The notes under the pieces are model-generated. The model had not been told where the DNA came from and did not search any database. It worked only from the letters and a program-made list of their open reading frames with translations. From the NCBI GenBank assembly GCA_011364985.1, contig RDOC01000002.1:1-64000 (forward strand): DNA of 64,000 bases, in the 5' to 3' direction. The DNA comes from Candidatus Thorarchaeota archaeon. GTDB taxonomy: Archaea > Asgardarchaeota > Thorarchaeia > Thorarchaeales > Thorarchaeaceae. The translations under genes were made by a program, and so were the position numbers. Shown here piece after piece: positions 1-64,000 of this stretch. The first letter of the stretch is position 1. Every line of letters starts with the position of its first letter.

Positions 1-271
1 ACCCAAGGCTATCTCTTATTTCCTCAATTGACTGTCCGTCATTCCACCGTTGACCGACACGCCAGCCAATATCTGTGAGTGAATAGCTTGAACCGTGAAA
101 TTCATCAAGAAATCCATACTGGACAAGTTGCTTCAGTTGTTTCTTGAACCCTTTTTTATTTCTGATATGACATAGTCCTGCAATAGAGTCCACTCGACGA
201 TGGCTCTTACCTATGACCTTCTTTCTGAAGAAACAAGCTAGTAGATCAAGGTCATCCTTTTCGAGTGGCAT
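1..271 (-). CDS. small winged-helix-like protein, runs off the window edge
   Basis: Manual translation from ATG at 271: MPLEKDDLDLLACFFRKKVIGKSHRRVDSIAGLCHIRNKKGFKKQLKQLVQYGFLDEFHGSSYSLTDIG; the LxxLxxxGFL...YSLTxxG wing pattern is present. Confidence 0.6.
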   Translation of the reverse strand, partial: MPLEKDDLDLLACFFRKKVIGKSHRRVDSIAGLCHIRNKKGFKKQLKQLVQYGFLDEFHGSSYSLTDIGWRVGQRWNDGQSIEEIRDSLG

Positions 272-400
272 GAAAGGTATATAGCAAATCTGGATTTAAG
301 GATTGCGTTTGTTGTGTGTTATTAACGATATAATTAGTTTTATAAATAGTATCGCAAATAATAGCATACAAATGTAAGATTTATATACATAAATTGTTAC

Positions 401-567
401 AATAAAGCACGCGAACAATCACGCGACAAAACGTGCAAACAAATTGACATAACAAGTGCAAGTAAACACTCTAACAAACACGAGAAAAGGCATGCAATTA
501 ACCATGCATCAAGGTGCACGAATAATTGCATAGTTAATTGTGCAGTTAATGGCACGAAAACAATCGT
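401..567. repeat. degenerate ~12-bp tandem periodic array in an AT-rich intergenic region
   Basis: Consecutive units such as aataaagcacgc, gaacaatcacgc, gacaaaacgtgc, gaaaaggcatgc, aattaaccatgc, gaataattgcat, agttaattgtgc, agttaatggcac. Confidence 0.6.
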
Positions 568-656
568 GACTATCTATATGATTACTTGCATTGTGAATGC
601 CACATTAAAACTACAATGTCAATGCCCGCACAGAATGATTGGAGTACGGATACACG

Positions 657-1346
657 ATGGTAAAGCGAAAGAGAACCTCGGTGGAAGATGCACTTGAAAT
701 CATACTGAAGCAGTTGCCGAAAGACACTCCTTCAACAATAAGCGAAATTGCCAGTGAAACGAATCTCAGCTGGAATGTCGTTGATCGTGCTACAAGTCTT
801 GCTATGGATATGCAAGACTATTTCCACGCCAACAAGATTGAGGTCCTCGGAGGGAGGGGTCGCAAGATCGTGCTTGTGGAGTTGCGGATTGACCTGACCA
901 GACTTCCCAGCAAGGTCAGAGAGTGGTTTATTGATGAGAAGTTCTTCAAGGGGAAGGAGAAAAATCATTGTACTACCGATGAGGCTAGGCAGATCCTTGG
1001 GACCAATACTGAGAACGAAGGCAGAACCAAGTTTGAGAGTGCGGTCCAGTGTGTCATAGATGCTCTTGAGCTTGAGGATGAGCTTTCGATCCTTGAGCTC
1101 TCAAAGCGAATCGAAATCAATCGGAGGACAATAGAGAGAGTTCTGGATTTCTTTCTCAGGTTTCAGGAATATTTCGCCGATTTCTATCTGAAGAAGATTG
1201 AAGGAAGTCTAGTTCTCAGAAATCATCCAGATATCTATGCCTTAGATGAAACAAGGATGATATACATGCTGAAGAAATTATACCTGCCACACCTTAAGGT
1301 GGAGTTGCCCGATGAGAAAGAGAGAACTCTATTTCAGACTGCTTAG
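657..1346 (+). CDS. tandem winged-HTH domain protein
   Basis: Two similar halves (RTSVEDALEIIL..TISEIASETNLSWNVVDR and RTKFESAVQCVI..SILELSKRIEINRRTIER); ATG at 657. Confidence 0.65.
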   Translation: MVKRKRTSVEDALEIILKQLPKDTPSTISEIASETNLSWNVVDRATSLAMDMQDYFHANKIEVLGGRGRKIVLVELRIDLTRLPSKVREWFIDEKFFKGKEKNHCTTDEARQILGTNTENEGRTKFESAVQCVIDALELEDELSILELSKRIEINRRTIERVLDFFLRFQEYFADFYLKKIEGSLVLRNHPDIYALDETRMIYMLKKLYLPHLKVELPDEKERTLFQTA

Positions 1347-1400
1347 GCAAGAATGTCCTATTTGATCTATTTACTTACTCAATGGAACAATGAGAACTAG

Positions 1401-1508
1401 GTGAAGATGGTGTTCGTGAGCGCTGCAGAGGGGGACCTATTTGCGAAGTATATCAACGAGTTCGCCTAGGAGATCCGGAAGATAGGGCCGAATCCAATCA
1501 GATTGTGA
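1401..1508 (+). pseudogene. mvhD: MvhD (hydrogenase iron-sulfur delta subunit) C-terminal fragment, copy 1
   Basis: VKMVFVSAAEGDLFAKYINEFA*EIRKIGPNPIRL* matches the MvhD C-terminus (SA.EG..FA...NEF...I..LGPNP). Confidence 0.8.
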
Positions 1509-1565
1509 TGGGAGAGCCAGAGGAATCTTTATGTGTGCAAGATATTATATTGTACACGATGTATC

Positions 1566-1868
1566 ATGGAGACTGTCACTGCTAGATTACCAGAGGAAAT
1601 GATCAAGAAGCTGGAACTCATTGCAAGAGAGGAACAGATAGACAGGTCTGAGTTGATCAGAAGGGCACTTGATATTGGGATACAGCAGTTTCTTCTAGAA
1701 CGAGCACTCAAGGAGTACAGAGAGCGACGAGTGTCTCTCTGGAAAGCTGCATCCATGGCAGGGCTTCCCTTGAGAACTATGATGAAAGAAGCGGACCGAG
1801 CGATGATTCCTGTAGCATACGACGAGGAAGACTTGGAGCGTGATCTTGCATTTGTCAGGGACCAGTAG
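1566..1868 (+). CDS. UPF0175-family putative antitoxin (RHH plus HTH)
   Basis: METVTARLP..DRSELIRRAL..VSLWKAASMAG; directly upstream of a PIN gene. Confidence 0.8.
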   Translation: METVTARLPEEMIKKLELIAREEQIDRSELIRRALDIGIQQFLLERALKEYRERRVSLWKAASMAGLPLRTMMKEADRAMIPVAYDEEDLERDLAFVRDQ

Positions 1869-1869
1869 A

Positions 1870-2370
1870 GTGGTGAGCAATGCAAGTCCTCTAATCTATC
1901 TCTCAATGGTAGGCAATCTTCGCTTGCTCAATAATTTGTTTAATGAAATTCTTATTCCGGAGGAAGTCTTCAGAGAGGTATGCGGTATGCGGGACACTCC
2001 TGATTCGATTGTGATATCTTCGGCTGTGGATGATGGATGGATACATACCAAGGATGTGGTAAGTAGAGATATTGATTCTCTCGCAAAGAGTTCTGGGATT
2101 GACATTGGAGAAGCGGCAGCAATACTGCTAGCAAAAGAAACAGAAGCTTTGCTTCTCATTGACGATAAGATGGGGAGAACTACAGCTGAGATCCTAGGAG
2201 TCAGGTGTTTGGGCACAGTAGGTGTGCTCCTACGAGCTTTATCTATTTCAATAATAGACCTCAGTGAATATGTAGAGATTCTTGATAGAATGATTGATTC
2301 AGGATTTCGATTGGACTCAAAAGTCTACAGACTAGCAGTACGAATAGCTAAGGATCTTGATGAGAAATAG
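1870..2370 (+). CDS. DUF3368-family PIN-domain putative toxin
   Basis: VVSNASPLI, IPEEVFRE, GEAAAI, LLIDD..GR, GTVGVL motifs. Confidence 0.85.
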   Translation: MVSNASPLIYLSMVGNLRLLNNLFNEILIPEEVFREVCGMRDTPDSIVISSAVDDGWIHTKDVVSRDIDSLAKSSGIDIGEAAAILLAKETEALLLIDDKMGRTTAEILGVRCLGTVGVLLRALSISIIDLSEYVEILDRMIDSGFRLDSKVYRLAVRIAKDLDEK

Positions 2371-2376
2371 TCCTTA

Positions 2377-2623
2377 ATGCAATGCATGTATGCTGCTGCT
2401 GATCTAGCGGGGACCATGAAGCTACAGTACGATGTCACGAGCAGGATCAGCAGAATGCCATTGTACTGCGAGGCTGGATATCAACTTCATTCTGAAGGTG
2501 CTGTAGGAGGGGCGGATGAAGATAGTCTTCGTGAGCGCAGCAGAGGTGGACCTGTTCACAGCTGAGATTAACAAGTTTACTGAGAAGATACGGAAGATTG
2601 AACCGAATCCGATACGGCTTTAG
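2377..2623 (+). pseudogene. mvhD: MvhD pseudogene, copy 2 (frameshift, internal deletion, stop)
   Basis: MQCMYAAADLAGTMKLQYDVTSRISRMP / CTARLDINFILKVL*EGRMKIVFVSAAEVDLFTAEINKFTEKIRKIEPNPIRL*. Confidence 0.85.
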
Positions 2624-3015
2624 TAAGACTCGACATGCAGTCCTTCAAAACGTTCGAAATGCCTCTGATTTCTAGTGACAACCATTTCGTTATGTTGTAA
2701 GGCAATTCCTGCTATCTGTGCATCGATGGGGTCCACAAGTAGCCCCTCCTTCCTCAAACGGCCAAGTTCAATGCCTGCGCGCCATGCTGAAATCGCATCT
2801 AGAGGAAGGACCTGAAAGTCTCCGATAATTGTATCGATGCGATTCTGTTCCTTTTCAGGAAGCTGGGCCAACGAAATACCAACTGCAATCTCCATGACTG
2901 TGGGAGTTGTGAGATATTGCGTGGTTCCATCTCTGGATAGCGCTTCAAGCTTAGCCAAGGCGTCTTTCGATTTCCTCATAATATCGATGATGAAACTTGA
3001 ATCTGCGATCATCAC
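2620..3015 (-). CDS. vapC: VapC-family PIN toxin
   Basis: IADSSFIID, T.MEI, D.IDAQIAGIAL, VVTRN.RHF. Confidence 0.9.
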   Translation of the reverse strand: MMIADSSFIIDIMRKSKDALAKLEALSRDGTTQYLTTPTVMEIAVGISLAQLPEKEQNRIDTIIGDFQVLPLDAISAWRAGIELGRLRKEGLLVDPIDAQIAGIALQHNEMVVTRNQRHFERFEGLHVESY

Positions 3016-3019
3016 TTGT

Positions 3020-3256
3020 TCAACTCATCAGTTCTTCCATGCTTTGGCCCCAGAGTTCACTTCGTTCCTTCCTGAAGTCTTCCAAAGCCTTTGAGAGTTT
3101 GATGGCGGAGTCATCGGAGATAGAGTCTATGAAGTCGCTCAATGTTCGTTTATGTGCAAGTCGTATCACAACCTGACTGAAGCTCTCGTTTTCTCTTTTC
3201 GCCTTTCGTAGGACCTCATAGGCTTCTTCTGAAAGGGAGATCGTCTTATATCCCAT
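3020..3256 (-). CDS. vapB: VapB-family antitoxin (DUF217-like)
   Basis: KTISLSEEAYEVLRKAKRENESFSQVVIRL; directly upstream of vapC. Confidence 0.85.
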   Translation of the reverse strand: MGYKTISLSEEAYEVLRKAKRENESFSQVVIRLAHKRTLSDFIDSISDDSAIKLSKALEDFRKERSELWGQSMEELMS

Positions 3257-3309
3257 CGATTATTCCTCATGTATGTATGTGTATGATGTGAATTTAAGCT
3301 CGTTGCTAA

Positions 3310-3624
3310 GTGAGTTTCATGCAATGCATGTACGACGCTGCGGACCTAGCTGGAACCATGAAGCTACAGTACGATGTCACGAGCAGGATCAGCAGGATGC
3401 CCTGCACCGCGCGATTAGGCCTCAACTTCATCCTGAAGACAGTGCAGAAGAGGGCTGAGAGAAGGATGTGGTTCGCGAGAAAGCTGATTGGCCAGCTGGG
3501 CTTGAACGAGGGGCGAGTCAAGATGATGTTTGTTAGTGCTGCAGAGGGAGACATTTTCGCGGCTGAGATGAACAAGTTCACCAAGTAGATTCGAGAAACA
3601 GGGCTGAATCCAGTAAGATTATGA
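3310..3624 (+). pseudogene. mvhD: MvhD pseudogene, copy 3 (internal deletion, premature stop)
   Basis: FMQCMYDAADLAGTMKLQY..RMPCTARLGLNFILK..KRAERRMWFARKLIGQLGLNEGRVKMMFVSAAEGDIFA..NKFTK*IRETGLNPVRL*; lacks the GADGV..GC..GDCHY segment. Confidence 0.85.
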
Positions 3625-3772
3625 ACCGAATGATTGATTTCCTGTCCTAGTTTGGATAACAATAAACGAGGAACAGATATGGGAAGCGTACTCCATCTCG
3701 TTTCTTATGAGAGTTATTGTTATAGGTAGCCTTGGTTGGGGGATGGTAGGTTTATTTCGTGAAGGGATAAAT

Positions 3773-4219
3773 ATGAATCAGAATGGTGAACGTAAGACTC
3801 TGAAGATAGGTGATCTTTGGCATGAACCTGTTGCCTTCAGAGCATCAGTTGTTAAGGAAGGTAACTGCAGAGCCAACCACAAGAAGGGGCAGGTCTTCGA
3901 ATTTGTTTGGTGTACTCCTAAGGGTATGTGCGGCGAGAGTTTCGTAGGTATGTATCCTGTCCTTCATTCGTTGAGAGTATTGGGTGATATGAGAGAGCTA
4001 GGAAGTCCGCACCGTCACATTCGCGTCTACAACTGTCCTGGAAGGGTCATTCAGTTTGAGATTGAGGCCACATACAGATGCAATCTGTGTGGCAGTGAGC
4101 TACCAATAGAAAACGGCGAAGTGCAATCAAAGAAGCTCGAAAACCCAGAACAGCATCTTTGGGTGCGTGTCTGTTCTGACTGCTCAAAGAAGTATTCCAA
4201 TACCGAGCTTGTTTGGTGA
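3773..4219 (+). CDS. TIGR04076-like Cys-rich protein with C-terminal Zn finger
   Basis: GNC...HKKGQVF..TPKGMC..YNCP..IQFEI plus CNLC/CSDC. Confidence 0.65.
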   Translation: MNQNGERKTLKIGDLWHEPVAFRASVVKEGNCRANHKKGQVFEFVWCTPKGMCGESFVGMYPVLHSLRVLGDMRELGSPHRHIRVYNCPGRVIQFEIEATYRCNLCGSELPIENGEVQSKKLENPEQHLWVRVCSDCSKKYSNTELVW

Positions 4220-4762
4220 CTCTCAGGAAACTCGCAGAACTGACTCTCTCCAAGAATATAACGTCGACAAATTCGACAAGGGGCTTCGGAAGATACACTC
4301 AAAGACAAATCGGTTATAAATCCGATTAACTCATTCGATTTGCTTCCACTTATATTTGATTAGAAGTATGAATGAGCAATTGGTTCTGATACCATGGATT
4401 CTTGATGTGATTATTGACAGAATTCCCAAAGCACCGACTACTACGTATTCTTCAAGGAAAAGAAGAATGCGTGATTGACTCACAGCTGGTGCGAGTTTGT
4501 TCTGTTATGAGGCGTCTTCCGGACAAGATGTGGATGTCTAGCGACTGCAGTCCTTGTTTCTTCAATCATTCTGGTTGGTATGTTTCTCATTCTTCTATTG
4601 CCAATTGTATCGAAACATGCCTCATAGAAGACATTTGAATCTATGCAGTGATTTCAGGACTTATATGGATAGAGAGGCTCTTCAACTGCAGATAGACTCT
4701 GCTGATGGCTTGCATGCCAACGAAACTGCAAAGACAGGTTCAGATTCTGTTAGTATGATGAG

Positions 4763-5197
4763 TCATAACCGTTTTCTCATAGCATAGGCACGGATCTCAA
4801 AACCCAGTTTGTCATACAGATGCTTTGCTGCTTTCGCCTCAATAGGACAGTGGAGAAGAGCAATATCAATACCCTCCGTTTTCAGGGTTCGAAGTAGTTT
4901 GTCAAGCAGTTCTTCACCAATGCCTTGTCTTCGATATGATGTATCGACAGCCAGAAGTTCGATCTGGGCCACCTTGGTTGCAGTCCATCTGCTCAGGACC
5001 TCATCAGGAACCTCTCGTAGATAGGCAAAGACAAATCCAACCAGTTTGCCGTCGATTTCTGCAACGAGAAAACCCTGGGAAAATGACTGTGCTGGTTGAA
5101 AGAACTCCTCAGTGACATCAGAATCGAAGGATGAGTATTTGTTCGCGAGATCAATCACTTGGTTGAGATCTTCGTGTTCAAAGGTACGGATGTTCAT
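4763..5197 (-). CDS. GNAT-family N-acetyltransferase
   Basis: LAVDTSYRRQGIGEELL motif A; AKHLYDKLGF. Confidence 0.9.
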   Translation of the reverse strand: MNIRTFEHEDLNQVIDLANKYSSFDSDVTEEFFQPAQSFSQGFLVAEIDGKLVGFVFAYLREVPDEVLSRWTATKVAQIELLAVDTSYRRQGIGEELLDKLLRTLKTEGIDIALLHCPIEAKAAKHLYDKLGFEIRAYAMRKRL

Positions 5198-5535
5198 GAT
5201 TGAATCGCCTTGCGAATTCGGAGAGCCTATTTTGCCTATAAACTGATGTTCCTGAGCTGTCAGGAGCTTGGAACCGAGCTGCGTTCAGACCCGTCTTCGA
5301 AGAACTAATACCAGCACAGCAATGGCGCGAAAAGCTCTCAAACCGAAAGCGGTTATTGTCAATGGATTGATTCGGAGACTCAGTCGGATCGATCTTAAGA
5401 CAACTGAGCTTTTCCAAGTAGAGTTCACACTGGTGGAATAGGACTCCTAGTTCAATGAGGTGGATAGGATTTCTGCCTGCAACAAAATGTCTTTTATGAA
5501 AGCCGAATCCATTTTAGGCGAAGGGCATACGGGAA

Positions 5536-6393
5536 TTGAGCATTGATAGGAAGAAACAGAGTGTGTCACAAATGACAAAGACACAGAAGGCAAGGTACAC
5601 CCTGAAAGATAGGTTACGAAAGGCGCTCAAAGATAACAGACTATGTAGAATAGCGCTTGATGAATTGGAGAAGGATGTCGAAGTTCAAACACTTCTTGAA
5701 GACTCGAACAGGATGGCAATTGATAGAATGGGATATTCTGACCATGGTCATACTCACTCACTCATTGTAGCAATGAATGGTATCAAGTTGATACAGGCAC
5801 TTAGTCATGGACTTGAACCATCCATTGTGCAAGAAGGCACAGGAGGGCTTGATGACGCGGAACTCGTAGTGTTTCTCGGTTGCTACCTTCACGATATCGG
5901 AATGGTTGTGGCCAGAAACAATCACGATATTTTCACCGTCGTGCTGGCAACACCAATTCTTGACAAGATTCTTGCAAAGATATACCCTGATGATCAGCAC
6001 AGACAGGTACATATCCGAGGCCATGTGCTTCATACCATTTATTCTCATGATATGGCTGCCCCACCATTGACGGTAGAAGCGGGTGTAGTTGGGATTGCTG
6101 ATGCCCTAGATATGACAAAGGGCCGAGCAAGGATACCCTTTGAAGCAGGTAGTGTAAACATTCATTCAGCATCCGCAATGGCAATCGACGAGGTTCGTAT
6201 CCGAAAGGGAGAGAAGAAGACAGTTCGAATCGATGTGATTATGAATAATGCAACAGGGATATTCCAGATACAGGAACTACTGGAGAAGAAGATACGCGGA
6301 GCGCCCAGACTACTTGAACACATAGAATTGTATGCAGTGATGTCTGGGAAGGCAGACAGCATAATTACAACTGAGGAGCTTCAAGTACTTTAG
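5536..6393 (+). CDS. HD-domain phosphohydrolase (COG3294-like)
   Basis: GYSDHGHTH, YLHDIG, IADALDMTKGRAR, NIHS.S. Confidence 0.85.
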   Translation: MSIDRKKQSVSQMTKTQKARYTLKDRLRKALKDNRLCRIALDELEKDVEVQTLLEDSNRMAIDRMGYSDHGHTHSLIVAMNGIKLIQALSHGLEPSIVQEGTGGLDDAELVVFLGCYLHDIGMVVARNNHDIFTVVLATPILDKILAKIYPDDQHRQVHIRGHVLHTIYSHDMAAPPLTVEAGVVGIADALDMTKGRARIPFEAGSVNIHSASAMAIDEVRIRKGEKKTVRIDVIMNNATGIFQIQELLEKKIRGAPRLLEHIELYAVMSGKADSIITTEELQVL

Positions 6394-6539
6394 TCTGCAG
6401 TATCATCCTATGTGTTGAAACCGCTGATTTGAGTTCCGACGATTACGAACACCTATTGTAACGAGACCGTACATATCAGCTAATATATATGTGCGATAGC
6501 GGGCGCTGCGTGCATCATCTACGTCAGAGTGATAACACA

Positions 6540-6977
6540 ATGGAGCTTGATCCAATCGACCACAGAATAATCGGGATGCTTCAGGAAAACGGAAGACGGT
6601 CATATAGCGAAATAGCTGAAAAAGTAAAGCGCACAGAAGTTACCATACGTCGAAGAGTAAAGCGTCTGGTCGATGAAGGGTATATCAAGAAATTCACTGT
6701 CATCTTAGATCCCTTGAAGACAGGTCGCAAAATACGAGCCTTCATCAGGGTCAAGACAGCCATGAAGGAAGCATCTGTTATATCCAAGAGAGTGCATGAC
6801 TTCAAAGAAGTGGATGAGGCCTATTTCTTAGACGGCGCCTGCGGAATTATGCTAAAAGTCACTGTGGATGACCTCCAGAAGCTCAGAGAGTTTCTTGAAG
6901 TACAACTGGGCAAGGTTTCTGGTGTTGGAGAGATAGAGACTTGCATCGTACTTGAGGACATCAAATCGACATCTTAA
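6540..6977 (+). CDS. Lrp/AsnC transcriptional regulator
   Basis: LDPIDHRIIGMLQENGRRSYSEIA..RRVKRLVDEGYIKKF. Confidence 0.92.
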   Translation: MELDPIDHRIIGMLQENGRRSYSEIAEKVKRTEVTIRRRVKRLVDEGYIKKFTVILDPLKTGRKIRAFIRVKTAMKEASVISKRVHDFKEVDEAYFLDGACGIMLKVTVDDLQKLREFLEVQLGKVSGVGEIETCIVLEDIKSTS

Positions 6978-6990
6978 TGGGTGAAATGTC

Positions 6991-7404
6991 ATGCAAAGGG
7001 CGCTATTGATGCAATCATCTCAACTCGAAACGCTTCATGAACATGCGGAAGGCGCTCTTCCATTGGAGGCAGTTGCGTTGCTCTTCGGACAGGTTATGGA
7101 GTCCCAAGTGGAAGTTGCTAGTATAGAGCTGATGGAGAACATGGCCAACTCCTCAACATCCTTTGAGGTGGATCCAGAGAGAGAGTATAGACTGCTAGTT
7201 GACGCTGAAGAGAGAGGACAAGATCTAGTTGGCATCTTTCATTCCCACCCTGCACTTCCAGAACCATCAGCAAGAGACAAAAGAAACATGAAAGTGAATC
7301 CAGTTGTTTGGCTAATTGCATCGAAACTGACAGGAAGATGGGAATGCAATGCTTTTGTATACGAAGATGAGAGAGTTCAAAGAGTGGAAATTGTATTAGG
7401 TTAG
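6991..7404 (+). CDS. JAB1/MPN (M67) metalloprotease
   Basis: E...FHSHP...PSARD JAMM motif intact. Confidence 0.9.
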   Translation: MQRALLMQSSQLETLHEHAEGALPLEAVALLFGQVMESQVEVASIELMENMANSSTSFEVDPEREYRLLVDAEERGQDLVGIFHSHPALPEPSARDKRNMKVNPVVWLIASKLTGRWECNAFVYEDERVQRVEIVLG

Positions 7405-7719
7405 TTCCAACTTCTTCTTCAGCGCCCTAATTGTCCCCGAGATTCTTCTTGGTTCGAAAGAAACGGATGTTGCATCGATCATTCCGATGACTGCTGCGGC
7501 CGCGATGACCTTATGTAGACTCTTTTCAGAGCATTGAAGAATGCCAATTCCAGACTTCTGCTGATATTCGTTAAGATAGAGCTTTGAGTCTGCAACAACC
7601 AGTTCGCCATAGAGGGAGAGAAGCTGTTTTCTAATCTCGGATACTAGCGCTTTCTCAGGAACGGGAGGACCATCTCTGTGGAGCGTAAAGAGAAGATATC
7701 TACGTCGTACGTCTCTCAT
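7396..7719 (-). CDS. rnp2: RNase P protein Pop5/Rpp14
   Basis: RRRYLLF..SLYGE..ISGTIRALK; adjacent to Rpp30. Confidence 0.85.
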   Translation of the reverse strand: MRDVRRRYLLFTLHRDGPPVPEKALVSEIRKQLLSLYGELVVADSKLYLNEYQQKSGIGILQCSEKSLHKVIAAAAVIGMIDATSVSFEPRRISGTIRALKKKLELT

Positions 7720-8411
7720 TTGTTGTCCTCCTCTCTGACCAATTCCATCCCAGGTCCCAGATACTCTGACTGAAACCGCTTGAGATTAGAGGATACTATT
7801 GTGTGGGGATATTCAAAAGCTGCCCTCTTTGCCTCCTTTATGTCCAATCCGAGAAGTAGCCCAATATGGCTTAGAGCCATCGGAGACCGCATGTGAATTG
7901 GCACACTGCAGCCGCTGGAGAGAACAATATGCATTCCTGCATTCACTGCGATTTTGGTATTCTCTCTAAGGCTCTTAAGAAGTCGAGCTCTCACCAATCC
8001 TGTTGTGTGCAGAAGAGGCAAGACAGGCACCTCTAAGGCCGTATGAGAGGCTGCTGCCAGTTTTGCAGTGGTTGGGCGAAGCTTGTATTCATTCAGTGGC
8101 TCTGTTAGAGTCAGTAGGTCAATTCTGGAGTCCTCAGCTGCCCAATTGGCTACTTCTATGCCTCGAAGAGGCAGAGCAACAATGGTTGACTTCATTCGAA
8201 GACGCATAGCGGATCTCTTTACTGCCTTCAGGGAGGTTTCAAGAATTTCAGCACGATTTACTAAGACCGTCTCCCCTTCTGTGCCATTCAAGTAGGGCGC
8301 CTTAGTTCCCATAGCTGCAATGCCTACGAACCCCAACTTCTTTGCCATCGATAGAAAATGGGAAATGTCTACTTCACTTGGAACTCGTACATTGAGGTCT
8401 ATCGCCATCAA
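7716..8411 (-). CDS. rnp3: RNase P protein Rpp30
   Basis: RIDLL, ALEV, VLSSG....MRSP; conserved gene order. Confidence 0.85.
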   Translation of the reverse strand: MMAIDLNVRVPSEVDISHFLSMAKKLGFVGIAAMGTKAPYLNGTEGETVLVNRAEILETSLKAVKRSAMRLRMKSTIVALPLRGIEVANWAAEDSRIDLLTLTEPLNEYKLRPTTAKLAAASHTALEVPVLPLLHTTGLVRARLLKSLRENTKIAVNAGMHIVLSSGCSVPIHMRSPMALSHIGLLLGLDIKEAKRAAFEYPHTIVSSNLKRFQSEYLGPGMELVREEDNK

Positions 8412-8875
8412 TTGTGCCCTCCAGCATTTTCAAGCCGGTCAATAATGAATTTGGCCGCGTCATCATATTTGCATCGAGGAAGCTGCTGCAAATGAACTCG
8501 TAGGCTAATTACATCAGGTCCAATTGCTAACTTCAGTCTTTCTAGAAAGGCCTCTTGCTTTTCTAATCGAAGATAGAATATACATTGATCATCTATTCTT
8601 GATTCGATAGTCCGGGATAGAGTCCTCTTATCAGGCATGGACAAAGTGTTCATGATGCTTTCAAATGCATTGATACATGCTTTTTCGCCTTCCAGTACTG
8701 CGATGACAACGAACATGAGAATGCCGCTGTGAGTCTCTACCTTAGTCCAAGTTGTTTCCAGTTGATCATGATATATTTCCGGGAATACGTTGGTCACTGC
8801 GGCAAGTACTCTATCAGGAACCTCGGTAGCCCGAACATGAGCACGTGCTTCAATTCTTCTGACGGCCATCATCAT
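8408..8875 (-). CDS. putative RNA-binding protein (DUF54-like, exosome superoperon)
   Basis: HVRATE..RV..A, FYLRLEKQEA; lies between rpl15e and rnp3. Confidence 0.75.
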   Translation of the reverse strand: MMMAVRRIEARAHVRATEVPDRVLAAVTNVFPEIYHDQLETTWTKVETHSGILMFVVIAVLEGEKACINAFESIMNTLSMPDKRTLSRTIESRIDDQCIFYLRLEKQEAFLERLKLAIGPDVISLRVHLQQLPRCKYDDAAKFIIDRLENAGGHN

Positions 8876-8900
8876 GAGTACCCCTTACAGGGGCTGCTAA

Positions 8901-9482
8901 CTATTTGGCTAGATTCCCCTTGGCTCCAAGAGAGGGACGCACCTTCTCTGCTCCACGTCCTTTCTTCCTTAGGCCTCGGCTTCGTTTCCCAGCTGATGTA
9001 AGGCCACGATTCTCTCGTCCCTGTTGAATTGCATCACAAATCCAATTGATCGCAGGATCGTTGTAAATCACTGGATGATTGGGATCAACAAGAATTACTT
9101 CATGGAACAGCCATCTGTGGTCCGACCCCACCCAATAGGAGTTTAGTACTCTGAGATTTGGATACTTAGTTGCTGCACGCTCTTCCGCAATCCATCTGCG
9201 TGATTTTTGAGGTGTGTACTTGGTCACACCCAGGCTCCTTGGTTTTCTACCCATTCGGGGCCGTGGTTTTTCACGAGGACCACGCCCTGTTTTGACTCTA
9301 ACTACAATGTAGCCTTGTTTGGCTTTATAACCAAGGAAGCGAGCTCTACCCAGTCGAGTGGGTTTCTCCAATCTGACAATACTACCTTGCTTTCTCCAGA
9401 CAATGAGCCGACTCCTCACGAGATCGGAACGTTGCTTCTGTTCCTTAATCCAGCTCTCATTCATGTGCTTGTACGCAGACAT
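8901..9482 (-). CDS. rpl15e: 50S ribosomal protein L15e
   Basis: PTRL.RAR.LGYKAKQG, VLNSYWV, RGLTSAG. Confidence 0.97.
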   Translation of the reverse strand: MSAYKHMNESWIKEQKQRSDLVRSRLIVWRKQGSIVRLEKPTRLGRARFLGYKAKQGYIVVRVKTGRGPREKPRPRMGRKPRSLGVTKYTPQKSRRWIAEERAATKYPNLRVLNSYWVGSDHRWLFHEVILVDPNHPVIYNDPAINWICDAIQQGRENRGLTSAGKRSRGLRKKGRGAEKVRPSLGAKGNLAK

Positions 9483-9522
9483 CGATTATACCATCCTTTG
9501 CAGTTACAAGTTCGCTTTGTTT

Positions 9523-9566
9523 GTGGTTCAGCCTTTTATGGCCACATCCCTGCGGACGGATCCGCC
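9523..9566 (-). promoter_or_regulatory. putative rpl15e 5' leader RNA structure (eL15 r-leader-like)
   Basis: GGCGGAUCCGUCCGCAGGGAUGUGGCCAUAAAAGGCUGAACCAC: hairpins GUCC-GCAG-GGAU and GCC-AUAAAA-GGC, about 40 nt upstream of the start. Confidence 0.55.
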
Positions 9567-9683
9567 TAAACAAAGGAAATGGTTTAGTTTCGAAGGTGAC
9601 GAATATGCCGCCTCTGAGCTTTGCTAATCACGAATTCATTTGCTTAAAGGTCTAGCGATTGGTCGCAATATCAACATCCAGTG

Positions 9684-10595
9684 CTACTTAAATTCGGCAA
9701 TTACTTTGTCCACAGTGAGACTGCCAACGCGCTCCTGAGCCTCGCTAGTGGATGATGAAATATGAGGGGTTGCTATGACCTTCGGATGTTTTGCGATTGA
9801 CCAATCCTGTAATGGTTCAGACTCGAACACATCAAGAGCAGCTCCAGCTATTTTTCCTTCATTCAATGCCTTGAGCAACGCCTTTTCATCAACAATGCCC
9901 CCACGTGCAGTATTAATTACATAAGCGGTTTCCTTCATCAAATCAAACTCCTTGGGACCAATCATCCCTTGTGTATGAGGTAAAAGGGGAACGTGTACAG
10001 AAATGTAATCTGAGCTTCTGAGAAGCGTTTCTAGGTCGGTACGTTCTGCACCAAGTTTCTTGCAGGCATTATCAATGTCCAAAACATCATAAGCAAGAAC
10101 TGTCATTTCGAGTGCCTTTGCTCGTTTTGCTGCTTCGTAACCAATTCTGCCAAGGCCAATAATGCCCAGAGTCTTCTGCCAAAGCTCTGTTCCTGTAAGC
10201 TTCTTTTTCTCCCATTGCTCATTCTTCATCGAGCTATCTGCCGAAGTGAGTCGTCTTGACAGAGCAAACATTAACGCAATGACCATTTCAGCTACTGAAA
10301 CTGATGGGGCTTCAGGAGTATTCATCACCTTGACTCCTTTTGCCTTTGCGGCATCTTGATCGACGTTATCTAGACCAACTCCAGCCCGCACGACTAGTTT
10401 CAGATTGTCAGCTGAATCGATGACTTCCTTCGTCACCTTGGTTGCACTTCTGACTATTACGCAATCGAATCCCTTGATCTGTTCTTCAATTGGACCATCG
10501 GATTCCTTGTCTCTTACAACTACTTCCAAGCCAGCATCCATTAGTTGCTGCATTGCTGAATCTGCAAGTGGATCTGCTACAAGAATTCGTGCCAT
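9684..10595 (-). CDS. D-isomer 2-hydroxyacid dehydrogenase (SerA-like, no ACT domain)
   Basis: RAGVGLDNVD, GIIGLGRIG, INTARGGIVDE, ATPHI. Confidence 0.9.
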   Translation of the reverse strand: MARILVADPLADSAMQQLMDAGLEVVVRDKESDGPIEEQIKGFDCVIVRSATKVTKEVIDSADNLKLVVRAGVGLDNVDQDAAKAKGVKVMNTPEAPSVSVAEMVIALMFALSRRLTSADSSMKNEQWEKKKLTGTELWQKTLGIIGLGRIGYEAAKRAKALEMTVLAYDVLDIDNACKKLGAERTDLETLLRSSDYISVHVPLLPHTQGMIGPKEFDLMKETAYVINTARGGIVDEKALLKALNEGKIAGAALDVFESEPLQDWSIAKHPKVIATPHISSSTSEAQERVGSLTVDKVIAEFK

Positions 10596-10695
10596 TGATG
10601 AATACCTTCTTAGGTTATTGAGCTTCGTCGGTCCCAGACTCATCTTAAATCTGACGACCGCGACATTTTTCTTGTGTGTGATTTAGTCAGATGAT

Positions 10696-11232
10696 ATGAA
10701 AAAGGAAATCAGACCCACAACAGCAATTGTGCCATGTCCCGTTGTTCTTCTCAGTGTGGCTGGGAAGAACAGACCTAATATTATCACATTATCTTGGGTT
10801 GCTAATGTGTGTAGCAAGCCGCCTACTGTTGTGGTCGGAATACGGCCAGAGCGGCACAGCCACGATATGGTAAGGGAAGCAGGAGACTTTGTCCTCAATA
10901 TTCCATCGACGAAGGAACTTGAGGCATGTAAGTTCGCTGGGACCAAATCAGGACGTGAATACGATAAGTTCGAAACGTGTAATCTGACTCCAATTCCTTC
11001 CAGCAAGGTGAAGTCTCCAATGATAGAAGAATGCCCAATAAATGTCGAGTGCAAGGTAAGGCATGTCCAGAATCTTGGGGCACATGATCTCTTCATTGCC
11101 GAAGTGGTTGCAGTTCATCTTGACAAGTCTATTCTGGACACGCGCGAGAGCTTTGACCCCTCTAAGATGGATTTGCTTACGTATCTGCCCCTCTCAGGTC
11201 AGTACTGGTCCTTAGGCGAACGTCTTAGTTAG
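10696..11232 (+). CDS. flavin reductase family protein
   Basis: P.PVVL, NIITLSW, GTKSGR..DKF, ECKV, HDLFIAEV. Confidence 0.9.
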   Translation: MKKEIRPTTAIVPCPVVLLSVAGKNRPNIITLSWVANVCSKPPTVVVGIRPERHSHDMVREAGDFVLNIPSTKELEACKFAGTKSGREYDKFETCNLTPIPSSKVKSPMIEECPINVECKVRHVQNLGAHDLFIAEVVAVHLDKSILDTRESFDPSKMDLLTYLPLSGQYWSLGERLS

Positions 11233-11257
11233 ACTATCATCCTCATTGGGTAGAGAC

Positions 11258-11707
11258 CTAAGGAATCTCTATCTCCTCGGAATCTTCCTCATCATAGAAA
11301 CGGTTCTGATGCAGATATCGCTCGTAATTGTCACCATCAGATCTCAGGATGACCCAAGCACCAACAGGTATGTTTCTCTCCTTGAGAAAGACGTCGAAGG
11401 TTATTCCTGGGAATTCGACAACTATGGGTCGATGCCCGAGAAGCTTGAATAGCCCACAGACCTCTCGTGCCCGACTGAATGAGTCAAGACGAGCAAGGAT
11501 TGGTATCCATTCTTGAGAGACCCCAGCCCATTTTAGAATTGGCCAAGAATGTGGCGGAGGCCATTTTCCTTTCATTACAAGGGCGTACTCTCTGGTTTCA
11601 AGCTCGTAGATTGTAGGCGCTTCACCTAATCGCGCACAACGAGCGCCACATGCCTTTGCATCATCCAAGGTCAGAAATATCTCCAAAGTCTCGATCACCC
11701 CAGACAA
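11258..11707 (-). CDS. hypothetical protein
   Basis: 149-aa ORF filling the gap; no motif recognised. Confidence 0.5.
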   Translation of the reverse strand: MSGVIETLEIFLTLDDAKACGARCARLGEAPTIYELETREYALVMKGKWPPPHSWPILKWAGVSQEWIPILARLDSFSRAREVCGLFKLLGHRPIVVEFPGITFDVFLKERNIPVGAWVILRSDGDNYERYLHQNRFYDEEDSEEIEIP

Positions 11708-11899
11708 TTATTCTAATGGATTGTACAATGAATAAGCACTGAACATCATTTGGTAAGCTGAGTACTTCTTTCTGCCGCAGATTCATCAATCAGATGACTT
11801 TGACAAGGAAACCGTCACTGATTATGTTACATTCTTAAATTGGGTAAGAACAACATATTATGTCAGCAAGAGTCCTCTGAACCCCCTTGGGAATCATCA

Positions 11900-13117
11900 C
11901 TATTTCGTACCCTTCGCACTAACAATCTTCACAACATCGCGATCCTTGAGTTCATGTTTATCAGATATTCTCATCTTCGTCCTGGCATCGATGGCATGGA
12001 TAAAGGACTCCATTAGGTCTGTGTGAATATACCCAGCAAATTCCTTTGCAGTTGTACCTTCGGGAACTAGATAGACGTCAGGAAGAACATTCCCATCCCT
12101 ATCCGTGAGTGCGTTGGAATCATGGACAGGATATACCGTTATCATGTGAAGGAAATCAAATACCGCTCTGTCCAGTATGTTTTGAACTCCTGTGCCGCCA
12201 TACTTCTTCAGGATATGTTCCTTAATCTTCTCCAGTTGATCTAGCTCAGCAGCTTTGAAACTATCGGGGTTTAGAATCTCGAAATCGGCGCTTCCTGGAA
12301 TGTACTTGATCATGTTTTTTCTGGCCAGATCTTTGAGAGCCTTTTCTGCAAGAGCACTTATTGGAACAATGAAGTAATTAGGAAACTCCATCTTCATTCG
12401 TTCATAGTTATCTTCGGCGCCAGGACGATCTATCTTGTTGGCTGCAACAATAATTGGTTTGGCAGTACGCCATAAGAAAGAAGCGAAGTTGCGTATCTCT
12501 TCCTCGCTCCATTTGTCTGCGGTTTCAACTTTGAGTTCTGCCTCGCGGATGGCCTTGAGAATGTGCTTTCGCTTGATATTGAGACCAGAGAGCTTCTCAA
12601 GAAGCAGTTCGTCCATCTTCGCCCCTTCAGTTCTAACGCGTCCGGCTATTCGTCTCCAGTCCTTATGGAGTATTCCAAGCACCCATTCTGTAATCTCCTC
12701 TTCAAGAAATCTTATGTCATCGATTGGGTCATAGCTACCAGCATCAACTTCCTGCCCCTCGGCATCAAGTCCCCCACTTGCATCCACTATATGGATAAGA
12801 ACGTCAGCTTGACGAAGGTCATCGAGAAATTGGTTTCCCATACCTCTTCCAGTATGGGCGCCAGGCACTAATCCGGCAACATCTATCAGCTTTATGGGAA
12901 CTAGACGAATGCCGTCAATGCAGATTGAATTCTGGGGATTGTCCTCTACGTTGAAATCTCTGCAGGCGCAGACTGTTCGAACGTGCGTAACGCCAAGGTT
13001 GGCCTTTATTGTTGTGAACGGATAGCTGCCAACTGGAAAGTCGGTCATGCAAGCAGCATTTGTAAAGGACGTCTTTCCACATGACGGTTTTCCAACAATT
13101 CCAATACTGAATCCCAT
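11900..13117 (-). CDS. ychF: OBG-family ATPase/GTPase (archaeal YchF-like) with TGS domain
   Basis: GIVGKPSCGKTS, YPFTTI, DVAGLVPGAH.GRG.GNQFL, ANKID. Confidence 0.92.
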   Translation of the reverse strand: MGFSIGIVGKPSCGKTSFTNAACMTDFPVGSYPFTTIKANLGVTHVRTVCACRDFNVEDNPQNSICIDGIRLVPIKLIDVAGLVPGAHTGRGMGNQFLDDLRQADVLIHIVDASGGLDAEGQEVDAGSYDPIDDIRFLEEEITEWVLGILHKDWRRIAGRVRTEGAKMDELLLEKLSGLNIKRKHILKAIREAELKVETADKWSEEEIRNFASFLWRTAKPIIVAANKIDRPGAEDNYERMKMEFPNYFIVPISALAEKALKDLARKNMIKYIPGSADFEILNPDSFKAAELDQLEKIKEHILKKYGGTGVQNILDRAVFDFLHMITVYPVHDSNALTDRDGNVLPDVYLVPEGTTAKEFAGYIHTDLMESFIHAIDARTKMRISDKHELKDRDVVKIVSAKGTK

Positions 13118-13200
13118 TTCCGCTCACCTTTTGGAGATACAGAAGAATTGATATTCGGTCAGATTTAAAGTATAGAGGTTATGGTCCTTTCGATGAGATT

Positions 13201-13220
13201 TTATGTGCTTAAGCTCATAA
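13201..13220. promoter_or_regulatory. palindromic operator upstream of the NifX/ATPase operon
   Basis: TTATGTGCTTAAGCTCATAA; near-identical palindrome at 16153. Confidence 0.6.
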
Positions 13221-13255
13221 TAGTTTTAGAAAGCGTATAAGGCTGGTTTCAGTAA

Positions 13256-13681
13256 ATGTCGAAAATATGTGTTACATCCACCGGAAAAACTCTGGAGGCA
13301 CAGATTGACCCTCGATTTGGCAGATGTGCTTATTTTGTAATTGTAGACCCCAACACGATGGAGTTTGAAGCGATTTCAAACACAGCCGTTGGCGCATCCG
13401 GGGGGGCAGGAATTCAAGCGGCTCAGGCAGTCTCCGGCAAAAACATTGAGGCTGTTGTCACAGGAAGCGTTGGCCCTAATGCCTATTCTGCTCTTGCGAG
13501 CTCTGACATCAAGATTATGACTGGAGCATCTGGTACTGTAAAGAGTGCAGTCGAGATGTATAAGGCGAACAAGCTCAGTGAAATCACCACTCCTGGACCA
13601 TCCCACATGGGTATGAGAGGAGGCGGAGGAAGACGTGATGGCAGAGGGAGAGGACAAGGTGGAAGAGGAGGTTGGGGCTAG
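13256..13681 (+). CDS. NifB/NifX-family protein with Gly/Arg-rich tail
   Basis: IDPRFGRCAYF, GGAGIQAAQ, VGPNA. Confidence 0.9.
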   Translation: MSKICVTSTGKTLEAQIDPRFGRCAYFVIVDPNTMEFEAISNTAVGASGGAGIQAAQAVSGKNIEAVVTGSVGPNAYSALASSDIKIMTGASGTVKSAVEMYKANKLSEITTPGPSHMGMRGGGGRRDGRGRGQGGRGGWG

Positions 13682-14052
13682 TCTTGACCTGTAGGCTCCT
13701 TATTCCAAGTGATGATGCAGATGGGATATCGGTTGCAGATCATTTTGGCCGGGCTTCGTTCTTCGTTCTTGTTGACCTCGATAACCGCGGAAATATCACT
13801 TCTAGATCGGTCCAGCGCAACACAAGTGGGCATCTAGGAGGAAGAGGACATGCTCATGACAATGTATTGAGCTACTCACCGCACGTGGTAATTGTTCAAG
13901 GAATGGGCCCGAGAGGTCTAAGAAGCTTCGAATCTCAAGACATTGCTGTTCTACAGAGTAGGAGTCGATTGGTTGATGAAGCCATAGCATCTTACCTTCG
14001 TGGAGACCTACCTGAACTCACTGAGGGCTGTTCTCACGCCCACCACAAGTAG
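13672..14052 (+). CDS. NifB/NifX-family protein
   Basis: VADHFGRASFF, GMGPRG, His-rich end. Confidence 0.85.
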   Translation: MGLVLTCRLLIPSDDADGISVADHFGRASFFVLVDLDNRGNITSRSVQRNTSGHLGGRGHAHDNVLSYSPHVVIVQGMGPRGLRSFESQDIAVLQSRSRLVDEAIASYLRGDLPELTEGCSHAHHK

Positions 14053-14080
14053 AACCGATATTCTGGAGTTGCATAGTATC

Positions 14081-14923
14081 GTGATTATCACAGTTGCCTC
14101 TGGAAAAGGTGGTACTGGCAAGACCACAATTGCGGTGAATCTGGCCCTCTCGATAGGAAATGCGAATATTCTAGATTGTGATGTGGAGGAGCCCAATGTA
14201 CATACACTGTTGAAGCCAAGGAAAATCGCAACTGAAGATGTCCTGTTGCCAACCCCGGTAGTAGATCATGGCAAATGTAGTCTCTGTGGGAAATGCGGTG
14301 AGTTCTGCGAGTTCAACGCGATCTTTGTGGGCAAGAAGAAGGTTGTAGTCTACCCAGAGATTTGCCATTCCTGTGGTGGTTGCAGGTTAGTATGCCCGGA
14401 AAAGGCAATTGAAGAAGAGGGACGAACAATAGGAAAGATTCACCAAACCCATGTTAAGGCCATACACCTTGTGTATGGAGAGCTGAAGATAGGGGAACCA
14501 TTAGCTACTCCAATCATTAAGGCCGTGAAGAAACAGATTGAACCAAAGAAGATTAACATACTTGACGCTCCTCCGGGCACTGCGTGTCCGGTCATCGAAA
14601 CAATGGAGAAGAGCGATTTCCTAATGCTTGTAACGGAACCAACACCCTTTGGCTTACATGACTTGGCCATGGCAGTGGATGTTGTGAAACAGCTTGGAAT
14701 TCCTCATGGAGTTGTGGTTAACCGAGCAGGTATTGGTGACAATGCTGTACAAGAGTATTGTAAGGAAATGGATATTCCCATCTTGCTAGAGATCCCGTTT
14801 GACAGAGAGATTGCTGAGTTCTACTCAAGAGGGGTTCCCTTTGTTGAAGAAATGCCTGAATGGAAAGAACAGTTTCTTGAGCTGTTCGAAAACGCAAAGG
14901 AGATAATGAGAAATGACAGCTGA
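14081..14923 (+). CDS. MinD-superfamily P-loop ATPase with inserted 2x[4Fe-4S] ferredoxin domain
   Basis: SGKGGTGKTT, DCDVEEPN, two CxxCxxCxxxC motifs, EPTPFGLHDL. Confidence 0.9.
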   Translation: MIITVASGKGGTGKTTIAVNLALSIGNANILDCDVEEPNVHTLLKPRKIATEDVLLPTPVVDHGKCSLCGKCGEFCEFNAIFVGKKKVVVYPEICHSCGGCRLVCPEKAIEEEGRTIGKIHQTHVKAIHLVYGELKIGEPLATPIIKAVKKQIEPKKINILDAPPGTACPVIETMEKSDFLMLVTEPTPFGLHDLAMAVDVVKQLGIPHGVVVNRAGIGDNAVQEYCKEMDIPILLEIPFDREIAEFYSRGVPFVEEMPEWKEQFLELFENAKEIMRNDS

Positions 14924-15797
14924 GATTGCAGTTATCAGTGGAAAGGGTGGAACCGGTAAAACAACCTTCTCTGCAGCCTTTGCGGCATTAGCGAACGGCA
15001 TCGTGATTGCGGATTGTGATGTTGACGCACCGGATATGCACATTCTCCTTCAGCCCCACACAAAACAGACTATGGAGTTCAAGAGCTCAAAAGTTGCCTC
15101 GATTAATCAGGAGCTCTGTACTCAGTGTGGAGTATGTCATGATAATTGTCGATTTGACGCTGCAAATCCACCAGAGATTAATGCGATAGCTTGTGAGGGC
15201 TGTGGTGTCTGTGCATATCTATGTCCCGAAGAAGCTATCAGCATGGATAATCGTGTATCTGGCATGCTGTACTATTCTGAAACCAGATTTGGCCCGATGT
15301 CTCATGCGAAACTTCTTCCTGGAGAAGGCAATTCAGGCAAGCTGGTAACAGACGTGAGAAGACAGGCACAGGAGATGGCAAAAGAACGCAATCTGGATAG
15401 GATTCTCATTGATGGTTCGCCAGGCATAGGTTGCCCTGTAATTGCTACTGTCACTGGCATCAGTATTGGCATTATTGTAACTGAACCAACTATGTCTGGG
15501 ATTCATGATATGGAAAGAGTAGCAGGTCTTCTCGACAAATTTGGAGTGTCGGGAGCTGTCATTATCAACAAGTATGACCTGAATGTGGAGAATACCCAGC
15601 AAATTGAGGAGTACTGCCAGGAGAACGGTCTCTATTTGCTAGGACGCGTGGCCTTTGACTCCATCATGACTGAATCGATGGTAGCAGCAAAAACCCTTCC
15701 TGAGTTTGCCCCATCACACGAGATTACGGGTTTCGTCAGAAAGATGTGGTCGGCAATCGAAGAGATTCTTCTGCAAGAAAAAAAAGAAAAGGTGTAG
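14913..15797 (+). CDS. MinD-superfamily P-loop ATPase with inserted ferredoxin domain
   Basis: SGKGGTGKTT, DCDVDAPD, CTQCGVC, CEGCGVC, DGSPGIGCPV. Confidence 0.9.
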   Translation: MTAEIAVISGKGGTGKTTFSAAFAALANGIVIADCDVDAPDMHILLQPHTKQTMEFKSSKVASINQELCTQCGVCHDNCRFDAANPPEINAIACEGCGVCAYLCPEEAISMDNRVSGMLYYSETRFGPMSHAKLLPGEGNSGKLVTDVRRQAQEMAKERNLDRILIDGSPGIGCPVIATVTGISIGIIVTEPTMSGIHDMERVAGLLDKFGVSGAVIINKYDLNVENTQQIEEYCQENGLYLLGRVAFDSIMTESMVAAKTLPEFAPSHEITGFVRKMWSAIEEILLQEKKEKV

Positions 15798-15805
15798 AGG
15801 AGTAT

Positions 15806-16135
15806 CTATTGATCCTCCTCTAGCTTTGCAAGTCTTTCTTGAATCGTCTTTAGGGACTCTTGAATTGACTCGAGACTCTGTTGGAGCATTGCTTTCTGTT
15901 GCTCCAGAACTCTCCTCTCTGCATCAGGTGCAATACTTGGTGGGGTGCTTGTTGGAGCGTTTAGTGGAGGCCAGTTGCGGTATCCCAAGTACCAACACGA
16001 TCCAGGACCATAAAGCCAGCCTGGACGTTCCCAGGGTGGGAGATCCCTAAATGGGCCGTTCCCAGGCCACATGCCACTGCCTCGACCTCGTCCAAAGCCA
16101 CCGCCTCGACCTCTACCATAACCGTAGTATGCCAT
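15806..16135 (-). CDS. DUF5320-like protein (RG-rich N-terminus, C-terminal coiled coil)
   Basis: GRGRGGGFGRGRG..PPWERPGW..coiled coil. Confidence 0.7.
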   Translation of the reverse strand: MAYYGYGRGRGGGFGRGRGSGMWPGNGPFRDLPPWERPGWLYGPGSCWYLGYRNWPPLNAPTSTPPSIAPDAERRVLEQQKAMLQQSLESIQESLKTIQERLAKLEEDQ

Positions 16136-16152
16136 TGTATCTACCTCAAATA

Positions 16153-16172
16153 TTATGTGCATATGCACATTT
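16153..16172. promoter_or_regulatory. palindromic operator between DUF5320 and DUF134 genes
   Basis: Perfect 16-bp palindrome ATGTGCATATGCACAT at 16155-16170. Confidence 0.65.
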
Positions 16173-16259
16173 TTAACCTTGTTCATACGAACAATAATCA
16201 ATATAAGAACAGCCCAGAAGGACGTACCATTCGCTCAGAAAACTGGTGTGTAATTATCT

Positions 16260-16580
16260 ATGAGAAGGCACAGACGAGGCGGACGAGGAAGATATCCCTT
16301 TCAGGATTTCATAACGGGGACAAAACCAAAGGCAAGGCGCATGGATCCAGTTCCCGTTGGGGATTCAAAGCCCGTGTATATCGACGAAGCTGAAGTGGAG
16401 GCGCTACGACTAGTGGACCTTGAAGGCCAGTATCAAGAGGAGGCAGGAATGTCAATGAATGTGTCTAGGGGGACAGTCTGGAGACTACTTACCGAAGCTC
16501 GGCGCAAGGTGATACAGGCATTGTTTGAAGGGCGTCCATTAATAATAGGGCAGATAGCTGACAACATTGAAGATGAGTAG
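16260..16580 (+). CDS. DUF134-family HTH protein
   Basis: EVEALRLVDLEG..QEEAG.SMNVSRGTVWRLL..ARRKV. Confidence 0.9.
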   Translation: MRRHRRGGRGRYPFQDFITGTKPKARRMDPVPVGDSKPVYIDEAEVEALRLVDLEGQYQEEAGMSMNVSRGTVWRLLTEARRKVIQALFEGRPLIIGQIADNIEDE

Positions 16581-16787
16581 TCTACGAGAAATCTATTTGG
16601 CCATTTGTTAAGTAGTGTGGTCTGTAAGTCAACCTTCTCTTTGCGTCGTTTTCCGGAGATAGATGTCTGAGTAATACAACCTCTCAAAAACCGCTTCTGA
16701 AATATTCTGCGTGGGCTCTGAGGCACGCGCATATGCGATGCTGCCTTATATGTATTTTTTGTGATTCATTAGTCAGAGAGGAACACA

Positions 16788-17210
16788 ATGCAGACAGGCA
16801 TTTCCACCCCATTGGAAGCGGTCACGGTTCCCGTGCTAATTAGAAGACCTTCGTTCCCGCGAAAATGGGACTCATTAGCAAGACCTCATGTTGCCATCGT
16901 CGTCAAGGACACTGACAGTGAGATTCGATATTACCTGTCACGAAGAGCAAAGGACGAATCCAGCAATCGTGATGTTCTTGAGGTTGCGGACATTGACGAT
17001 TTGCCTGAAGGTACCCTCCTTGAAGTCCGTTTCAATGCTACTAAGGCCAATCTCTATAAAATGGAAACAGTGGATAATGTGCCTTGCTGGAGATGGGTTG
17101 GTCGATGTCGAGAACTCGCTGATTTTGACTATCCTAGCGAAATTCGCTGGAACGGTTTGCTTGAGAACGAAGAATATCCCGAAAATTCATGGCATATGGT
17201 TGATTCCTAG
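16788..17210 (+). CDS. hypothetical protein
   Basis: 140-aa ORF preceded by SD-like GAGGA. Confidence 0.55.
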   Translation: MQTGISTPLEAVTVPVLIRRPSFPRKWDSLARPHVAIVVKDTDSEIRYYLSRRAKDESSNRDVLEVADIDDLPEGTLLEVRFNATKANLYKMETVDNVPCWRWVGRCRELADFDYPSEIRWNGLLENEEYPENSWHMVDS

Positions 17211-17253
17211 CCACTGAATTTCCTTCCTTTATCACACACCTTAGGAGCAACAA

Positions 17254-18018
17254 CTAGAAAATTAGGGACAGACAGGTAAGTGCCCCTTCACACTTCTCAA
17301 ATTCGCTCATGTTGACGGGAATGACCTCAAACCCATGTTCTTTGACCATACTGATGGATCTCAAATGACCTGCGGGCATCAAGACTATATCATCAATTGT
17401 CAAGGTGTTTGTTGCATATTGCTCATCGAGAGGGACAACTACTTTTTCAGAATCGAGAAAGACAGGATGATTGGCAAAGATACTGCTCACAATGAAGAGA
17501 CCGTCAGCAATGTATGTCGCATGGCTCTTAAGATGCACAATGCTATAATCAGTAACAAGCTTTGAATCAACTTGAAGCCACTCGACCATCTGATCAACTC
17601 CGACCAGATTGGTTCGTTGAGTTATTCCAGTGACTAGTCTATCTGAAAGATGAATAACATCGCCCCCCTCAATCGTAGCCGGGAAAGTGGCTTCTCTTGT
17701 TCGCATATGCTCACTGAGAAGCCTTAATACTACTGCTTCTTCCCCTCGTCTACTCTCGCATGCCATTCTTGTAATGAACGCCCTGTTTCGATGAATCACG
17801 GCTGTATCCTCCACAAAGCAGGCGTCAGGATGAAGATGGTCGGCCTCAAGTTCTATCACATCGAGTCCCAATTCCGTGAGGATTCGACAGTACTCTGCAT
17901 GTTGTTGCCGGGCCAACTTAAGGTCAACTGAATAACAATCAGTATGGGAAGAGATACATTTAGGATAGCTGTCACCAGGCGGGCGAACAAGGGCACGTTT
18001 CATGACTTGTAGTTCCAA
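17254..18018 (-). CDS. dimethylarginine dimethylaminohydrolase / amidinotransferase family
   Basis: PDACFVEDTA, RRGE, IEGGDV, HLKS, EFEKCEGALTCLS. Confidence 0.9.
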   Translation of the reverse strand: MELQVMKRALVRPPGDSYPKCISSHTDCYSVDLKLARQQHAEYCRILTELGLDVIELEADHLHPDACFVEDTAVIHRNRAFITRMACESRRGEEAVVLRLLSEHMRTREATFPATIEGGDVIHLSDRLVTGITQRTNLVGVDQMVEWLQVDSKLVTDYSIVHLKSHATYIADGLFIVSSIFANHPVFLDSEKVVVPLDEQYATNTLTIDDIVLMPAGHLRSISMVKEHGFEVIPVNMSEFEKCEGALTCLSLIF

Positions 18019-18089
18019 GGATTTGTCCTATATCAATTGTAAGTCTTCTTGGTCTTTCATTTCAGTAGAGAAGAACGATAGCCTTAAAT

Positions 18090-18121
18090 GTAAAGTCTAT
18101 TTTACGTAAAGTGTACTTTAC
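18090..18121. promoter_or_regulatory. two tandem 16-bp palindromes, probable XRE autoregulatory operator
   Basis: GTAAAGTCTATTTTAC followed by GTAAAGTGTACTTTAC, just upstream of the XRE gene. Confidence 0.65.
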
Positions 18122-18141
18122 ATCTCAATGGATGCGATGGC

Positions 18142-18375
18142 GTGATTGTGAACAGAATCAAAGAGATTCGGGAAGAACGAATGGCTGAAAGCTCCACTCC
18201 CGATATGTGGACGCAGGAAGGCCTGGCACGTCGCTTGGGAATTACACGTCAGACAGTCATCTCAATGGAGAAAGGCACCTATAACCCCTCCCTTCAACTT
18301 GCGTTCAAGTTAGCCCGTGTGTTTGAGATGAGAATCGAGGAGATCTTTAGTTATGGTGATGATGATGAAACGTAG
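18142..18375 (+). CDS. XRE-family HTH regulator
   Basis: TQEGLARRLGITRQTVISMEKGTYNPSLQLAFKLA. Confidence 0.92.
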   Translation: MIVNRIKEIREERMAESSTPDMWTQEGLARRLGITRQTVISMEKGTYNPSLQLAFKLARVFEMRIEEIFSYGDDDET

Positions 18376-18487
18376 TATTGTAGCAATAGATTCTATCACA
18401 ATTATGGCCGCTGCTGGACTAGTATTCTCACTATGGTCTGTCTCGGTTGCAATCTACCTTCTGGGATTGCTCTACTACTATAGATAA
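18365..18487 (+). pseudogene. 40-aa hydrophobic ORF, probable internally deleted DUF2178 paralogue
   Basis: MKRSIVAIDSITIMAAAGLVFSLWSVSVAIYLLGLLYYYR*; ends like the next gene (FYYYRK). Confidence 0.4.
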
Positions 18488-18500
18488 TAAAGGTGATTTC

Positions 18501-18893
18501 TTGACGGAAGAGAAGCTATCAAACAAATCGTTTTTTGTGATGTTGATTTGCCTTGCTTTCGGATGGGGGGCTGGACAACTCGTTACGAGTCTTATCTTCC
18601 CGAATGCGGACTGGCCCACGTTGGTTTCGTCGGCGTTTGGAGGGATCGTCTTCATTGCGGTAATGATGGGCTTTATGATATACTCACAAAGGCTCCGTGA
18701 TGAGCGGACTATCTACATATCCGACAAGGCCGCACGCAATGGATTTGCCTTCGTATTGTTCTTGGTCCCGGCTGCAATTGTTGGCCTCTCGGCAACTGAT
18801 ATTTCGACTGATGTCTCTCTTGCACTTGTTCTGCTATGGTTCGGAGCTGTTGCAGTTGCATCCATCAGCGCGTTCTATTATTATCGAAAATAG
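18501..18893 (+). CDS. DUF2178-family membrane protein
   Basis: DERT..I..KAAR motif, 4 TM segments, YYYRK end; TTG start after GGTGA. Confidence 0.75.
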   Translation: MTEEKLSNKSFFVMLICLAFGWGAGQLVTSLIFPNADWPTLVSSAFGGIVFIAVMMGFMIYSQRLRDERTIYISDKAARNGFAFVLFLVPAAIVGLSATDISTDVSLALVLLWFGAVAVASISAFYYYRK

Positions 18894-19055
18894 GTGTAGA
18901 TGAAAACTGGGTGAGATAGAACACGGAAGATAGTATTGAGTTATTGGCAGACCTATGAAAACCCTTAAGAGCCTCACAGGGGCAATTTCCTGTAGCAATA
19001 GCGGATTGGGTATCGTACTCAAGCCTTGTCTTTGCTAAAACAGATGTTTAAGTAA

Positions 19056-19200
19056 AGCGGGTTGGGGAAGCCGCAGAATATCGGATTCGTTCCGGGCTGC
19101 TTCATAGGCCTATCCCGCAGGGCTCATAACCCTGAGATCGGATGTTCAAAATACTGCGCAGGGTCATCCTGCCCGTAGGAATCTCATCCACCCGCTACCA
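19056..19200 (+). tRNA. tRNA-iMet(CAU) with two non-canonical introns (19073-19105 in the D-loop; 19151-19183 in the T-loop)
   Basis: After removing both introns: AGCGGGUUGGGGAAGCC|AGGCCUAUCCCGCAGGGCUCAUAACCCUGAGAUCGGAUGUUCAAA|UCAUCCACCCGCUACCA (79 nt), with A1-U72, GGG/CCC anticodon stem and encoded CCA. Confidence 0.93.
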
Positions 19201-19252
19201 CTTAACCATGGTTAATTTTCTTGTTTCTTTCCTGAACCTATCATCACTTTTC

Positions 19253-20062
19253 TTAGAAATCTTCCTCATGGAAAGTGGGATTGAGTCTATACCCCTCCTC
19301 ACCGCCATCTAGGACGACCGGCAGAATCTCATTCTCTTCAGTGGCAATCCTGAAAGCATCCTTAAGATAGTCGGGTTCGTCCATAAAGAGCTGCTTGATG
19401 ATGTCTTTCTTTGAGATACCCTCAGGAGACGCTCGTACCGCCTCCAATATTCCGTGGGCGAGGTCATGAATATCGGCAATATACATACGGAAGTCTTCCT
19501 TCCTTGAAAACTCCTCATGCATCTCTTCCATGGTTCTCTTATATTCCTCAGTCTTCTCGTATTCTGGAATAAGCATGAAGCAATGAATTGACTTCCCGTC
19601 ACATGTCGCTTTTGTTCTCCTTATTCTATTTGGAATATCCATCCAGTCAAGGTCATCATTAGAAAAGCCTTTGGCAGCAAGTCTGTCTCTGACTTCTTTA
19701 ATAGGTGTCTCGCCAGGAAAAACACCATCTGCTTCTTGTACTATTCTAAGAAGACCTAATGCCATTGGAGATAAGTCGCGAATTTCTTGTTTTTCCTCTA
19801 TTGATAAAATTTTCAAATGCCAACATGGTCGCCCTGAATCAAGTTCAGAATCATCAGATGGGCAATCAACAACAAGATCGATTGCAAGTTTGTTGATAAG
19901 ATTCGTTATGGCACCATTCACATGTCCGATGCTATATTGGGATGAAAGATTATTCTCGACCAAACTTCTGGGGAGCTGACCGTTGCTCTCATTTTCTAGC
20001 ATTCGGAGAATGCTCTCCTCTACTTCCTCTATTGATGTACTCAAGTCAAGTATTCCTCCCAA
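19253..20062 (-). CDS. hypothetical acidic protein, possibly with wHTH-like repeats
   Basis: 269-aa ORF directly downstream of the tRNA; no family recognised. Confidence 0.6.
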   Translation of the reverse strand: MGGILDLSTSIEEVEESILRMLENESNGQLPRSLVENNLSSQYSIGHVNGAITNLINKLAIDLVVDCPSDDSELDSGRPCWHLKILSIEEKQEIRDLSPMALGLLRIVQEADGVFPGETPIKEVRDRLAAKGFSNDDLDWMDIPNRIRRTKATCDGKSIHCFMLIPEYEKTEEYKRTMEEMHEEFSRKEDFRMYIADIHDLAHGILEAVRASPEGISKKDIIKQLFMDEPDYLKDAFRIATEENEILPVVLDGGEEGYRLNPTFHEEDF

Positions 20063-20613
20063 ACAGGATTCACGGACTGCCCATCAGCCTCAATCTGCCT
20101 TGCGATTTCACGACTGTGATTTCTATCACTTGTAACTAAATCGATTGACACTTTCATCTTAATAGAGTAGTTTGGCGGGGCTATAAGTACACAACAAATT
20201 GCGTCATTCTTTGTTCTTGTTTCTGCAGAAGATGACAAAGAGAGCCTTTGACTTTGTATAGTATTGCAGAGTTCTCATCGGGGTATATTCGTGCTGGTTA
20301 TACTATTTGTATTCGTACTGTATTCTCACGAAGCAATTGAATTACTTCGATTGTGTTCATTTGCTTTCGTTCTACTCATTTTATGACTAAGCAACATGGA
20401 TTCAGAGATTTTCACCATACTTCCGTTTTCATTGCAGACAATTTAAACCCCCTCGATTTGCAGTCAAGGGTTTTTCCACCATGATATATGGCCATCGCTT
20501 TGGGGCTGATAGTCGGACATAAACATGCCCTTAAGGCCTGCCGGTTGAGACTCTCCTATGACATACCAACCGCCCTTGCATCTTAGATTCATCTCTTTCT
20601 AATTCGCGATAAC

Positions 20614-21378
20614 ATGACCATAAAGTTCTATAAATCAAGAAAACAGCACGGTACTTGGTGGTGTGTGGTGAATACAAAAGAGAGCCTTCATCAGAGGTCC
20701 GAGAGAAAGGCGATTCAAATCATCACGGACACTGTGTTTGGCTTGGCTCTCGGCCTTGGAGCTTTTAGCCTTACTGAATATGAAATATCTACCATTGAAG
20801 ATGTCTATTTCGCAATAGGTTTCTTTTTCTTGACCTTCTTCCTTGTCAGTCTGTTTTGGGTTTGGGTTCGTCGCTTCTTTGAGGATTATGTGGTGTATGG
20901 AGAGACTATCTCGGGGATTCTTTATATTCTGTGTTTGTTAGTAGCTATTCTACCATTCATTATGCGACTCTTCTTTTCCGGATTCATTGGAGAATCAGGA
21001 GAGGTATCATTCTTGGCTCAGACATGGTTGTATCCATTAGATATGGGCAGTATTGGTATGCTGGTTGGATCGTTGCATGTGCTCTTCCTGAATCAAGGCC
21101 GAGGTAGGGTTCCGTGGGAGGAATACAAGCACGTTGTGACCGACGGATATACCGCTTTTGTCCTTGGAGGGGGGTTTTTGCTCTCTGCAGCAATACCGAA
21201 CAACCTGACTCTGGCAGATATTCTGTTCTTTTCGATTCCAAGCCCCTTTGCAGACATAACAGCGAAAATTGGAGTCTGGTTCATCGTAGTCCTCCTTGCA
21301 GTGATTGTCTATATACCAATAGAGCTTGGCCTGAGAGGGATAGAGAAATCATATACCTATACAGGACAGGCATTATGA
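20614..21378 (+). CDS. TMEM175/DUF1211-like membrane protein
   Basis: TM1 pattern AIQIITDTVFGLALGL resembles RLEAFSDGVFAIAITL; about 6 TM segments. Confidence 0.55.
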   Translation: MTIKFYKSRKQHGTWWCVVNTKESLHQRSERKAIQIITDTVFGLALGLGAFSLTEYEISTIEDVYFAIGFFFLTFFLVSLFWVWVRRFFEDYVVYGETISGILYILCLLVAILPFIMRLFFSGFIGESGEVSFLAQTWLYPLDMGSIGMLVGSLHVLFLNQGRGRVPWEEYKHVVTDGYTAFVLGGGFLLSAAIPNNLTLADILFFSIPSPFADITAKIGVWFIVVLLAVIVYIPIELGLRGIEKSYTYTGQAL

Positions 21379-21513
21379 ATCAGGCAGACCTCAAGCATGT
21401 ATATGGAGATTGATTATTGATAACAGATGGAACTCTGTCAGTTGTATACCTCCGATATTCAAGGGGCATATGCGACTCCATATTATGGATTTCAGAGTCT
21501 GGAGAAAAGAGAA

Positions 21514-21940
21514 ATGGATTTTGATGAAATTCTCGACTCGGCCCCTTCCTATAAGGAGTTCATGACTGTCAGCGAGCTTGATAGATCGAGCAAGATGCTC
21601 TCAGAGGAGTTCGCCGAGGTTTCCTTATAGATGATTGGAGAATTTGAAGAAGAAAGACCTATTTCATGCTTGAAGATTGGCAGAGATGAGAAGAATGCAC
21701 TTCTATTTGCGTTTCCTCATCCCAATGAGCCCATCGGGAGTATGACGGTCGAGTTCCTCTCAAGATACCTAGCGGAGAATACTGAGTTCATTGAGAAGAC
21801 GGGATTCACGTGGCATCTCATTAAAGTCATAGATCCTTGATGGTACAGCGCTAAACGAGGGGTGGTTTAAGAGCGGCTTCGATCCGGTGAAATATGCCAA
21901 ACACTACTATAGGCCGACACCACACGAACAGATGAATCTA
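21514..21940 (+). pseudogene. M14-family zinc carboxypeptidase, disrupted
   Basis: PHPNEPIGS and IDP/DG..LNEGWF..YYRP motifs; in-frame stop at 21628, frameshift near 21838, truncated. Confidence 0.75.
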
Positions 21941-21971
21941 GGATGAGAGCTACAACCGATTTCATTTCATA

Positions 21972-22639
21972 TTATGCCTTTGAGTTCTTACGATGTGCAG
22001 ATAGCAGGTTTACAACCTTATCATCAGAAACATCATACCAATTCGCGTATGCATTGGCAACAGCAAAGGCAAAGCCGGTTTCGATTCTTGGGCCAGACCA
22101 GATGATCCACGAGAGGCCTTACTCTTTGGGCTGCACTTCCTGAAGAAGTCGGGATTGCAACAGTGACCGACTTGGTAAAAACTCCTTTACCGACTGAATT
22201 GCAGCCATCATTGTGAATCCGGATGCCAATCCATCATCAACTAGAATCACATCTCGATTCTCAGGGTTCTCAATGCCGACAAGCCGGTGATATGCCGCCC
22301 TTCTGTTTTCGATTTGTGCTAGAGTCTGCTCGCGAATCGACATGATTTCATTCTCGGTCAATCCAATTCTGGCAACCAAATCCTCGTTCAGAATCATTGT
22401 CCCAAGTGATGTCAGAACACCAAAGCCAGCCTCAGTATTGTACGGAATTGCATCTTCCATACAATAATAAGATCAAGACTAGCATTGAGTGCTTTCGCAA
22501 TCTGAACAGCAATAGTGACTCCACCATTAGGAATTGCTAGAACCATCGGCCTAGACCACAATTTGATATGGCGCAGCTCGTTCGCAAGAATCATACCTGC
22601 ATGGCCACGATCTTGATAGGACCATCTCAGAGAAATCAC
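21972..22639 (-). pseudogene. phosphoribosyltransferase (COG1926-like), frameshifted
   Basis: DR.HAG..LA, LAIPNGGV, VILVDDGLASGFTM and AVANAY..WYDVSD spread across three frames. Confidence 0.8.
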
Positions 22640-22693
22640 CTAAGGACTCTATATAGCCGCTGCAATTCATATATGTTGTAGCATAAGGCAGGA

Positions 22694-22963
22694 ATGACAC
22701 TAGACATGATACCAGAGATTGCTCTCCTCATTGGCATTTACTCCATCTGGATACTGATTCTTGTTGCATCGATGGTTTCCACCGAGGAGGTGTCTCTTAC
22801 TATGACCACCCTTCCGTTCATAGTCACCTTTCCTATTGCGATGATTCTGGCGGCGCTAATAGAGACATTCATTCCTGGCACCTTCGCGGTGAATCTTCTG
22901 CTGACAATAGTAGTTGGAGTGTTACTCTTCATTCGATGGGTAATGGCCATAGTAGATGAATAG
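22694..22963 (+). CDS. small membrane protein
   Basis: 89 aa with 3 hydrophobic helices. Confidence 0.6.
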   Translation: MTLDMIPEIALLIGIYSIWILILVASMVSTEEVSLTMTTLPFIVTFPIAMILAALIETFIPGTFAVNLLLTIVVGVLLFIRWVMAIVDE

Positions 22964-22995
22964 CCATAGGTCTCTTAGAAGCCTCTTGAGGTCAG

Positions 22996-23163
22996 CTAGC
23001 CTTCCTGCTTGTCCTTTCGCTTGAATTCCGTATAGCCGCATCGACCACAAGCAAAACGGTCAAAATGCTCGGCCATAAAGGTGCCCTTCTCGCACCGGGG
23101 GCATTCTCGACGGGTACGGGAGATTATGCCTTTCTTATCAACTTTATACAGCTTATGTGACAC
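22996..23163 (-). CDS. rps27ae: 30S ribosomal protein S27ae (eS31); not in the ORF track
   Basis: [47 protein letters not shown]. Confidence 0.95.
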
Positions 23164-23466
23164 TTATGTGCCCTCCTTCTTTGTCTCATGCCTGACAAGG
23201 ATATGTTTGCGCTCTACTTTTTTCATCTGTTCTGAGGAATCATATATTCTGGCGATGCCCTCGGAGTGATCACTCCCAAATCTCGTCTTGAGGCTTCTGA
23301 CAACAACCCTTGCCTCATCTGCATCGAATTGCGCGATAATTTTGGCACGCACATCGGCCCTGCTTGGAGTCGTACCGCCTGTATGTAGTACCTTGAACTT
23401 TATCTCCTTTCTAGCAAGAGGCGCATTCTCGATTTCTTTGAGGATTTCGATTTTCATGTACATCAC
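23164..23466 (-). CDS. rps24e: 30S ribosomal protein S24e
   Basis: N.PL.RKEI, TPSR, T.FG...S.G.ARIY. Confidence 0.93.
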   Translation of the reverse strand: MMYMKIEILKEIENAPLARKEIKFKVLHTGGTTPSRADVRAKIIAQFDADEARVVVRSLKTRFGSDHSEGIARIYDSSEQMKKVERKHILVRHETKKEGT

Positions 23467-23561
23467 TTACTACAAATGGGCATTTCCGGAGTGGAGTCAG
23501 CCATTCGACTCTGGGTTGTCTAATAAAGTTTTCACCACAGCAGCGGCAATTGTATAGAATC

Positions 23562-23774
23562 CTAACGGACCTTGAGGGCATACTTGCCTGGTTTATCGAT
23601 GTTCAGTCGTGAAGCTATGTATGAATGCTTTCGTGGGTCATCGTGAGGTTTGCTTCCGGGAAGGATAACAACTATTCCAGTGTACGAACTTGAAAGGTTG
23701 GTACTTCTACAATTTGGACACTGATCCTCTATGGTGAGAAAATGGCATTCTCTACAGGCTCTTGGTTTGGCCAT
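23562..23774 (-). CDS. spt4: transcription elongation factor Spt4 (RpoE2)
   Basis: ACRECH..CPNC..PGKYALKVR. Confidence 0.93.
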   Translation of the reverse strand: MAKPRACRECHFLTIEDQCPNCRSTNLSSSYTGIVVILPGSKPHDDPRKHSYIASRLNIDKPGKYALKVR

Positions 23775-23790
23775 TCTTCTTCAATCCTCG

Positions 23791-24393
23791 CTATTTCTTC
23801 TTTACGTCTTTGTCTTTCTTTGACTTCTCCCCACGGGCCATTTTCACATCATCCTCGACCCAAGAGTGATCTGGGCCGATTTTGCCAAGAAAGGGTTGAC
23901 GCATTGTGAGGCCGAGTTTTCCGGACCTGCTCCCTGATTCAAAGCTTATTGATGTGATTCGTGCGCGTACCATGTCACCTTCTGAAAGAGTACGTCCAGT
24001 TTCCTTTCCCAACAGAGCACTTCCCTTTGAGTCTTGTGTGATAAAGTCATCACAGATTTGACTAACATGACAGAGACCGTCTAGTGGACCCATTCGAATG
24101 AATGCACCGAAGTCCATCAGCTCCACAACGTTGCCTTCAACAATTTCTCCCCGGATAGGTTTGAAGACAAGAACCTGATATGTGACCGAGTGGTAAGTAG
24201 CGCCGTCGCCGGGCATAAGGCGACCTTGGCCTATTTCTTCAATTCCAATTACCGCAATCATCAGCCCAATGTCCCTATCAAGGACATTTTCATGTTGTTT
24301 GCGCAGATGTACCATTGCTGCCTCTTCGATTGGTGCACCAAATTCCTTAGGAGGAATACGTACAACATCTCTCACTGTTACTATTGAGTACAT
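23791..24393 (-). CDS. rpoE1: RNA polymerase subunit Rpo7 (RpoE1)
   Basis: VRIPP..FG, GDGA, FGAF..GP.DGL.HVSQI, LTMRQPFLGK. Confidence 0.96.
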   Translation of the reverse strand: MYSIVTVRDVVRIPPKEFGAPIEEAAMVHLRKQHENVLDRDIGLMIAVIGIEEIGQGRLMPGDGATYHSVTYQVLVFKPIRGEIVEGNVVELMDFGAFIRMGPLDGLCHVSQICDDFITQDSKGSALLGKETGRTLSEGDMVRARITSISFESGSRSGKLGLTMRQPFLGKIGPDHSWVEDDVKMARGEKSKKDKDVKKK

Positions 24394-24524
24394 TTCAGAC
24401 GCTCCTTGACTGACAGGACAATTCCGAATAGAATGACCAGACTGATGAGTGAATCATATAAATCTGAACCCGCCGGTTCAGCGGTGCAACACTTTGAAAA
24501 ACATAAAAACATTGTGAATCGGCC

Positions 24525-24932
24525 TTATTCTATAAGACCTTCAAGAGAGAGATGTTTCTTGGCCCTCAAATAGAGGACAGGTATTCCTTGTTTCCTGGCT
24601 GAAGCCCTGAGTTCGCGATCATTCGTTGCAAGAATGCCCTTGATAGAAGTGGCATACATTAACAGTTGAAGGTCAACTGGCAATTCGGGAAAAGGGCTCT
24701 CAATGACTGTACATCTCTCCGCTAATCTGCGTGCGATCCCAAAAATCCGGCGATTTGTTAGGCCTTTTCCTTCACCGAGAGCCTCGATTTCATCAAGGAC
24801 AGAGGAGAGTAGAATGAACTCGGGTTGACGTTCCAGTATTCTTTCGGCTTCTAGAAACATATCAATATTGAACTGAGCAGGGATAGTCATGAAGTTTGCA
24901 TCGACCACTACGAGAACTGCCAAATCGTTCAC
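24525..24932 (-). CDS. Fcf1/Utp24-like PIN-domain protein
   Basis: VDANF..P.QF, LATND.ELR, GIPVLYLR; conserved position after eIF2-gamma. Confidence 0.85.
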   Translation of the reverse strand: MNDLAVLVVVDANFMTIPAQFNIDMFLEAERILERQPEFILLSSVLDEIEALGEGKGLTNRRIFGIARRLAERCTVIESPFPELPVDLQLLMYATSIKGILATNDRELRASARKQGIPVLYLRAKKHLSLEGLIE

Positions 24933-24944
24933 ATGCCATGCATC

Positions 24945-26186
24945 TTAGATCTCGGCATAACCGACAAGACGCCATTTGTTTTCTACCTGGCGTCCGAGTG
25001 CGATACGTTGCCCTTTTTCCGCCGCAACAGGCCGCTTTAGAGATAGCTCAATCTCGTCGCCGTGCAAACGTGTGATAATACCCACGGTGGCAGCTGTTCC
25101 TATGACCATCATCAAAGGCTCATTGAGCCGAAGGTTCTCAACAATTTTTTTTGTTTCCATTCCAACAACACGTTCCATAAGCTTGGGCTTAATCATGAGC
25201 TTGTCAATGATATTTGGCATTTTATTCACTTTGCCAACGACATTCCCAACCAAACGGTCTGCACGAGTCGATGCAGGGTCGAGTCCAGTACCCACACCAA
25301 TTAGCCCACCAGGTCGAGCTTCTTCAAGAGGATTGTTGCTTCCTGATAAAAGACTGGCAATTCTAGCTCTGATTGGCTCAAAGCCCTTGTCACCCTTCGA
25401 ACCAGGAGCGATTTCAATCTCATCGCCCACTTTGAGAACACCACGAACGATAGAGCCACCAACAACGCCACCCTTGAGCTGGTTGGGAGGAGTTCCTGGC
25501 TTGTTTATATCGAAGGATCTAGCAACGAACATCTTTGGTGGTGCATCCTCGTCTCTATGAGGGGTGGGTATAACTTCCTCGATTCGTTGAATCAACAAGT
25601 CAGTGTTTGCACCAAAGACCGCAGAAACAGGAATGATCGGAGCGTTCTCTGCGGTGGTTCCCTTCACAAAATCCTGAATCTGTTTGTAATGTTTAAGAGC
25701 CTCTTCCTTTGACACTAGTTCAATCTTGTTTTGGACAATGATAAGGTTCTTCACGCCAACAATTTCCAGTGCACGAAGATGTTCCGATGTCTGGGGCATG
25801 GGGCAAGGCTCATTGGCTGCAATAACCAATATTGCACCATCCATTATACTTGCTCCGCTCAGACAAGTTGCCATAAGTGATTCATGACCAGGACTATCAA
25901 CGAAGGAGATCTCACGAAGCACCTCAAGGGACCCTCCACACTTAGGACATTTATTCTCTCTTGCCAAATACGACGTGGTGTAACAATCGGGTTCTGGACA
26001 TTTCGTACATTTGAAAAGAGTCGTAGCAGCATAGCCCAGTCTAATGGAGATACCCCTTCTCACCTCGTCCGAGTGTCTATCTGTCCACTCTCCCGTTAGA
26101 TATTCTACCAGAGTGGTCTTCCCATGGTCAACATGACCGAGGGTGCCAATACTAACTTCGGATTGTCCTTCGTACTTTTTAGTCAC
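24945..26186 (-). CDS. eif2g: translation initiation factor 2 gamma subunit
   Basis: GHVDHGKTT, RGISIRLGYA, DSPGHE, QNKI, RSFDINKPG. Confidence 0.97.
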   Translation of the reverse strand: MTKKYEGQSEVSIGTLGHVDHGKTTLVEYLTGEWTDRHSDEVRRGISIRLGYAATTLFKCTKCPEPDCYTTSYLARENKCPKCGGSLEVLREISFVDSPGHESLMATCLSGASIMDGAILVIAANEPCPMPQTSEHLRALEIVGVKNLIIVQNKIELVSKEEALKHYKQIQDFVKGTTAENAPIIPVSAVFGANTDLLIQRIEEVIPTPHRDEDAPPKMFVARSFDINKPGTPPNQLKGGVVGGSIVRGVLKVGDEIEIAPGSKGDKGFEPIRARIASLLSGSNNPLEEARPGGLIGVGTGLDPASTRADRLVGNVVGKVNKMPNIIDKLMIKPKLMERVVGMETKKIVENLRLNEPLMMVIGTAATVGIITRLHGDEIELSLKRPVAAEKGQRIALGRQVENKWRLVGYAEI

Positions 26187-26303
26187 CGAGTTGTCACTTC
26201 CAAGGTCCAATAGTGATTCGCACAATAAAGCCAACTGAATCATATTTATGAAGACTGTGGTCAAGTCAGAAGATGCTGTGTAGGTGGAGAAGCTTGGGGT
26301 GGT

Positions 26304-26687
26304 CTAGGCTTCCTTCAATACCAGTTCTTCTAAGGGTGCACTTCCTCTCTCTTCGATACGCACATTTACTTGGGATATATCTGGACTCAATTCTCGACCA
26401 CGAACCGTCTTCCTTCGGGCTATTCCTCTCCGCTTCGGGCGAAAACCAGGTGGGCCACGAACTAAAATACGCTTCTTGCCGCTCCCGTGTACATCTGGAC
26501 GAACTGGAAAACCAGAAGAGTCACTACCCCCAGTAATCCTTAGCTTATATCCTGGTAGGCCCATCGCATCACCTTCCACTACATCCCCGACACTCTTTCC
26601 TACTAATGCATTGGTCTTTGCATCATCTAGTTCGTACTGGATGGCTTTACCATTTTCTGGATCAGATATTACTAATTTGAATGGCAA
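26304..26687 (-). CDS. rps6e: 30S ribosomal protein S6e
   Basis: KLVISDP, ITGGSD.SGFP.R, RRKTVRG. Confidence 0.96.
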   Translation of the reverse strand: MPFKLVISDPENGKAIQYELDDAKTNALVGKSVGDVVEGDAMGLPGYKLRITGGSDSSGFPVRPDVHGSGKKRILVRGPPGFRPKRRGIARRKTVRGRELSPDISQVNVRIEERGSAPLEELVLKEA

Positions 26688-26877
26688 CTGACAAATCGCC
26701 TACCTAGAGTCGTAAAGAGAATCCTTGATGCGGACTCTGGCGGTACGCAAATGACATCACTTTATGAGGATTGTGGTCGGGCAGATGGATTCAATCTCTC
26801 TTCGGTACACTACATAAGCATTATAACACTGAAAGTTTGTGACGCACTAACCACCGAAGGCAGAGATGCACGTAATA

Positions 26878-28044
26878 ATGGATACACTTACTCTTATCTT
26901 CACAATTGTCATCGTTTGGACCACGATTTACATAGTTTCTCAGGCTATTGGCCTTGAGAAACTGAACGAAAAGGGAGTGGATGCAGGAACTCCATTCTTT
27001 CTCATGTTCAAGACAGAGAGACTCAATTCATTTCTTACCAGAGCTGGAAAACGATTTCCCAAGCTGTTTTGGAATATCGGGATTGTAGTGGCTTTCATTG
27101 GTATGGCACTTGGATTCTATATCTTCACAGATAATCTTCTGAAGTTATTCTTCGCACCCGTTGAGGCAGGAGGTGTAGTTCCCATTATTCCCGGCATTAC
27201 AATCACTGGGTTGCCCCTATTTTACATGATGATAGGTCTAGGAATTACGCTTATCACACATGAGTTTGCACACGGTATGGCTGCGTCGAAGGACGATATT
27301 CCAGTGAAGAGTTCTGGACTTCTCTTCTTCTTCCTCTTGTTCGGTGGCTTTGTTGAACCGGACGAGGAAGTGTATGAGAAGAAAGCAACATCAAAACAGA
27401 GAATGCGACTTCTCGCCGCGGGGTCATATGCTAATCTCATAGCAGCTGTCTTTCTGCTTCTTATAATCATGAATTTCAATCCCATAATGTCGGTTGCATT
27501 TAACCAACCAAGTGGAGCATTCATCTATGAAACGGAAACAGGGACAGCAGGCGGGGCGGCTCTAGAGTTTGGCGATGTCATTATAGGACTAAATGACACA
27601 GTCATCGAATCGTGGGCTGATGTGGGCGAGTTCATGTCTACTGCCCCTGTAGGTGCTCAGGTTACAATTGAAACACTGGATGGGTCTGTGATAGTGATCT
27701 TGGGCCAACATCCGGACAACGCGTCAAGAGGGTATATTGGAGTATTTGGGGCAGATTATTGGGAACCGAAGCCGGGTTGGAACTTGTTTCTGAGTCCGTT
27801 GTACGTTTTTCACCTTCAGCAGACCCTGTTCTGGACATGGATAATCTTGGTTTCGGTGGGCCTGTTTAATCTTCTACCCATACCCCTATTCGATGGCGAC
27901 AAGATACTTAGAGAATCACTTCGCCTGACTGTAAAGGATGAGAGAAAGATCCAATATATCATGTGGCCAGCAAGGATTATTGCCGTGTCAATAGTAGTTC
28001 TCAGTATTGGTTTGAGCCTTTATCTTGGAAAAGGGCTTTTCTGA
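26878..28044 (+). CDS. site-2 protease (M50) with PDZ domain
   Basis: HEFAH, AAGS.AN, FNLLPIPLFDG. Confidence 0.92.
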   Translation: MDTLTLIFTIVIVWTTIYIVSQAIGLEKLNEKGVDAGTPFFLMFKTERLNSFLTRAGKRFPKLFWNIGIVVAFIGMALGFYIFTDNLLKLFFAPVEAGGVVPIIPGITITGLPLFYMMIGLGITLITHEFAHGMAASKDDIPVKSSGLLFFFLLFGGFVEPDEEVYEKKATSKQRMRLLAAGSYANLIAAVFLLLIIMNFNPIMSVAFNQPSGAFIYETETGTAGGAALEFGDVIIGLNDTVIESWADVGEFMSTAPVGAQVTIETLDGSVIVILGQHPDNASRGYIGVFGADYWEPKPGWNLFLSPLYVFHLQQTLFWTWIILVSVGLFNLLPIPLFDGDKILRESLRLTVKDERKIQYIMWPARIIAVSIVVLSIGLSLYLGKGLF

Positions 28045-28157
28045 GAAGACAGTCCACATAGGATTTTATGGACAAGGGCGTCTGAAAACAAGATTGTGGG
28101 AAGTTTGGGCTTCATGGGACCTAAAAAGAACCTGTCATGACTCATGAAAGATGAACA

Positions 28158-28565
28158 ATGATTACTCCACAAATGTCGACTATTCCAGATACACGTGAAC
28201 GGGTTCGAAAAGCAATTACAGACTATCTTGCCATGTTTCTGCCGGGTTCTTGGACAGAGCCCTTGGTCCGGCTGAAGCTGCTTTTACAATCGAATTCCGA
28301 GATTGATTGGGATGCTCTAAAGGGGCATTCCTTGGCGTTCTTTGATGAGCAGAGATTGGCTCAAGATAGAATAGAGTCTCTGGCTCGGATTGAGAGATTC
28401 GTTGATGCCTTTAAGGACTTGTACAAAGTGTTGTCACCTGCAGAATGGCATAAGGCGGTAGATGATATCTTTCAAGCAGCGAATTTCAGAGTATCCAAGG
28501 CAGCTCTTAGTCGCCCAGAGACAAGGTTTCTTGATGAGCGGAAGAAGGAGTCGAGTACAAATTAG
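28158..28565 (+). CDS. hypothetical protein
   Basis: 135-aa helical ORF. Confidence 0.6.
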   Translation: MITPQMSTIPDTRERVRKAITDYLAMFLPGSWTEPLVRLKLLLQSNSEIDWDALKGHSLAFFDEQRLAQDRIESLARIERFVDAFKDLYKVLSPAEWHKAVDDIFQAANFRVSKAALSRPETRFLDERKKESSTN

Positions 28566-28691
28566 AGTTCTCTTGAGTAGTATATTATCAGTGAAACGAT
28601 ACAAGAAACACAGTTGCCTTGTACCGTTGTAACACCCAGAGAGGAGTCTTTAACAGGCAACTCGTCTTGCTAGCTATGGAGTAGCTAGTAC

Positions 28692-29618
28692 ATGTCCACA
28701 CCATGTTCAAAGTGCGGGAAACCAGCAGTATACCTGAGAAGATACACTATGGAGCAGCTTTGCAAGTCATGTCTTGTTAAGACAACTCAACTTCGGGTTC
28801 AGAAGACCATTAACAAGGGAAAGATGCTTCGTGAAGATGACAGAATAGCTGTGGCCATATCTGGTGGAAAGGATAGCGCAGTGCTCCTTGAGATCCTCGT
28901 TCAGATTGAGAAAGACTATCCTAGAACAGAACTAGCCCCGCTCACGATAGACGAAGGAATAAAGGGATACAGAGACAGGGCTCTTGAAGCTGCGCGTGAA
29001 CTCTGCTCAAAGCTCGATCTCGCACTTGAAGTTAGAACCTTCAAAGATCTTTTTGGACACTCATTGGATTGGATTGTAGAGAACAGAGAAAACTCATCAA
29101 CAGGAGCATGTTCGTACTGTGGTGTTCTGAGAAGACAGGCATTGAATACTGCAGCCCTTGAGATTGAAGCAGATGTTGTAGTGACTGGCCATAATCTTGA
29201 TGATGAAGCCCAGACCGTGGTGATGAATGTGATGCGAGGAGACAGCAGACGCATTGCCCGCACAAATCGGTCTCAAGAATTCCCCATTCCGGGTCTGGTA
29301 CCTCGTGCAAAGCCAATAAAGGAACTTAGTGAAAGAGACATAGTTGCCTATGCTTATTATTTGCATTTGCCTTATCACGATGTGACGTGTCCATACGCAG
29401 AAGAAGCGTATCGGAATGACATCAGGACCTTCTTGAATGAGATGGAACATAAACGGCCTGGAACTCTTCTTGCAATTCTTCGTTCTGGAGATGCCATTGC
29501 AGAGATCTACGAGCTGTTGCCACAAGTAGCCCGAATTCACAAATGCGTAAGCTGCGGTATGCCTACTTCCAAGAAGATCTGCAAGGCATGTTCGTTGCTG
29601 GCGGAGTTTGGGGGCTAG
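28692..29618 (+). CDS. tRNA 2-thiolation protein (Ncs6/TtuA/NcsA family)
   Basis: SGGKDS PP-loop, CSYCGVLRR, TGHNLDDEAQ, terminal Zn fingers. Confidence 0.92.
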   Translation: MSTPCSKCGKPAVYLRRYTMEQLCKSCLVKTTQLRVQKTINKGKMLREDDRIAVAISGGKDSAVLLEILVQIEKDYPRTELAPLTIDEGIKGYRDRALEAARELCSKLDLALEVRTFKDLFGHSLDWIVENRENSSTGACSYCGVLRRQALNTAALEIEADVVVTGHNLDDEAQTVVMNVMRGDSRRIARTNRSQEFPIPGLVPRAKPIKELSERDIVAYAYYLHLPYHDVTCPYAEEAYRNDIRTFLNEMEHKRPGTLLAILRSGDAIAEIYELLPQVARIHKCVSCGMPTSKKICKACSLLAEFGG

Positions 29619-30324
29619 GAAGTTGTCGAAACGGCCGGAACAACTTCATGACACACGGAGTGTAGTATATGATGAAAGCCATTGGAAAGTATTGAGCAAT
29701 CTTAGGAAAAAGGCATTGCAGATCATGAGATTTCTGGAGAACTATGAGATTCAATCCTTTGCTTATGGTTCACTTGCGCGTGGAGACGTTACTGAAGCGT
29801 CGGATATTGACATTGTAATTCCATATCCTGTTTCAAGTTACAGGCTAGAAGTCTGTCTTGGAAAGCAGACATATCGAGAACTCGTTCAAGCTACTCCTTC
29901 AATGATTCTCAAGGGCCATATTCACCTTGAACAAAACATGACGGTGACCTTTCCCTTATTCAAACTCCGTTCAAGAGAAGAGGAGTTTTACAAATGGGGT
30001 GGGAGAATTGGACTTGCGGATATTGAGGAACAGACTCGAGTTCCAGGAGTAGACAAGAGACTGATACTAATTGAGCCCAATGAACAGGGTCATGAAGAGA
30101 AAGGTGTTATTGGATATGAAAGCCAAGTAGCAAGACGACTCGAAGTAAGCCCTGACATTGCTCATGAACGTGTTCGGGTGCTCAGACGACGTGATAGTGT
30201 GGGTAGGACTGGAGTGTATCTTACACGTCCGCTTTCGGAAGAAGAGAGCTTTGAAGCTGTTGCAAAGAGCCTTATGGACAGTGATCCGGCCATCCGACGC
30301 ACAGCTGAAAAACGCCAAGGATAG
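29608..30324 (+). CDS. nucleotidyltransferase-domain protein (COG2413-like)
   Basis: YGSLARGDV...SDIDI, RVPGVDKRL. Confidence 0.85.
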   Translation: MGARKLSKRPEQLHDTRSVVYDESHWKVLSNLRKKALQIMRFLENYEIQSFAYGSLARGDVTEASDIDIVIPYPVSSYRLEVCLGKQTYRELVQATPSMILKGHIHLEQNMTVTFPLFKLRSREEEFYKWGGRIGLADIEEQTRVPGVDKRLILIEPNEQGHEEKGVIGYESQVARRLEVSPDIAHERVRVLRRRDSVGRTGVYLTRPLSEEESFEAVAKSLMDSDPAIRRTAEKRQG

Positions 30325-30337
30325 GTGAACGGCAAGA

Positions 30338-31453
30338 TTGGTTCGTTCTATCAAGAAACTTGATGAGGACTCCTTGATTATAGGTCAATTGCCAACTGGA
30401 TGCAGATATTGTACAAGAGGCGCAAAACTGATTCTGTTTGTCACTGGTCTCTGTGATAGCAGGTGTTTCTATTGCCCACTCTCTGAAGAAAAGGCTAACA
30501 AAGACGTGGTCTTCGCAGATGAAATGCCAGTCATGACAGACAAAGATATTCTTCTTGAAGCAGATGCCATTAATGCAGAAGGGGCAGGGTTGACTGGGGG
30601 AGATCCTCTATGTAGACCTGAACGAACTGTTGATTTCATCAGAATGTTGAAGTCGCACTATGACCACGCCTTTCACATTCATCTCTATACTAGTCAGTCT
30701 TCCGCTTCAAAGAGTGTGCTCTCACAGTTGGCAGACGCCGGGCTTGATGAGATACGATTCCATCCCCAGAGTAAGAATTGGGATGGTTTGGAACGTAGCT
30801 TGGACCTTGGGATGGAAGTGGGTATTGAAGTCCCTGCTATGCCAAGTCGTATCAATGATCTGAAGAATGTTGCAGCCAGAGCAGAGAAGATTGGGGTCTC
30901 CTTTCTCAACATAAACGAGCTTGAGAGCAGTGAAACCAACTTTGCACATTTGGTTTCTCTGGGAATGAAGCTTCGAAATACTGCGACATCTGCTATTGAA
31001 GGAAGTGCCGAAACCGCATTTGAAGCCATGCAATGGGCTGCCAACAATCTTGAGCATCTATCAATTCATTATTGCTCTTCTCGTTTCAAGGATGCTGTCC
31101 AATTGCGCAATAGGCTCTCCAGACGACTTGATAATGTCATTCGGAAGTTTGAAGAACGGGATGAATCTGACCCCCTTCTAATCCTAGGAGTAATTCGAGC
31201 GCCCTATGGGAAGAAACTAACTGCTAAGAAGCTTGAAGATATCGCAAGTACTCTCTCCAAGTCTTTTGATGTTCCATCAGATTTGATGAGTGTTGATTAT
31301 TCCCGAATGAGAATCGAAATTGCGGGATGGATTCTGGAAGAAATCGCTAGTGAACTAAGAAATGTTCTTCAAGATGGAGAGAACTTGGAAATAGGAACTG
31401 CATTGGAGTATCCATCGTGGGACCGATTACAGGTACTCTTTGAACCTTTGTAG
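30338..31453 (+). CDS. radical SAM protein (COG2108-like)
   Basis: GC.YC..GAKL.LFVTG.C...CFYCP, LDEIRFHP. Confidence 0.88.
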   Translation: MVRSIKKLDEDSLIIGQLPTGCRYCTRGAKLILFVTGLCDSRCFYCPLSEEKANKDVVFADEMPVMTDKDILLEADAINAEGAGLTGGDPLCRPERTVDFIRMLKSHYDHAFHIHLYTSQSSASKSVLSQLADAGLDEIRFHPQSKNWDGLERSLDLGMEVGIEVPAMPSRINDLKNVAARAEKIGVSFLNINELESSETNFAHLVSLGMKLRNTATSAIEGSAETAFEAMQWAANNLEHLSIHYCSSRFKDAVQLRNRLSRRLDNVIRKFEERDESDPLLILGVIRAPYGKKLTAKKLEDIASTLSKSFDVPSDLMSVDYSRMRIEIAGWILEEIASELRNVLQDGENLEIGTALEYPSWDRLQVLFEPL

Positions 31454-31456
31454 CAT

Positions 31457-32545
31457 CTATCTTGTGATTTTGAAACGAAGAAGAGCAGCAATACCGCCAA
31501 GGCTCTGGAGCTGGTCACCAGCAGGATGATCAGAGGAAACAATATGAAAAGCACCTCGAGCCTTCTCGGTATCACGAATCAGTGCATCTAACCATCTTCG
31601 CTGGCTATCATCTTCCTCTCGCAGTTTTATATCGGTAATCAGCAGATTCTCTACTGCACCATACTGAACAGCCTGCGCTACTTCCTTGTCCCCGTAGGCT
31701 CCAAGGCCGTCACCCTTTGCGATATGCTCGATTATTTGAGAGATTAGCTGCGTTTCAGTTTCAATCTTCAGATTTTCTACAACCTTTGAAATAATTCCGC
31801 GAAATAGAATCTCCTTTGCCCCGGGAATGCCAATGGAATTCGTACTCTCTGCAACAGTCGGAGGCATGTTCTTTATTCCAGCCTTCTTCAGCTGCTCAAT
31901 GAAGTGGTCCTTCACAAAACCAGGGCCGGCTACAATAATCAATGCGATTTCATTCTGTTCTAGCTGAGAATAAATTGCAAGATTAACATCACTGAAGAAT
32001 TCGTTCATTGTAGCATCGTAGGATTTCTGGTCACCTCTCTTTCTGGATATGCTGGTACGTATGCGTGTGGCCTCTTTGATTCCAAAGTCTGCAACTAGAA
32101 ACAGCTCAGCAGTTCCGTCCTCAATAGTGACAAGAAGACAGACCGGTCTCAATCCAGCTTTTTGTGCCTCTTCCAGCCTAGTAAGAAGATACTTCGGCCA
32201 ATGCTCCTTAATTATGGTAAGTGTATTGCCTACTTCTACGTTGAAGGTATGATATGCCCCTATATTCACCAAGTCACTCGGTCCTTCCTTAATTATGCCT
32301 TTGATTCGTACTCGGTTTGAAAAGGCATGAAATGATACATCGTCCACCTGAAGAATAAGTGTCATTGGTTTTCGAACGCTCTCTTGTTTGCGGCTATCCT
32401 CATCACCCACTTTGACTCGCCGTGTTGTTCTGGATACTACAATATCACCAGGGCTGACAACGTTGTACAGGTGCCAAAGGTCATCTAATACTTCGATTTT
32501 TAGTGATATTTTTCCCTCTTTTAGAACCCGTTTAAGTATCTTCAA
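31457..32545 (-). CDS. pelA: mRNA surveillance protein pelota
   Basis: DDLWHL, G.YHT, AGPGF.K, LGGIAALLRF. Confidence 0.95.
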   Translation of the reverse strand: MKILKRVLKEGKISLKIEVLDDLWHLYNVVSPGDIVVSRTTRRVKVGDEDSRKQESVRKPMTLILQVDDVSFHAFSNRVRIKGIIKEGPSDLVNIGAYHTFNVEVGNTLTIIKEHWPKYLLTRLEEAQKAGLRPVCLLVTIEDGTAELFLVADFGIKEATRIRTSISRKRGDQKSYDATMNEFFSDVNLAIYSQLEQNEIALIIVAGPGFVKDHFIEQLKKAGIKNMPPTVAESTNSIGIPGAKEILFRGIISKVVENLKIETETQLISQIIEHIAKGDGLGAYGDKEVAQAVQYGAVENLLITDIKLREEDDSQRRWLDALIRDTEKARGAFHIVSSDHPAGDQLQSLGGIAALLRFKITR

Positions 32546-32572
32546 GATGACATCACACCAAGAAAGCTCTGC

Positions 32573-34042
32573 TTAGAAGAAATAGTCTTCGTACCTACTA
32601 TGTTCTTTGTTCGGATTGGTATTTCTTGGATGTCGTGACTCCAACAAGGTTAGGCCTTGACTCAAAGCCTCGGCTTTCTTTACATGAGAGTTCTCAACAA
32701 GATTGTGCCCATCTTGAACAGCCAGATCGCCCGAGATACGAATGATTCCACCTAGTTCTCGTAGTCTAAGTGTGAAAGCATTATGTTGGCCATCAATCCT
32801 TCTCGCAATGTCTTTGGCAATCTCAAGCACGGAGAGAACAGCTTCAGAGCTAAGGTGGGGAATTCGTCTATCTTCTATTACTGTCTGTGCAATAAATCGA
32901 ACAAGATTGTTCGCGTTTTGTGGCGTCTTTGGCATCCAGTGATTGAGCATTATCTCATACCCATAGCCGCGAATACGGGAGCGCAGAGGAGGCAAGATAA
33001 ACTTCAAGTCCTCCATGTTACAGGAAGCAAAGAGAAGAAAGTCACAAGGTACATCATCCACACGAATTGCTGCTCCAGAGCTTGTAGGGTTGTGCCCAGA
33101 TATCGGATACTTTCGCTCCTGCATCGCAGTGAGCAAGTACTTCTGAAGAATACCGAGTGCAGCAATCTCATCGACATAGAGTATTCCCTCATGTGCTTCA
33201 TGAATAGCACCTGGTATGACTCTCATGTGTGGTGCGATGCCAATGTCATCTGCCCCTCCATAGGGATCGTGACGCACATCGCCGAGAAGCTCTGTAGAAC
33301 TTGTTCCACTTACTCTAACAAATCTTGACGAATCATACGAAACGAGAACATTCATGGAGCTGTGTGAGTGTGTGAGTGCTTCAGCTTCGTTGTGGTCAAG
33401 AGGAGTTCGTAGAACCCGGATATTGTCAAGGCCCTCCCTGCGATAAGTGACTTTGAATGGATGGCCATCCAAATCTTCAATATACCAATCTTCTAGCAGG
33501 GCTGCCTCACTGGCAATATTGAACACACGAAGAAGACCAGAGTAAGATTTGTATTGCTGATAGCTTTCATAGCTTCTGTCACTTCGCTTAGGAGAGTCGC
33601 ATTCAATGCAAAGCTCTTGACTAGGTAGGGACAGACTATTACAGATTGGACACCGATATCCCATTCTTACTGCAATATCGAAGGGTAAGTCATCAGGCCG
33701 AACGTATTCATCAATGGTGTTCAAAGCATAGGGATTCGGGATGTCGTTCTTTTCTGTCCTTCGAACAAGTACCTTTGGTCGACTATCCTGTTCCAGATTA
33801 GGGAGAATGACAATTTCGGTTTCGGGTTCTGGCAGAAGAGAGAATGCAGCACTGGCAAGCATTGATTTCCCAATTCCAGGTTCTCCGCAGAGTAATACAT
33901 GTCTTCTCTGTGTGATAGCCGAACGAACTAGAGTAACCGCATGATCTTGACCGATTATCCTCTGAAACGGGTCATTGGTAGTGCATATTTCTGCCGTTGA
34001 TTCCCTACCTTCTAAAATCCAAGCAAGATCATCGAGTTTCAA
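32573..34042 (-). CDS. LonB-like AAA+ ATPase lacking the protease domain
   Basis: IGQDHAV, GEPGIGKS, LLGDVRHDPYG, GAIHEAHEGILYVDEI, LRSRIRGYGYE, LRLRELGG; ends before any Ser-Lys protease domain. Confidence 0.85.
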   Translation of the reverse strand: MKLDDLAWILEGRESTAEICTTNDPFQRIIGQDHAVTLVRSAITQRRHVLLCGEPGIGKSMLASAAFSLLPEPETEIVILPNLEQDSRPKVLVRRTEKNDIPNPYALNTIDEYVRPDDLPFDIAVRMGYRCPICNSLSLPSQELCIECDSPKRSDRSYESYQQYKSYSGLLRVFNIASEAALLEDWYIEDLDGHPFKVTYRREGLDNIRVLRTPLDHNEAEALTHSHSSMNVLVSYDSSRFVRVSGTSSTELLGDVRHDPYGGADDIGIAPHMRVIPGAIHEAHEGILYVDEIAALGILQKYLLTAMQERKYPISGHNPTSSGAAIRVDDVPCDFLLFASCNMEDLKFILPPLRSRIRGYGYEIMLNHWMPKTPQNANNLVRFIAQTVIEDRRIPHLSSEAVLSVLEIAKDIARRIDGQHNAFTLRLRELGGIIRISGDLAVQDGHNLVENSHVKKAEALSQGLTLLESRHPRNTNPNKEHSRYEDYFF

Positions 34043-34173
34043 GTCTCACACGTCACTTGGAGATGGAAGTCTGGAGCAAAATCATAACTGTGAGTATTAC
34101 TCGACAAGATGGCGAATGAACTAAGGGATGAAATAATGGAAACCGGCCTATCTTTCATTAGAATTGGTCGGAA

Positions 34174-35445
34174 TTAGGCACCTATGTCATCGAAAGTGAC
34201 TATCTGAATACCTGTTACTCCCTTCTCAAGATCAGCTATTGCAGCGCCTATTAGTAGACTTGTCTTCTTTCGTTTCGCGATGTCTACAAGGCGTTGTGTG
34301 ATTACTCCATCAAATACCACAATATGCGGGTTTTCGAGGCCCTCAAGAACTCTTGCAAGGTCGGCAACACCACAATCTGCAATCACATTCTTCTCCTGAT
34401 CGAAGATCACGGCTTTGAAAGCTTCTTTAATCTCAATAGCCTTCTGTATGTAAACTTCATCTACTTCTATTGATTGTTTTCGCCGAGGTGCTCCTCTTCT
34501 TGAAACCTCTTCATCATCCTTCCGAGCCGGTACACGCCGGTCGGTTCTTCTTGAATGTGGCTCTCTCTTTGGTTTCGTTTCTTTTCTTCTTGACAGGGGT
34601 TGTTTATCACTCACCAGCGCCAGAGCTTGGTCTGCTGGGATTTGTGTTTGAAGAGCTTTGATTACTTCTCCCCGTGTTAGTTCTTCCACTTCTTTGCCTT
34701 CAGGAGCACGGGCGATGTAATCAACCCTAGCAACCTGCATCAATTCTCTGAGGATAAGGTCACCTCCCCTATCCCCATCAAGAAAAGCAATAATTTTCTT
34801 CTTGCTCTTCTTCGTCAGGTCAGCAATCGATTTCGATACGTGAGTGCCTTCTACAGCCACGGTATTCTCTATTCCGAACTTCATGAGATTGACAATATCA
34901 GCTCTTCCCTCAACAATGATTATCTCCTCAGCTCCTTCCATTCCAGGACCTGCTGGCAGGTTATCAGGACCGTACTTCGTGATTGTACCCTTTCGTCCTT
35001 TAGTGACTGCAGAAGTGATTTCTTCTGTCCCTGGTGCAATATCTTCTTCCCATCCTTTGAGAATACTGATAGCACGGCTAACAACCCTTCGCCTCTTCGC
35101 GCCCCTAATATCTTCAACCTTTTCCAATGTCACTTTGGCGGTACAAGGCCCCACCCTATCTACGGTTTCGAGAGAAGCGGCAAGTATTGCAGTCGCTGTC
35201 TTGTTGAGCGAAACAGGAATTACAATCTCTCCCTTGCTATTGCCCCCTGTGGAGCGTATTGCAATTTGAATTCGTCCGATTCTGCCGGTCCGTTGTAGTT
35301 CACGAAGATCTAATTCCTCGCCCAGAAGCCCCTCTGTCTGCCCAAATATGGCTCCAACAACGTCTGGTTTGTCTACTACTCCATCTATCTCAATCTTTGC
35401 TCTAATGACGTATTTTGCAGCACTTGAGTCAAAATCTGTACCCAA
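34174..35445 (-). CDS. dnaG: archaeal DnaG (TOPRIM, exosome-associated)
   Basis: DVVGAIFGQTEGLLG, VEGRAD, DGDRGG, FDGVITQRL. Confidence 0.96.
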   Translation of the reverse strand: MGTDFDSSAAKYVIRAKIEIDGVVDKPDVVGAIFGQTEGLLGEELDLRELQRTGRIGRIQIAIRSTGGNSKGEIVIPVSLNKTATAILAASLETVDRVGPCTAKVTLEKVEDIRGAKRRRVVSRAISILKGWEEDIAPGTEEITSAVTKGRKGTITKYGPDNLPAGPGMEGAEEIIIVEGRADIVNLMKFGIENTVAVEGTHVSKSIADLTKKSKKKIIAFLDGDRGGDLILRELMQVARVDYIARAPEGKEVEELTRGEVIKALQTQIPADQALALVSDKQPLSRRKETKPKREPHSRRTDRRVPARKDDEEVSRRGAPRRKQSIEVDEVYIQKAIEIKEAFKAVIFDQEKNVIADCGVADLARVLEGLENPHIVVFDGVITQRLVDIAKRKKTSLLIGAAIADLEKGVTGIQIVTFDDIGA

Positions 35446-35887
35446 CGATGAAATCTCCTATGAAATCCAGTGCCATAGACTCTCCCAAATCAAACTTAGG
35501 GCATTTTGCCCATTTCCTGTCTTTCTATTGACTCGGGAATACTTCTTCATACCCCCACCGGGAACTTGATTCGCTATGCGCCATTTCCCATTAAACATGC
35601 ATTGTGAGTATGTGATTTGATGAGTGATGAATGATAAGCGTCCTGTGCAATGGCTCAACAGTCCTCAGGAACCGGGATCAGTGTTTGTTCGAGGAATCTG
35701 TGGCACTTGTAATATGATGATTTGATAAGTTGTGGGTGTGACCAAATATTACTATATTTCAGAAACACCCTACATCTTAATCTGGGAGTACACGCTATTT
35801 GAAGCTGTCGTTAGAGTCATCATTAATATGCTCTTCATGGAGGATGGGCCAGATAATTGTGTGATACGCGCCAATTGATAAGGCTAA

Positions 35888-36186
35888 TAACCACTGGGAG
35901 AGAATTAATTCATGTTCAGGAGAAATATCCCTCTTACGAGGGCGCGCTGAGGTTTGCACAATGAAGCGTTGCGCAAGAAGGGGGTAACAGTCTGAACAGA
36001 TGCCTGCCAAGGACCATTCGGACGAGCCATAACGGACTCGCGTGATGAGGATTTCTCCTTAGATGAGCCGCGGGTCACCCAGGCCTCGTACATTGGCAGG
36101 ACGGCCGATGTCATGAATGTCCAGCACGAGACAACTCAGCAGAGCCGGATGTATTTCTGATGCCATGATGCTGGGAGTTAGTGGTA
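35888..36186 (+). ncRNA. candidate ~300-nt structured non-coding RNA, family unidentified
   Basis: GC-richer island with many nested stems, G-U pairs on the + strand, K-turn-like motifs and an 8-bp long-range complement (see findings). Confidence 0.5.
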
Positions 36187-36446
36187 TGGAGTATAGATAT
36201 CGGCCACTTTCTAATTCTAGATAGCTATATTCTTAGTTTCTTCAATCTTCAGAATCTCCACTCGAGAGCCGGGAGCTTTTTCAGACACAAGCTCCACAGA
36301 CTTCTGAGTATCTGCTTTGATAACTGAACAAATCCAGCCATGGATATTCTCATATATCATTATTCGCTCGGAATAACTCTTCTTGGTTTTTCATATATGG
36401 AATATCTTAAGATGGAGAAAACATGCAGAATGAGAAGTGAATAGGT

Positions 36447-37352
36447 ATGGTTACCGCTCCTCATCCAGATTTTGTAGAAGCAGGTCGTATTGCGGCCAAA
36501 GTAATCGAGGAAGTAGCTAGAGAAGTTCGTCCGAGAGTCAAGGTTCTACGAATTTGTGCTCTTGCCGAAAGAAGGATACTGGAATATGTTGGGAAAAGAG
36601 GAGGAATTGCTTTTCCATGCAATGTTTCTATCAATGAAGAGGCCGCACATTATACAAGCCCTCGAGGAGATACGAAGATGTTTCCGGAACAGGGTCTTGT
36701 TAAAATCGATATTGGAGCACATGTAAATGGGCATATCTCTGATACAGCGGTGACAGTGGACCTTGATGGAACATTTGAAAAGTTCGTTGCCGCGGCCAAA
36801 TCATCTCTCGATGCAGCTATTGATGTTGTCCGTCCAGGAATACAGGTAGGTGAAGTGGGTGCAGAGATTGAGAAAACTATCAAGAGACACGGTCTCAAGC
36901 CAGTTCATCAGCTATCAGGACACCAGTTAAAACCATGGATATTGCATGCCGGAAAGAACGTTCCCAATGTGAGAATAAGGCGAAGTGCGGAAATGAAAGT
37001 CGGGGAAACTTACGCGATTGAACCTTTTGCGACCAATGGGAATGGTACGATAAGAAGTGGTGAGAATGCCTTCATATTTTCAAACAATATGTCAAACAAG
37101 AAGAAGCTTGATAGACTATCCGTTCAGATTCGAAATCAGACCAGACAACGGTTTGGCACATTGCCTTGGGCATCAAGATGGTTGAGAAGTCAGAAAGTTG
37201 ATACAAATACAATCATTGCGACCTTGGTTAAAGCTGGAGTAGTTAGGGAGTACCCAATTCTATACGAGGGCAGAAATGGCATGGTTTCGCAGTTTGAGCA
37301 TAGCATATTTGTTGGAGAAGATGGAGCCATTGTAACAACTCTTCGCAAGTAG
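36447..37352 (+). CDS. map: methionine aminopeptidase type II
   Basis: AFPCN.S.N..AAHY, KID.G.H.NG...D, LSGH, HAG, AIEPF, QFEH. Confidence 0.93.
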   Translation: MVTAPHPDFVEAGRIAAKVIEEVAREVRPRVKVLRICALAERRILEYVGKRGGIAFPCNVSINEEAAHYTSPRGDTKMFPEQGLVKIDIGAHVNGHISDTAVTVDLDGTFEKFVAAAKSSLDAAIDVVRPGIQVGEVGAEIEKTIKRHGLKPVHQLSGHQLKPWILHAGKNVPNVRIRRSAEMKVGETYAIEPFATNGNGTIRSGENAFIFSNNMSNKKKLDRLSVQIRNQTRQRFGTLPWASRWLRSQKVDTNTIIATLVKAGVVREYPILYEGRNGMVSQFEHSIFVGEDGAIVTTLRK

Positions 37353-37419
37353 TTTCGTCCAGCGTACATAAAACGGCTTAAGAATAGCAAGATGCATTTT
37401 GATGTAAGGGTGCATTCAA

Positions 37420-38316
37420 TTGCTCAAACCACATCCAGACGCCGTCAAGGCTGGAGAAATTGCAGCACGCGTTCTCAAAGAAACAAGAAAAATGGTCGAG
37501 CCTAATACAAAGATTATCCGGCTGTGTGTCCATGCTGAGAAGAGAATCGTTGAATACGGGGGAAAACCAGCATTCCCATTTAATGTATGTATCAACAATA
37601 TTGCCGCGCATCGAACATCGCCAAGAAATGATTCCGAAATCATACCTGAGTTTGGTCTTGTCAAGCTTGATGTTGGAGTACATGTGAATGGCTATATTGC
37701 TGATACTGGACTAACGGTTGATATTGATGGTTCACTAGAGGGGTTTCCGGCAGCAACTGATGACGCTCTTCAAGAAGCGTTTGCCCTGTTCAAGCCTGGT
37801 ATGAGCCTAAGCAAAGTTGGGAAGCAAATTGAGAGGACCATTGGGGCATACGGTCTTAGACCTGTGAAAGACCTCAGTGGACATAGTATTGCAAGATTCA
37901 AGCTGCATGCCGGCAAGAAAGTACCAAACATAGGAATGCGAAACCTTCCAACAATCGAAGCAGGAGAATACTATGCAATTGAGCCCTATGCAACCAGTGG
38001 TTCAGGTAGAGTAGTTGAAACAGATCACATCTTCATCTTCGCAAATAGGGGTAAAGCAGAACCCCTCGAAGGTACAACAGAAAAGCTACGATTATACCTT
38101 AGAGAGAAATATGGATCACTACCTTTTGCCATACGGTGGGTCAAGTCATCAAGTGCAAAAGTGAACTTGGTTGACGAGTTCAGAGAACTCTTGAAAAACA
38201 GAGCAATCAGGCCAATCCCTATGTTGGTGGAAAAGAGTACCAGGCCCGTGAGTATGTCGGAGCATACTATCTTTGTCTCTAAAGACGGGCCTGTGATCTT
38301 GACCAAGGTGAGCTAG
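37420..38316 (+). CDS. map: methionine aminopeptidase type II, tandem paralogue
   Basis: AFP.N...N..AAH, KLD.G.H.NG...D, LSGH, HAG, AIEPY, SEHT. Confidence 0.88.
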   Translation: MLKPHPDAVKAGEIAARVLKETRKMVEPNTKIIRLCVHAEKRIVEYGGKPAFPFNVCINNIAAHRTSPRNDSEIIPEFGLVKLDVGVHVNGYIADTGLTVDIDGSLEGFPAATDDALQEAFALFKPGMSLSKVGKQIERTIGAYGLRPVKDLSGHSIARFKLHAGKKVPNIGMRNLPTIEAGEYYAIEPYATSGSGRVVETDHIFIFANRGKAEPLEGTTEKLRLYLREKYGSLPFAIRWVKSSSAKVNLVDEFRELLKNRAIRPIPMLVEKSTRPVSMSEHTIFVSKDGPVILTKVS

Positions 38317-38672
38317 ACTGTTGGAACGGGCTCTTCTTCTCGCACCATATAGACACCTTGAATTGTCATTGAACCTTGGCACTTCGGGCATTTGGTTTCG
38401 AGTGACTTTAGAATAAAGTCGCCCTTCTGAAAGTCTCTAATCTCCTTGAATGTGCACTCTGGGTTGTCACACGCAATCTCAGTGACAGTTGGGGGATTGG
38501 GTTTCTCCTCCTTCTTGCCACCGGCAGTGAGTAGTGAGAAGCCCATAGCCATAATTGTAAGGCCAAGGAAGTAGTAGATAATATTCATGTTCTGGTCTGA
38601 AGATCCTAAGAAGAACATGATGCCTCCTCCGACTACGAGCACAATTCCGAGTAGTTTTGAAATTACACCCAT
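38313..38672 (-). CDS. 2-TM membrane protein with Zn-ribbon
   Basis: C....C.FKE.R.F..GDFI..CPKC; coupled to DUF1512. Confidence 0.7.
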   Translation of the reverse strand: MGVISKLLGIVLVVGGGIMFFLGSSDQNMNIIYYFLGLTIMAMGFSLLTAGGKKEEKPNPPTVTEIACDNPECTFKEIRDFQKGDFILKSLETKCPKCQGSMTIQGVYMVREEEPVPTV

Positions 38673-38683
38673 TTTTGGAACCT

Positions 38684-39805
38684 CTAAAGACCAATACCAA
38701 TCGTGTTCCCAATGCCTGCAAGGATTATTTTGTCACCAGGCTTGGTACGCTTCAGTATTGCTGTACGTATTCGCTCAATTACTTCAGGGACGGCATCTAA
38801 GATTTTTTTATCCATGACGCCAACTGCTGCAGCCTCATTTTCCTTGATGACAATAGCCTCGATGCCGATGTTATTCTCGGTTGCAGCCTGTTCCATTGCG
38901 TGCTTCTCTGGTCCAAGATCACCAATTGCTGCACCTGTTCCCTCAGATACCCTTCCGAGCTCTTCGCCCTCAAGTTTCAAGGCAGCATCGACGGTGATAA
39001 TTCGTGCAATTCTGCCTTTGTTTTGCTCTACAAGGGTCTTTACTGCAAGCCCAGGCTTACCAACAGTACCTCCAGGACCAGTTGCACGGAGAGCGTATAC
39101 TGTTCGCCCCTCTACTTCAACCGGATAATAGCCAACTTCGCGAGAGATTTCTGTAATATATGAGTCAGGAGTAGCTCCATACTCTCTTGCGAATCTTGTG
39201 ACCACAAGAGGGCCGATGCCATCACCTATCGGTTTTCCTTCGGAGAAGGCATCAAGCGAATCAAAGTAGGCTTTAGCAAGCAGTAGGATGTCCGGAAGCT
39301 GCATCTGCACTTGCATGATTATGAGTTGGCTGTTTGTCTTCTTGCCGAGAATATAGTAGTGACGCACAATTCGAAATACAAGACTAAGTACTTGGGTCAC
39401 TTCCAAAGTATTTTCCAAGGTCTGTAGCTCGGCTTGTGATGCCTCAGGAGCTAAGTCCGTTACAAACTCTTGAAAACGGTCTCTGCGCTCATCAAGAAGG
39501 TGGTCAAGTCGTTTTAGTATTCCCGCTGGGTCTAGGTCCACAGGCATGATAGTGAAATAGTCAAGCCAGCGGTCTAGCTCCTTGGCGACTTCTTCATCGC
39601 CCTTTCCATACCTCTTGAAGGTTTCAATGGCGGTTTCCCTAGATTCTAGTGCCATCTTCTTGAGCTCAATCAGTCCGGCTTCAATCTGCTTTAGCCATTG
39701 CCATATCTGAAACTTGGCACCATAAAGACTGAAAATGATGATGAATGCGAAGAAAGCCAGATTTATGATCCAGCTGAATTCGCTATCTGCTCCTATTCCC
39801 TGCAT
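38684..39805 (-). CDS. DUF1512-family protein
   Basis: P.DLDP.G, PIGDGIGP, GPGG.VG.PG, VDAALKLEGE, GIGNTIG. Confidence 0.85.
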   Translation of the reverse strand: MQGIGADSEFSWIINLAFFAFIIIFSLYGAKFQIWQWLKQIEAGLIELKKMALESRETAIETFKRYGKGDEEVAKELDRWLDYFTIMPVDLDPAGILKRLDHLLDERRDRFQEFVTDLAPEASQAELQTLENTLEVTQVLSLVFRIVRHYYILGKKTNSQLIIMQVQMQLPDILLLAKAYFDSLDAFSEGKPIGDGIGPLVVTRFAREYGATPDSYITEISREVGYYPVEVEGRTVYALRATGPGGTVGKPGLAVKTLVEQNKGRIARIITVDAALKLEGEELGRVSEGTGAAIGDLGPEKHAMEQAATENNIGIEAIVIKENEAAAVGVMDKKILDAVPEVIERIRTAILKRTKPGDKIILAGIGNTIGIGL

Positions 39806-39893
39806 CTGTATCAGCTCGACAAATTCCGGTTATGCTTTAACCCTTGTCATTTAGACATTCGGTTGTAGGTATATGAAGCTGATATGGAGAAGT

Positions 39894-40044
39894 AGTGGCA
39901 GCTTGCAGACCTGTCACGCGCTCGCGCAGCGAACATCTTCTGCAACGATCCTAGCATACGTCAGCCCGTGGAATGACTCCAGCAGCTTTTAACTTCCGAG
40001 TTCGGAATGGGATCGGGTGTGCCCTAGGACCTATGGCCGCCATC
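39894..40044 (-). rRNA. rrf: 5S rRNA with a 32-nt insertion (39957-39988)
   Basis: UGGCGGCCAUAG..ACCCGAUCCCAUUCCGAACUCGGAAGUUAA[insert]UGCUAGGAUCGUU..GCGAGC..AAGCUGCCA; helix I and helix II pairings intact. Confidence 0.95.
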
Positions 40045-40227
40045 GAAGTAGGAGAGACGCCGTGAGTTTTTAAAGATTACCTTAGGTTCATGAATCTTCT
40101 TTCCACCAATGATGGGAAGTTATGCCTTGATGGGAAAAGACGTTTGCAACCCTTTCGATATCCTCGGATATACTATTCAGTCAAAGCTTTACACGCTTGC
40201 GCTTAACCAAATCATTAGGAGAAGCAA

Positions 40228-41170
40228 TTATACCCAGCTTAATTGCATTCTCTCCTGTGGCCGTCCATCTCCAAGAAACAGAAACTCTTCCATACTTTCC
40301 ATGGTAGTGGACAGAAACAGGTCTAGCCAAGACATGCACTCCAATTCTCTTGAGAATTCTAATTTCTCTTTGATGAGATTGATCGGATTGAAGTAAACTG
40401 CATCATAGAGTGTCTTAGCCATTGATGCATTGGGGTCGTCTGTATCTTTTAGACAAATCATCTCTCCAAAAGGTAACTTCCAGCTCCCATCTTCTGTTTT
40501 ACCCGTTTTAATGAAGACAACCTCTCTACTGCCTACACTAGGGGTTCATGGTCATAGGTGGAAGATTTATCACCTGCATGTAATGCCATAGAATGTCAGC
40601 AAGAAGAACGCCATGGTTTGAAATGGCCATCTTCTGGTATTGTATCCTCAATAAATGCACAAAGAGCGGTCCAAGAAAAGCCTTCAGCGAATTCTGTTCG
40701 AAGTTCTGGATTCTGAATTGTTTTATCATCTACTTCCAAACCAAGATACTGAACTATTATATTGAAGACATTCGACAAATAAGAGGAGTATAATCTCTGT
40801 TTCTCATTCCATATTGGATTCAGGGGAACATACCCAAACTCCTGCAAACCAAGCTCAATTTTGACTATTCTCTCGATATTTGACTCATAATAGTCAATTC
40901 CCTTCTTGTTTTCTTGGATGTTTCCATCACATAGAATTGTAACCACAAGACGTGCAAGCGCAATCTCGGAATCTACGCCTTCTAGAAATTTCGGATTTTC
41001 AATCCTCCCTGTACCTATGGAATTGCTTGCGACTGTGAACACACGACCTTCCAATTGCGCAAGTAAGAGTCCTGTGAGACTGAGAAGAAATCGAAGGTTC
41101 GTTTTATGAATACGGTAGAGTTGCCCTTTATCATTGATGGCATCTAACCGTTCAAGATCATGATGCCAGA
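40228..41170 (-). pseudogene. degenerate LAGLIDADG-like endonuclease-domain gene
   Basis: ARLVVTILCDGNI and CAFIEDTIPEDGHF resemble two LAGLIDADG helices about 100 aa apart; reading frame broken into fragments. Confidence 0.5.
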
Positions 41171-41598
41171 ATAATACTTGGCTGTGAGTCAGAATCTGGC
41201 TGTGAACCCAGACTGTGAAATCATGGAGAATTATGTGGGAACAATGACAAAGCCTTGGCAGCCTAGAAATGCGAGGAATGGAAAACAGGGAGTCCGACTC
41301 TTGCTTATATGTACCATAATTTCGCTTATTGGCAAATATTTACAAATTGGGATGCTGTGGGAACACACGGGTTTCTGCCTTGTTAGGATCCTAATTGCCC
41401 GACTCCACTAGATTCCTTGATATGACCCTGAGAACCACCGAGAAGATTCCTTGGCGATATATGGGAGCTAGTATTTCTATCAAGAAGCGTCATCGGAAGG
41501 GAGTGTCAACAGCAGGATTGATATACAAGTCATTTGATTTAAGACAGGGCTGTAAGACTGCTGTGATTTCACGGAAAGAACTGAAATGAGGAAGGAGT

Positions 41599-42195
41599 AT
41601 GAGATCGGAAATAGAGGAAACTGTCGAATGGGCACGAAACGAAGCTAGATTGAACATTGAGCGGATCTTCCAAGGAACCGAGCTCTTGGAACCAGTACAA
41701 TCGATGTTCGACCGGATCAGATGGGACATCATTGGCGAGAAAATCGAGAATATTTTTCCCGGGAACTTCCCGGGATCCATGGAGGATTGGCAGCTCTGGG
41801 TTGCGAATACAATGGCCGCGGCACTTCCGGAGACACAATCAACACCACAGAGAATTGACCCTGTACACACGAGTCAACTTGGCAAGGACTTTCAGAAGAT
41901 GCTGGAGAATCTGAGAAAGGCTCGAAAGGACTTTCTGTTGCAAGAACAGGGGCATATGCGTAAGGGGCAGACTGGAAGTATGGAGCAGCTCGTAAAGCCG
42001 CTCGTGAATAGCTTTCAGCAACAATCATCAGGAGAGAAGCTCACTGGCGTAGCAGCAATTGTTACAACCGTGGGAGCTATGATTGCCGTAGGCGCCGCTA
42101 CTACCACTGCAGGCACAATAGCAGCAGGTGTTCTTGCAGTAGGTGGAGGACTTGCGTTGGCAGGATGGGCCCAAAAGCTGTTGCCAAAGAAATGA
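41599..42195 (+). CDS. hypothetical protein with C-terminal Gly/Ala-rich hydrophobic hairpin
   Basis: Strong SD (GGAAGGAG); 198 aa. Confidence 0.65.
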   Translation: MRSEIEETVEWARNEARLNIERIFQGTELLEPVQSMFDRIRWDIIGEKIENIFPGNFPGSMEDWQLWVANTMAAALPETQSTPQRIDPVHTSQLGKDFQKMLENLRKARKDFLLQEQGHMRKGQTGSMEQLVKPLVNSFQQQSSGEKLTGVAAIVTTVGAMIAVGAATTTAGTIAAGVLAVGGGLALAGWAQKLLPKK

Positions 42196-42886
42196 CCAGC
42201 CAATGTAATGTCACTTTTCGTCAGAAACGACCAATTTTGAGAGAAGGAGAAACTCTGAGTCCTCTTCTTTTTCTCTCCCCTTTTTGGGAGTACCATATTA
42301 GTGTGGAAACGGACTATCATACGGTAAAGGATCATGGCAACTCCGAAAAATTCAGAAACGGACTCCGTTACGAAACAGGCTTTCAGATACTTATCAGATC
42401 TGCTCCAAAGATTATGATGAATCCTTCGAGTATTCCAAGAATACGATCTCATCTAGGGGCGTATGAACAAGTATTTGGTTTTGACATTCCAAATCTTCAA
42501 GATGGATACTCCTTTTTCATCAATTCAGCAACCACTTACAAACTCGTCGCTTGCTGAACTAGAGATTCTGCATTATGAAGACAACGGAATGTGTTGGTTC
42601 GGACAATATGAGGAAGTCGGTTACATGAAATATGAAGAAATCAGCTTCTCCAAGGCTCAGGTCTGACTGGGATTTGGAGTGTCTGCGTCATTTATTCACT
42701 CATCTTCGAGTGTATGTTGGTAACACTGAAAGCGAGGGCCGTAAGCGATTTTGTGATGCTTTGAGCGTCTCATACCGCAAATAATCTGCAAGACGTAGGA
42801 ATGTTCACAGAAAACTCTGGGAGGCTTTATTTGGCAGTATCTGCAACTACCATAGAACGACTGTTCAAGTGATCGACTATGCGATC

Positions 42887-43747
42887 TTAGTTACTAGTCG
42901 AAGAGAATTTTGACCCCAAAAGATTGGATCGGACTCCGCCAATAGGAAGAGATACTTTGCCTTTTCTGTGGAGATATCCGAGAACAACCATAGTGGCAAG
43001 AAGACCTACAATAACGATCACCAGCATCGTATCAACAAGTTGGATGAGCGGTGCTGTTCCTTCACTTGTAACGGTGAGTACATCTGCGTCAGCAGTAAAT
43101 GTGACTGCTAAGGAGTAGTTGGATAACGTAGCCTGAGGAGCTAGCTCATTACTGTACTTCAGCAGCTCGATATCAACATCACCAACAATAATCTCAGTGC
43201 CATCATCCAATACAAAGCTCAATTCCCTAAAGACAAAAGTACCACCAAAATATGACATGTAACTTGAAACGGGATCTTCATCAATTCGCATTCCAGTAAA
43301 TACATGAGCCCCATCGGGAATGTAATCATTAATCATGAACATCGAGCTCGTATTGTATAAATCGTGAGCATAACCTGCGCTATCAGTCCACTTAGGATAA
43401 AAGGCCACATTATCTACTGCGATAAACTGCACAATGTTTCGACCAAGTGGAGTCTTCCCGTAGTAGAAACCAATATTGGCATACATTGTATGCCTTCGTC
43501 TTGGGACTTCGTTGATATCAGTGGGATAGCTATATTGAAGCCAATAAGATCCCCGGATGAAAAGGGCTTCAACTCCATCGGACAGTCTAAATGAGAAACG
43601 GTAGCCAAAATCATCGACCTTCTCTCTTGCATAAGAAGCGGCAAAACGGTTATTTTGCGGGTTGACTGCTTCAACATATGCAATGGGAAATACAGATACA
43701 AGGAGTGCAAGCAGAACGATTGTTGATTTGACTCTGACCGATTTCAT
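42887..43747 (-). CDS. secreted/surface protein with signal peptide and C-terminal TM anchor
   Basis: N-terminal K/R plus hydrophobic stretch and VEA cleavage-like site; C-terminal TM followed by basic residues. Confidence 0.7.
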   Translation of the reverse strand: MKSVRVKSTIVLLALLVSVFPIAYVEAVNPQNNRFAASYAREKVDDFGYRFSFRLSDGVEALFIRGSYWLQYSYPTDINEVPRRRHTMYANIGFYYGKTPLGRNIVQFIAVDNVAFYPKWTDSAGYAHDLYNTSSMFMINDYIPDGAHVFTGMRIDEDPVSSYMSYFGGTFVFRELSFVLDDGTEIIVGDVDIELLKYSNELAPQATLSNYSLAVTFTADADVLTVTSEGTAPLIQLVDTMLVIVIVGLLATMVVLGYLHRKGKVSLPIGGVRSNLLGSKFSSTSN

Positions 43748-43934
43748 TTCGACTTCATCTACTATATTGACTCATGTTTAGCCATTTTAGTAAAAGTGGT
43801 TGCTATAGAAGCAATTCCTTTCTTCAAGAATCTGTGTTCATTCTGATAGAAAAAAACCTTCTATCTCAGTACTAACTAGTAGACGAAAGCTTATTATCGG
43901 GACTTTGTGCACGCCCTCAAGCCTATTGCACAAC

Positions 43935-44070
43935 GGGGCGGTGGCCTAGTCCGGCATGGCGACGGGCTCCAGATCGGGGTTCACTTCGAACCTGAATTGT
44001 GGGGTCAGAACTGGCCGTCGTCGTAGAAGACACTCGTCGATCGTGGGTTCAAATCCCACTCGCCCCACCA
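43935..44070 (+). tRNA. tRNA-Trp(CCA) with 59-nt canonical intron (43973-44031)
   Basis: GGGGCGGUGGCCUAGUCCGGCAUGGCGACGGGCUCCAG|..|ACUCGUCGAUCGUGGGUUCAAAUCCCACUCGCCCCACCA. Confidence 0.93.
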
Positions 44071-44115
44071 CCTCACTACTATATTGCTCAATATTACACG
44101 GATTGATGTTTTGCC

Positions 44116-44808
44116 ATGAATAATCGCCAGATGTCGCTTCAAGGAATTGCAGGAATCGATGAAGCTGGACGAGGACCAGTGGTGGGCCCAATGGTGATTT
44201 GTGGAGTTCTATTCATGCCCGATATTGTCCCCGAGCTCCGTGTTCTAGGTGTCAGAGATTCCAAGACCCTTACTCCACAGAGTCGTGAGAAGATGGTCAT
44301 TCCAATAAAGAAACTGGCAAAGAGATTTGCATTGAGGACAGTTGATGCCCTAGAGATTGACCAGCTTAGGGCTCGTGGAATTACTTTGAATGAGATAGAG
44401 CTGCAATCATTTGTTTCGATAGCGAAAGAATTACAGCCAGCTGAGCTTTATCTTGATGCAGCTGATGTAATAGCGGAACGCTTTGGCAACCAAATTGGTC
44501 AGAGAAGCTTCCTTTCAGAAAAGGGATGCAGAATAGTATCCGAGCACAAGGCTGATTCCAAGTATGAAGTTGTTGCGGCTGCATCAATAATCGCAAAAGT
44601 GCAGCGAGATACCCTAATCGCACAATTGCACAGTAAACATGGAGACTTCGGTTCTGGATATCCTAACGACCCAAGAACAGTGGACTTTATTCGAAAGATT
44701 GCGAAAAGCGGTAGTGAATTGCCAGATATCATTCGAAAATCATGGGAATCTGTCAGTCGTATTATGGAAGAGAACAACTCCATTCAAACGAATCTAGATA
44801 CTTCTTGA
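44116..44808 (+). CDS. rnhB: ribonuclease HII
   Basis: GIDEAGRGPVVGP, DSK.L, EHKAD, AASIIAKV.RD, GSGYP.D. Confidence 0.96.
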   Translation: MNNRQMSLQGIAGIDEAGRGPVVGPMVICGVLFMPDIVPELRVLGVRDSKTLTPQSREKMVIPIKKLAKRFALRTVDALEIDQLRARGITLNEIELQSFVSIAKELQPAELYLDAADVIAERFGNQIGQRSFLSEKGCRIVSEHKADSKYEVVAAASIIAKVQRDTLIAQLHSKHGDFGSGYPNDPRTVDFIRKIAKSGSELPDIIRKSWESVSRIMEENNSIQTNLDTS

Positions 44809-44809
44809 G

Positions 44810-45802
44810 CTAGTGGTCCGAACGTTCCTCTATTATCTTTCTGAGTTCCTGTGGTTTTTCAATCTCGTCCAGCTCTAGCTGTCGTATAACAGGAAGAGCT
44901 GCAATACTCTCGTCAGCACTCCCTTCTTCAACGATGATTACTGCATCTGATTCTGTGACCTTTGAAACACTGCGTAGAATCTCAACGCGTTTTAGGGAAA
45001 GGAAACGAACAGGATCCTTTTCAGTTTGTGGACCACGCAAGGAACCTACAGTTGAAATTAGAGGTGGCCCCTCTTCCTTTGCAGCTACATGGAATGGTGC
45101 TCTATCAGTCCATATGATTTTCATGCCGAGCTTCTCGAAAAATTCATTGACACGCGTTTCTAGACTAGGCAGTTCTGTTGGCGTCTTCTGCTGGAATGAT
45201 TCTCTCTGTGAAAATGCTCCACCAAGTATGTCAACTGGAATGATTAGATCGGTTTCAAGAACTTGTTCAAGCTTTTCCGCAACATTCGAACTGATATCCA
45301 TCTCATTTCTTTCATATGCTAGTATCGCTCTCGCCGAAACGTGAATACAGCCTGCAAGTTCTTCCTTGCTCATCTCCCGAGATAGACGGATTTTCTTCAT
45401 TTTGGCACCATTAATAGAAACAAAGCGGCCGCCGCGTTGAACAAACTCATGTGGCATATTATTCTTTACGACCAGAGACTCAAAACTTGGAGCAGTGATT
45501 GTGGATACACCATGACGAGCATAGATGACACCTTGTTCCAGTTGTCCTCTTCTCGTCTTGGAGCCAATGATGAGTGGTACTGCATTGAAAAAGTGTGCCA
45601 CGAGTTGGAGGGCAAGCGCGTCTTCCTTCTGAAAACTGTCAACATTTGATAAAGCCTTGATGAGAACAAGCTGATCACCTTTCCTTGCAGCTATGTCAAA
45701 ACAGCTCGGTTTCACATCACAGGGCGAAGAAACATCGAACCCAGCTTCTTCTAGGTGAAATGTAACCTCATCGATTATCTGGGTTCGTCCCTTTGTCATC
45801 AT
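44810..45802 (-). CDS. archaeal HTH transcriptional regulator (COG1395-like)
   Basis: CFDIAAR, K.L.NVD, RGG.FV.I.G, central cro-type HTH. Confidence 0.85.
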   Translation of the reverse strand: MMTKGRTQIIDEVTFHLEEAGFDVSSPCDVKPSCFDIAARKGDQLVLIKALSNVDSFQKEDALALQLVAHFFNAVPLIIGSKTRRGQLEQGVIYARHGVSTITAPSFESLVVKNNMPHEFVQRGGRFVSINGAKMKKIRLSREMSKEELAGCIHVSARAILAYERNEMDISSNVAEKLEQVLETDLIIPVDILGGAFSQRESFQQKTPTELPSLETRVNEFFEKLGMKIIWTDRAPFHVAAKEEGPPLISTVGSLRGPQTEKDPVRFLSLKRVEILRSVSKVTESDAVIIVEEGSADESIAALPVIRQLELDEIEKPQELRKIIEERSDH

Positions 45803-45890
45803 TCTGACCTTATGCTTGCCTTATTTCGTTGGTTTTTAGACATTGCTGAATGTAGATTTTTGATTCCAATGTATTCTTAGACTGATTTGT

Positions 45891-46358
45891 CTATTTCTCT
45901 GCAACCACCGTAACAAAGCCTATGCAAGTTGCTGACGGAAATCTCCGTCTTAATTCTTGGACCTGTGGTCGCATTATCTGTTCTATAGGTTTCCAAGAAC
46001 TCATTTCTTCCCATGGTAGGTCAATATATCCTAGGATATGATGAACGAGAAAGAGATCGAATCTTCCTCCTGAGATTGTATAGATGCCAGAGCCGTAATC
46101 CATTCGCCTCAGAATAAGTATTGGAAGCTTAATCTCTTCATGAAGATGTGATGGAACCTCTTTTGCCAGATTCTGTATCTCTTCCTTCTTGATAATCGAT
46201 TCTTGGCCAGTTCTAGTAAAGTATTTTGGCGATTCCAGTAGGAGAAGCGATTTCAGAGTGTGCCTGACTGCTGGCATATGGTCATTAATCGATTCAATTT
46301 CCCTTTCCAGCATTCGGTCTATGCCTGAGGTCACATTATACCCTCCGTGACCCTGCAA
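45891..46358 (-). CDS. DUF61-family protein
   Basis: IN.HMP..R.TL..LL, IKLPIL, ELRR.FPS.T. Confidence 0.7.
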   Translation of the reverse strand: MQGHGGYNVTSGIDRMLEREIESINDHMPAVRHTLKSLLLLESPKYFTRTGQESIIKKEEIQNLAKEVPSHLHEEIKLPILILRRMDYGSGIYTISGGRFDLFLVHHILGYIDLPWEEMSSWKPIEQIMRPQVQELRRRFPSATCIGFVTVVAEK

Positions 46359-47029
46359 AGCACAAGATGATGGTCCTTCTCAAGCGGTGCGAGATCGAGA
46401 TTTTCTATTATCTCTAGACCATAATCACTAAGTAAGGAGATTTCTTGACCTATGATATCATCCACACTCGATGTGGAATCAATACTTCTGGCCTTGATCG
46501 CAATCATTCCCCATGCTCCAAAAGATGTGAATTTCTTAATGTTCTCGAAAAAAATTCTTGCTTGGTCTGGTTGAGATAGGTCCTGATAGACAACATCCAT
46601 GGGACTTCCAACTAGTGCAGCATACCTTGCTGGGTATCTTGCATCATCCACAATTGGCACTATGTTTGTCCTGCTTTCAGCCAATTGAATAAGGTCTCTT
46701 GCAGTTCTTGCGGAGAACTCAACGGCATAGATTACCCCTTTAGGCCCAACGATATCAGAACAGTGGCTAACAGTAGTGCCTGAGGCTGCGCCCAGATACA
46801 GAACTCTTGAGCCTAGCTGGATTGGCATCTGAGTGATTCCCTTTTGGATGGCAGCGCCGAGCTTGGACCGTCTCGGAGCCCAAGGACGATAATCGCCATC
46901 ATCAGAATGAACTACTTTCTCACCGTACACGCTTTGGTTAGGAATAAGGCTACGTGTAGCAATCGATGTTCGTCCCTTCTCGGCTATTGTGAAAATGCCA
47001 GAGAATTTGTGATTTTCGATTCTTGGCAT
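46331..47029 (-). CDS. flpA: fibrillarin-like rRNA/tRNA 2'-O-methyltransferase
   Basis: VYGE, RSKL.AAI, VLYLGAASGTTVSH, KARSID. Confidence 0.96.
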   Translation of the reverse strand: MPRIENHKFSGIFTIAEKGRTSIATRSLIPNQSVYGEKVVHSDDGDYRPWAPRRSKLGAAIQKGITQMPIQLGSRVLYLGAASGTTVSHCSDIVGPKGVIYAVEFSARTARDLIQLAESRTNIVPIVDDARYPARYAALVGSPMDVVYQDLSQPDQARIFFENIKKFTSFGAWGMIAIKARSIDSTSSVDDIIGQEISLLSDYGLEIIENLDLAPLEKDHHLVLCRVTEGIM

Positions 47030-48312
47030 TATTTTCTGCCTCCCTTCTTTCTCCCATGACTTCCTGACCGTTGTTTTGTTTGGTTTCGCTTGGGTCGTTT
47101 GAGCGGCTTCATGGGGGCTTTAGAAACCGGAGCCTCTGGATGTTGTCTTTTGATTTCTTCAACTCGCTCTAGGAATTTCTGGCGAAGAAAGTCTCCTATG
47201 TTCCTCTCTGAAAATGCATCAACACGAGCTGCAATTGAGATTCTCCCAGCCAGCGCCCTAGCAATCTTGCCACGGTGCCAATATGGAGCTGAGTGTATCT
47301 CCGGAACCTGATAGATTATGCCGTGTTTTGGAGGTGCAGCTCCTGTCTTAAGGCTCCTGAAAAGAGCCTTCTCTGCTCCAAGGATTTGCACAGTGCTCGA
47401 TGGTTTACGAGCAAGCTCTTCTAATGATCCGGCGAAACTTACGAGTCGTGCACCCACCAATGGACCGATGAGGGTGGTGATATTGGGTGCAACTTCATGC
47501 ATCATTTCCGAAATATACTCCTCAAGCTCCTTCCTCATTTGAAACAGGTCTTGCACATGTTCTGAAAGACTTCGGATGATCAAGAAGTCCTTTTCTTCTA
47601 ATGGTGCTCCAAGGTCTTTTCGAGAGGATTCCATGATGACTTGAAGTAGGTCGTAAGGAACTCCACCTAATTCAATGCACTCTTGAGTCAGGGATGTACT
47701 GCCACCGCAGTTCTTTACAATCCTAACATAGGTTTCATTATCTTCAACAAGCTGATCAAGGGACGGATGATGAAGAGAGTACCACTCCCGAAGTCGCATT
47801 GCTAGGACGTTGATTGACTTGTCAATCTCACCAATAGCATCGATTGCGTGTTTGATAAGAAGGTCCTTCTCCGCACTTGCCGAGGAGATTCTCTTTCGCG
47901 CAACTTCGATAGCAACAGACCGTCTAAAGGTGTAGACTTCTTGGAGGCTATCTAGCTTGCCAGTTTCCACCAAATAGGAGTCATGGTTGTCCCGAAACCA
48001 TTTTATGATGTCGGAGTCGGATTCCGTTGTGACCTGAATTTCTGTAAGCCTAGAGAGGGCCTTGTTTAGTGATGCATCCTCAACAACAACAATGTCAGGT
48101 TTGACAGACTCCAATTGACTGGCGACCTTCTGGAGCAATTCGGTCGATTCTCCCTCTGCAATAGCAACAGCTTCTCTGGCGGCCATCTCGATGCTTGGAT
48201 AGACTAGATGCTCTGCTATTACATTACTTTCTTTGTTCAAGAGTAGGAATCCGAAGCAAGTGAATAAGAGATGGACTGGCAAGTTTCTTTCCTCCAAAGG
48301 ACTGCATACCAA
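47029..48312 (-). CDS. nop5: C/D RNP protein Nop5 (Nop56/58)
   Basis: RLREWY..H, APN, PSSTVQILGAEKALF, PKHGII. Confidence 0.95.
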   Translation of the reverse strand: MVCSPLEERNLPVHLLFTCFGFLLLNKESNVIAEHLVYPSIEMAAREAVAIAEGESTELLQKVASQLESVKPDIVVVEDASLNKALSRLTEIQVTTESDSDIIKWFRDNHDSYLVETGKLDSLQEVYTFRRSVAIEVARKRISSASAEKDLLIKHAIDAIGEIDKSINVLAMRLREWYSLHHPSLDQLVEDNETYVRIVKNCGGSTSLTQECIELGGVPYDLLQVIMESSRKDLGAPLEEKDFLIIRSLSEHVQDLFQMRKELEEYISEMMHEVAPNITTLIGPLVGARLVSFAGSLEELARKPSSTVQILGAEKALFRSLKTGAAPPKHGIIYQVPEIHSAPYWHRGKIARALAGRISIAARVDAFSERNIGDFLRQKFLERVEEIKRQHPEAPVSKAPMKPLKRPKRNQTKQRSGSHGRKKGGRK

Positions 48313-48376
48313 ATCTGTTTGATTGTCGAATAAATCTGACTGTCGACCGTGATGTCAGTCGTACGGAAGAAGGCCG

Positions 48377-49297
48377 ATGCCATTGTGCTTATTACGGAAT
48401 AGCAAACTCACAGCCCAAGGTGTATCATTGAAAATAGAGGGATATTGGTTAGCATCGGGTATTTTAGGTGTGACAGCCTCGATTCTAAAGCGCATAGGAC
48501 ACGCTGGTGCCGACGCAGTGGTCACAAAGTCAATCGGGAAGGTTCCAAGAAAAGGACACCAAGGACCAGTGCTTACTACTTCGCATGGGGGATTACTCAA
48601 TGCCGTTGGTTTGACAAACCCTGGCATAGATGAATTTGCAGAAGAGATGAATTTGCTCACCTCCTCTGATGTGCCTGTAGTTTTGAGTATCTTTGGTTCG
48701 TCAATAGATGAAACAGTTGAAGTTGCATGCAAGGGGGCCAATTTGGGACCTGATGCAATAGAACTCAATCTATCATGTCCACATGCAGAAATCAGTCAGA
48801 TTTCTCATGACCCTTTACTTACTCATGACTACGTAGAGGCCGTAAAGAGCGTGGTCAATTGTCAGGTCTTTGCTAAGATCAGTCCAAATGTGTCAGATAT
48901 TGTCGCTATCGGCAAAGCAGCAGAAAAAGCTGGGGCAGATGCAGTTGTGGCGATCAATACATTGAAAGGAATGAAAATAGACATTCAGCAGAAACGGCCC
49001 GTTCTTGGGAATAAGATTGGAGGGCTCTCAGGCCCACCCATCTTCCCGATAGCAATTCGAGCCGTTTACGAACTGTACGAGTGTCTATCAATACCGATAA
49101 TTGGTGTTGGGGGAGTATCCTCTTGGGAGGATGCAGTAGAAATGCATCTTGCGGGAGCGAGTGCAATACAGATTGGCTCTGCCCTCCTTCAAGGAATGTC
49201 GGTCTTTAGGGAAATACGAGAAGGTGTTCAGCAGTACTTGAAGACTCAAGGATTCTCTCGTACTTCTGAGATAATTGGAATTGCAGGAGAAAAATGA
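48377..49297 (+). CDS. pyrD: dihydroorotate dehydrogenase, catalytic subunit
   Basis: VVTKS, NAVGL.NPG, ELNLSCPH, INT, GGLSG. Confidence 0.93.
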   Translation: MPLCLLRNSKLTAQGVSLKIEGYWLASGILGVTASILKRIGHAGADAVVTKSIGKVPRKGHQGPVLTTSHGGLLNAVGLTNPGIDEFAEEMNLLTSSDVPVVLSIFGSSIDETVEVACKGANLGPDAIELNLSCPHAEISQISHDPLLTHDYVEAVKSVVNCQVFAKISPNVSDIVAIGKAAEKAGADAVVAINTLKGMKIDIQQKRPVLGNKIGGLSGPPIFPIAIRAVYELYECLSIPIIGVGGVSSWEDAVEMHLAGASAIQIGSALLQGMSVFREIREGVQQYLKTQGFSRTSEIIGIAGEK

Positions 49298-50124
49298 CAG
49301 TGAATCTTGGTGACCTAGTGCAGCAAATTGGGTCTGTTGAAATCACAAGGGTAGTAGAAGAGAACTTGCTGGTTCGTACGCTCTATTTTGAACTGCAGAG
49401 CCCCGAGATTGATATTCGACCAGGCCAATTCCTTATGGTGTGGATACCAGGAGTAGACGAGATTCCAATGAGTGTGTCTTCTTGGAACAAACCTGAAGCC
49501 GGGATAACTGTTCTTCCAGTTGGGGAAGCAACGAAATCAATGACCAGATTGAAAAAGGGAGATTCTGTTGGAATTCGTGGGCCATTCGGAACTAGCTTCC
49601 AGCCATCATATAGAAAACAACTTGTTGTTGGAGGAGGCATAGGAATAGCACCTCTAAGGTTTCTAGTCAGAACGCTAGTTGGACGTAGCTCAGAAGTCAC
49701 ACTCATAGCTGCGGCTAGGTCTGCCAGTAATCTCATATTCTTAGATGAGTTGAAGGGTATATCCAACCAAAAATTCCAACTCATCATATCTACTGATGAC
49801 GGAACAGCTGGATTCAATGGATTGGCAACTGATGTAGCTAAGGAGCTGTTATCTGAGCAGCAGTTTGGTGGAATATGCACCTGTGGCCCAGAACCGATGA
49901 TGGCAAAACTGTTTGGGTTGGCACAATCAACAAAAATAGAGTTTCAAGCTTCCCTTGAGAGATTTATGAAGTGTGGTTGCGGTCTTTGTGGGACCTGCTC
50001 ATTGGACCCCAATGGTGATCTAGTCTGTATTGATGGTCCTGTCTTTACAGGAAACCAGCTTGCCAAAATAGATGAATTTGGACGGTATCAAAGAAATGCT
50101 ATGGGAATTAAAATGAAGTTTTGA
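49294..50124 (+). CDS. pyrK: dihydroorotate dehydrogenase electron-transfer subunit
   Basis: PGQF.MVW, RGPFG, GGGIGIAP, CGP, MKCGCGLCGTC, C.DGPVF. Confidence 0.93.
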   Translation: MTVNLGDLVQQIGSVEITRVVEENLLVRTLYFELQSPEIDIRPGQFLMVWIPGVDEIPMSVSSWNKPEAGITVLPVGEATKSMTRLKKGDSVGIRGPFGTSFQPSYRKQLVVGGGIGIAPLRFLVRTLVGRSSEVTLIAAARSASNLIFLDELKGISNQKFQLIISTDDGTAGFNGLATDVAKELLSEQQFGGICTCGPEPMMAKLFGLAQSTKIEFQASLERFMKCGCGLCGTCSLDPNGDLVCIDGPVFTGNQLAKIDEFGRYQRNAMGIKMKF

Positions 50125-50161
50125 ATCAGAGAAGAAATAGAAAACGGCCTGAATCTGGCAT

Positions 50162-50323
50162 TTATTTCATCTGACCGGTGACTCTTCCCTTTACCATCCT
50201 CTTGACAAAGTTTTTCTTGTTGCGCACTCTAGGAATGGGTGTGTGGCGTTCGCGTCCTTGAACTTTCGGTGTGGACTCTCGAACCTTTCCAGCCTTTGTA
50301 AGTGAGCCGTGTGAACCTGGCAT
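50162..50323 (-). CDS. rps30e: 30S ribosomal protein S30e; not in the ORF track
   Basis: [42 protein letters not shown]. Confidence 0.95.
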
Positions 50324-50456
50324 TCATGTCTACCTCTTTGAGTAGTTAGTTTTGCAAAGGTTGCTGTTTTAAGGCTTGTCGTGTGGAGAGCTTTACAGAA
50401 GTGTTGGTAACAGTTGGACCACATGGTTTAACCGGATAAAGACACTTGGCAACATT

Positions 50457-52055
50457 ATGACTGCATCTGGAAACTATGACCTTCACAGAGCAATAATTGA
50501 AGCCCTACTGAGGTCAGATAAGGCTCTCAACAGGCAGTCTATCAATCAAATCAAGAACAAGATATGTGCTGAGTTTGGAGTGTCGAGAGTTCCTTCCAAT
50601 GCGGATATACTTCAGACGACAATCCCCGAGGAACTTGAAATTCTGGCACCACTAATGCGCAAACGCCCTGTCCGTACTGCTTCTGGGGTGTCTGTTGTGG
50701 CAGTGATGACAGACCCACAGGCATGCCCTCATGGGAAGTGTGCCTATTGTCCTGGAGGACCTGACTTAGGTGTGCCACAGAGCTATACGGGACACGAGCC
50801 AGCCACAATGAGAGGAATTCAGTACAGGTTTGACCCGTATGAACAGGTAGAGGGGCGACTTGCTCAGCTAGCTGCCATTGGACACAATATCGACAAGACA
50901 GAACTGATTGTAATGGGTGGTGACTGGTGTTCAAAGGCCTTTGACTATCGTGAGAAGTTTGTCAAGGGATGTATCGATGCAATGAATGGAGAGGTCGGCA
51001 GGAGTCTTTCTGATGCTATACACCTCAATGAATACGCATCTGTACGGAATGTTGGCATGACGTTTGAAACAAGACCAGACTGGGTAACAGAACAAACCAT
51101 CAATGAGATGCTGGAGTTCGGTGCAACGAGAGTAGAGGTGGGAGTTCAAAGCCTCTCAAATGAAACCCTAAAGCGAGTTGAAAGGGGCCATGGTGTTGAA
51201 GAAACAATAGCGGCCACCAAGAAGCTAAGAGATAGTGGACTGAAGATATGTTATCATATGATGCCTGGACTGCCAGGAAATACTCCTGAAAGCGATATTG
51301 AAGAATTTGTCACTCTTTTCGCTGATCCTCAATTCAGACCCGACATGTTCAAGATTTATCCTACAATTGTGGTGAAGAATACCAAGCTCTACGAATGGTG
51401 GAGAAAGGGCAAGTACTCACCCTATACAAACAGCCAGATGATTGACCTTGTTGCAAAAGCAGTGAGTCTAATGCCAGAGTACGTCCGAATTCAGAGAATG
51501 CAGCGTGATATTCCACTCCATCAAATCGAGGCCGGTCTCAGCGTGGGAAACTTAAGAGAGCTAGTGCATGAAAAGATGAGAAAGGAAGGGCTTAGAAATC
51601 CAACCATTCGATACCGAGAGATTGGCCATTTCCAAATGAGGACCAAGGCTGAAATCAACTTGGAGAACATTCGGTCGGTCCGCCGTGACTACGATGCTGC
51701 AGGGGGTACAGAGATTTTTCTGTCGTACGAAGAATCAGACTTAGACATCATCTTTGGATTTCTTCGTTTGAGAATTCCTAGTGAAAAAACATTCAGACCA
51801 GAGATATCGCAAAGACCCTGTGCCATTATTCGAGAACTTCGTGTATATGGTCCAATGGTGGAAATTGGGCAAAGAAATCCGGAAGCATGGCAGCATTTAG
51901 GCCTTGGCGAGAAAATGATCGAGTTAGCAGAAATGATTGGTAGAGACGAATACGATTCGAAAAGAATCTTGGTGAACAGTGGAATTGGTGCAAAACCATA
52001 TTATCGCGCGTTGGGGTTTGATGATTTGGGTCCTTTCTTGTCGAAACCTGTCTAG
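50457..52055 (+). CDS. elp3: Elp3 tRNA U34 carboxymethylation radical SAM/KAT enzyme
   Basis: RTASGV, CPHGKCAYCPGG, QSYTG.EP, ETRPD, KIYPT, IRELRVYG, QH.G.G. Confidence 0.96.
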   Translation: MTASGNYDLHRAIIEALLRSDKALNRQSINQIKNKICAEFGVSRVPSNADILQTTIPEELEILAPLMRKRPVRTASGVSVVAVMTDPQACPHGKCAYCPGGPDLGVPQSYTGHEPATMRGIQYRFDPYEQVEGRLAQLAAIGHNIDKTELIVMGGDWCSKAFDYREKFVKGCIDAMNGEVGRSLSDAIHLNEYASVRNVGMTFETRPDWVTEQTINEMLEFGATRVEVGVQSLSNETLKRVERGHGVEETIAATKKLRDSGLKICYHMMPGLPGNTPESDIEEFVTLFADPQFRPDMFKIYPTIVVKNTKLYEWWRKGKYSPYTNSQMIDLVAKAVSLMPEYVRIQRMQRDIPLHQIEAGLSVGNLRELVHEKMRKEGLRNPTIRYREIGHFQMRTKAEINLENIRSVRRDYDAAGGTEIFLSYEESDLDIIFGFLRLRIPSEKTFRPEISQRPCAIIRELRVYGPMVEIGQRNPEAWQHLGLGEKMIELAEMIGRDEYDSKRILVNSGIGAKPYYRALGFDDLGPFLSKPV

Positions 52056-52154
52056 ATCTAAAGCCCGTAGTCTAAGCCGTTGCAGAGCTTCAATCTTTTC
52101 CTGCCATTATAAAATTGGTATCAATACGCAGATTTTAGGAAAAAAAAGAAGAAA

Positions 52155-52272
52155 TGGCGCCGAGGATGAGATTCGAACTCATGCGTGACAAAGCACACTG
52201 GTTGGCTTGGTTTGTTTCCGGAGAAACTGATTTTCAAGACCAGCGCCGTAATCCGGGCTTGGCTACCTCGGC
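52155..52272 (-). tRNA. tRNA-Ser(UGA) with 29-nt canonical intron (52204-52232)
   Basis: GCCGAGGUAGCCAAGCCCGGAUUACGGCGCUGGUCUUGAA|..|AACCAGUGUGCUUUGUCACGCAUGAGUUCGAAUCUCAUCCUCGGCGCCA; long variable arm; CUUG/CAAG splice helix. Confidence 0.93.
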
Positions 52273-52360
52273 TCTTTCTTGCAGACCCTAGAGGACCAAC
52301 GGTTGCAAGCCGTTGGAAATGCCTTTTAAGCTTCGTGTAGTGGTTTCTGAAAGACAGAGG

Positions 52361-52798
52361 ATGACGCCTAGACAGGGTTTCGAGTTTCACGAGCACACCG
52401 CTGACATTACAATAGAATGTTGGGCATCGTCATTAAAGGAGGCTTTTGAACAAGCTGCATTGGCAACTTTTGAAGTAATATTGAACACAGATACTGTGAG
52501 GCCGATAGAATCTGTGAATGTTAGTGTACAGGGGATTGATATTCAGGAACTCCTTGTTGAGTGGATTGGACACTTGATTGCACTGATTGACATTAATACT
52601 CAGTTCTACTCAATGTTCGAGGTATTGGAGCTTGATGAGAAAGATGAAGGCTGTTCTCTCAAAGGAAGAGTTTGGGGGGAGGAGATTGACCTTGATAGAC
52701 ATGAAACACGAACTGAAGTCAAAGCAATGACTTATGCTGATATGAGAATTGATCAGCGGCCAGAGTCCACGACTCTCTGGTTCACCTTAGACCTCTAG
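52361..52798 (+). CDS. archease
   Basis: EHTAD, EAFEQAA, EVKAMTY, LDL end. Confidence 0.93.
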   Translation: MTPRQGFEFHEHTADITIECWASSLKEAFEQAALATFEVILNTDTVRPIESVNVSVQGIDIQELLVEWIGHLIALIDINTQFYSMFEVLELDEKDEGCSLKGRVWGEEIDLDRHETRTEVKAMTYADMRIDQRPESTTLWFTLDL

Positions 52799-52809
52799 GA
52801 GGGAGCCTC

Positions 52810-53673
52810 TTGACGCTGGAAGTTGCTATCCCTGATACTGCCCTGATAGACTGCTCAGACCTTCGACAAAAGACCGTAAAGCTGGGGCTTCTTGGGCGAG
52901 CCTTTGCGGTGTTTAAGGTTGACAAAATTTGGTTGTATAAGACAGAGAAACTCTCCCAAAGACAGCTACGCGATGTGGAATTGATAATGGGCCTGTTGAG
53001 ATATATGGACACACCTCAGTATCTCCGAAAACGAATCTTTCCCAAGTCACCAATGCTGAAATATGCAGGCATTTTGCCACCTCTCAGAACACAGAGCCAC
53101 CCTCTGGGAGAGGCTTCGAAACCCATCACAGAGGAAGATATTCGGTGGGGAGTTCAGGTACGAGCAGGAAAAATAGACATCGGCCTAGACCAATTGGTTG
53201 ACTTTTCAGAGAGTGTTAGTGAGCGAGAACCGACACAATTTCGAATCGTTAAGACACAGCCTAGGATAAAACTAGAAATCATTGGACATACCGAGATTGG
53301 AAAATACTGGGGTTGGGAAATCAGAAAGACTCCCTCAATATCTGAAGAGCTCGAAAAGATGTCCCAAAAAACGCGAATTGCATTCTCACGAAATGGAGTG
53401 GATTATAATCGGATTGAATCCGAGATCAAATCTACGGTGTCTGGCACAAGAGCAGTAGTGGCCCTTTTTGGTGGTCCTAGGAGAGGGATTTCAAAGCTTG
53501 TTTCAAGGGAACTGTCATCACTGAAACAGCATGTTGATTTTTGGGTTAATACAATACCAGACCAAGGAACTGAAACTGTCAGACTTGAAGAGGCTCTGTT
53601 AATCAGTCTAGGTATATTGAATAACTCGGTTGGAGCTCTACTGTCAGAGCCCGGTTATTACGAAAGCATATAG
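52810..53673 (+). CDS. SPOUT RNA methyltransferase (DUF171/SPOUT1-like)
   Basis: TPQYLRK, AGILPPL, FGGP..G, NTIPDQGTETVRLEEA. Confidence 0.9.
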   Translation: MTLEVAIPDTALIDCSDLRQKTVKLGLLGRAFAVFKVDKIWLYKTEKLSQRQLRDVELIMGLLRYMDTPQYLRKRIFPKSPMLKYAGILPPLRTQSHPLGEASKPITEEDIRWGVQVRAGKIDIGLDQLVDFSESVSEREPTQFRIVKTQPRIKLEIIGHTEIGKYWGWEIRKTPSISEELEKMSQKTRIAFSRNGVDYNRIESEIKSTVSGTRAVVALFGGPRRGISKLVSRELSSLKQHVDFWVNTIPDQGTETVRLEEALLISLGILNNSVGALLSEPGYYESI

Positions 53674-53754
53674 TCAAACCTTGTATTCACCATGGGTTTT
53701 ATAGTGTAATAATAGCAAGCGAAATCGTAATGATGGACCTATGCCCAGTATTCG

Positions 53755-56133
53755 GTGAATCGTATTATGATGTCAAAGAGAGTGAAACACCTCAGAAGGG
53801 ATAGTATTGAAACTGTGCCCTATATTTCAACTGAGCGAGCAGAATTGCTTACCGACTTTTATAAGAGCGGAAAAGCAGATACACTCTCCACTCCTGTGGC
53901 TCGAGCCTCGGCTTTCCGTCATATTCTGCTCAATAAGGAAGTCTACATTGGTGACAATGAGCTCATTGTAGGAGAACGCGGGCCAAGTCCACGAGCTACT
54001 CCAACATATCCAGAATTGTGTTGCCACAGCATTGCCGATTTAGAAACTTGCCATAGTAGAGCACGATCAAGGTTCATTGTTAATGAAGATACAAAAGAAA
54101 CCTACCAGGATGAAATAATCCCATTTTGGCGCGGTAGGGCTATGCGCGAACAGGTCTTTGCTTCGGTGTCGGATGATTGGATGAGAGCATTTGAAACAGG
54201 TGTCTTTACAGAGTTTATGGAACAGCGAGCGCCAGGTCATGCCATTCTTGACGACAAGATATACCGGAGAGGGGTACGAGAGATTATACAAGACATTGAT
54301 GAACGTCTGTTGAAGATTGATTTTTACCGAGATCCTGATGCCTATACAAAGGATCAGAATCTGAGAGCAATGCGTATTGCAGCTGAAGCCATCATTGAAT
54401 TTGCACAAAGATATGCAGATAAGGCCATGGAAATGGCAGAAAAAGAACCGAACCCTGAGCGGGAAAAGGAACTGAAGAGAATTGCTGATGTTTGTAATCA
54501 TGTTCCTGCGAATGCTTCGCGCACCTTCTGGGAAGCCTTGCAGTCTTATTGGTTCATTCATCTTGGAGTCATTACGGAACTGAATGTGTGGGATAGTTTC
54601 AATCCTGGTAGACTTGATCAGCATCTATGTTCCTTCTATGAAAAAGAACTTCAGACTGGTGAATTGACACGTGATTTCGCAAAAGAGTTACTTGAATGCT
54701 TCTGGATAAAGGTACATAATCAACCTGCACCACCTAAAGTTGACATTACAGAAGAACAGAGCGGCACATATCAGGACTTCACTCTCATCAATACAGGAGG
54801 GCTGACAGTTGATGGAGAGAATGCTGTCAACGATGTGTCATATCTCCTGCTTGAAGTGTGCGAAGAGATGCAACTAATGATGCCTAGCCTGTGCGTGCAG
54901 GTCAGTGAACAGACTCCTGATGATTTTCTCTTGAGAACAACAGAAGTAGTTGCTACTGGGTTTGGGCAGCCCTCTATTTTCAATACGGATGTGATAATTG
55001 AAGAATTTCTTCGGATGGGTAAATCAATCGAAGATGCCCGTTGTGGAGGACCTAGCGGCTGTGTTACCATTGGAGCCTTCGGGAAGGAGAGCGTGATTCT
55101 TACTGGGTATATGAACTTGCCAAAGATACTCGAACTGACATTAAATAATGGTATTGACCCATTGACAAAGAAGCAAGTTGGAATAGAATCAGGCAATCCA
55201 TTAGACTTTGAATCGTTCGATGAGTTATTTGATGCTTTCAGTCAGCAATTGGAGCATTTTGTTAATCTAAAGATACAGGGTAACAACATCATTGAACGAC
55301 TCTATGCAATGTATATGCCTTCCCCATTCATGTCTATACTCATGGATGATTGTATTAAGAGAGCCAAGGATTATCATGACGGAGGATCCAGATATAATTC
55401 CACGTACATTCAAGGAGTGGGAATAGGTACGATAACCGATTGCCTCTCTGCAATCAAGCACCATGTCTTTGACAAGAAAAGCCTTTCAATAGCTGCTTTG
55501 CTAACTGCTTTGAAAGATGATTTTGAAGGACATGAAACGCTGCAGCAGATGCTGATGAATAGGACCCCAACTTATGGAAATGATGATGACTTTGCAGACA
55601 GTCTTGCTATGGCTGTATTTGATGACTACTTCAACAATCTAGATGGTCGACCAAACACAAAAGGTGGTGAATACCGTATGAATCTTCTCCCCACAACAGT
55701 TCACATTTACTTTGGGCAAGTCACAGGTGCAACACCAAATGGAAGAAGAGCAGGACAACCACTCTCAGACGGAATATCTCCGTCTCATGGTGTCGACATC
55801 AAGGGACCTACTGCAGTCATAAAATCAGCCTCCAAGATTGATCATAGACGTACTGGAGGCACATTATTGAACCAGAAACTGATGCCGGACCTCTTAGCAG
55901 ATAATGAAGGTCGAATGAATCTCGTCTATCTAATTAGAACATACTTCAAGCTTGGTGGTCATCATATTCAGTTCAATGTGGTTGACAGAGAAACTCTTTT
56001 GAATGCTCAGAATCATCCAGAATTATATGGCGACCTCATTGTTAGAGTGGCTGGGTATAGTGATTACTTCGTCAATCTTGGGAAGCCTCTTCAAGATGAG
56101 ATCATTGCTCGAACAGAGCAGAAGTTTCTCTGA
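53755..56133 (+). CDS. glycyl radical enzyme, HypD-like clade
   Basis: FTEFMEQRAPGH, NQPAPPKV, SGCV, LPTT.H.YFG, RVAGYS glycyl-radical motif. Confidence 0.9.
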   Translation: MNRIMMSKRVKHLRRDSIETVPYISTERAELLTDFYKSGKADTLSTPVARASAFRHILLNKEVYIGDNELIVGERGPSPRATPTYPELCCHSIADLETCHSRARSRFIVNEDTKETYQDEIIPFWRGRAMREQVFASVSDDWMRAFETGVFTEFMEQRAPGHAILDDKIYRRGVREIIQDIDERLLKIDFYRDPDAYTKDQNLRAMRIAAEAIIEFAQRYADKAMEMAEKEPNPEREKELKRIADVCNHVPANASRTFWEALQSYWFIHLGVITELNVWDSFNPGRLDQHLCSFYEKELQTGELTRDFAKELLECFWIKVHNQPAPPKVDITEEQSGTYQDFTLINTGGLTVDGENAVNDVSYLLLEVCEEMQLMMPSLCVQVSEQTPDDFLLRTTEVVATGFGQPSIFNTDVIIEEFLRMGKSIEDARCGGPSGCVTIGAFGKESVILTGYMNLPKILELTLNNGIDPLTKKQVGIESGNPLDFESFDELFDAFSQQLEHFVNLKIQGNNIIERLYAMYMPSPFMSILMDDCIKRAKDYHDGGSRYNSTYIQGVGIGTITDCLSAIKHHVFDKKSLSIAALLTALKDDFEGHETLQQMLMNRTPTYGNDDDFADSLAMAVFDDYFNNLDGRPNTKGGEYRMNLLPTTVHIYFGQVTGATPNGRRAGQPLSDGISPSHGVDIKGPTAVIKSASKIDHRRTGGTLLNQKLMPDLLADNEGRMNLVYLIRTYFKLGGHHIQFNVVDRETLLNAQNHPELYGDLIVRVAGYSDYFVNLGKPLQDEIIARTEQKFL

Positions 56134-56450
56134 TTTGAAGCGAGGATCTGGCGTTGACTTAGTCAGGTCGATATGGCTTTCTCTCACAATATGTCTAATG
56201 ATTATCTTAAGATCGATGGACAAACAAACCATTTCAACTCAGAAATAGGATATAGATATTTGTCAAAAGCCTGAGAACAATGAGAATGACCGACACAGGC
56301 CTTCATAAATAGAGGGTCCATTCCACTAGTGATTCTAAGAAAGTTGGTCAGTGGGTAAGTTTTAAAAGATGACTCCCGTTCGAGCCCTGCAGTAGTACGA
56401 ATAGCCCAGTCAGTAGGCCGTTCGGTACGGGAAAGATGCGATGTGATTTA

Positions 56451-57458
56451 ATGGCACATAGAAAGAAGCATGCACCAAGACACGGTAGTCTAGCATATTT
56501 GCCGCATGGTCGGGCTTCGAAATTTTTACCCCGCATCAAGAACTGGCCTGAGTATGATGATTCGGCTGCAAAACTACTTGGTTTCGTTGGATACAAGGCT
56601 GGTATGACCCATGCTGTAGTAACCGTTGATAATCCCAATAGCCCATTCAAGGGTCAGGAGACTGTCATCCCTGTTACAGTGATAGACGTTCCACCAATAC
56701 GACCATTTTCAATAAGGGGATATAATGTAACAGTATATGGAAAACAACTTGTGACAGAAGTTTTGGCTGAGAACCTAACAGAAGACCTCCGTAGAGTATT
56801 TCCTATGCCAAAGAGCTATGACTTCGAAGCCAAGTTACAGGAGTTTGAGAACCAACTCGACTCGCTTGCCGAGATTCGGATGCTAATCCACACTCAGCCC
56901 AGACTTGCAGGGGTTCCTAAAAAGAAGCCTGATATTACTGAATACAAGATTGGCGCTCCTAGTGTCACTGATGCCTTTGAATATGCTAAGGAGATCCTTG
57001 GAGCTGATATTCGTGTTGCAGACATCTTGGAAGAAGGGATGCTTATCGACTCAATTGCTGTTACTAAAGGCCATGGCTTTCAAGGACCTGTACGTCGATG
57101 GGGCATACGGATTCTCCAGCATAAATCACGGAAGACCAAGCGAGGTGTGGGATGTATTGGCCCTTGGTCACCAACAAACATCAGGTATACAGTTCCGAGA
57201 CCTGGTCAGACAGGTTTTCATACACGTACCAGTTTCAATAATATCATCGTGAAGCTTGGAGAACGTGGTGAGGAGATTACTCCCTCCGGGGGCTTTGTCA
57301 ACTATGGAGTTATCCGTGGTGATTATGTAATGCTAAAAGGCTCAGTCCCAGGCTCAGTAAAGCGACCAGTCCGATTGCGATTTGCCGTACGTCCGAAAAG
57401 AAAACACGAGGTCAAGCCGATTCAGGTGAGCTATGTTAGTACCACCTCGAAGCAATGA
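56451..57458 (+). CDS. rpl3: 50S ribosomal protein L3
   Basis: PRHGSL, GYKAGMTH, TKG.GFQGPV.RWG. Confidence 0.97.
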   Translation: MAHRKKHAPRHGSLAYLPHGRASKFLPRIKNWPEYDDSAAKLLGFVGYKAGMTHAVVTVDNPNSPFKGQETVIPVTVIDVPPIRPFSIRGYNVTVYGKQLVTEVLAENLTEDLRRVFPMPKSYDFEAKLQEFENQLDSLAEIRMLIHTQPRLAGVPKKKPDITEYKIGAPSVTDAFEYAKEILGADIRVADILEEGMLIDSIAVTKGHGFQGPVRRWGIRILQHKSRKTKRGVGCIGPWSPTNIRYTVPRPGQTGFHTRTSFNNIIVKLGERGEEITPSGGFVNYGVIRGDYVMLKGSVPGSVKRPVRLRFAVRPKRKHEVKPIQVSYVSTTSKQ

Positions 57459-57475
57459 TAGGGAGATAAGAAATA

Positions 57476-58264
57476 ATGGCAAGTGTATCTACATATTCTC
57501 TAAAAGGAAAAGCTGGCTCAAAGGTCAAGCTTCCGCAGCAGTTCGAAACTCCTTATAGGCCAGATATTATCAAAAGAGCAGTCTTGTCGCTGCAGTCCAA
57601 GAAACGTCAGCCACACGGTGTTGATGAGCTGGCAGGAAAAAGAAATACTGCCCAGAGCTGGCAAACAGGCCATGGAAGGTCTAGAGTACCGCGTGTGAAA
57701 GGCAGTGGAACATTAGCTGCAAATAAGGCGGCTTTTGCTCCTGGTACAGTTGGTGGAAGAGTTGCTCATCCATCCGAAGCAAGAAAAGTGATTATTGAGA
57801 GAATCAATAAGAAGGAGAATCGTCTTGCTATCAGATCAGCCATAGCTGCAACAGCAGACCAAAGAATAATTGGTTACAGAGGCCATAAGGTAGGATCTGT
57901 ACCTGAGATTCCTCTCGTAGTCGACGACAAGATTGAAACTCTTCAGACCACGAAAGAGGTCAGAGATGTTGTGATGTCGCTAGGGTTGGAAGATGACCTC
58001 TTCAGAGCCATTCAAGGTCGTGGCATCAGAGCAGGAAAGGGCAAGATGCGCGGCCGGAGGAAGAAAACTCCAAAGTCATTCTTGATAGTTGTAGGAAAAG
58101 ACCAAGGGATAAGGAAGGCAGCCCGAAATCTGCCAGGTGTGGATGTTGCAGTGGTACACGGGCTTAATGCAGAATTACTTGCTCCTGGAACTCATGCCGG
58201 AAGACTTGTTGTCTGGTCAAAGTCGGCTATCGAGAAATTGGAGCAGGAAGCTCTCTTCATGTGA
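57476..58264 (+). CDS. rpl4: 50S ribosomal protein L4
   Basis: RPDII.RAV, SW.TG.G.SR.PR, RAGKGKMRGR, LAPG.H.GRL. Confidence 0.97.
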   Translation: MASVSTYSLKGKAGSKVKLPQQFETPYRPDIIKRAVLSLQSKKRQPHGVDELAGKRNTAQSWQTGHGRSRVPRVKGSGTLAANKAAFAPGTVGGRVAHPSEARKVIIERINKKENRLAIRSAIAATADQRIIGYRGHKVGSVPEIPLVVDDKIETLQTTKEVRDVVMSLGLEDDLFRAIQGRGIRAGKGKMRGRRKKTPKSFLIVVGKDQGIRKAARNLPGVDVAVVHGLNAELLAPGTHAGRLVVWSKSAIEKLEQEALFM

Positions 58265-58275
58265 GGTGAGAAGTC

Positions 58276-58536
58276 ATGGATCCAAATGAGATAATCATAA
58301 GACCTGTAATCACAGAAGCCAGCCTCGAATCCGTAGACAGTCACAATCGACTCACCTTCTATGTCAATCGGAGAGCTAACAAGAACACAATTCGGTGGGC
58401 TGTGGAAACCCTCTATGAAGTCGTTGTAGAGAAAGTAAACACGTTGATACTGCCTGATGGAAGAAAGAAGGCATTCGTGCGTCTGGCACCTGAGTATAGT
58501 GCTGCAGAGGTTGCAACCAACCTTGGGATATTCTAA
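58276..58536 (+). CDS. rpl23: 50S ribosomal protein L23
   Basis: P.ITE, N.LTF.V, KVNTLI..G.KKA.V.L. Confidence 0.96.
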   Translation: MDPNEIIIRPVITEASLESVDSHNRLTFYVNRRANKNTIRWAVETLYEVVVEKVNTLILPDGRKKAFVRLAPEYSAAEVATNLGIF

Positions 58537-58548
58537 GGAGGCCTCAAA

Positions 58549-59268
58549 ATGGGTAGACGTATACTCGTTCAGCGCAAGGGAAGAGGAACAACTCAATGGA
58601 GAAGCCCCAGTCATAAGAAAATTGCTCCTGCCAGACATCCAAAATGGGCACCGGAGAAGACCTATACTGGAAAAGTGACGAATCTTCTCCATGAAGCTGG
58701 CAGAGGAGCTCCGCTAGCTGAAGTCAGATATGAAAATGAAGCAAGAATCCACTATATGATAGCCCCTGAAGGAATTATGATTGGTCAGGCAGTTGAATGC
58801 GGAGAAGATGCAACCCTTCAAAATGGGAACACTCTCATGCTTCAACATATTCCAGAGGGAACACCTGTCTACAATATTGAAGGAAGTCCCGGAGATGGGG
58901 GAAAGTATGTGAGAGCATCTGGTCTCACAGCCACAATAGTCTCCATAGACCCAACTAAGGCCATGGTCAGGCTTCCCAGCGGTCACCAAAAGTCGTTTAG
59001 CCCAAAATGCCGTGCCACGATTGGAATAGTTGCCGGTGGCGGAAGAACCGAAAAACCGTTCCTTAAAGCAGGTGCTGTTTGGCACCACACTCGTGGAAAG
59101 GCAAGGAAATGGCCTGTTGTCCGAGGAGCTGCAATGAATGCGTGCAGTCATCCTCATGGAGGAGGCTCACATCAGTCCCCCGGACGTCCTACAACTGTTA
59201 GTAGGAATGCGCCTCCAGGTAGAAAAGTTGGCAATATCGCCGCTAGACGAACTGGCAGAAAGAAGTAG
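58549..59268 (+). CDS. rpl2: 50S ribosomal protein L2
   Basis: MGRRI..QRKG, WP.VRG.AMN...HPHGGG, PPGRKVG.IAARRTG. Confidence 0.97.
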   Translation: MGRRILVQRKGRGTTQWRSPSHKKIAPARHPKWAPEKTYTGKVTNLLHEAGRGAPLAEVRYENEARIHYMIAPEGIMIGQAVECGEDATLQNGNTLMLQHIPEGTPVYNIEGSPGDGGKYVRASGLTATIVSIDPTKAMVRLPSGHQKSFSPKCRATIGIVAGGGRTEKPFLKAGAVWHHTRGKARKWPVVRGAAMNACSHPHGGGSHQSPGRPTTVSRNAPPGRKVGNIAARRTGRKK

Positions 59269-59470
59269 ATTCGAAGAAAGGATTCCTCTCTTCACTCCTC
59301 TTCTTTGACCAGATATTGTTGGATCAAAAAGCAGTCATTATGAAAAAGTGAAAGATGATAGGCAGAGTGACCTTCCAATAGACCACTCTGTCACCGAAAG
59401 GTAGTTCTGTATTTGTCAGGGACACAGAACAAAAGCGACATTGATGACATCAATGGACCATTGAAGAAGA

Positions 59471-59560
59471 TTAATCTTCATCGTCCAAATCGTCATCTTC
59501 GTCCCAGTCGTCTTCGTCCCAGTCGTCGTCTTCATCCCAATCGTCTTCGTCGAAGCGCAT
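59471..59560 (-). CDS. 29-aa hyper-acidic Trp-repeat micro-peptide; not in the ORF track
   Basis: MRFDEDDWDEDDDWDEDDWDEDDDLDDED*; SD GAGGTG 9 nt upstream; repeats differ at synonymous positions. Confidence 0.65.
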   Translation of the reverse strand: MRFDEDDWDEDDDWDEDDWDEDDDLDDED

Positions 59561-59851
59561 TGAGCAATACACCTCAAAATCCATATCTAACATGAATAGA
59601 GTAAAGTATACCCCAAAACCAATGAGAGAAAATAAACTCTCTTTTTTTCCAAAATACTGCTATGAGATGATATAGGGGAGCTGAAGGGGTTATCAACATT
59701 GTTTTATATTTCGGAAAGACTAAAGATGTTGATTGACAATTTTGGACACTTATTCCTATGTGAAGTTTCTGTCACCTTGGAAAGGTGTAAAAGCGATATT
59801 GTGAGTAATGAAATACACATGCTTTGATTCGTTTTTGAAGAGGACTAGTGA

Positions 59852-60670
59852 ATGGCCGAGTCGCAGGACATGACGATGCCTAAGGATGACCTCAGAATGA
59901 GAGGGCCATCCTTGTTGGTAGTATTCTATCGACCCAGAACTCCTACAAAACAGCTCATGAGTCTATCAGAGAGTCATAGTGTACACAGAGTAAGAAAAGG
60001 ACTCTTCTTGGTCTGCGGAAAGCCAAAGCAGGTAATAGAAGCCTTATCAAAAGTCCCTCATATAGCCCTTAGACGAACAAAGGAGATTCCTCGAAGAAAA
60101 TCGAGAAAGATGCGTACGGCACCACATCGCAGCTTTGCACTAGTTGCATATCGCACGAAGACCACCTCTCCACAGTTTAAGAAAGCCGTTCAGCGACTAG
60201 TAGCAAGAACACCTTCTATTCGACTACGACCAGGTGTATTTCTTTTTCCTCATATGAGGTCAAAGGATTTGAAGAAAGAAAGAGATGGAAAAGGTGCGCA
60301 ATCTCTACTCAATTCTATGCAGTTCTCACAGGCTCTCAAGGAGATGGGCGCCAAAGTATTTCGTTGGACACGTTTACAGGTAACAGAAGCGACTAATCCA
60401 GCTCCCATTCTAGACCTGATTCAAGAACGAATTGACTTTGAGATTGAAGCAGTTTCATCAAGGATCAGGCAATTGCGGAATCAGGCAAAAGATGCGCTTT
60501 CTGATAGTGCAAGATTGAAGAAGAGATACGTTGAGTATTCGAAGCAATTCACTCAACTAAAATTGAAAACCGAAGCCATTGAAACAATCTGGCATCTTGA
60601 CCTCGGTCCAAGAATGAAACAACTGTATAATCAGTTTCTTAGTGCCCGACGCATAATACGCGAGCTCTAG
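59852..60670 (+). CDS. basic hypothetical protein with PaaX/ChrB-N-like ferredoxin-fold segment and coiled coil
   Basis: FALVAY....FKKAVQRLV....IRLRPGVFLFP pattern, appears duplicated. Confidence 0.55.
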   Translation: MAESQDMTMPKDDLRMRGPSLLVVFYRPRTPTKQLMSLSESHSVHRVRKGLFLVCGKPKQVIEALSKVPHIALRRTKEIPRRKSRKMRTAPHRSFALVAYRTKTTSPQFKKAVQRLVARTPSIRLRPGVFLFPHMRSKDLKKERDGKGAQSLLNSMQFSQALKEMGAKVFRWTRLQVTEATNPAPILDLIQERIDFEIEAVSSRIRQLRNQAKDALSDSARLKKRYVEYSKQFTQLKLKTEAIETIWHLDLGPRMKQLYNQFLSARRIIREL

Positions 60671-60699
60671 AGATGTGATGAGTCTTAAGACAAGGATGA

Positions 60700-60925
60700 C
60701 TAACAGTTACCTTAGACCTAGAAAATCCTAGACACTGAGTAGGCTGTTCTTTGAAGAATCGTCATGTTCTCTCCATAATGGAAGGAGAAAGCGGGGGGTA
60801 CTTCTACTACGGGAAGTGTGAAGAGCACTTTCATGCTGATGTGAATACAGCACGAAACGTCATTCATGTTCATGAAGAACCCAGTACCGTTACTAGGCGG
60901 ACTGCCTAGACTAGCTGTCTAGGTC
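60700..60925 (+). mobile_element. tnpB: IS200/IS605-family TnpB 3' remnant with right-end hairpin
   Basis: YFYYGKCEEHFHADVNTARNV resembles F.C..C...hADxNAAxNI (Zn ribbon plus RuvC-III); hairpin CTAGAC-TAGCT-GTCTAG at 60906-60922. Confidence 0.65.
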
Positions 60926-60998
60926 TGTCTAGATTACAATTAATGGTAATATCCACATTCATATCTCACAAATAGGTGGTCTATCATGAGGTCTAGAT

Positions 60999-61181
60999 AT
61001 GCGACTCATTGCTGTACATCTGCCTGAGAAGATAATTGATGACATTCAGCGTCTTGTAGACCGAGGGCTTTATCCGAATCGATCGGAAACTATCCGGATT
61101 GCGATTCGAGACCTATTGAAGCGGGAACTTTGGGAGCACAGTGTGCATCGAGAAAAGGCAAGTGAGGTAGCTCAACAATGA
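60999..61181 (+). CDS. ribbon-helix-helix regulator (CdrS-like), coupled to ftsZ
   Basis: MRLIAVHLP..LV..G.YPNRSE.IR.AIRDLL; ATGA overlap with ftsZ. Confidence 0.88.
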   Translation: MRLIAVHLPEKIIDDIQRLVDRGLYPNRSETIRIAIRDLLKRELWEHSVHREKASEVAQQ

Positions 61182-62440
61182 AGACATTAATCGATTCAGC
61201 AAGAGAGCATATCAGAGCTGAAAGAAACACCCTCGGAACTCGTGACATGGGTCAAGCACGCATAGTCGTTGTTGGATGTGGTGGTGCTGGGAATAACACA
61301 GTGAAACGACTAATGACCATTGGTGTCCAAGGTGCTGAGTGTATAGCTATAAATACAGACCGTCAGCATTTGGCTGTTACTACCGCCCATAGGAAGCTGT
61401 TGATTGGGGAGAAGATAACTCGAGGGCTGGGCGCAGGAGGATACCCACCCGTTGGACAAGCTGCAGCAGAGGAATCAGCAGACCAGCTTGCCGAACTGCT
61501 TCGAGATGCGGATCTGGTATTTATCGCAGCGGGCTTGGGAGGCGGTACGGGTACTGGTAGTGCTCCGATTGTTGCTGAAATCGCCAAACGAAACAATGCC
61601 ATTGTTGTCGGAGTTGTGACCATGCCCTTTGATTTGGAGCGAACTCGACTCGATAAGGCGAAGGCCGGACTTGCGAAACTCCAAGAAAATGTAGATACTG
61701 CTGTTGTTATTGATAATCAAAAGCTCATGGAGCTTGTTCCCGATCTCCCGCTGGAGGAAGCCTTTGGTGTGGCTGATGAGGTTCTTGCGAACATGGTAAA
61801 AGGCATTACTGAAACAATAACTATGCCCAGTTTGATCAACCTAGATTATGCAGATGTCCGGTCCATTATCTGTAATGGTGGTGTTGCATTGGTTGGGCTT
61901 GGAGAAGCGTCAGGAAGCAATCGGGCAAACGAAGCTATTAAGAACGCCTTGAATAGTCCGCTTCTGGAAGTTGAGTGGAATGGAGCGACCGGTGCACTCA
62001 TTCATATCACTGGAGGATCAGATATGTCGCTTGCTGAAGCAAATGAAGTTGGGGAGCTTGTTTCTCAAAAGATGAGTTCAGATGCCAATGTGATATGGGG
62101 TGCACGTGTGGACCCAAGATTAAGTAGCATTCTACGTGTCATGCTAATCCTTACAGGAGTCAAGAGCCCACAGCTTCTACCGTGTTCCAGAGAAGAAGAA
62201 AAACCTAGGAAAGGGATAAGCAGACTCTCGGAACTGGGGATTCTTGCGGCTCATGTCAGTACTACCGCATCTAGATCGGTTTCTGCCAAAGCGCGCAGTT
62301 TTGGAAAGATACCTCCATTTTCATCAAGTGGGAGTTGGGAAGACCGCCTCAAACCCTTGGAGAAGAAACTGCTAGAGAGAACACCTAAATCTGTTGAAGA
62401 AACGGATTTGAGAGAACTTGGTCTTCGAAGATTACTTTGA
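61178..62440 (+). CDS. ftsZ: cell division protein FtsZ
   Basis: [36 protein letters not shown]. Confidence 0.97.
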
Positions 62441-62525
62441 TTTAATCTGTTGCAGCAGTTAACCTAACGTTGTCTAAGGTGACCGATTCAGTCATTGAAG
62501 CATGTGTTGTTTCATATTTTGGAGT

Positions 62526-62960
62526 CTAGTCGAGACCGTGATCCTTGAACCATTCGTCAGCAATAGCCTTGACCCTTTCGTATAAAGGACCGCTGCCATC
62601 TACTCCATCTTCTGCGGTTATTCTAACTTTATTCATCACGATTACGATTCCAGTATCGGGAAAGTACTGAACACCACCAGGAGGAAATGCCTTTTCAAGT
62701 TCCTTGACCAGTCCTTCTAGGGTGACTTCTTTCTCGGCAACAGAGAAGGAAATGATACCAGTTCCATAGATGAATATCCTCGGAATATTGGTTCCATCTG
62801 CGTCTAGTACATCTGAAAGAACTATACTCAGAGTGTTTTGATCAATTCCCTTCAGAGTGCCCGTGTATTTCTCACCAGTCTGTGTCACGACCTCAACAGT
62901 CGCTCCAATAACGGAGCCAAGTTCACGGTTGAAGGCTCTCATTGCTGCAACATCTGACAT
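62526..62960 (-). CDS. Sm-like protein with C-terminal domain (SmAP3-type)
   Basis: Sm1/Sm2 motifs followed by a ~65-aa extension ending V.GSGP...RV. Confidence 0.85.
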   Translation of the reverse strand: MSDVAAMRAFNRELGSVIGATVEVVTQTGEKYTGTLKGIDQNTLSIVLSDVLDADGTNIPRIFIYGTGIISFSVAEKEVTLEGLVKELEKAFPPGGVQYFPDTGIVIVMNKVRITAEDGVDGSGPLYERVKAIADEWFKDHGLD

Positions 62961-63052
62961 TCCTAATCACCATATACTTGGGAAAATCAAATGCTGGCTT
63001 CAATGATGTTGTTTTAAAAGTGATGCTCTCGCAATGTTATTAGCTAAGAAGC

Positions 63053-63943
63053 TTGCCGCCTGAGAATCACATATTAGTCTCATGGAGCCACAAGCACTTA
63101 CTCAAGGTGGTTTTCAAGCTGACAGCGTCCACAGTTCATTTCGCAAGGCAATACTTACGGGAAGTGAATAGCTTATTTTGCCCAGGATGCGGTAACGGAA
63201 TTATCGCAAATTCATTCATGAAAGCAGTAAAGGACCTTGGACATGAAGATCTAAGTAGCTTTGCCTTTGTATCAGGAATTGGATGCGGGGCTTGGATTGT
63301 GTCTCCACATTTTAGAGCTGACACACTCCATACTACACATGGAAGAGCGATTGCATTTGCATCTGGTCTGAAGCTAGCTAGACCTGAGCTGAAGGTTGTT
63401 GTGATAAGCGGAGACGGAGATCTTGTAGCAATCGGTGGAAATCACCTGATCCATGCTGCAAGACGCAACATAGACATGACGGTCATATGTTCCAATAACT
63501 ACATTTATGGAATGACCGGTGGACAGGTAGGACCTACAACCTTCACAGGTGATAGAACTACAACAACGCCTTATGGGAATCCGGAACGGCCCTTTGATGT
63601 TGCTAGATTGGTAGCTGCAGCAGGGGCGAATTATGTAGCAAGATGGACAACAGGACACCCGTTGCAGGCTGCCCGTTCGATTAAGACAGCCTTGCAGAAA
63701 AGAGGTTTTACTTTCGTGGAGATGCTGAGCCAATGTCCGACTGCCTATGGACGAAGAACTAAGGCTGGAGATGCAGTCGATATGTTGGCATGGTTCAAGA
63801 AATTGCCTGTTAGAAAGAAAGATGACCCTATGGACTATAAGACACCCACACATGACGGTATCGATTTGGGCGTGTTTGTAGATAGGGATGAAGCTTCATT
63901 TCTAGATTCCTTAGCCAGCACTTACTCGCATTTGGGAGCGTAA
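63053..63943 (+). CDS. 2-oxoacid:ferredoxin oxidoreductase beta subunit (true start probably downstream of 63053)
   Basis: FCPGCG, SGIGC, HGRA, GDGD, NN..YGMTGGQ, QCPT. Confidence 0.93.
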   Translation: MPPENHILVSWSHKHLLKVVFKLTASTVHFARQYLREVNSLFCPGCGNGIIANSFMKAVKDLGHEDLSSFAFVSGIGCGAWIVSPHFRADTLHTTHGRAIAFASGLKLARPELKVVVISGDGDLVAIGGNHLIHAARRNIDMTVICSNNYIYGMTGGQVGPTTFTGDRTTTTPYGNPERPFDVARLVAAAGANYVARWTTGHPLQAARSIKTALQKRGFTFVEMLSQCPTAYGRRTKAGDAVDMLAWFKKLPVRKKDDPMDYKTPTHDGIDLGVFVDRDEASFLDSLASTYSHLGA

Positions 63944-63949
63944 ATAGCT

Positions 63950-64000
63950 TTGAGAATAGAGGTACGGATAGCTGGAACGGGTGGTATGGGCGTCGTTCTA
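63950..64000 (+). CDS. 2-oxoacid:ferredoxin oxidoreductase gamma subunit, partial
   Basis: MRIEVRIAGTGGMGVVL. Confidence 0.8.
   Translation, partial: MRIEVRIAGTGGMGVVL

Follow-up and report, generated by a model that had tools for sequence, protein, structure and literature searches.

A close precedent for introns that change site comes from the Thermoproteales, in which, as two reports summarize, 28% of introns belong to 80%-identity families across tRNA types, and the transposed bulge-helix-bulge (BHB) introns are short, patchily distributed, located at tRNA positions other than the canonical one and related in sequence across different sites, as are those described here (PMC4090602, 10.64898/2026.10.13.758758). 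Thorarchaeia differ in that such 80%-identity families across tRNA types are almost lacking; the Thorarchaeia class also extends to 5S, 16S, 23S and mRNA hosts and shows a fixed size and a loop signature. The 16S HP introns (<50 nt; Jay and Inskeep 2015, PMC4496867) are likewise non-coding hairpins at conserved rRNA sites, and two Thorarchaeia 16S sites appear, by flanking sequence, to match loci 908 and 1391; HP introns are found in rRNA only, are co-converted alongside homing-endonuclease introns and have no described 5S host (PMC4496867). For the Thorarchaeia introns, neither an endonuclease partner nor co-conversion was observed. In Crenarchaeota, the cbf5 pre-mRNA (Watanabe 2002; Yokobori 2009, PMC2738675), which PMC7714728 gives as the sole other mRNA example, also has a BHB intron within its coding sequence that is removed by EndA.

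Among other Asgard archaea, many tRNA introns are non-canonical, repeatedly gained and located at BHB sites, as here (PMC11291895, 10.64898/2026.10.13.758758). Those studies concern tRNA genes in Freyrarchaeia, Jordarchaeia and Atabeyarchaeia, with median intron lengths of 22 to 23 nt (Valentin-Alvarado 2024, PMC11291895; Goswami et al. 2026, 10.64898/2026.10.13.758758); the text of Goswami et al. mentions neither rRNA, mRNA, hairpins nor Thorarchaeia, reports no arrival route and names the arrival of archaeal BHB introns as the central open problem (10.64898/2026.10.13.758758). For prokaryotic 5S genes, Stepanov and Fox (2021, PMC7812874) describe insertions as expansion segments; those that are confirmed stay in the RNA, and a spliced 5S intron is not described there (PMC7812874). 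In the literature searched, introns of the present kind are described within a single archaeal coding sequence and not in 5S rRNA. Thorarchaeia offer a testable case, with one stereotyped class in tRNA, all three rRNAs and mRNA.

Predicted introns of the tRNA-iMet and 5S rRNA genes

The window, which is the whole 64,000-nt stretch of DNA that was analyzed, derives from a member of Ca. Thorarchaeia (Asgard archaea; genome G000) and harbors three inserts in two stable-RNA genes (Table 1), of which the iMet T-loop and 5S inserts lie where an earlier note on this DNA had placed them.

Table 1. Intron-bearing stable-RNA genes of the window and their inserts
Feature	Position	Strand	Remarks
tRNA-iMet (CAT) gene, two introns	19056..19200	+	spliced form 79 nt including CCA
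iMet D-loop BHB intron	19073..19105	+	33 nt, after nt 17
iMet T-loop BHB intron	19151..19183	+	33 nt, site 59/60
5S rRNA gene	39893..40044	-	152 nt, genome's only copy
5S BHB intron	39957..39988	-	32 nt, after GTTAA

The two-intron tRNA-iMet gene was overlooked by ARAGORN and Rfam; with both introns removed, it does not differ from the iMet genes of G081 and G092, which have no intron. The 5S gene without its insert is 120 nt long and aligns gap-free with the G003 5S gene (100 of 118 positions matching). In the D-loop intron, which is a member of an iMet D-loop GGA-NTCRN-TCC series, the central helix GAAG/CTTC is paired 4/4 and h' 3/3, with a TTCGT loop. The T-loop intron pairs TTCA/GGAA 3/4, h' 3/3 and h 3/3, and the 5S intron pairs AGTT/GACG 3/4 and h' 3/3; both have a GTCAT loop. 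Pairing at the BHB junctions is 4/3/1 (D-loop), 3/3/3 (T-loop) and 3/3/2 (5S), and all three inserts conform either to a 4-bp central helix with 3-nt bulges or to the relaxed HBh' motif.

Inserts at the same 5S site are present in G011, G023 and G030 and, counting G000, in 4 of 80 Thorarchaeia 5S genes; this patchiness, which the earlier note had proposed to look for, extends to the iMet introns across Thorarchaeia. When metagenomes were searched for further 5S introns, all matches among the 80 loci listed were at chance level, and a DUF1512 tree did not settle the kinship of the 5S carriers and left G011 and G023 unplaced. To read the 5S insert as an expansion segment kept in the mature RNA, and not as an intron, is in our view very unlikely to be correct. 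Retained 5S insertions are known from Halococcus (PMC7812874), and the central helix carries an A-G mismatch in G000, as compared with 4/4 pairing in G011 and G030. However, the four inserts comprise three sequences that all place BHB geometry at one junction (junction helices 93% paired versus 11 to 46% in slid controls, four genomes), split the conserved GTTAAG motif and obey the intron plan described below, the G023 insert being a textbook 30-nt ACTTC member.

A common plan and its relatives at other sites

Across Thorarchaeia, 157 introns at 78 sites share one plan with a modal length of 30 nt: one nucleotide, an ≈9-bp hairpin with a 5-nt loop (mostly AYTTC), a 4-nt helix strand and two nucleotides. 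Members also interrupt 16S and 23S rRNA genes. Lengths of 28 to 33 nt account for 83% of the 128 BHB-compatible tRNA inserts, a set that lacks genes carrying four or five introns; because it was pre-filtered on BHB pairing and length, there is some circularity in its outer pairs and its range of sizes. Inserts detected by homology alone, with the motif unused (16S, 23S, EF-1alpha and rpoA1), follow the same plan. Judged by position-fixed pair counts and nulls, the fixed 9-bp stem of 66 30-mers is 83 to 98% paired versus 39 to 50% in shuffled sequences, with all pair types represented, and the loop is position-specific (1.06 bits of information versus ≤0.69 when permuted). This much upholds the idea of one mini-intron class in different stable-RNA genes, although the class is lineage-wide and centered on 30 nt and not the ≈33-nt family that the earlier note had envisaged.

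The grounds on which that family was proposed, a resemblance between the iMet T-loop and 5S introns, fare less well. The first A, the TGC element and the GTCAT loop are indeed shared by the pair but not by the orthologues: the 5S intron of G011 has TAT in place of TGC, and the T-loop intron of G030 (70% identity) has AGT for TGC, G as its first base and a GCCAT loop. Equal length and layout are generic features of the lineage, and the common AA|T context is no more than the bulge of the BHB. The two introns have incompatible helix strands, GGAA pairing with TTCA and GACG with AGTT. The two introns match at 16 of 33 positions (0.485), a value reached or exceeded by 20% of 6,900 different-site pairs (p = 0.27 against a structure-preserving null); their longest common word, 5 nt, is matched or beaten by 47% of pairs; and identical 5-nt loops, found in 0.74% of pairs, are expected ≈1.9 times among the genome's 253 pairs and were observed twice. 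These whole-sequence, longest-word and loop-count tests lead us to reject a special kinship: further members of the class exist, as the earlier note anticipated, but the T-loop/5S similarity is no better than that of unrelated pairs. At most, the T-loop intron belongs distantly to the same, longer "GTCAT" subfamily as the 5S intron. GTCAT-type sites are all >30 nt (5/5 versus 2/22, p = 3e-4, post hoc).

The closest relative of the 5S intron is instead the iMet D-loop 20/21 intron. The top cross-site match of 11,110 pairs joins the G011 5S intron to this intron in G003, a genus-mate, with a 15-nt match and 22 of 32 positions identical in register, both introns being 32 nt long; against a null that keeps structure and loop bias, P = 0.002 for any 5S intron and 0.0145 for any pair. 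Likewise, the rpoA1 codon-261 intron has 12 nt in common with the G068 iMet D-loop intron. As in the Thermoproteales, related introns are thus found at different sites beyond chance, here in few cases and as short matches that were in part picked after looking. From these comparisons, the 5S intron of the window most likely derived from a tRNA-iMet D-loop intron. Recent cross-gene copies are almost absent: one of 943 within-genome different-site pairs is ≥80% identical, and that pair lies at the same position of two tRNA-Arg genes, in agreement with the 1.5% reported for other Asgard archaea (10.64898/2026.10.13.758758).

The near absence of such copies would suit an independent origin of each site (e.g., by fold-back template switching), with no mobile family and with selection for splicing efficiency favoring a length of 30 nt, a stem of 9 bp and the AYTTC loop. 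So would stems that are mostly unrelated between sites (mean identity 0.42 versus 0.41 in the null), a helix strand that is invariably target-specific and the similarity of the T-loop intron core to its own host's anticodon arm. We nonetheless hold such convergence to be improbable; the 15-nt 5S/iMet match, the association of loop type with length and a near-identical EF-1alpha intron across non-sister genera (see below) each require descent or transfer, and EndA is known to recognize the BHB rather than a loop at the hairpin apex, nine pairs distant, which likewise counts against convergence. The likely alternative is that the introns share a common ancestry and now and then jump to a new site, in which case the hairpin tip would be inherited, the stems would drift via compensatory change and the 4-nt helix strand would be re-matched at every new target.

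Predicted introns in protein-coding genes

The earlier note had suggested that members might hide in frame inside mRNAs. Members do reside in core protein genes such as EF-1alpha and the RNA polymerase gene rpoA1, and in porA, ahcY and hutU, but not silently, as every one brings a stop or a frameshift within conserved motifs. EF-1alpha is interrupted at three sites in five genomes including this one (six introns, all 4/3 at the BHB), and rpoA1 at three sites in five genomes, with the codon 40 site occupied in three; porA, ahcY and hutU carry members in this genome. The total is at least nine patchy sites in five genes with the build of the tRNA and rRNA introns, compared with one ancient site in one gene for cbf5. 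Intron removal restores the motifs in all five genes, and these inserts resemble cbf5 in placing a BHB in a coding sequence with a stop or frameshift and in being absent from relatives. Genes with stops but no 30-nt insert (EF-1alpha in G270 and G208, rpoA1 in G028 and G092) and rpoA1 of G068, which has an assembly gap, were not counted. Assembly artefacts or pseudogenes are an extremely improbable explanation: all genomes are MAGs and an N gap lies downstream in G030 EF-1alpha, but genomes obtained independently are interrupted at the same junction and show compensation in the stems (EF-1alpha codon 98, n = 4; rpoA1 codon 40, n = 3), in genes that are essential, otherwise intact and single copy in G000, where EF-1alpha has one copy only.

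When the genome was searched de novo for the combined hairpin and BHB shape, 834 matches were obtained versus 736 in shuffled DNA, too unspecific for use as the sole detector. With an added ORF-restoring filter, EF-1alpha ranked at the top and porA was among the candidates, but hutU and ahcY were not, and the mRNA census is therefore incomplete. A candidate at window position 49259 proved to be the pyrD/pyrK gene junction, and the EF-1alpha intron pattern was too loose when searched across the phylum. Thermosome (≈150 genes) and EF-2 (≈70) genes showed no intron, though highly expressed, and SRP RNA and RNase P RNA are of normal length in five genomes. Three metatranscriptomes of the same study, compared with EF-1alpha, do not contain this organism. 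With the genes found here, the number of archaeal genes known to have a coding-sequence intron would rise from one to at least six, the markers EF-1alpha and rpoA1 among them, and mRNA splicing of the tRNA type would be a routine process in these relatives of eukaryotes. A practical consequence is that gene callers split intron-bearing genes and overlook such tRNAs and 5S genes.

Removal, movement and lateral spread

Each of five genomes examined encodes two EndA paralogues and one RtcB, and the EndA of Asgard archaea belongs to the (alpha-beta)2 type, which has broad specificity, with an L1 loop (PMC5829648). A BHB or relaxed HBh' motif would arise when the last helix strand of the intron pairs with four bases of the exon, EndA with its two subunits would cut both bulges and RtcB would join the exons, so that tRNA, 5S, 16S, 23S and mRNA may all be freed of introns by the same activity; removal by EndA and RtcB is, on this predicted folding, very probable. 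Taken with the comparisons above, the inserts probably form a Thorarchaeia-wide non-coding ≈30-nt BHB class that is spliced in this way and is related by common descent with occasional jumps.

For the jumps, the route proposed in the earlier note, reverse splicing followed by DNA conversion, can be put forward tentatively: excised intron RNA would be ligated into an EndA-cut target RNA, and a rare reverse transcriptase or repair templated by RNA would then fix the copy in DNA. Between the presumed iMet D-loop donor and the 5S recipient, the helix strands differ at 3 of 4 positions, and a simple reverse splice would therefore yield no perfect BHB. RVT_1 (PF00078) genes gave no match in five genomes, and the introns, too short for a ribozyme, lack the ribozyme core and reverse transcriptase that define group II introns. 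A more speculative extension is a gene-less selfish intron of ≈30 nt that exits and invades RNAs via the host tRNA-splicing enzymes and is now colonizing core mRNAs; if true, protein-coding genes are being invaded by introns without a group II intron or a spliceosome.

The same spliced and related family might instead invade new sites at the DNA level, as an ssDNA hairpin copy or from a viral or integrative-element donor inserted during repair or replication, with only BHB-capable insertions surviving. The lack of RVT_1 in the five genomes fits this reading, as do moderately expressed hosts (hutU, ahcY, porA and rpoA1) beside intron-free thermosome and EF-2, the view that Thermoproteales transposition acts on DNA (PMC4090602) and the several attachment-site-like extra iMet 3'-half copies in G072 and G074. 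We judge it rather unlikely, in that the introns have no ORF, terminal repeats or target-site duplication, most sites fall in the most abundant RNAs and Goswami et al. saw no mobile-element association in other Asgard archaea.

Finally, the EF-1alpha codon 98 site bears on spread between lineages. Unlike homing-endonuclease rRNA introns, the Thorarchaeia introns (29 to 33 nt) have no space for a LAGLIDADG ORF, and flanking EF-1alpha codons show no co-conversion, the third-position identity of the carriers equaling that of random sets (p = 0.41). The four carriers do not form a clade (AU p = 2e-12), and the intron is 29/30 identical between G000 and G030, members of non-sister genera in which four-fold sites are 14/30 identical and orthologous tRNA introns 35 to 70% identical. 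On balance, the occupied site seems to have passed between lineages by lateral DNA conversion. With two candidate donor–recipient pairs (iMet D-loop to 5S and iMet D-loop to rpoA1) and this one apparently recent lateral transfer, the class appears to have moved both between genes and between lineages.

The iMet and 5S inserts of the window

The RNase HII encoded in the window has its best match in Ca. Thorarchaeota MAGs; the genome at hand (G000; G, C, and L numbers denote Asgard genomes, contigs, and loci) comprises 1.70 Mb at 74% completeness, and the window corresponds to C15:1-64000. The inserts lie where an earlier note had placed them, and their removal restores canonical host RNAs: without both inserts the initiator tRNA (iMet) gene is a 79-nt sequence matching base for base the iMet genes of G081 and G092, which have no intron, and removal of the 5S insert leaves 120 nt that align gap-free to the 5S of genus-mates. 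The three junctions are bulge–helix–bulge (BHB) or relaxed BHB motifs and agree with a BHB intron in all tests made on sequence; splicing is predicted only. The occurrence of 5S and iMet inserts is patchy, a point that note had proposed to test. An insert of 30 to 32 nt at one common 5S junction is present in four of the 80 Thorarchaeia genomes whose 5S gene is complete (G000, G011, G023, and G030, spanning three genera), the other 76 genes being plain, while iMet introns are absent from several genomes, those of the D-loop (three neighboring positions) occurring in ~30 genomes and those of the T-loop in four. Across the four 5S carriers, too few for covariation, the junction helices are 93% paired versus 11 to 46% in slid controls. 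The T-loop intron core also resembles the anticodon arm of its own host tRNA (19113-19135; GCAGGG..TCAT..CCTG), by chance or perhaps through local origin or conversion.

Inserts and introns in the window, genome G000, and other Thorarchaeia
Feature	Location or carriers	Strand	Remarks
tRNA-iMet gene	19056-19200	+	two inserts
iMet insert 1 (D-loop)	19073-19105	+	BHB junction, central helix 4/4
iMet insert 2 (T-loop)	19151-19183	+	(relaxed) BHB junction, central helix 3/4
5S gene	39893-40044	-	holds 32-nt insert
5S insert	39957-39988	-	32 nt; (relaxed) BHB junction, central helix 3/4
EF-1alpha intron, G000	C15:202262-202291		in-frame TGA inside KDFI/KNM; helix 4/4; loop ATTTC
EF-1alpha codon 98	G000, G030, G024, G066
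EF-1alpha codon 84	G102
EF-1alpha codon 53	G030		31-mer, frameshifting
rpoA1 codon 40	G088, G100, G071
rpoA1 codon 261	G075
rpoA1 codon 236	G034		65-mer = 30-nt member + extra hairpin
porA, ahcY, hutU introns	G000		32, 32, 29 nt; class plan; removal restores conserved motif in each

The earlier note had further read the T-loop and 5S inserts as close kin within one mobile mini-intron family. Among introns of G000 and six relatives, extracted against intronless references, the pair is identical at 16/33 positions, a value matched or exceeded by 20% of 6,900 different-site pairs (p = 0.27 under a structure-preserving null). They share no word longer than the 5-nt loop, and 47% of pairs have a common word at least that long; two identical-loop pairs are observed in G000 where ~1.9 are expected. 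Orthologues keep neither the shared TGC nor the first A proposed as family marks, and, of 74 sites ordered by resemblance to the 5S intron, the iMet D-loop stands first and the T-loop 24th. A special T-loop/5S kinship is thus not above chance. What stands is the placement of these inserts in one mini-intron class across stable RNAs; the observation and its interpretation hold in part, and a broader, better-supported version replaces them.

A class of ~30-nt introns in tRNA, rRNA, and mRNA genes

Among 128 BHB-compatible tRNA inserts, 83% are 28 to 33 nt long (mode 30), although this size range and the outer pairs are partly circular because outer pairing and length had served to select the set; the rRNA, EF-1alpha, and rpoA1 members were located by homology alone, without that filter. 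The common plan consists of 1 nt, then a 9-bp stem capped by a 5-nt loop, a 4-nt helix strand that pairs with the exon, and 2 nt. Across 66 introns of 30 nt, the nine fixed stem pairs are individually paired in 83 to 98% versus 39 to 50% when shuffled, with all pair types occurring. The loop (A 57, Y 80, T 84, T 59, and C 69 per cent), mostly closed by G-C or C-G, is far from random in order, counting one intron per site.

In rRNA, G011 harbors four 30-nt 16S inserts (loops including ACTCC, AATCC, and ACTTC), three of which are missing from G034 and one common to G000, together with 31-nt and 216-nt inserts in 23S (L290); the SRP and RNase P RNAs of five genomes showed no intron. The 216-nt insert, and a longer one near 908 in the G034 16S (L293), are possibly nested introns.

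That members might hide in mRNAs, as the earlier note had supposed, is borne out by EF-1alpha, rpoA1, porA, ahcY, and hutU. Comparison of G000 proteins with relatives revealed a single gene interrupted by precisely 30 nt, that of EF-1alpha, of which the genome has no second copy. EF-1alpha introns, all with helix 4/4 and h' (an outer helix) 3/3, occur in 5/69 Thorarchaeia genomes with the gene, and rpoA1 introns in 5/79. In G028 rpoA1 (L551) and G270 EF-1alpha (L374), a lone in-frame TAG or TGA without an insert interrupts an otherwise intact essential gene, perhaps through recoding or sequencing error.

Several tRNA genes merit separate mention. Local copying is suggested for tRNA-Gly(GCC) (G000 C16:36642-36807), where two of three introns of 30 to 31 nt lie five bases from each other and are 74% alike. 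A tRNA-Ser gene (window 52155-52272, minus strand) carries a further ~29-nt insert near 37/38 with approximate boundaries. A GGGGTCA word is kept across Thorarchaeia in 37/38 introns at window 43935-44070 and its orthologues, and also in elongator Met/Ile-CAT and Leu-TAA genes; unlike the 30-nt class, these introns fold differently from each other, and the word may serve anticodon modification as a guide or as a binding site for a protein.

Probable movement between genes and lineages

The longest common word among 11,110 different-site pairs, 15 nt centered on GGA-GTCAT-TCC, joins the 5S intron of G011 to the intron at 20/21 in the iMet D-loop of G003, a genome of the same genus. Both are 32 nt with identical layout and agree at 22/32 positions in register; one pair of h' differs by compensated change, and the helix strands differ, each suiting its own target. 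Under a null keeping stems and loop bias, such a match has P = 0.002 when any 5S intron is considered and 0.0145 when any pair is. The G003 intron also shares 13 nt with the G000 5S intron, a G069 iMet intron has a word of 12 to 13 nt in the 5S/iMet comparison, and the rpoA1 codon-261 intron has 12 nt in common with the G068 iMet D-loop intron. Sites with GTCAT-like loops (iMet D and T, 5S, rpoA1) are all 31 to 33 nt, versus 2/22 AYTTC-type sites (p = 3e-4, for a grouping set post hoc after data inspection), and the T-loop intron may therefore be a distant member of a GTCAT subfamily. In G023 the 5S site holds a 30-mer of the AYTTC type, which suggests repeated invasion of that site. These matches point to common descent with rare jumps, in which the helix strand would be rematched to each new target, as the probable history; pure convergence with no mobile family is less likely. 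Only one of 943 within-genome pairs reaches 80% identity, which speaks against frequent recent jumping, and recent intron copies are likewise scarce in other Asgard (10.64898/2026.10.13.758758).

The codon-98 EF-1alpha introns of G000 and G030 are identical at 29/30 positions, with 14/30 at four-fold sites and 35 to 70% for orthologous tRNA introns; the four carriers do not group as a clade (AU p = 2e-12), and two have close intronless sisters. Lateral spread of occupied sites by conversion is somewhat favored, the alternative being an old intron that was held under strong selection and lost many times; co-conversion of flanking sequence was looked for and not found. At L194 (G011 C7), the 20/21 introns of two tRNA-Arg genes are 28/30 identical, apparently a recent conversion between isoacceptors.

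Excision and ligation by an EndA-type route from tRNA, rRNA, and mRNA is very likely: genes for EndA alpha and beta and for RtcB are present in 5/5 genomes checked, and Asgard EndA has an L1 loop permitting relaxed motifs (PMC5829648). Entry into a new site might hypothetically proceed by reverse splicing with later DNA fixation, a tentative proposal in keeping with introns that have no ORF or terminal repeat and with a bias toward abundant RNAs. Against it speak five genomes in which RVT_1 is missing, thermosome and EF-2 genes that showed no intron, and mismatched donor and target helix strands; entry at the DNA level is somewhat less likely still.

In mode of action, as judged here from sequence, the class resembles the BHB introns that interrupt tRNA and 16S rRNA genes in archaea and the cbf5 intron, named in PMC7714728 as the only earlier archaeal mRNA case besides one 5' UTR. 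It differs from Thermoproteales-style transposition, for which the 80%-identity test failed, and from homing and group II introns, for which tests also failed. A literature search covering few subscription papers found no 5S intron, Asgard mRNA intron, or intron class spanning tRNA, rRNA, and mRNA. The present analysis contributes the class-wide census, null tests, members in rRNA and in rpoA1, the link between iMet and 5S, and a test of EF-1alpha transfer.

Permuted 5S genes and other features

Thorarchaeia and a few others have linear 5S genes; a linear match is missing in most other Asgard families, in which permuted genes (L034-L044, L168-L187, and L328-L339) place the 3' half first, with a short loop closing helix I, between BHB cut sites (predicted ring 119-131 nt). 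Two such loci carry non-Asgard labels, a Bathyarchaeia MAG (L338) and a 'Thermoproteota' MAG (L339), and may be misbinned. At readable loci, cutting and joining at the flanking BHB would restore the conserved GGAAGTTAAG, at a distance of five to six bases from the Thorarchaeia intron site, so that this 5S stretch appears to be an EndA-accessible spot across the phylum. The Atabeyarchaeia leader (L041, L044) has the upstream BHB half-site twice, ~30 nt apart, and its precursor may need two splicing steps.

G072 and G074 (L151, L164-L167, L153) hold several iMet 3' halves without a 5' half, which resemble attachment sites of integrative elements. G000 also has a candidate tRNA-Sec gene whose variable arm is long (C11:352835-352925, minus strand), and the window an eL15 ribosomal-protein leader (RF03144; 9520-9565, minus strand), described for Euryarchaeota and here in an Asgard genome.

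What the first reader, a model, noticed from the sequence alone, without database searches (positions are those of the whole stretch)
39957..39988. Probable BHB-type spliced intron inside the 5S rRNA gene
Seen (minus strand): ..GGA AGTT AA|A AGC TGC TGGA GTCAT TCCA CGG GCT GACG TA|T GCTAGG.. This gives a 4-position helix AGTT/GACG (3 pairs plus A.G), a 3-nt bulge AA|A, an inner AGC/GCT stem and a 3' TA|T. That is the cut geometry used by the archaeal splicing endonuclease. Excising the 32 nt restores canonical 5S spacing between GAAGUUAA and helix II. Knowledge: archaeal BHB introns are documented in tRNA, 16S/23S rRNA and cbf5 mRNA; the 5S insertions I know of are retained expansion segments. 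Inference: a spliced 5S rRNA intron, which I do not know to have been described.
Basis: partly seen in the sequence, partly recalled or inferred. Interest (0 to 1): 0.9.

Follow-up and report, generated by a model that had tools for sequence, protein, structure and literature searches.

The report
tRNA-type mini-intron in 5S rRNA gene
The only 5S ribosomal RNA gene found in this Asgard archaeon (Thorarchaeia) is interrupted by 32 bases shaped like the introns that archaeal tRNA-splicing enzymes cut out, so it is most likely a spliced intron, a kind I found no published report of in 5S rRNA, although no RNA data could confirm that it is removed.

Summary
Confirmed. A 32-nt insert (39957-39988, minus strand) sits in loop B of the only 5S gene in this Thorarchaeia genome (74% complete). 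It forms a relaxed HBh' splice motif: a central helix with 3 of 4 pairs and an outer A·G. Cutting at the standard bulge positions gives a canonical 120-nt 5S. Three more of 80 full-length Thorarchaeia genes carry 30-32-nt inserts at this site, all with the geometry (two strict); 76 lack them. Carriers are not a clade (AU p=0.00025). The genome encodes a two-subunit EndA with the broad-specificity loop, and RtcB. Two of its tRNA introns have the same A·G flaw. Thirteen of 151 Thermoproteota genomes show BHB-shaped 5S inserts at two other sites, and four Odin-like genomes have a BHB-flanked permuted 5S. Splicing is inferred, not shown: no RNA run covered this gene. Spliced intron about 0.85; retained expansion segment about 0.1. 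I found no published 5S intron. This scan has noted 5S introns at other sites (loop C) and permuted 5S genes on other DNA; I found no earlier scan note for this loop B site.

The parts
39989..40044 (-). 5S rRNA 5' exon (56 nt): helix I and II 5' strands, helix III, loop C, ending in GUUAA
   Evidence: Rfam RF00001; alignment to 79 Thorarchaeia genes
39957..39988 (-). 32-nt putative intron at Rfam model position 56/57 (about E. coli 58/59, my own numbering), loop B
   Evidence: absent from 76 relatives; excision restores 120 nt and the modal spacing
39893..39956 (-). 5S rRNA 3' exon (64 nt)
39991..39994 (-). exon strand of the central helix H (AGUU)
39988..39990 (-). 5' bulge AA^A; predicted cut between 39989 and 39988
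   Evidence: cut position from known EndA geometry (inference)
39963..39987 (-). intron hairpin: basal helix h' (39987-39984 with 39966-39963), 3x3 internal loop, 4-bp stem, 5-nt loop
39959..39962 (-). intron strand of the central helix H (GACG; outer A·G mismatch)
   Evidence: in the MFE of the precursor, pair probability about 0.47
39956..39958 (-). 3' bulge UA^U; predicted cut between 39957 and 39956
   Evidence: inference from EndA geometry
40067..40074 (-). archaeal TATA-like box (TTTAAAAA) ending 23 nt upstream of the 5S start
   Evidence: read; similar box at the same place in G011, G023, G009, G045; function not tested
38684..39805 (-). DUF1512 gene, conserved downstream neighbour of the Thorarchaeia 5S locus (context, not part of the intron)
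   Evidence: Pfam; homologous ORFs beside 5S or a 5S 3' half in G011, G045, G075, G088, G015

Best explanation
The insert is a short ORF-less bulge-helix-bulge intron. The 5S gene is transcribed from its own promoter (inferred). In the precursor, the 3' end of the insert pairs with exon bases GUU in place of helix III and forms an HBh' motif (supported by folding and by conservation). The two-subunit splicing endonuclease with the broad-specificity CSL loop cuts after the second base of each 3-nt bulge (inferred from known geometry). RtcB joins the exons into a normal 120-nt 5S and probably circularises the 32-nt intron (inferred). The intron encodes nothing and is most likely a tolerated passenger that survives because it is spliceable. 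Its patchy presence suggests lateral movement of an intron-plus-5'-domain allele, or repeated loss (inferred).
For: Shown: exact restoration of canonical length and spacing. Same-site inserts in G011, G023 and G045 all keep the AA^A bulge, h', GAC-N and a 3-nt 3' bulge. G011 and G045 are strict hBHBh', h' covaries (C-G to U-A) and interiors differ. In each of the four genomes the intron-bearing gene is the only full-length 5S found; three are 92-95% complete. EndA has two subunits. The catalytic one aligns without gaps over the A. pernix CSL including Lys44, which confers relaxed-motif cleavage and is reported for Asgard (PMC5829648). RtcB is present. Own tRNA introns are mostly 29-33 nt, and those of tRNA-Leu(CAG) and tRNA-Asp(GUC) have the same outer A·G mismatch in an HBh' motif. 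Forcing the motif costs 0.4 kcal/mol, against 0-2.9 for seven of nine tRNA controls. In 13 of 151 Thermoproteota genomes, 17-20-nt 5S inserts at two other sites have a perfect 4-bp helix complementary to their own local exon. Four Odin-like genomes have a permuted 5S closed by a BHB. Known archaeal expansion segments lie only at 104.1-105, inserts generally lack complementarity to the core, and position 57-58 is blocked by uL5 (PMC7812874).
Against: No spliced read, circular intron or in vitro cut was seen. The helix in this gene has only three pairs, two of them weak, and no outer helix. The single-gene chance level is only 1.5-3.5%. The four Thorarchaeia inserts probably share an origin, so they are not independent trials. 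H-pair probabilities in G023 and G045 are low (0.08), though several tRNA controls are as low. The spliced product has U instead of the near-invariant G at the junction. The tRNA-intron boundaries used as controls were picked among equally scoring excisions with the help of the motif (for Leu(CAG) also by the paralogous Leu(GAG) sequence).
Confidence: 0.85

Rival explanations
1. Retained expansion segment: the 32 nt stay in the mature 5S as a hairpin protruding from loop B, and the BHB-like flanks are coincidental or vestigial.
For: The insert folds as a self-contained hairpin. Retained 5S expansion segments of 13-109 nt exist, one site being bacterial 57-58 (PMC7812874). Asgard rRNAs are known for expansion segments (PMC7594248, title and abstract only).
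Against: It would not explain why the 1-nt/6-nt asymmetric flanks and the exon-complementary GAC are kept in four genomes. Nor would it explain why inserts at two other 5S sites each complement their own exon in the same register. The site is described as blocked by uL5, and uL5 of the carriers has no internal indel relative to an intron-less relative. Loop-B spacing varies by at most 2 nt in the 73 intron-less genes parsed.
Confidence: 0.1
2. The insert is cut but not fully religated, or is only partly spliced, so ribosomes carry a nicked 5S or a mixture of forms, as with bacterial intervening sequences.
For: The motif is weak and relaxed. Enzymes lacking the loop cut such motifs at one site only (PMC5829648).
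Against: This EndA has the CSL loop and RtcB is present. tRNA introns with the same flaw must be ligated to give a working tRNA.
Confidence: 0.04
3. The gene is a pseudogene or an assembly artefact, and a normal 5S copy lies in the unassembled part of the genome.
For: The genome is only 74% complete.
Against: Homologous inserts occur in three independent assemblies and in a JGI metagenome contig. The exons differ between G000 and G011 by compensatory changes in helices I and IV. The promoter box is intact. Carriers of 92-95% completeness have no other full-length copy.
Confidence: 0.01

Closest known systems
Short (<50 nt) hairpin-forming BHB introns in 16S rRNA genes of Thermoproteales (Jay & Inskeep 2015, PMC4496867)
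   Same: Short, ORF-less hairpin insert at a conserved rRNA site, with a BHB core, patchy distribution and the EndA/RtcB route.
   Different: The host is 5S rRNA in an Asgard archaeon. No homing-endonuclease intron lies beside it to explain spread by co-conversion.
Non-canonical HBh' introns of archaeal tRNA genes (Asgard census bioRxiv 10.64898/2026.10.13.758758; enzyme specificity PMC5829648)
   Same: Size, relaxed motif, CSL-bearing (alpha-beta)2 EndA, repeated gain with unknown route of arrival; two tRNA introns in this genome have the same mismatch.
   Different: The host is an rRNA; the preprint does not mention rRNA. No sequence donor was found among this genome's tRNA introns.
Prokaryotic 5S rRNA expansion segments (Stepanov & Fox 2021, PMC7812874; Halococcus morrhuae insert at 104.1-105)
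   Same: Hairpin insert in a 5S gene, within the reported size range, one position from the bacterial 57-58 site.
   Different: The only archaeal site in that survey is in Halobacteriales at 104.1-105, and its inserts generally lack complementarity to the core. This one pairs with the core in splice-motif register.
BHB introns in cbf5 mRNA and the Haloferax HVO_1309 5' UTR (PMC7714728)
   Same: They show that EndA acts on RNAs other than tRNA.
   Different: These hosts are mRNAs; 5S is not listed as a splicing substrate in that survey.

Membership tests
Archaeal BHB (EndA/RtcB) intron | Insert absent from homologues, whose removal restores the canonical host RNA | tested here: met
   76 intron-less relatives; 120 nt and modal spacing restored
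Archaeal BHB (EndA/RtcB) intron | Strict hBHBh' motif (4-bp helix, two 3-nt bulges, helices on both sides) | tested here: not met
   This gene has 3 of 4 pairs and no outer helix; met in G011 and G045
Archaeal BHB (EndA/RtcB) intron | Relaxed HBh' motif whose cut sites coincide with the insert boundaries | tested here: met
   same form as the own tRNA-Leu(CAG) and tRNA-Asp(GUC) introns
Archaeal BHB (EndA/RtcB) intron | Host encodes an EndA type able to cut relaxed motifs, and RtcB | tested here: met
   two subunits, CSL with the Lys44 equivalent; RtcB
Archaeal BHB (EndA/RtcB) intron | Excision and exon ligation in vivo; circular intron | tested here: inconclusive
   no RNA holder listed; the RNA contigs laid held only other organisms' loop-C pieces
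Archaeal BHB (EndA/RtcB) intron | Cleavage by EndA in vitro | not testable with these tools
   needs bench work
5S rRNA expansion segment | Retained in the mature RNA | tested here: inconclusive
   no RNA coverage
5S rRNA expansion segment | Self-contained hairpin without complementarity to the core | tested here: not met
   conserved pairing to exon GUU in 4 of 4 carriers; present in the precursor MFE
Homing-endonuclease rRNA intron | LAGLIDADG ORF in or next to the intron | tested here: not met
   32 nt with no ORF; neighbours are DUF1512 and unknowns; PF14528 hits lie on other contigs inside long ORFs, none in G000 (one family only)
C/D box guide intron | Box C (RUGAUGA) and box D (CUGA) | tested here: not met
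   CUGA is present in all four inserts but is explained by h' and H pairing; no box C by eye

The most novel reading that the evidence does not exclude
The Thorarchaeia 5S gene is a recombination hotspot just 3' of this site, where orphan 3' halves border stacked gene cassettes. The intron travels laterally together with the 5' domain of the gene as a spliceable allele that either blocks such integrations or is their scar, making it an ORF-less mobile rRNA intron tied to a 5S-anchored cassette system.
Probability: 0.15. Interest if true: 0.8.

Novelty: new variant of a known kind. Interest (0 to 1): 0.64.

Why it matters
If spliced, it adds 5S rRNA to the RNAs that depend on the archaeal tRNA-splicing machinery, so ribosome assembly in these relatives of eukaryotes would need EndA and RtcB acting inside 5S. 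It would also mean that some oversized archaeal 5S genes are introns rather than expansion segments, a possibility Stepanov & Fox left open, and it helps explain poorly scored or missed 5S genes (39.7 bits against a cut-off of 38). At 152 nt, with strict and relaxed natural variants, it is directly testable in vitro without culturing the organism.

Tried and rejected
RNA evidence: no RNA holder listed. Three same-study metatranscriptome contig sets held only loop-C pieces of other organisms' 5S. This says nothing for or against splicing.

Metagenome scan for further same-site inserts: one contig, identical to G045 over this region.

Donor search: a 16-nt match of the intron interior at C6:5306-5332 (E=0.054) and four more 13-mer hits in carrier genomes lie in unrelated, mostly coding contexts. 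Rejected as chance.

A 33-nt boundary, suggested by another reader of this stretch, was rejected on spacing.

C/D guide and homing-endonuclease readings were rejected.

A phylum-wide pattern for permuted 5S was mis-written and missed its own positive control, so it is uninformative.

The sigma-70 promoter and terminator scan does not apply to archaea.

An aragorn-score ranking of tRNA excisions failed and was replaced by a cloverleaf scorer that leaves ties. G045's insert was first mis-set at 29 nt and corrected to 30.

Literature: phrase searches for 5S introns returned 0 papers, and broader searches showed none by title or abstract. The library lacks most subscription journals.

Full report
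Observation. The minus strand at 39893-40044 is a 5S rRNA gene of 152 nt (Rfam RF00001, 39.7 bits) and the only 5S in the 1.70-Mb, 74%-complete assembly. Removing 39957-39988 leaves 120 nt; a 1-nt slide is the only equivalent boundary. The insert lies after the loop-B GUUAA, at Rfam model position 56/57 (about E. coli 58/59 by my own numbering). The flanks form a central helix AGUU/GACG with three pairs and an outer A·G, a 5' bulge AA^A, a 4-bp inner helix and a 3' bulge UA^U, with no proper outer helix. This is the relaxed HBh' form. Shuffled inserts reproduce it in 1.5% of trials, or 3.5% when the hairpin is kept, so one gene alone is suggestive rather than decisive.

Organism. The closest named homologue of the splicing endonuclease comes from Ca. 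Thorarchaeota (72% identity), so I treat the class as Thorarchaeia (Asgard). A TATA-like box lies 23 nt upstream and recurs in relatives. The downstream neighbour is a DUF1512 gene.

Relatives. A covariance model built from 15 intron-less genes found 5S matches in 82 of 87 class genomes. Of 80 full-length genes, 76 are 118-122 nt and four carry an insert at exactly this site: G000 (32 nt), G011 (32), G023 (30) and G045 (30). After excision all four have the modal and minimal spacing of 28 nt, which fixes the length without reference to the motif. All four keep AA^A, the inner helix, GAC plus one base, and a 3-nt bulge. G011 and G045 have a full 4-bp helix and outer helices of 3 and 5 bp, so they are strict hBHBh'. 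The inner helix covaries and the interiors differ in sequence and length. In G011, G023 and G045 (92-95% complete) this is the only full-length copy found. The exons of G000 and G011 differ by compensatory changes, so the gene is under structural selection.

Distribution. On a tree of EndA plus its neighbour protein the carriers need four changes. G011 groups with intron-less G009 and G006 at 100% support, and monophyly is rejected for all four (p-AU 0.00025) and for G000 plus G011 (p-AU 1.7e-6) (two genes only). Yet the 5' domain of G011 is closest to G000 (alignment score 64 of 68, against at most 54 for any intron-less gene). In G011 the intron-bearing gene is inverted and displaced: an orphan 3' half and an IS110 transposase sit at the syntenic place. 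This suggests lateral transfer of an intron-bearing allele, though repeated loss or replacement is not excluded.

Machinery. The genome encodes two EndA subunits. The catalytic one aligns without gaps across the CSL loop of A. pernix EndA, with lysine at the Lys44 position. The loop was read in 49 of 50 Thorarchaeia proteins; in G023 my pattern did not match, although the protein is 69% identical. That loop confers cleavage of relaxed motifs and is reported for Asgard (PMC5829648). RtcB is present. Many tRNA genes in this genome have introns, mostly 29-33 nt. The best motif-compatible excisions for tRNA-Leu(CAG) and tRNA-Asp(GUC) have HBh' with the same outer A·G mismatch. In the full precursor the central helix is part of the MFE (pair probability about 0.47), and forcing the motif costs 0.4 kcal/mol against 0-2.9 for seven of nine tRNA controls. 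Short excerpts fold without it.

Other sites. Among 151 genomes of the phylum of a Nitrososphaeria record (Thermoproteota), 13 have 5S genes of 137-140 nt. With boundaries set by canonical exon motifs alone, 12 have a 17-20-nt insert at the start of loop C and one has 18 nt after the loop-C CCGAA. All 13 have a perfect 4-bp helix complementary to their own local exon, in splice register (shuffle p at most 0.007 each; the 12 are related). Four Odin-like Asgard genomes encode 5S back half first, between flanks that form a BHB whose ligation rebuilds the canonical helix III junction. Three unrelated sites that each carry the complement of their own exon are what selection for splicing predicts and what a retained hairpin does not.

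Mechanism. Shown: the insert, its geometry, its conservation and the enzymes. Inferred: transcription, formation of HBh' in place of helix III, two cuts by EndA, and ligation by RtcB to a 120-nt 5S with a 32-nt intron that is probably circular. I put this at 0.85. The main rival is a retained expansion segment (0.1). The 5S survey (PMC7812874) lists a single archaeal site (104.1-105), describes inserts as lacking complementarity to the core, calls position 57-58 blocked by uL5, and says that excision cannot be excluded for untested inserts. uL5 of the carriers shows no internal indel. No RNA data bore on the question.

Comparison and novelty. It works like the short hairpin BHB introns of Thermoproteales 16S rRNA (PMC4496867) and the non-canonical tRNA introns of Asgard archaea (bioRxiv 10.64898/2026.10.13.758758). 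Membership is met for boundaries, relaxed motif and enzymes, not met for the strict motif in this gene, and untested for splicing. I found no paper reporting a 5S intron (library incomplete). Earlier notes of this scan report loop-C 5S introns in Lokiarchaeia, 5S inserts in Woesearchaeota and permuted Asgard 5S genes, some claiming spliced RNA. I did not check those RNA claims and do not count them as support. Verdict: new variant of a known kind, interest 0.64.

Noticed in passing
L056-L059 (G026, G037, G102, G109; Odin-like family), e.g. G026:C1:337637-337850 minus: Circularly permuted 5S gene: 3' part first, joined to the 5' part by a UUCG loop closing helix I, flanked by a 10-bp stem and a BHB; ligation rebuilds the helix III AA bulge. 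Already noted by this scan on other DNA.
   Followed up: partly
L189-L201 (13 Thermoproteota genomes, G407-G551): 17-20-nt 5S inserts with a perfect 4-bp HBh' at the start of loop C (12 genomes) and an 18-nt insert with an outer helix after CCGAA (G551); taxonomy below phylum not shown by the tool.
   Followed up: partly
L060 (G014:C20:1-14806); also L061, L062, L065, L066, L068, L069: Orphan 5S 3' halves (recognisable from about position 58-66 onward) are repeated in many Thorarchaeia: ten hits in 14.8 kb in G014, separating unrelated genes (one TPR protein, the others tested without Pfam match). They look like attachment-site remnants or a 5S-anchored cassette array; no integrase was identified. 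None in G000.
   Followed up: partly
L062:2135-4408 (G011:C2): Rearranged 5S locus: orphan 3' half next to DUF1512, an IS110 transposase, then the intron-bearing gene in the opposite orientation; G075 (L065) shows a similar inversion without intron or IS.
   Followed up: partly
L066 and L067 (G088:C189, C250): The 5S 5' part (1-59) and a 3' part (58-120) lie on different contigs and their helix II strands do not match.
   Followed up: no
window 43935-44070 (+) and 52155-52272 (-): Intron-containing tRNA genes: a 136-nt gene, probably tRNA-Trp or another isotype with two introns (not resolved), and tRNA-Ser(UGA) with a 29-nt intron at 37/38.
   Followed up: partly
G000 C6:5755-5863, C15:140414-140523, C17:63846-63949: ARAGORN mislabels intron-containing tRNAs: its Thr(GGU), Gly(UCC) and Lys(CUU) calls read better as Ile(GAU), Val(UAC) and Gln(CUG) after excision.
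   Followed up: partly
window 37043-37144 (+): The ARAGORN tRNA-Leu call lies inside a peptidase M24 ORF and has no Rfam support; probably false.
   Followed up: partly
window 9520-9565 (-): Rfam eL15-Euryarchaeota ribosomal protein leader match (47.8 bits) in an Asgard genome.
   Followed up: no
window 36447-38316 (+): Two tandem peptidase M24 (methionine aminopeptidase-like) genes; similar ORF pairs lie beside the 5S locus in G045 and G075.
   Followed up: no
G000 C11:352835-352925 (-): ARAGORN calls a tRNA-Sec (UCA).
   Followed up: no
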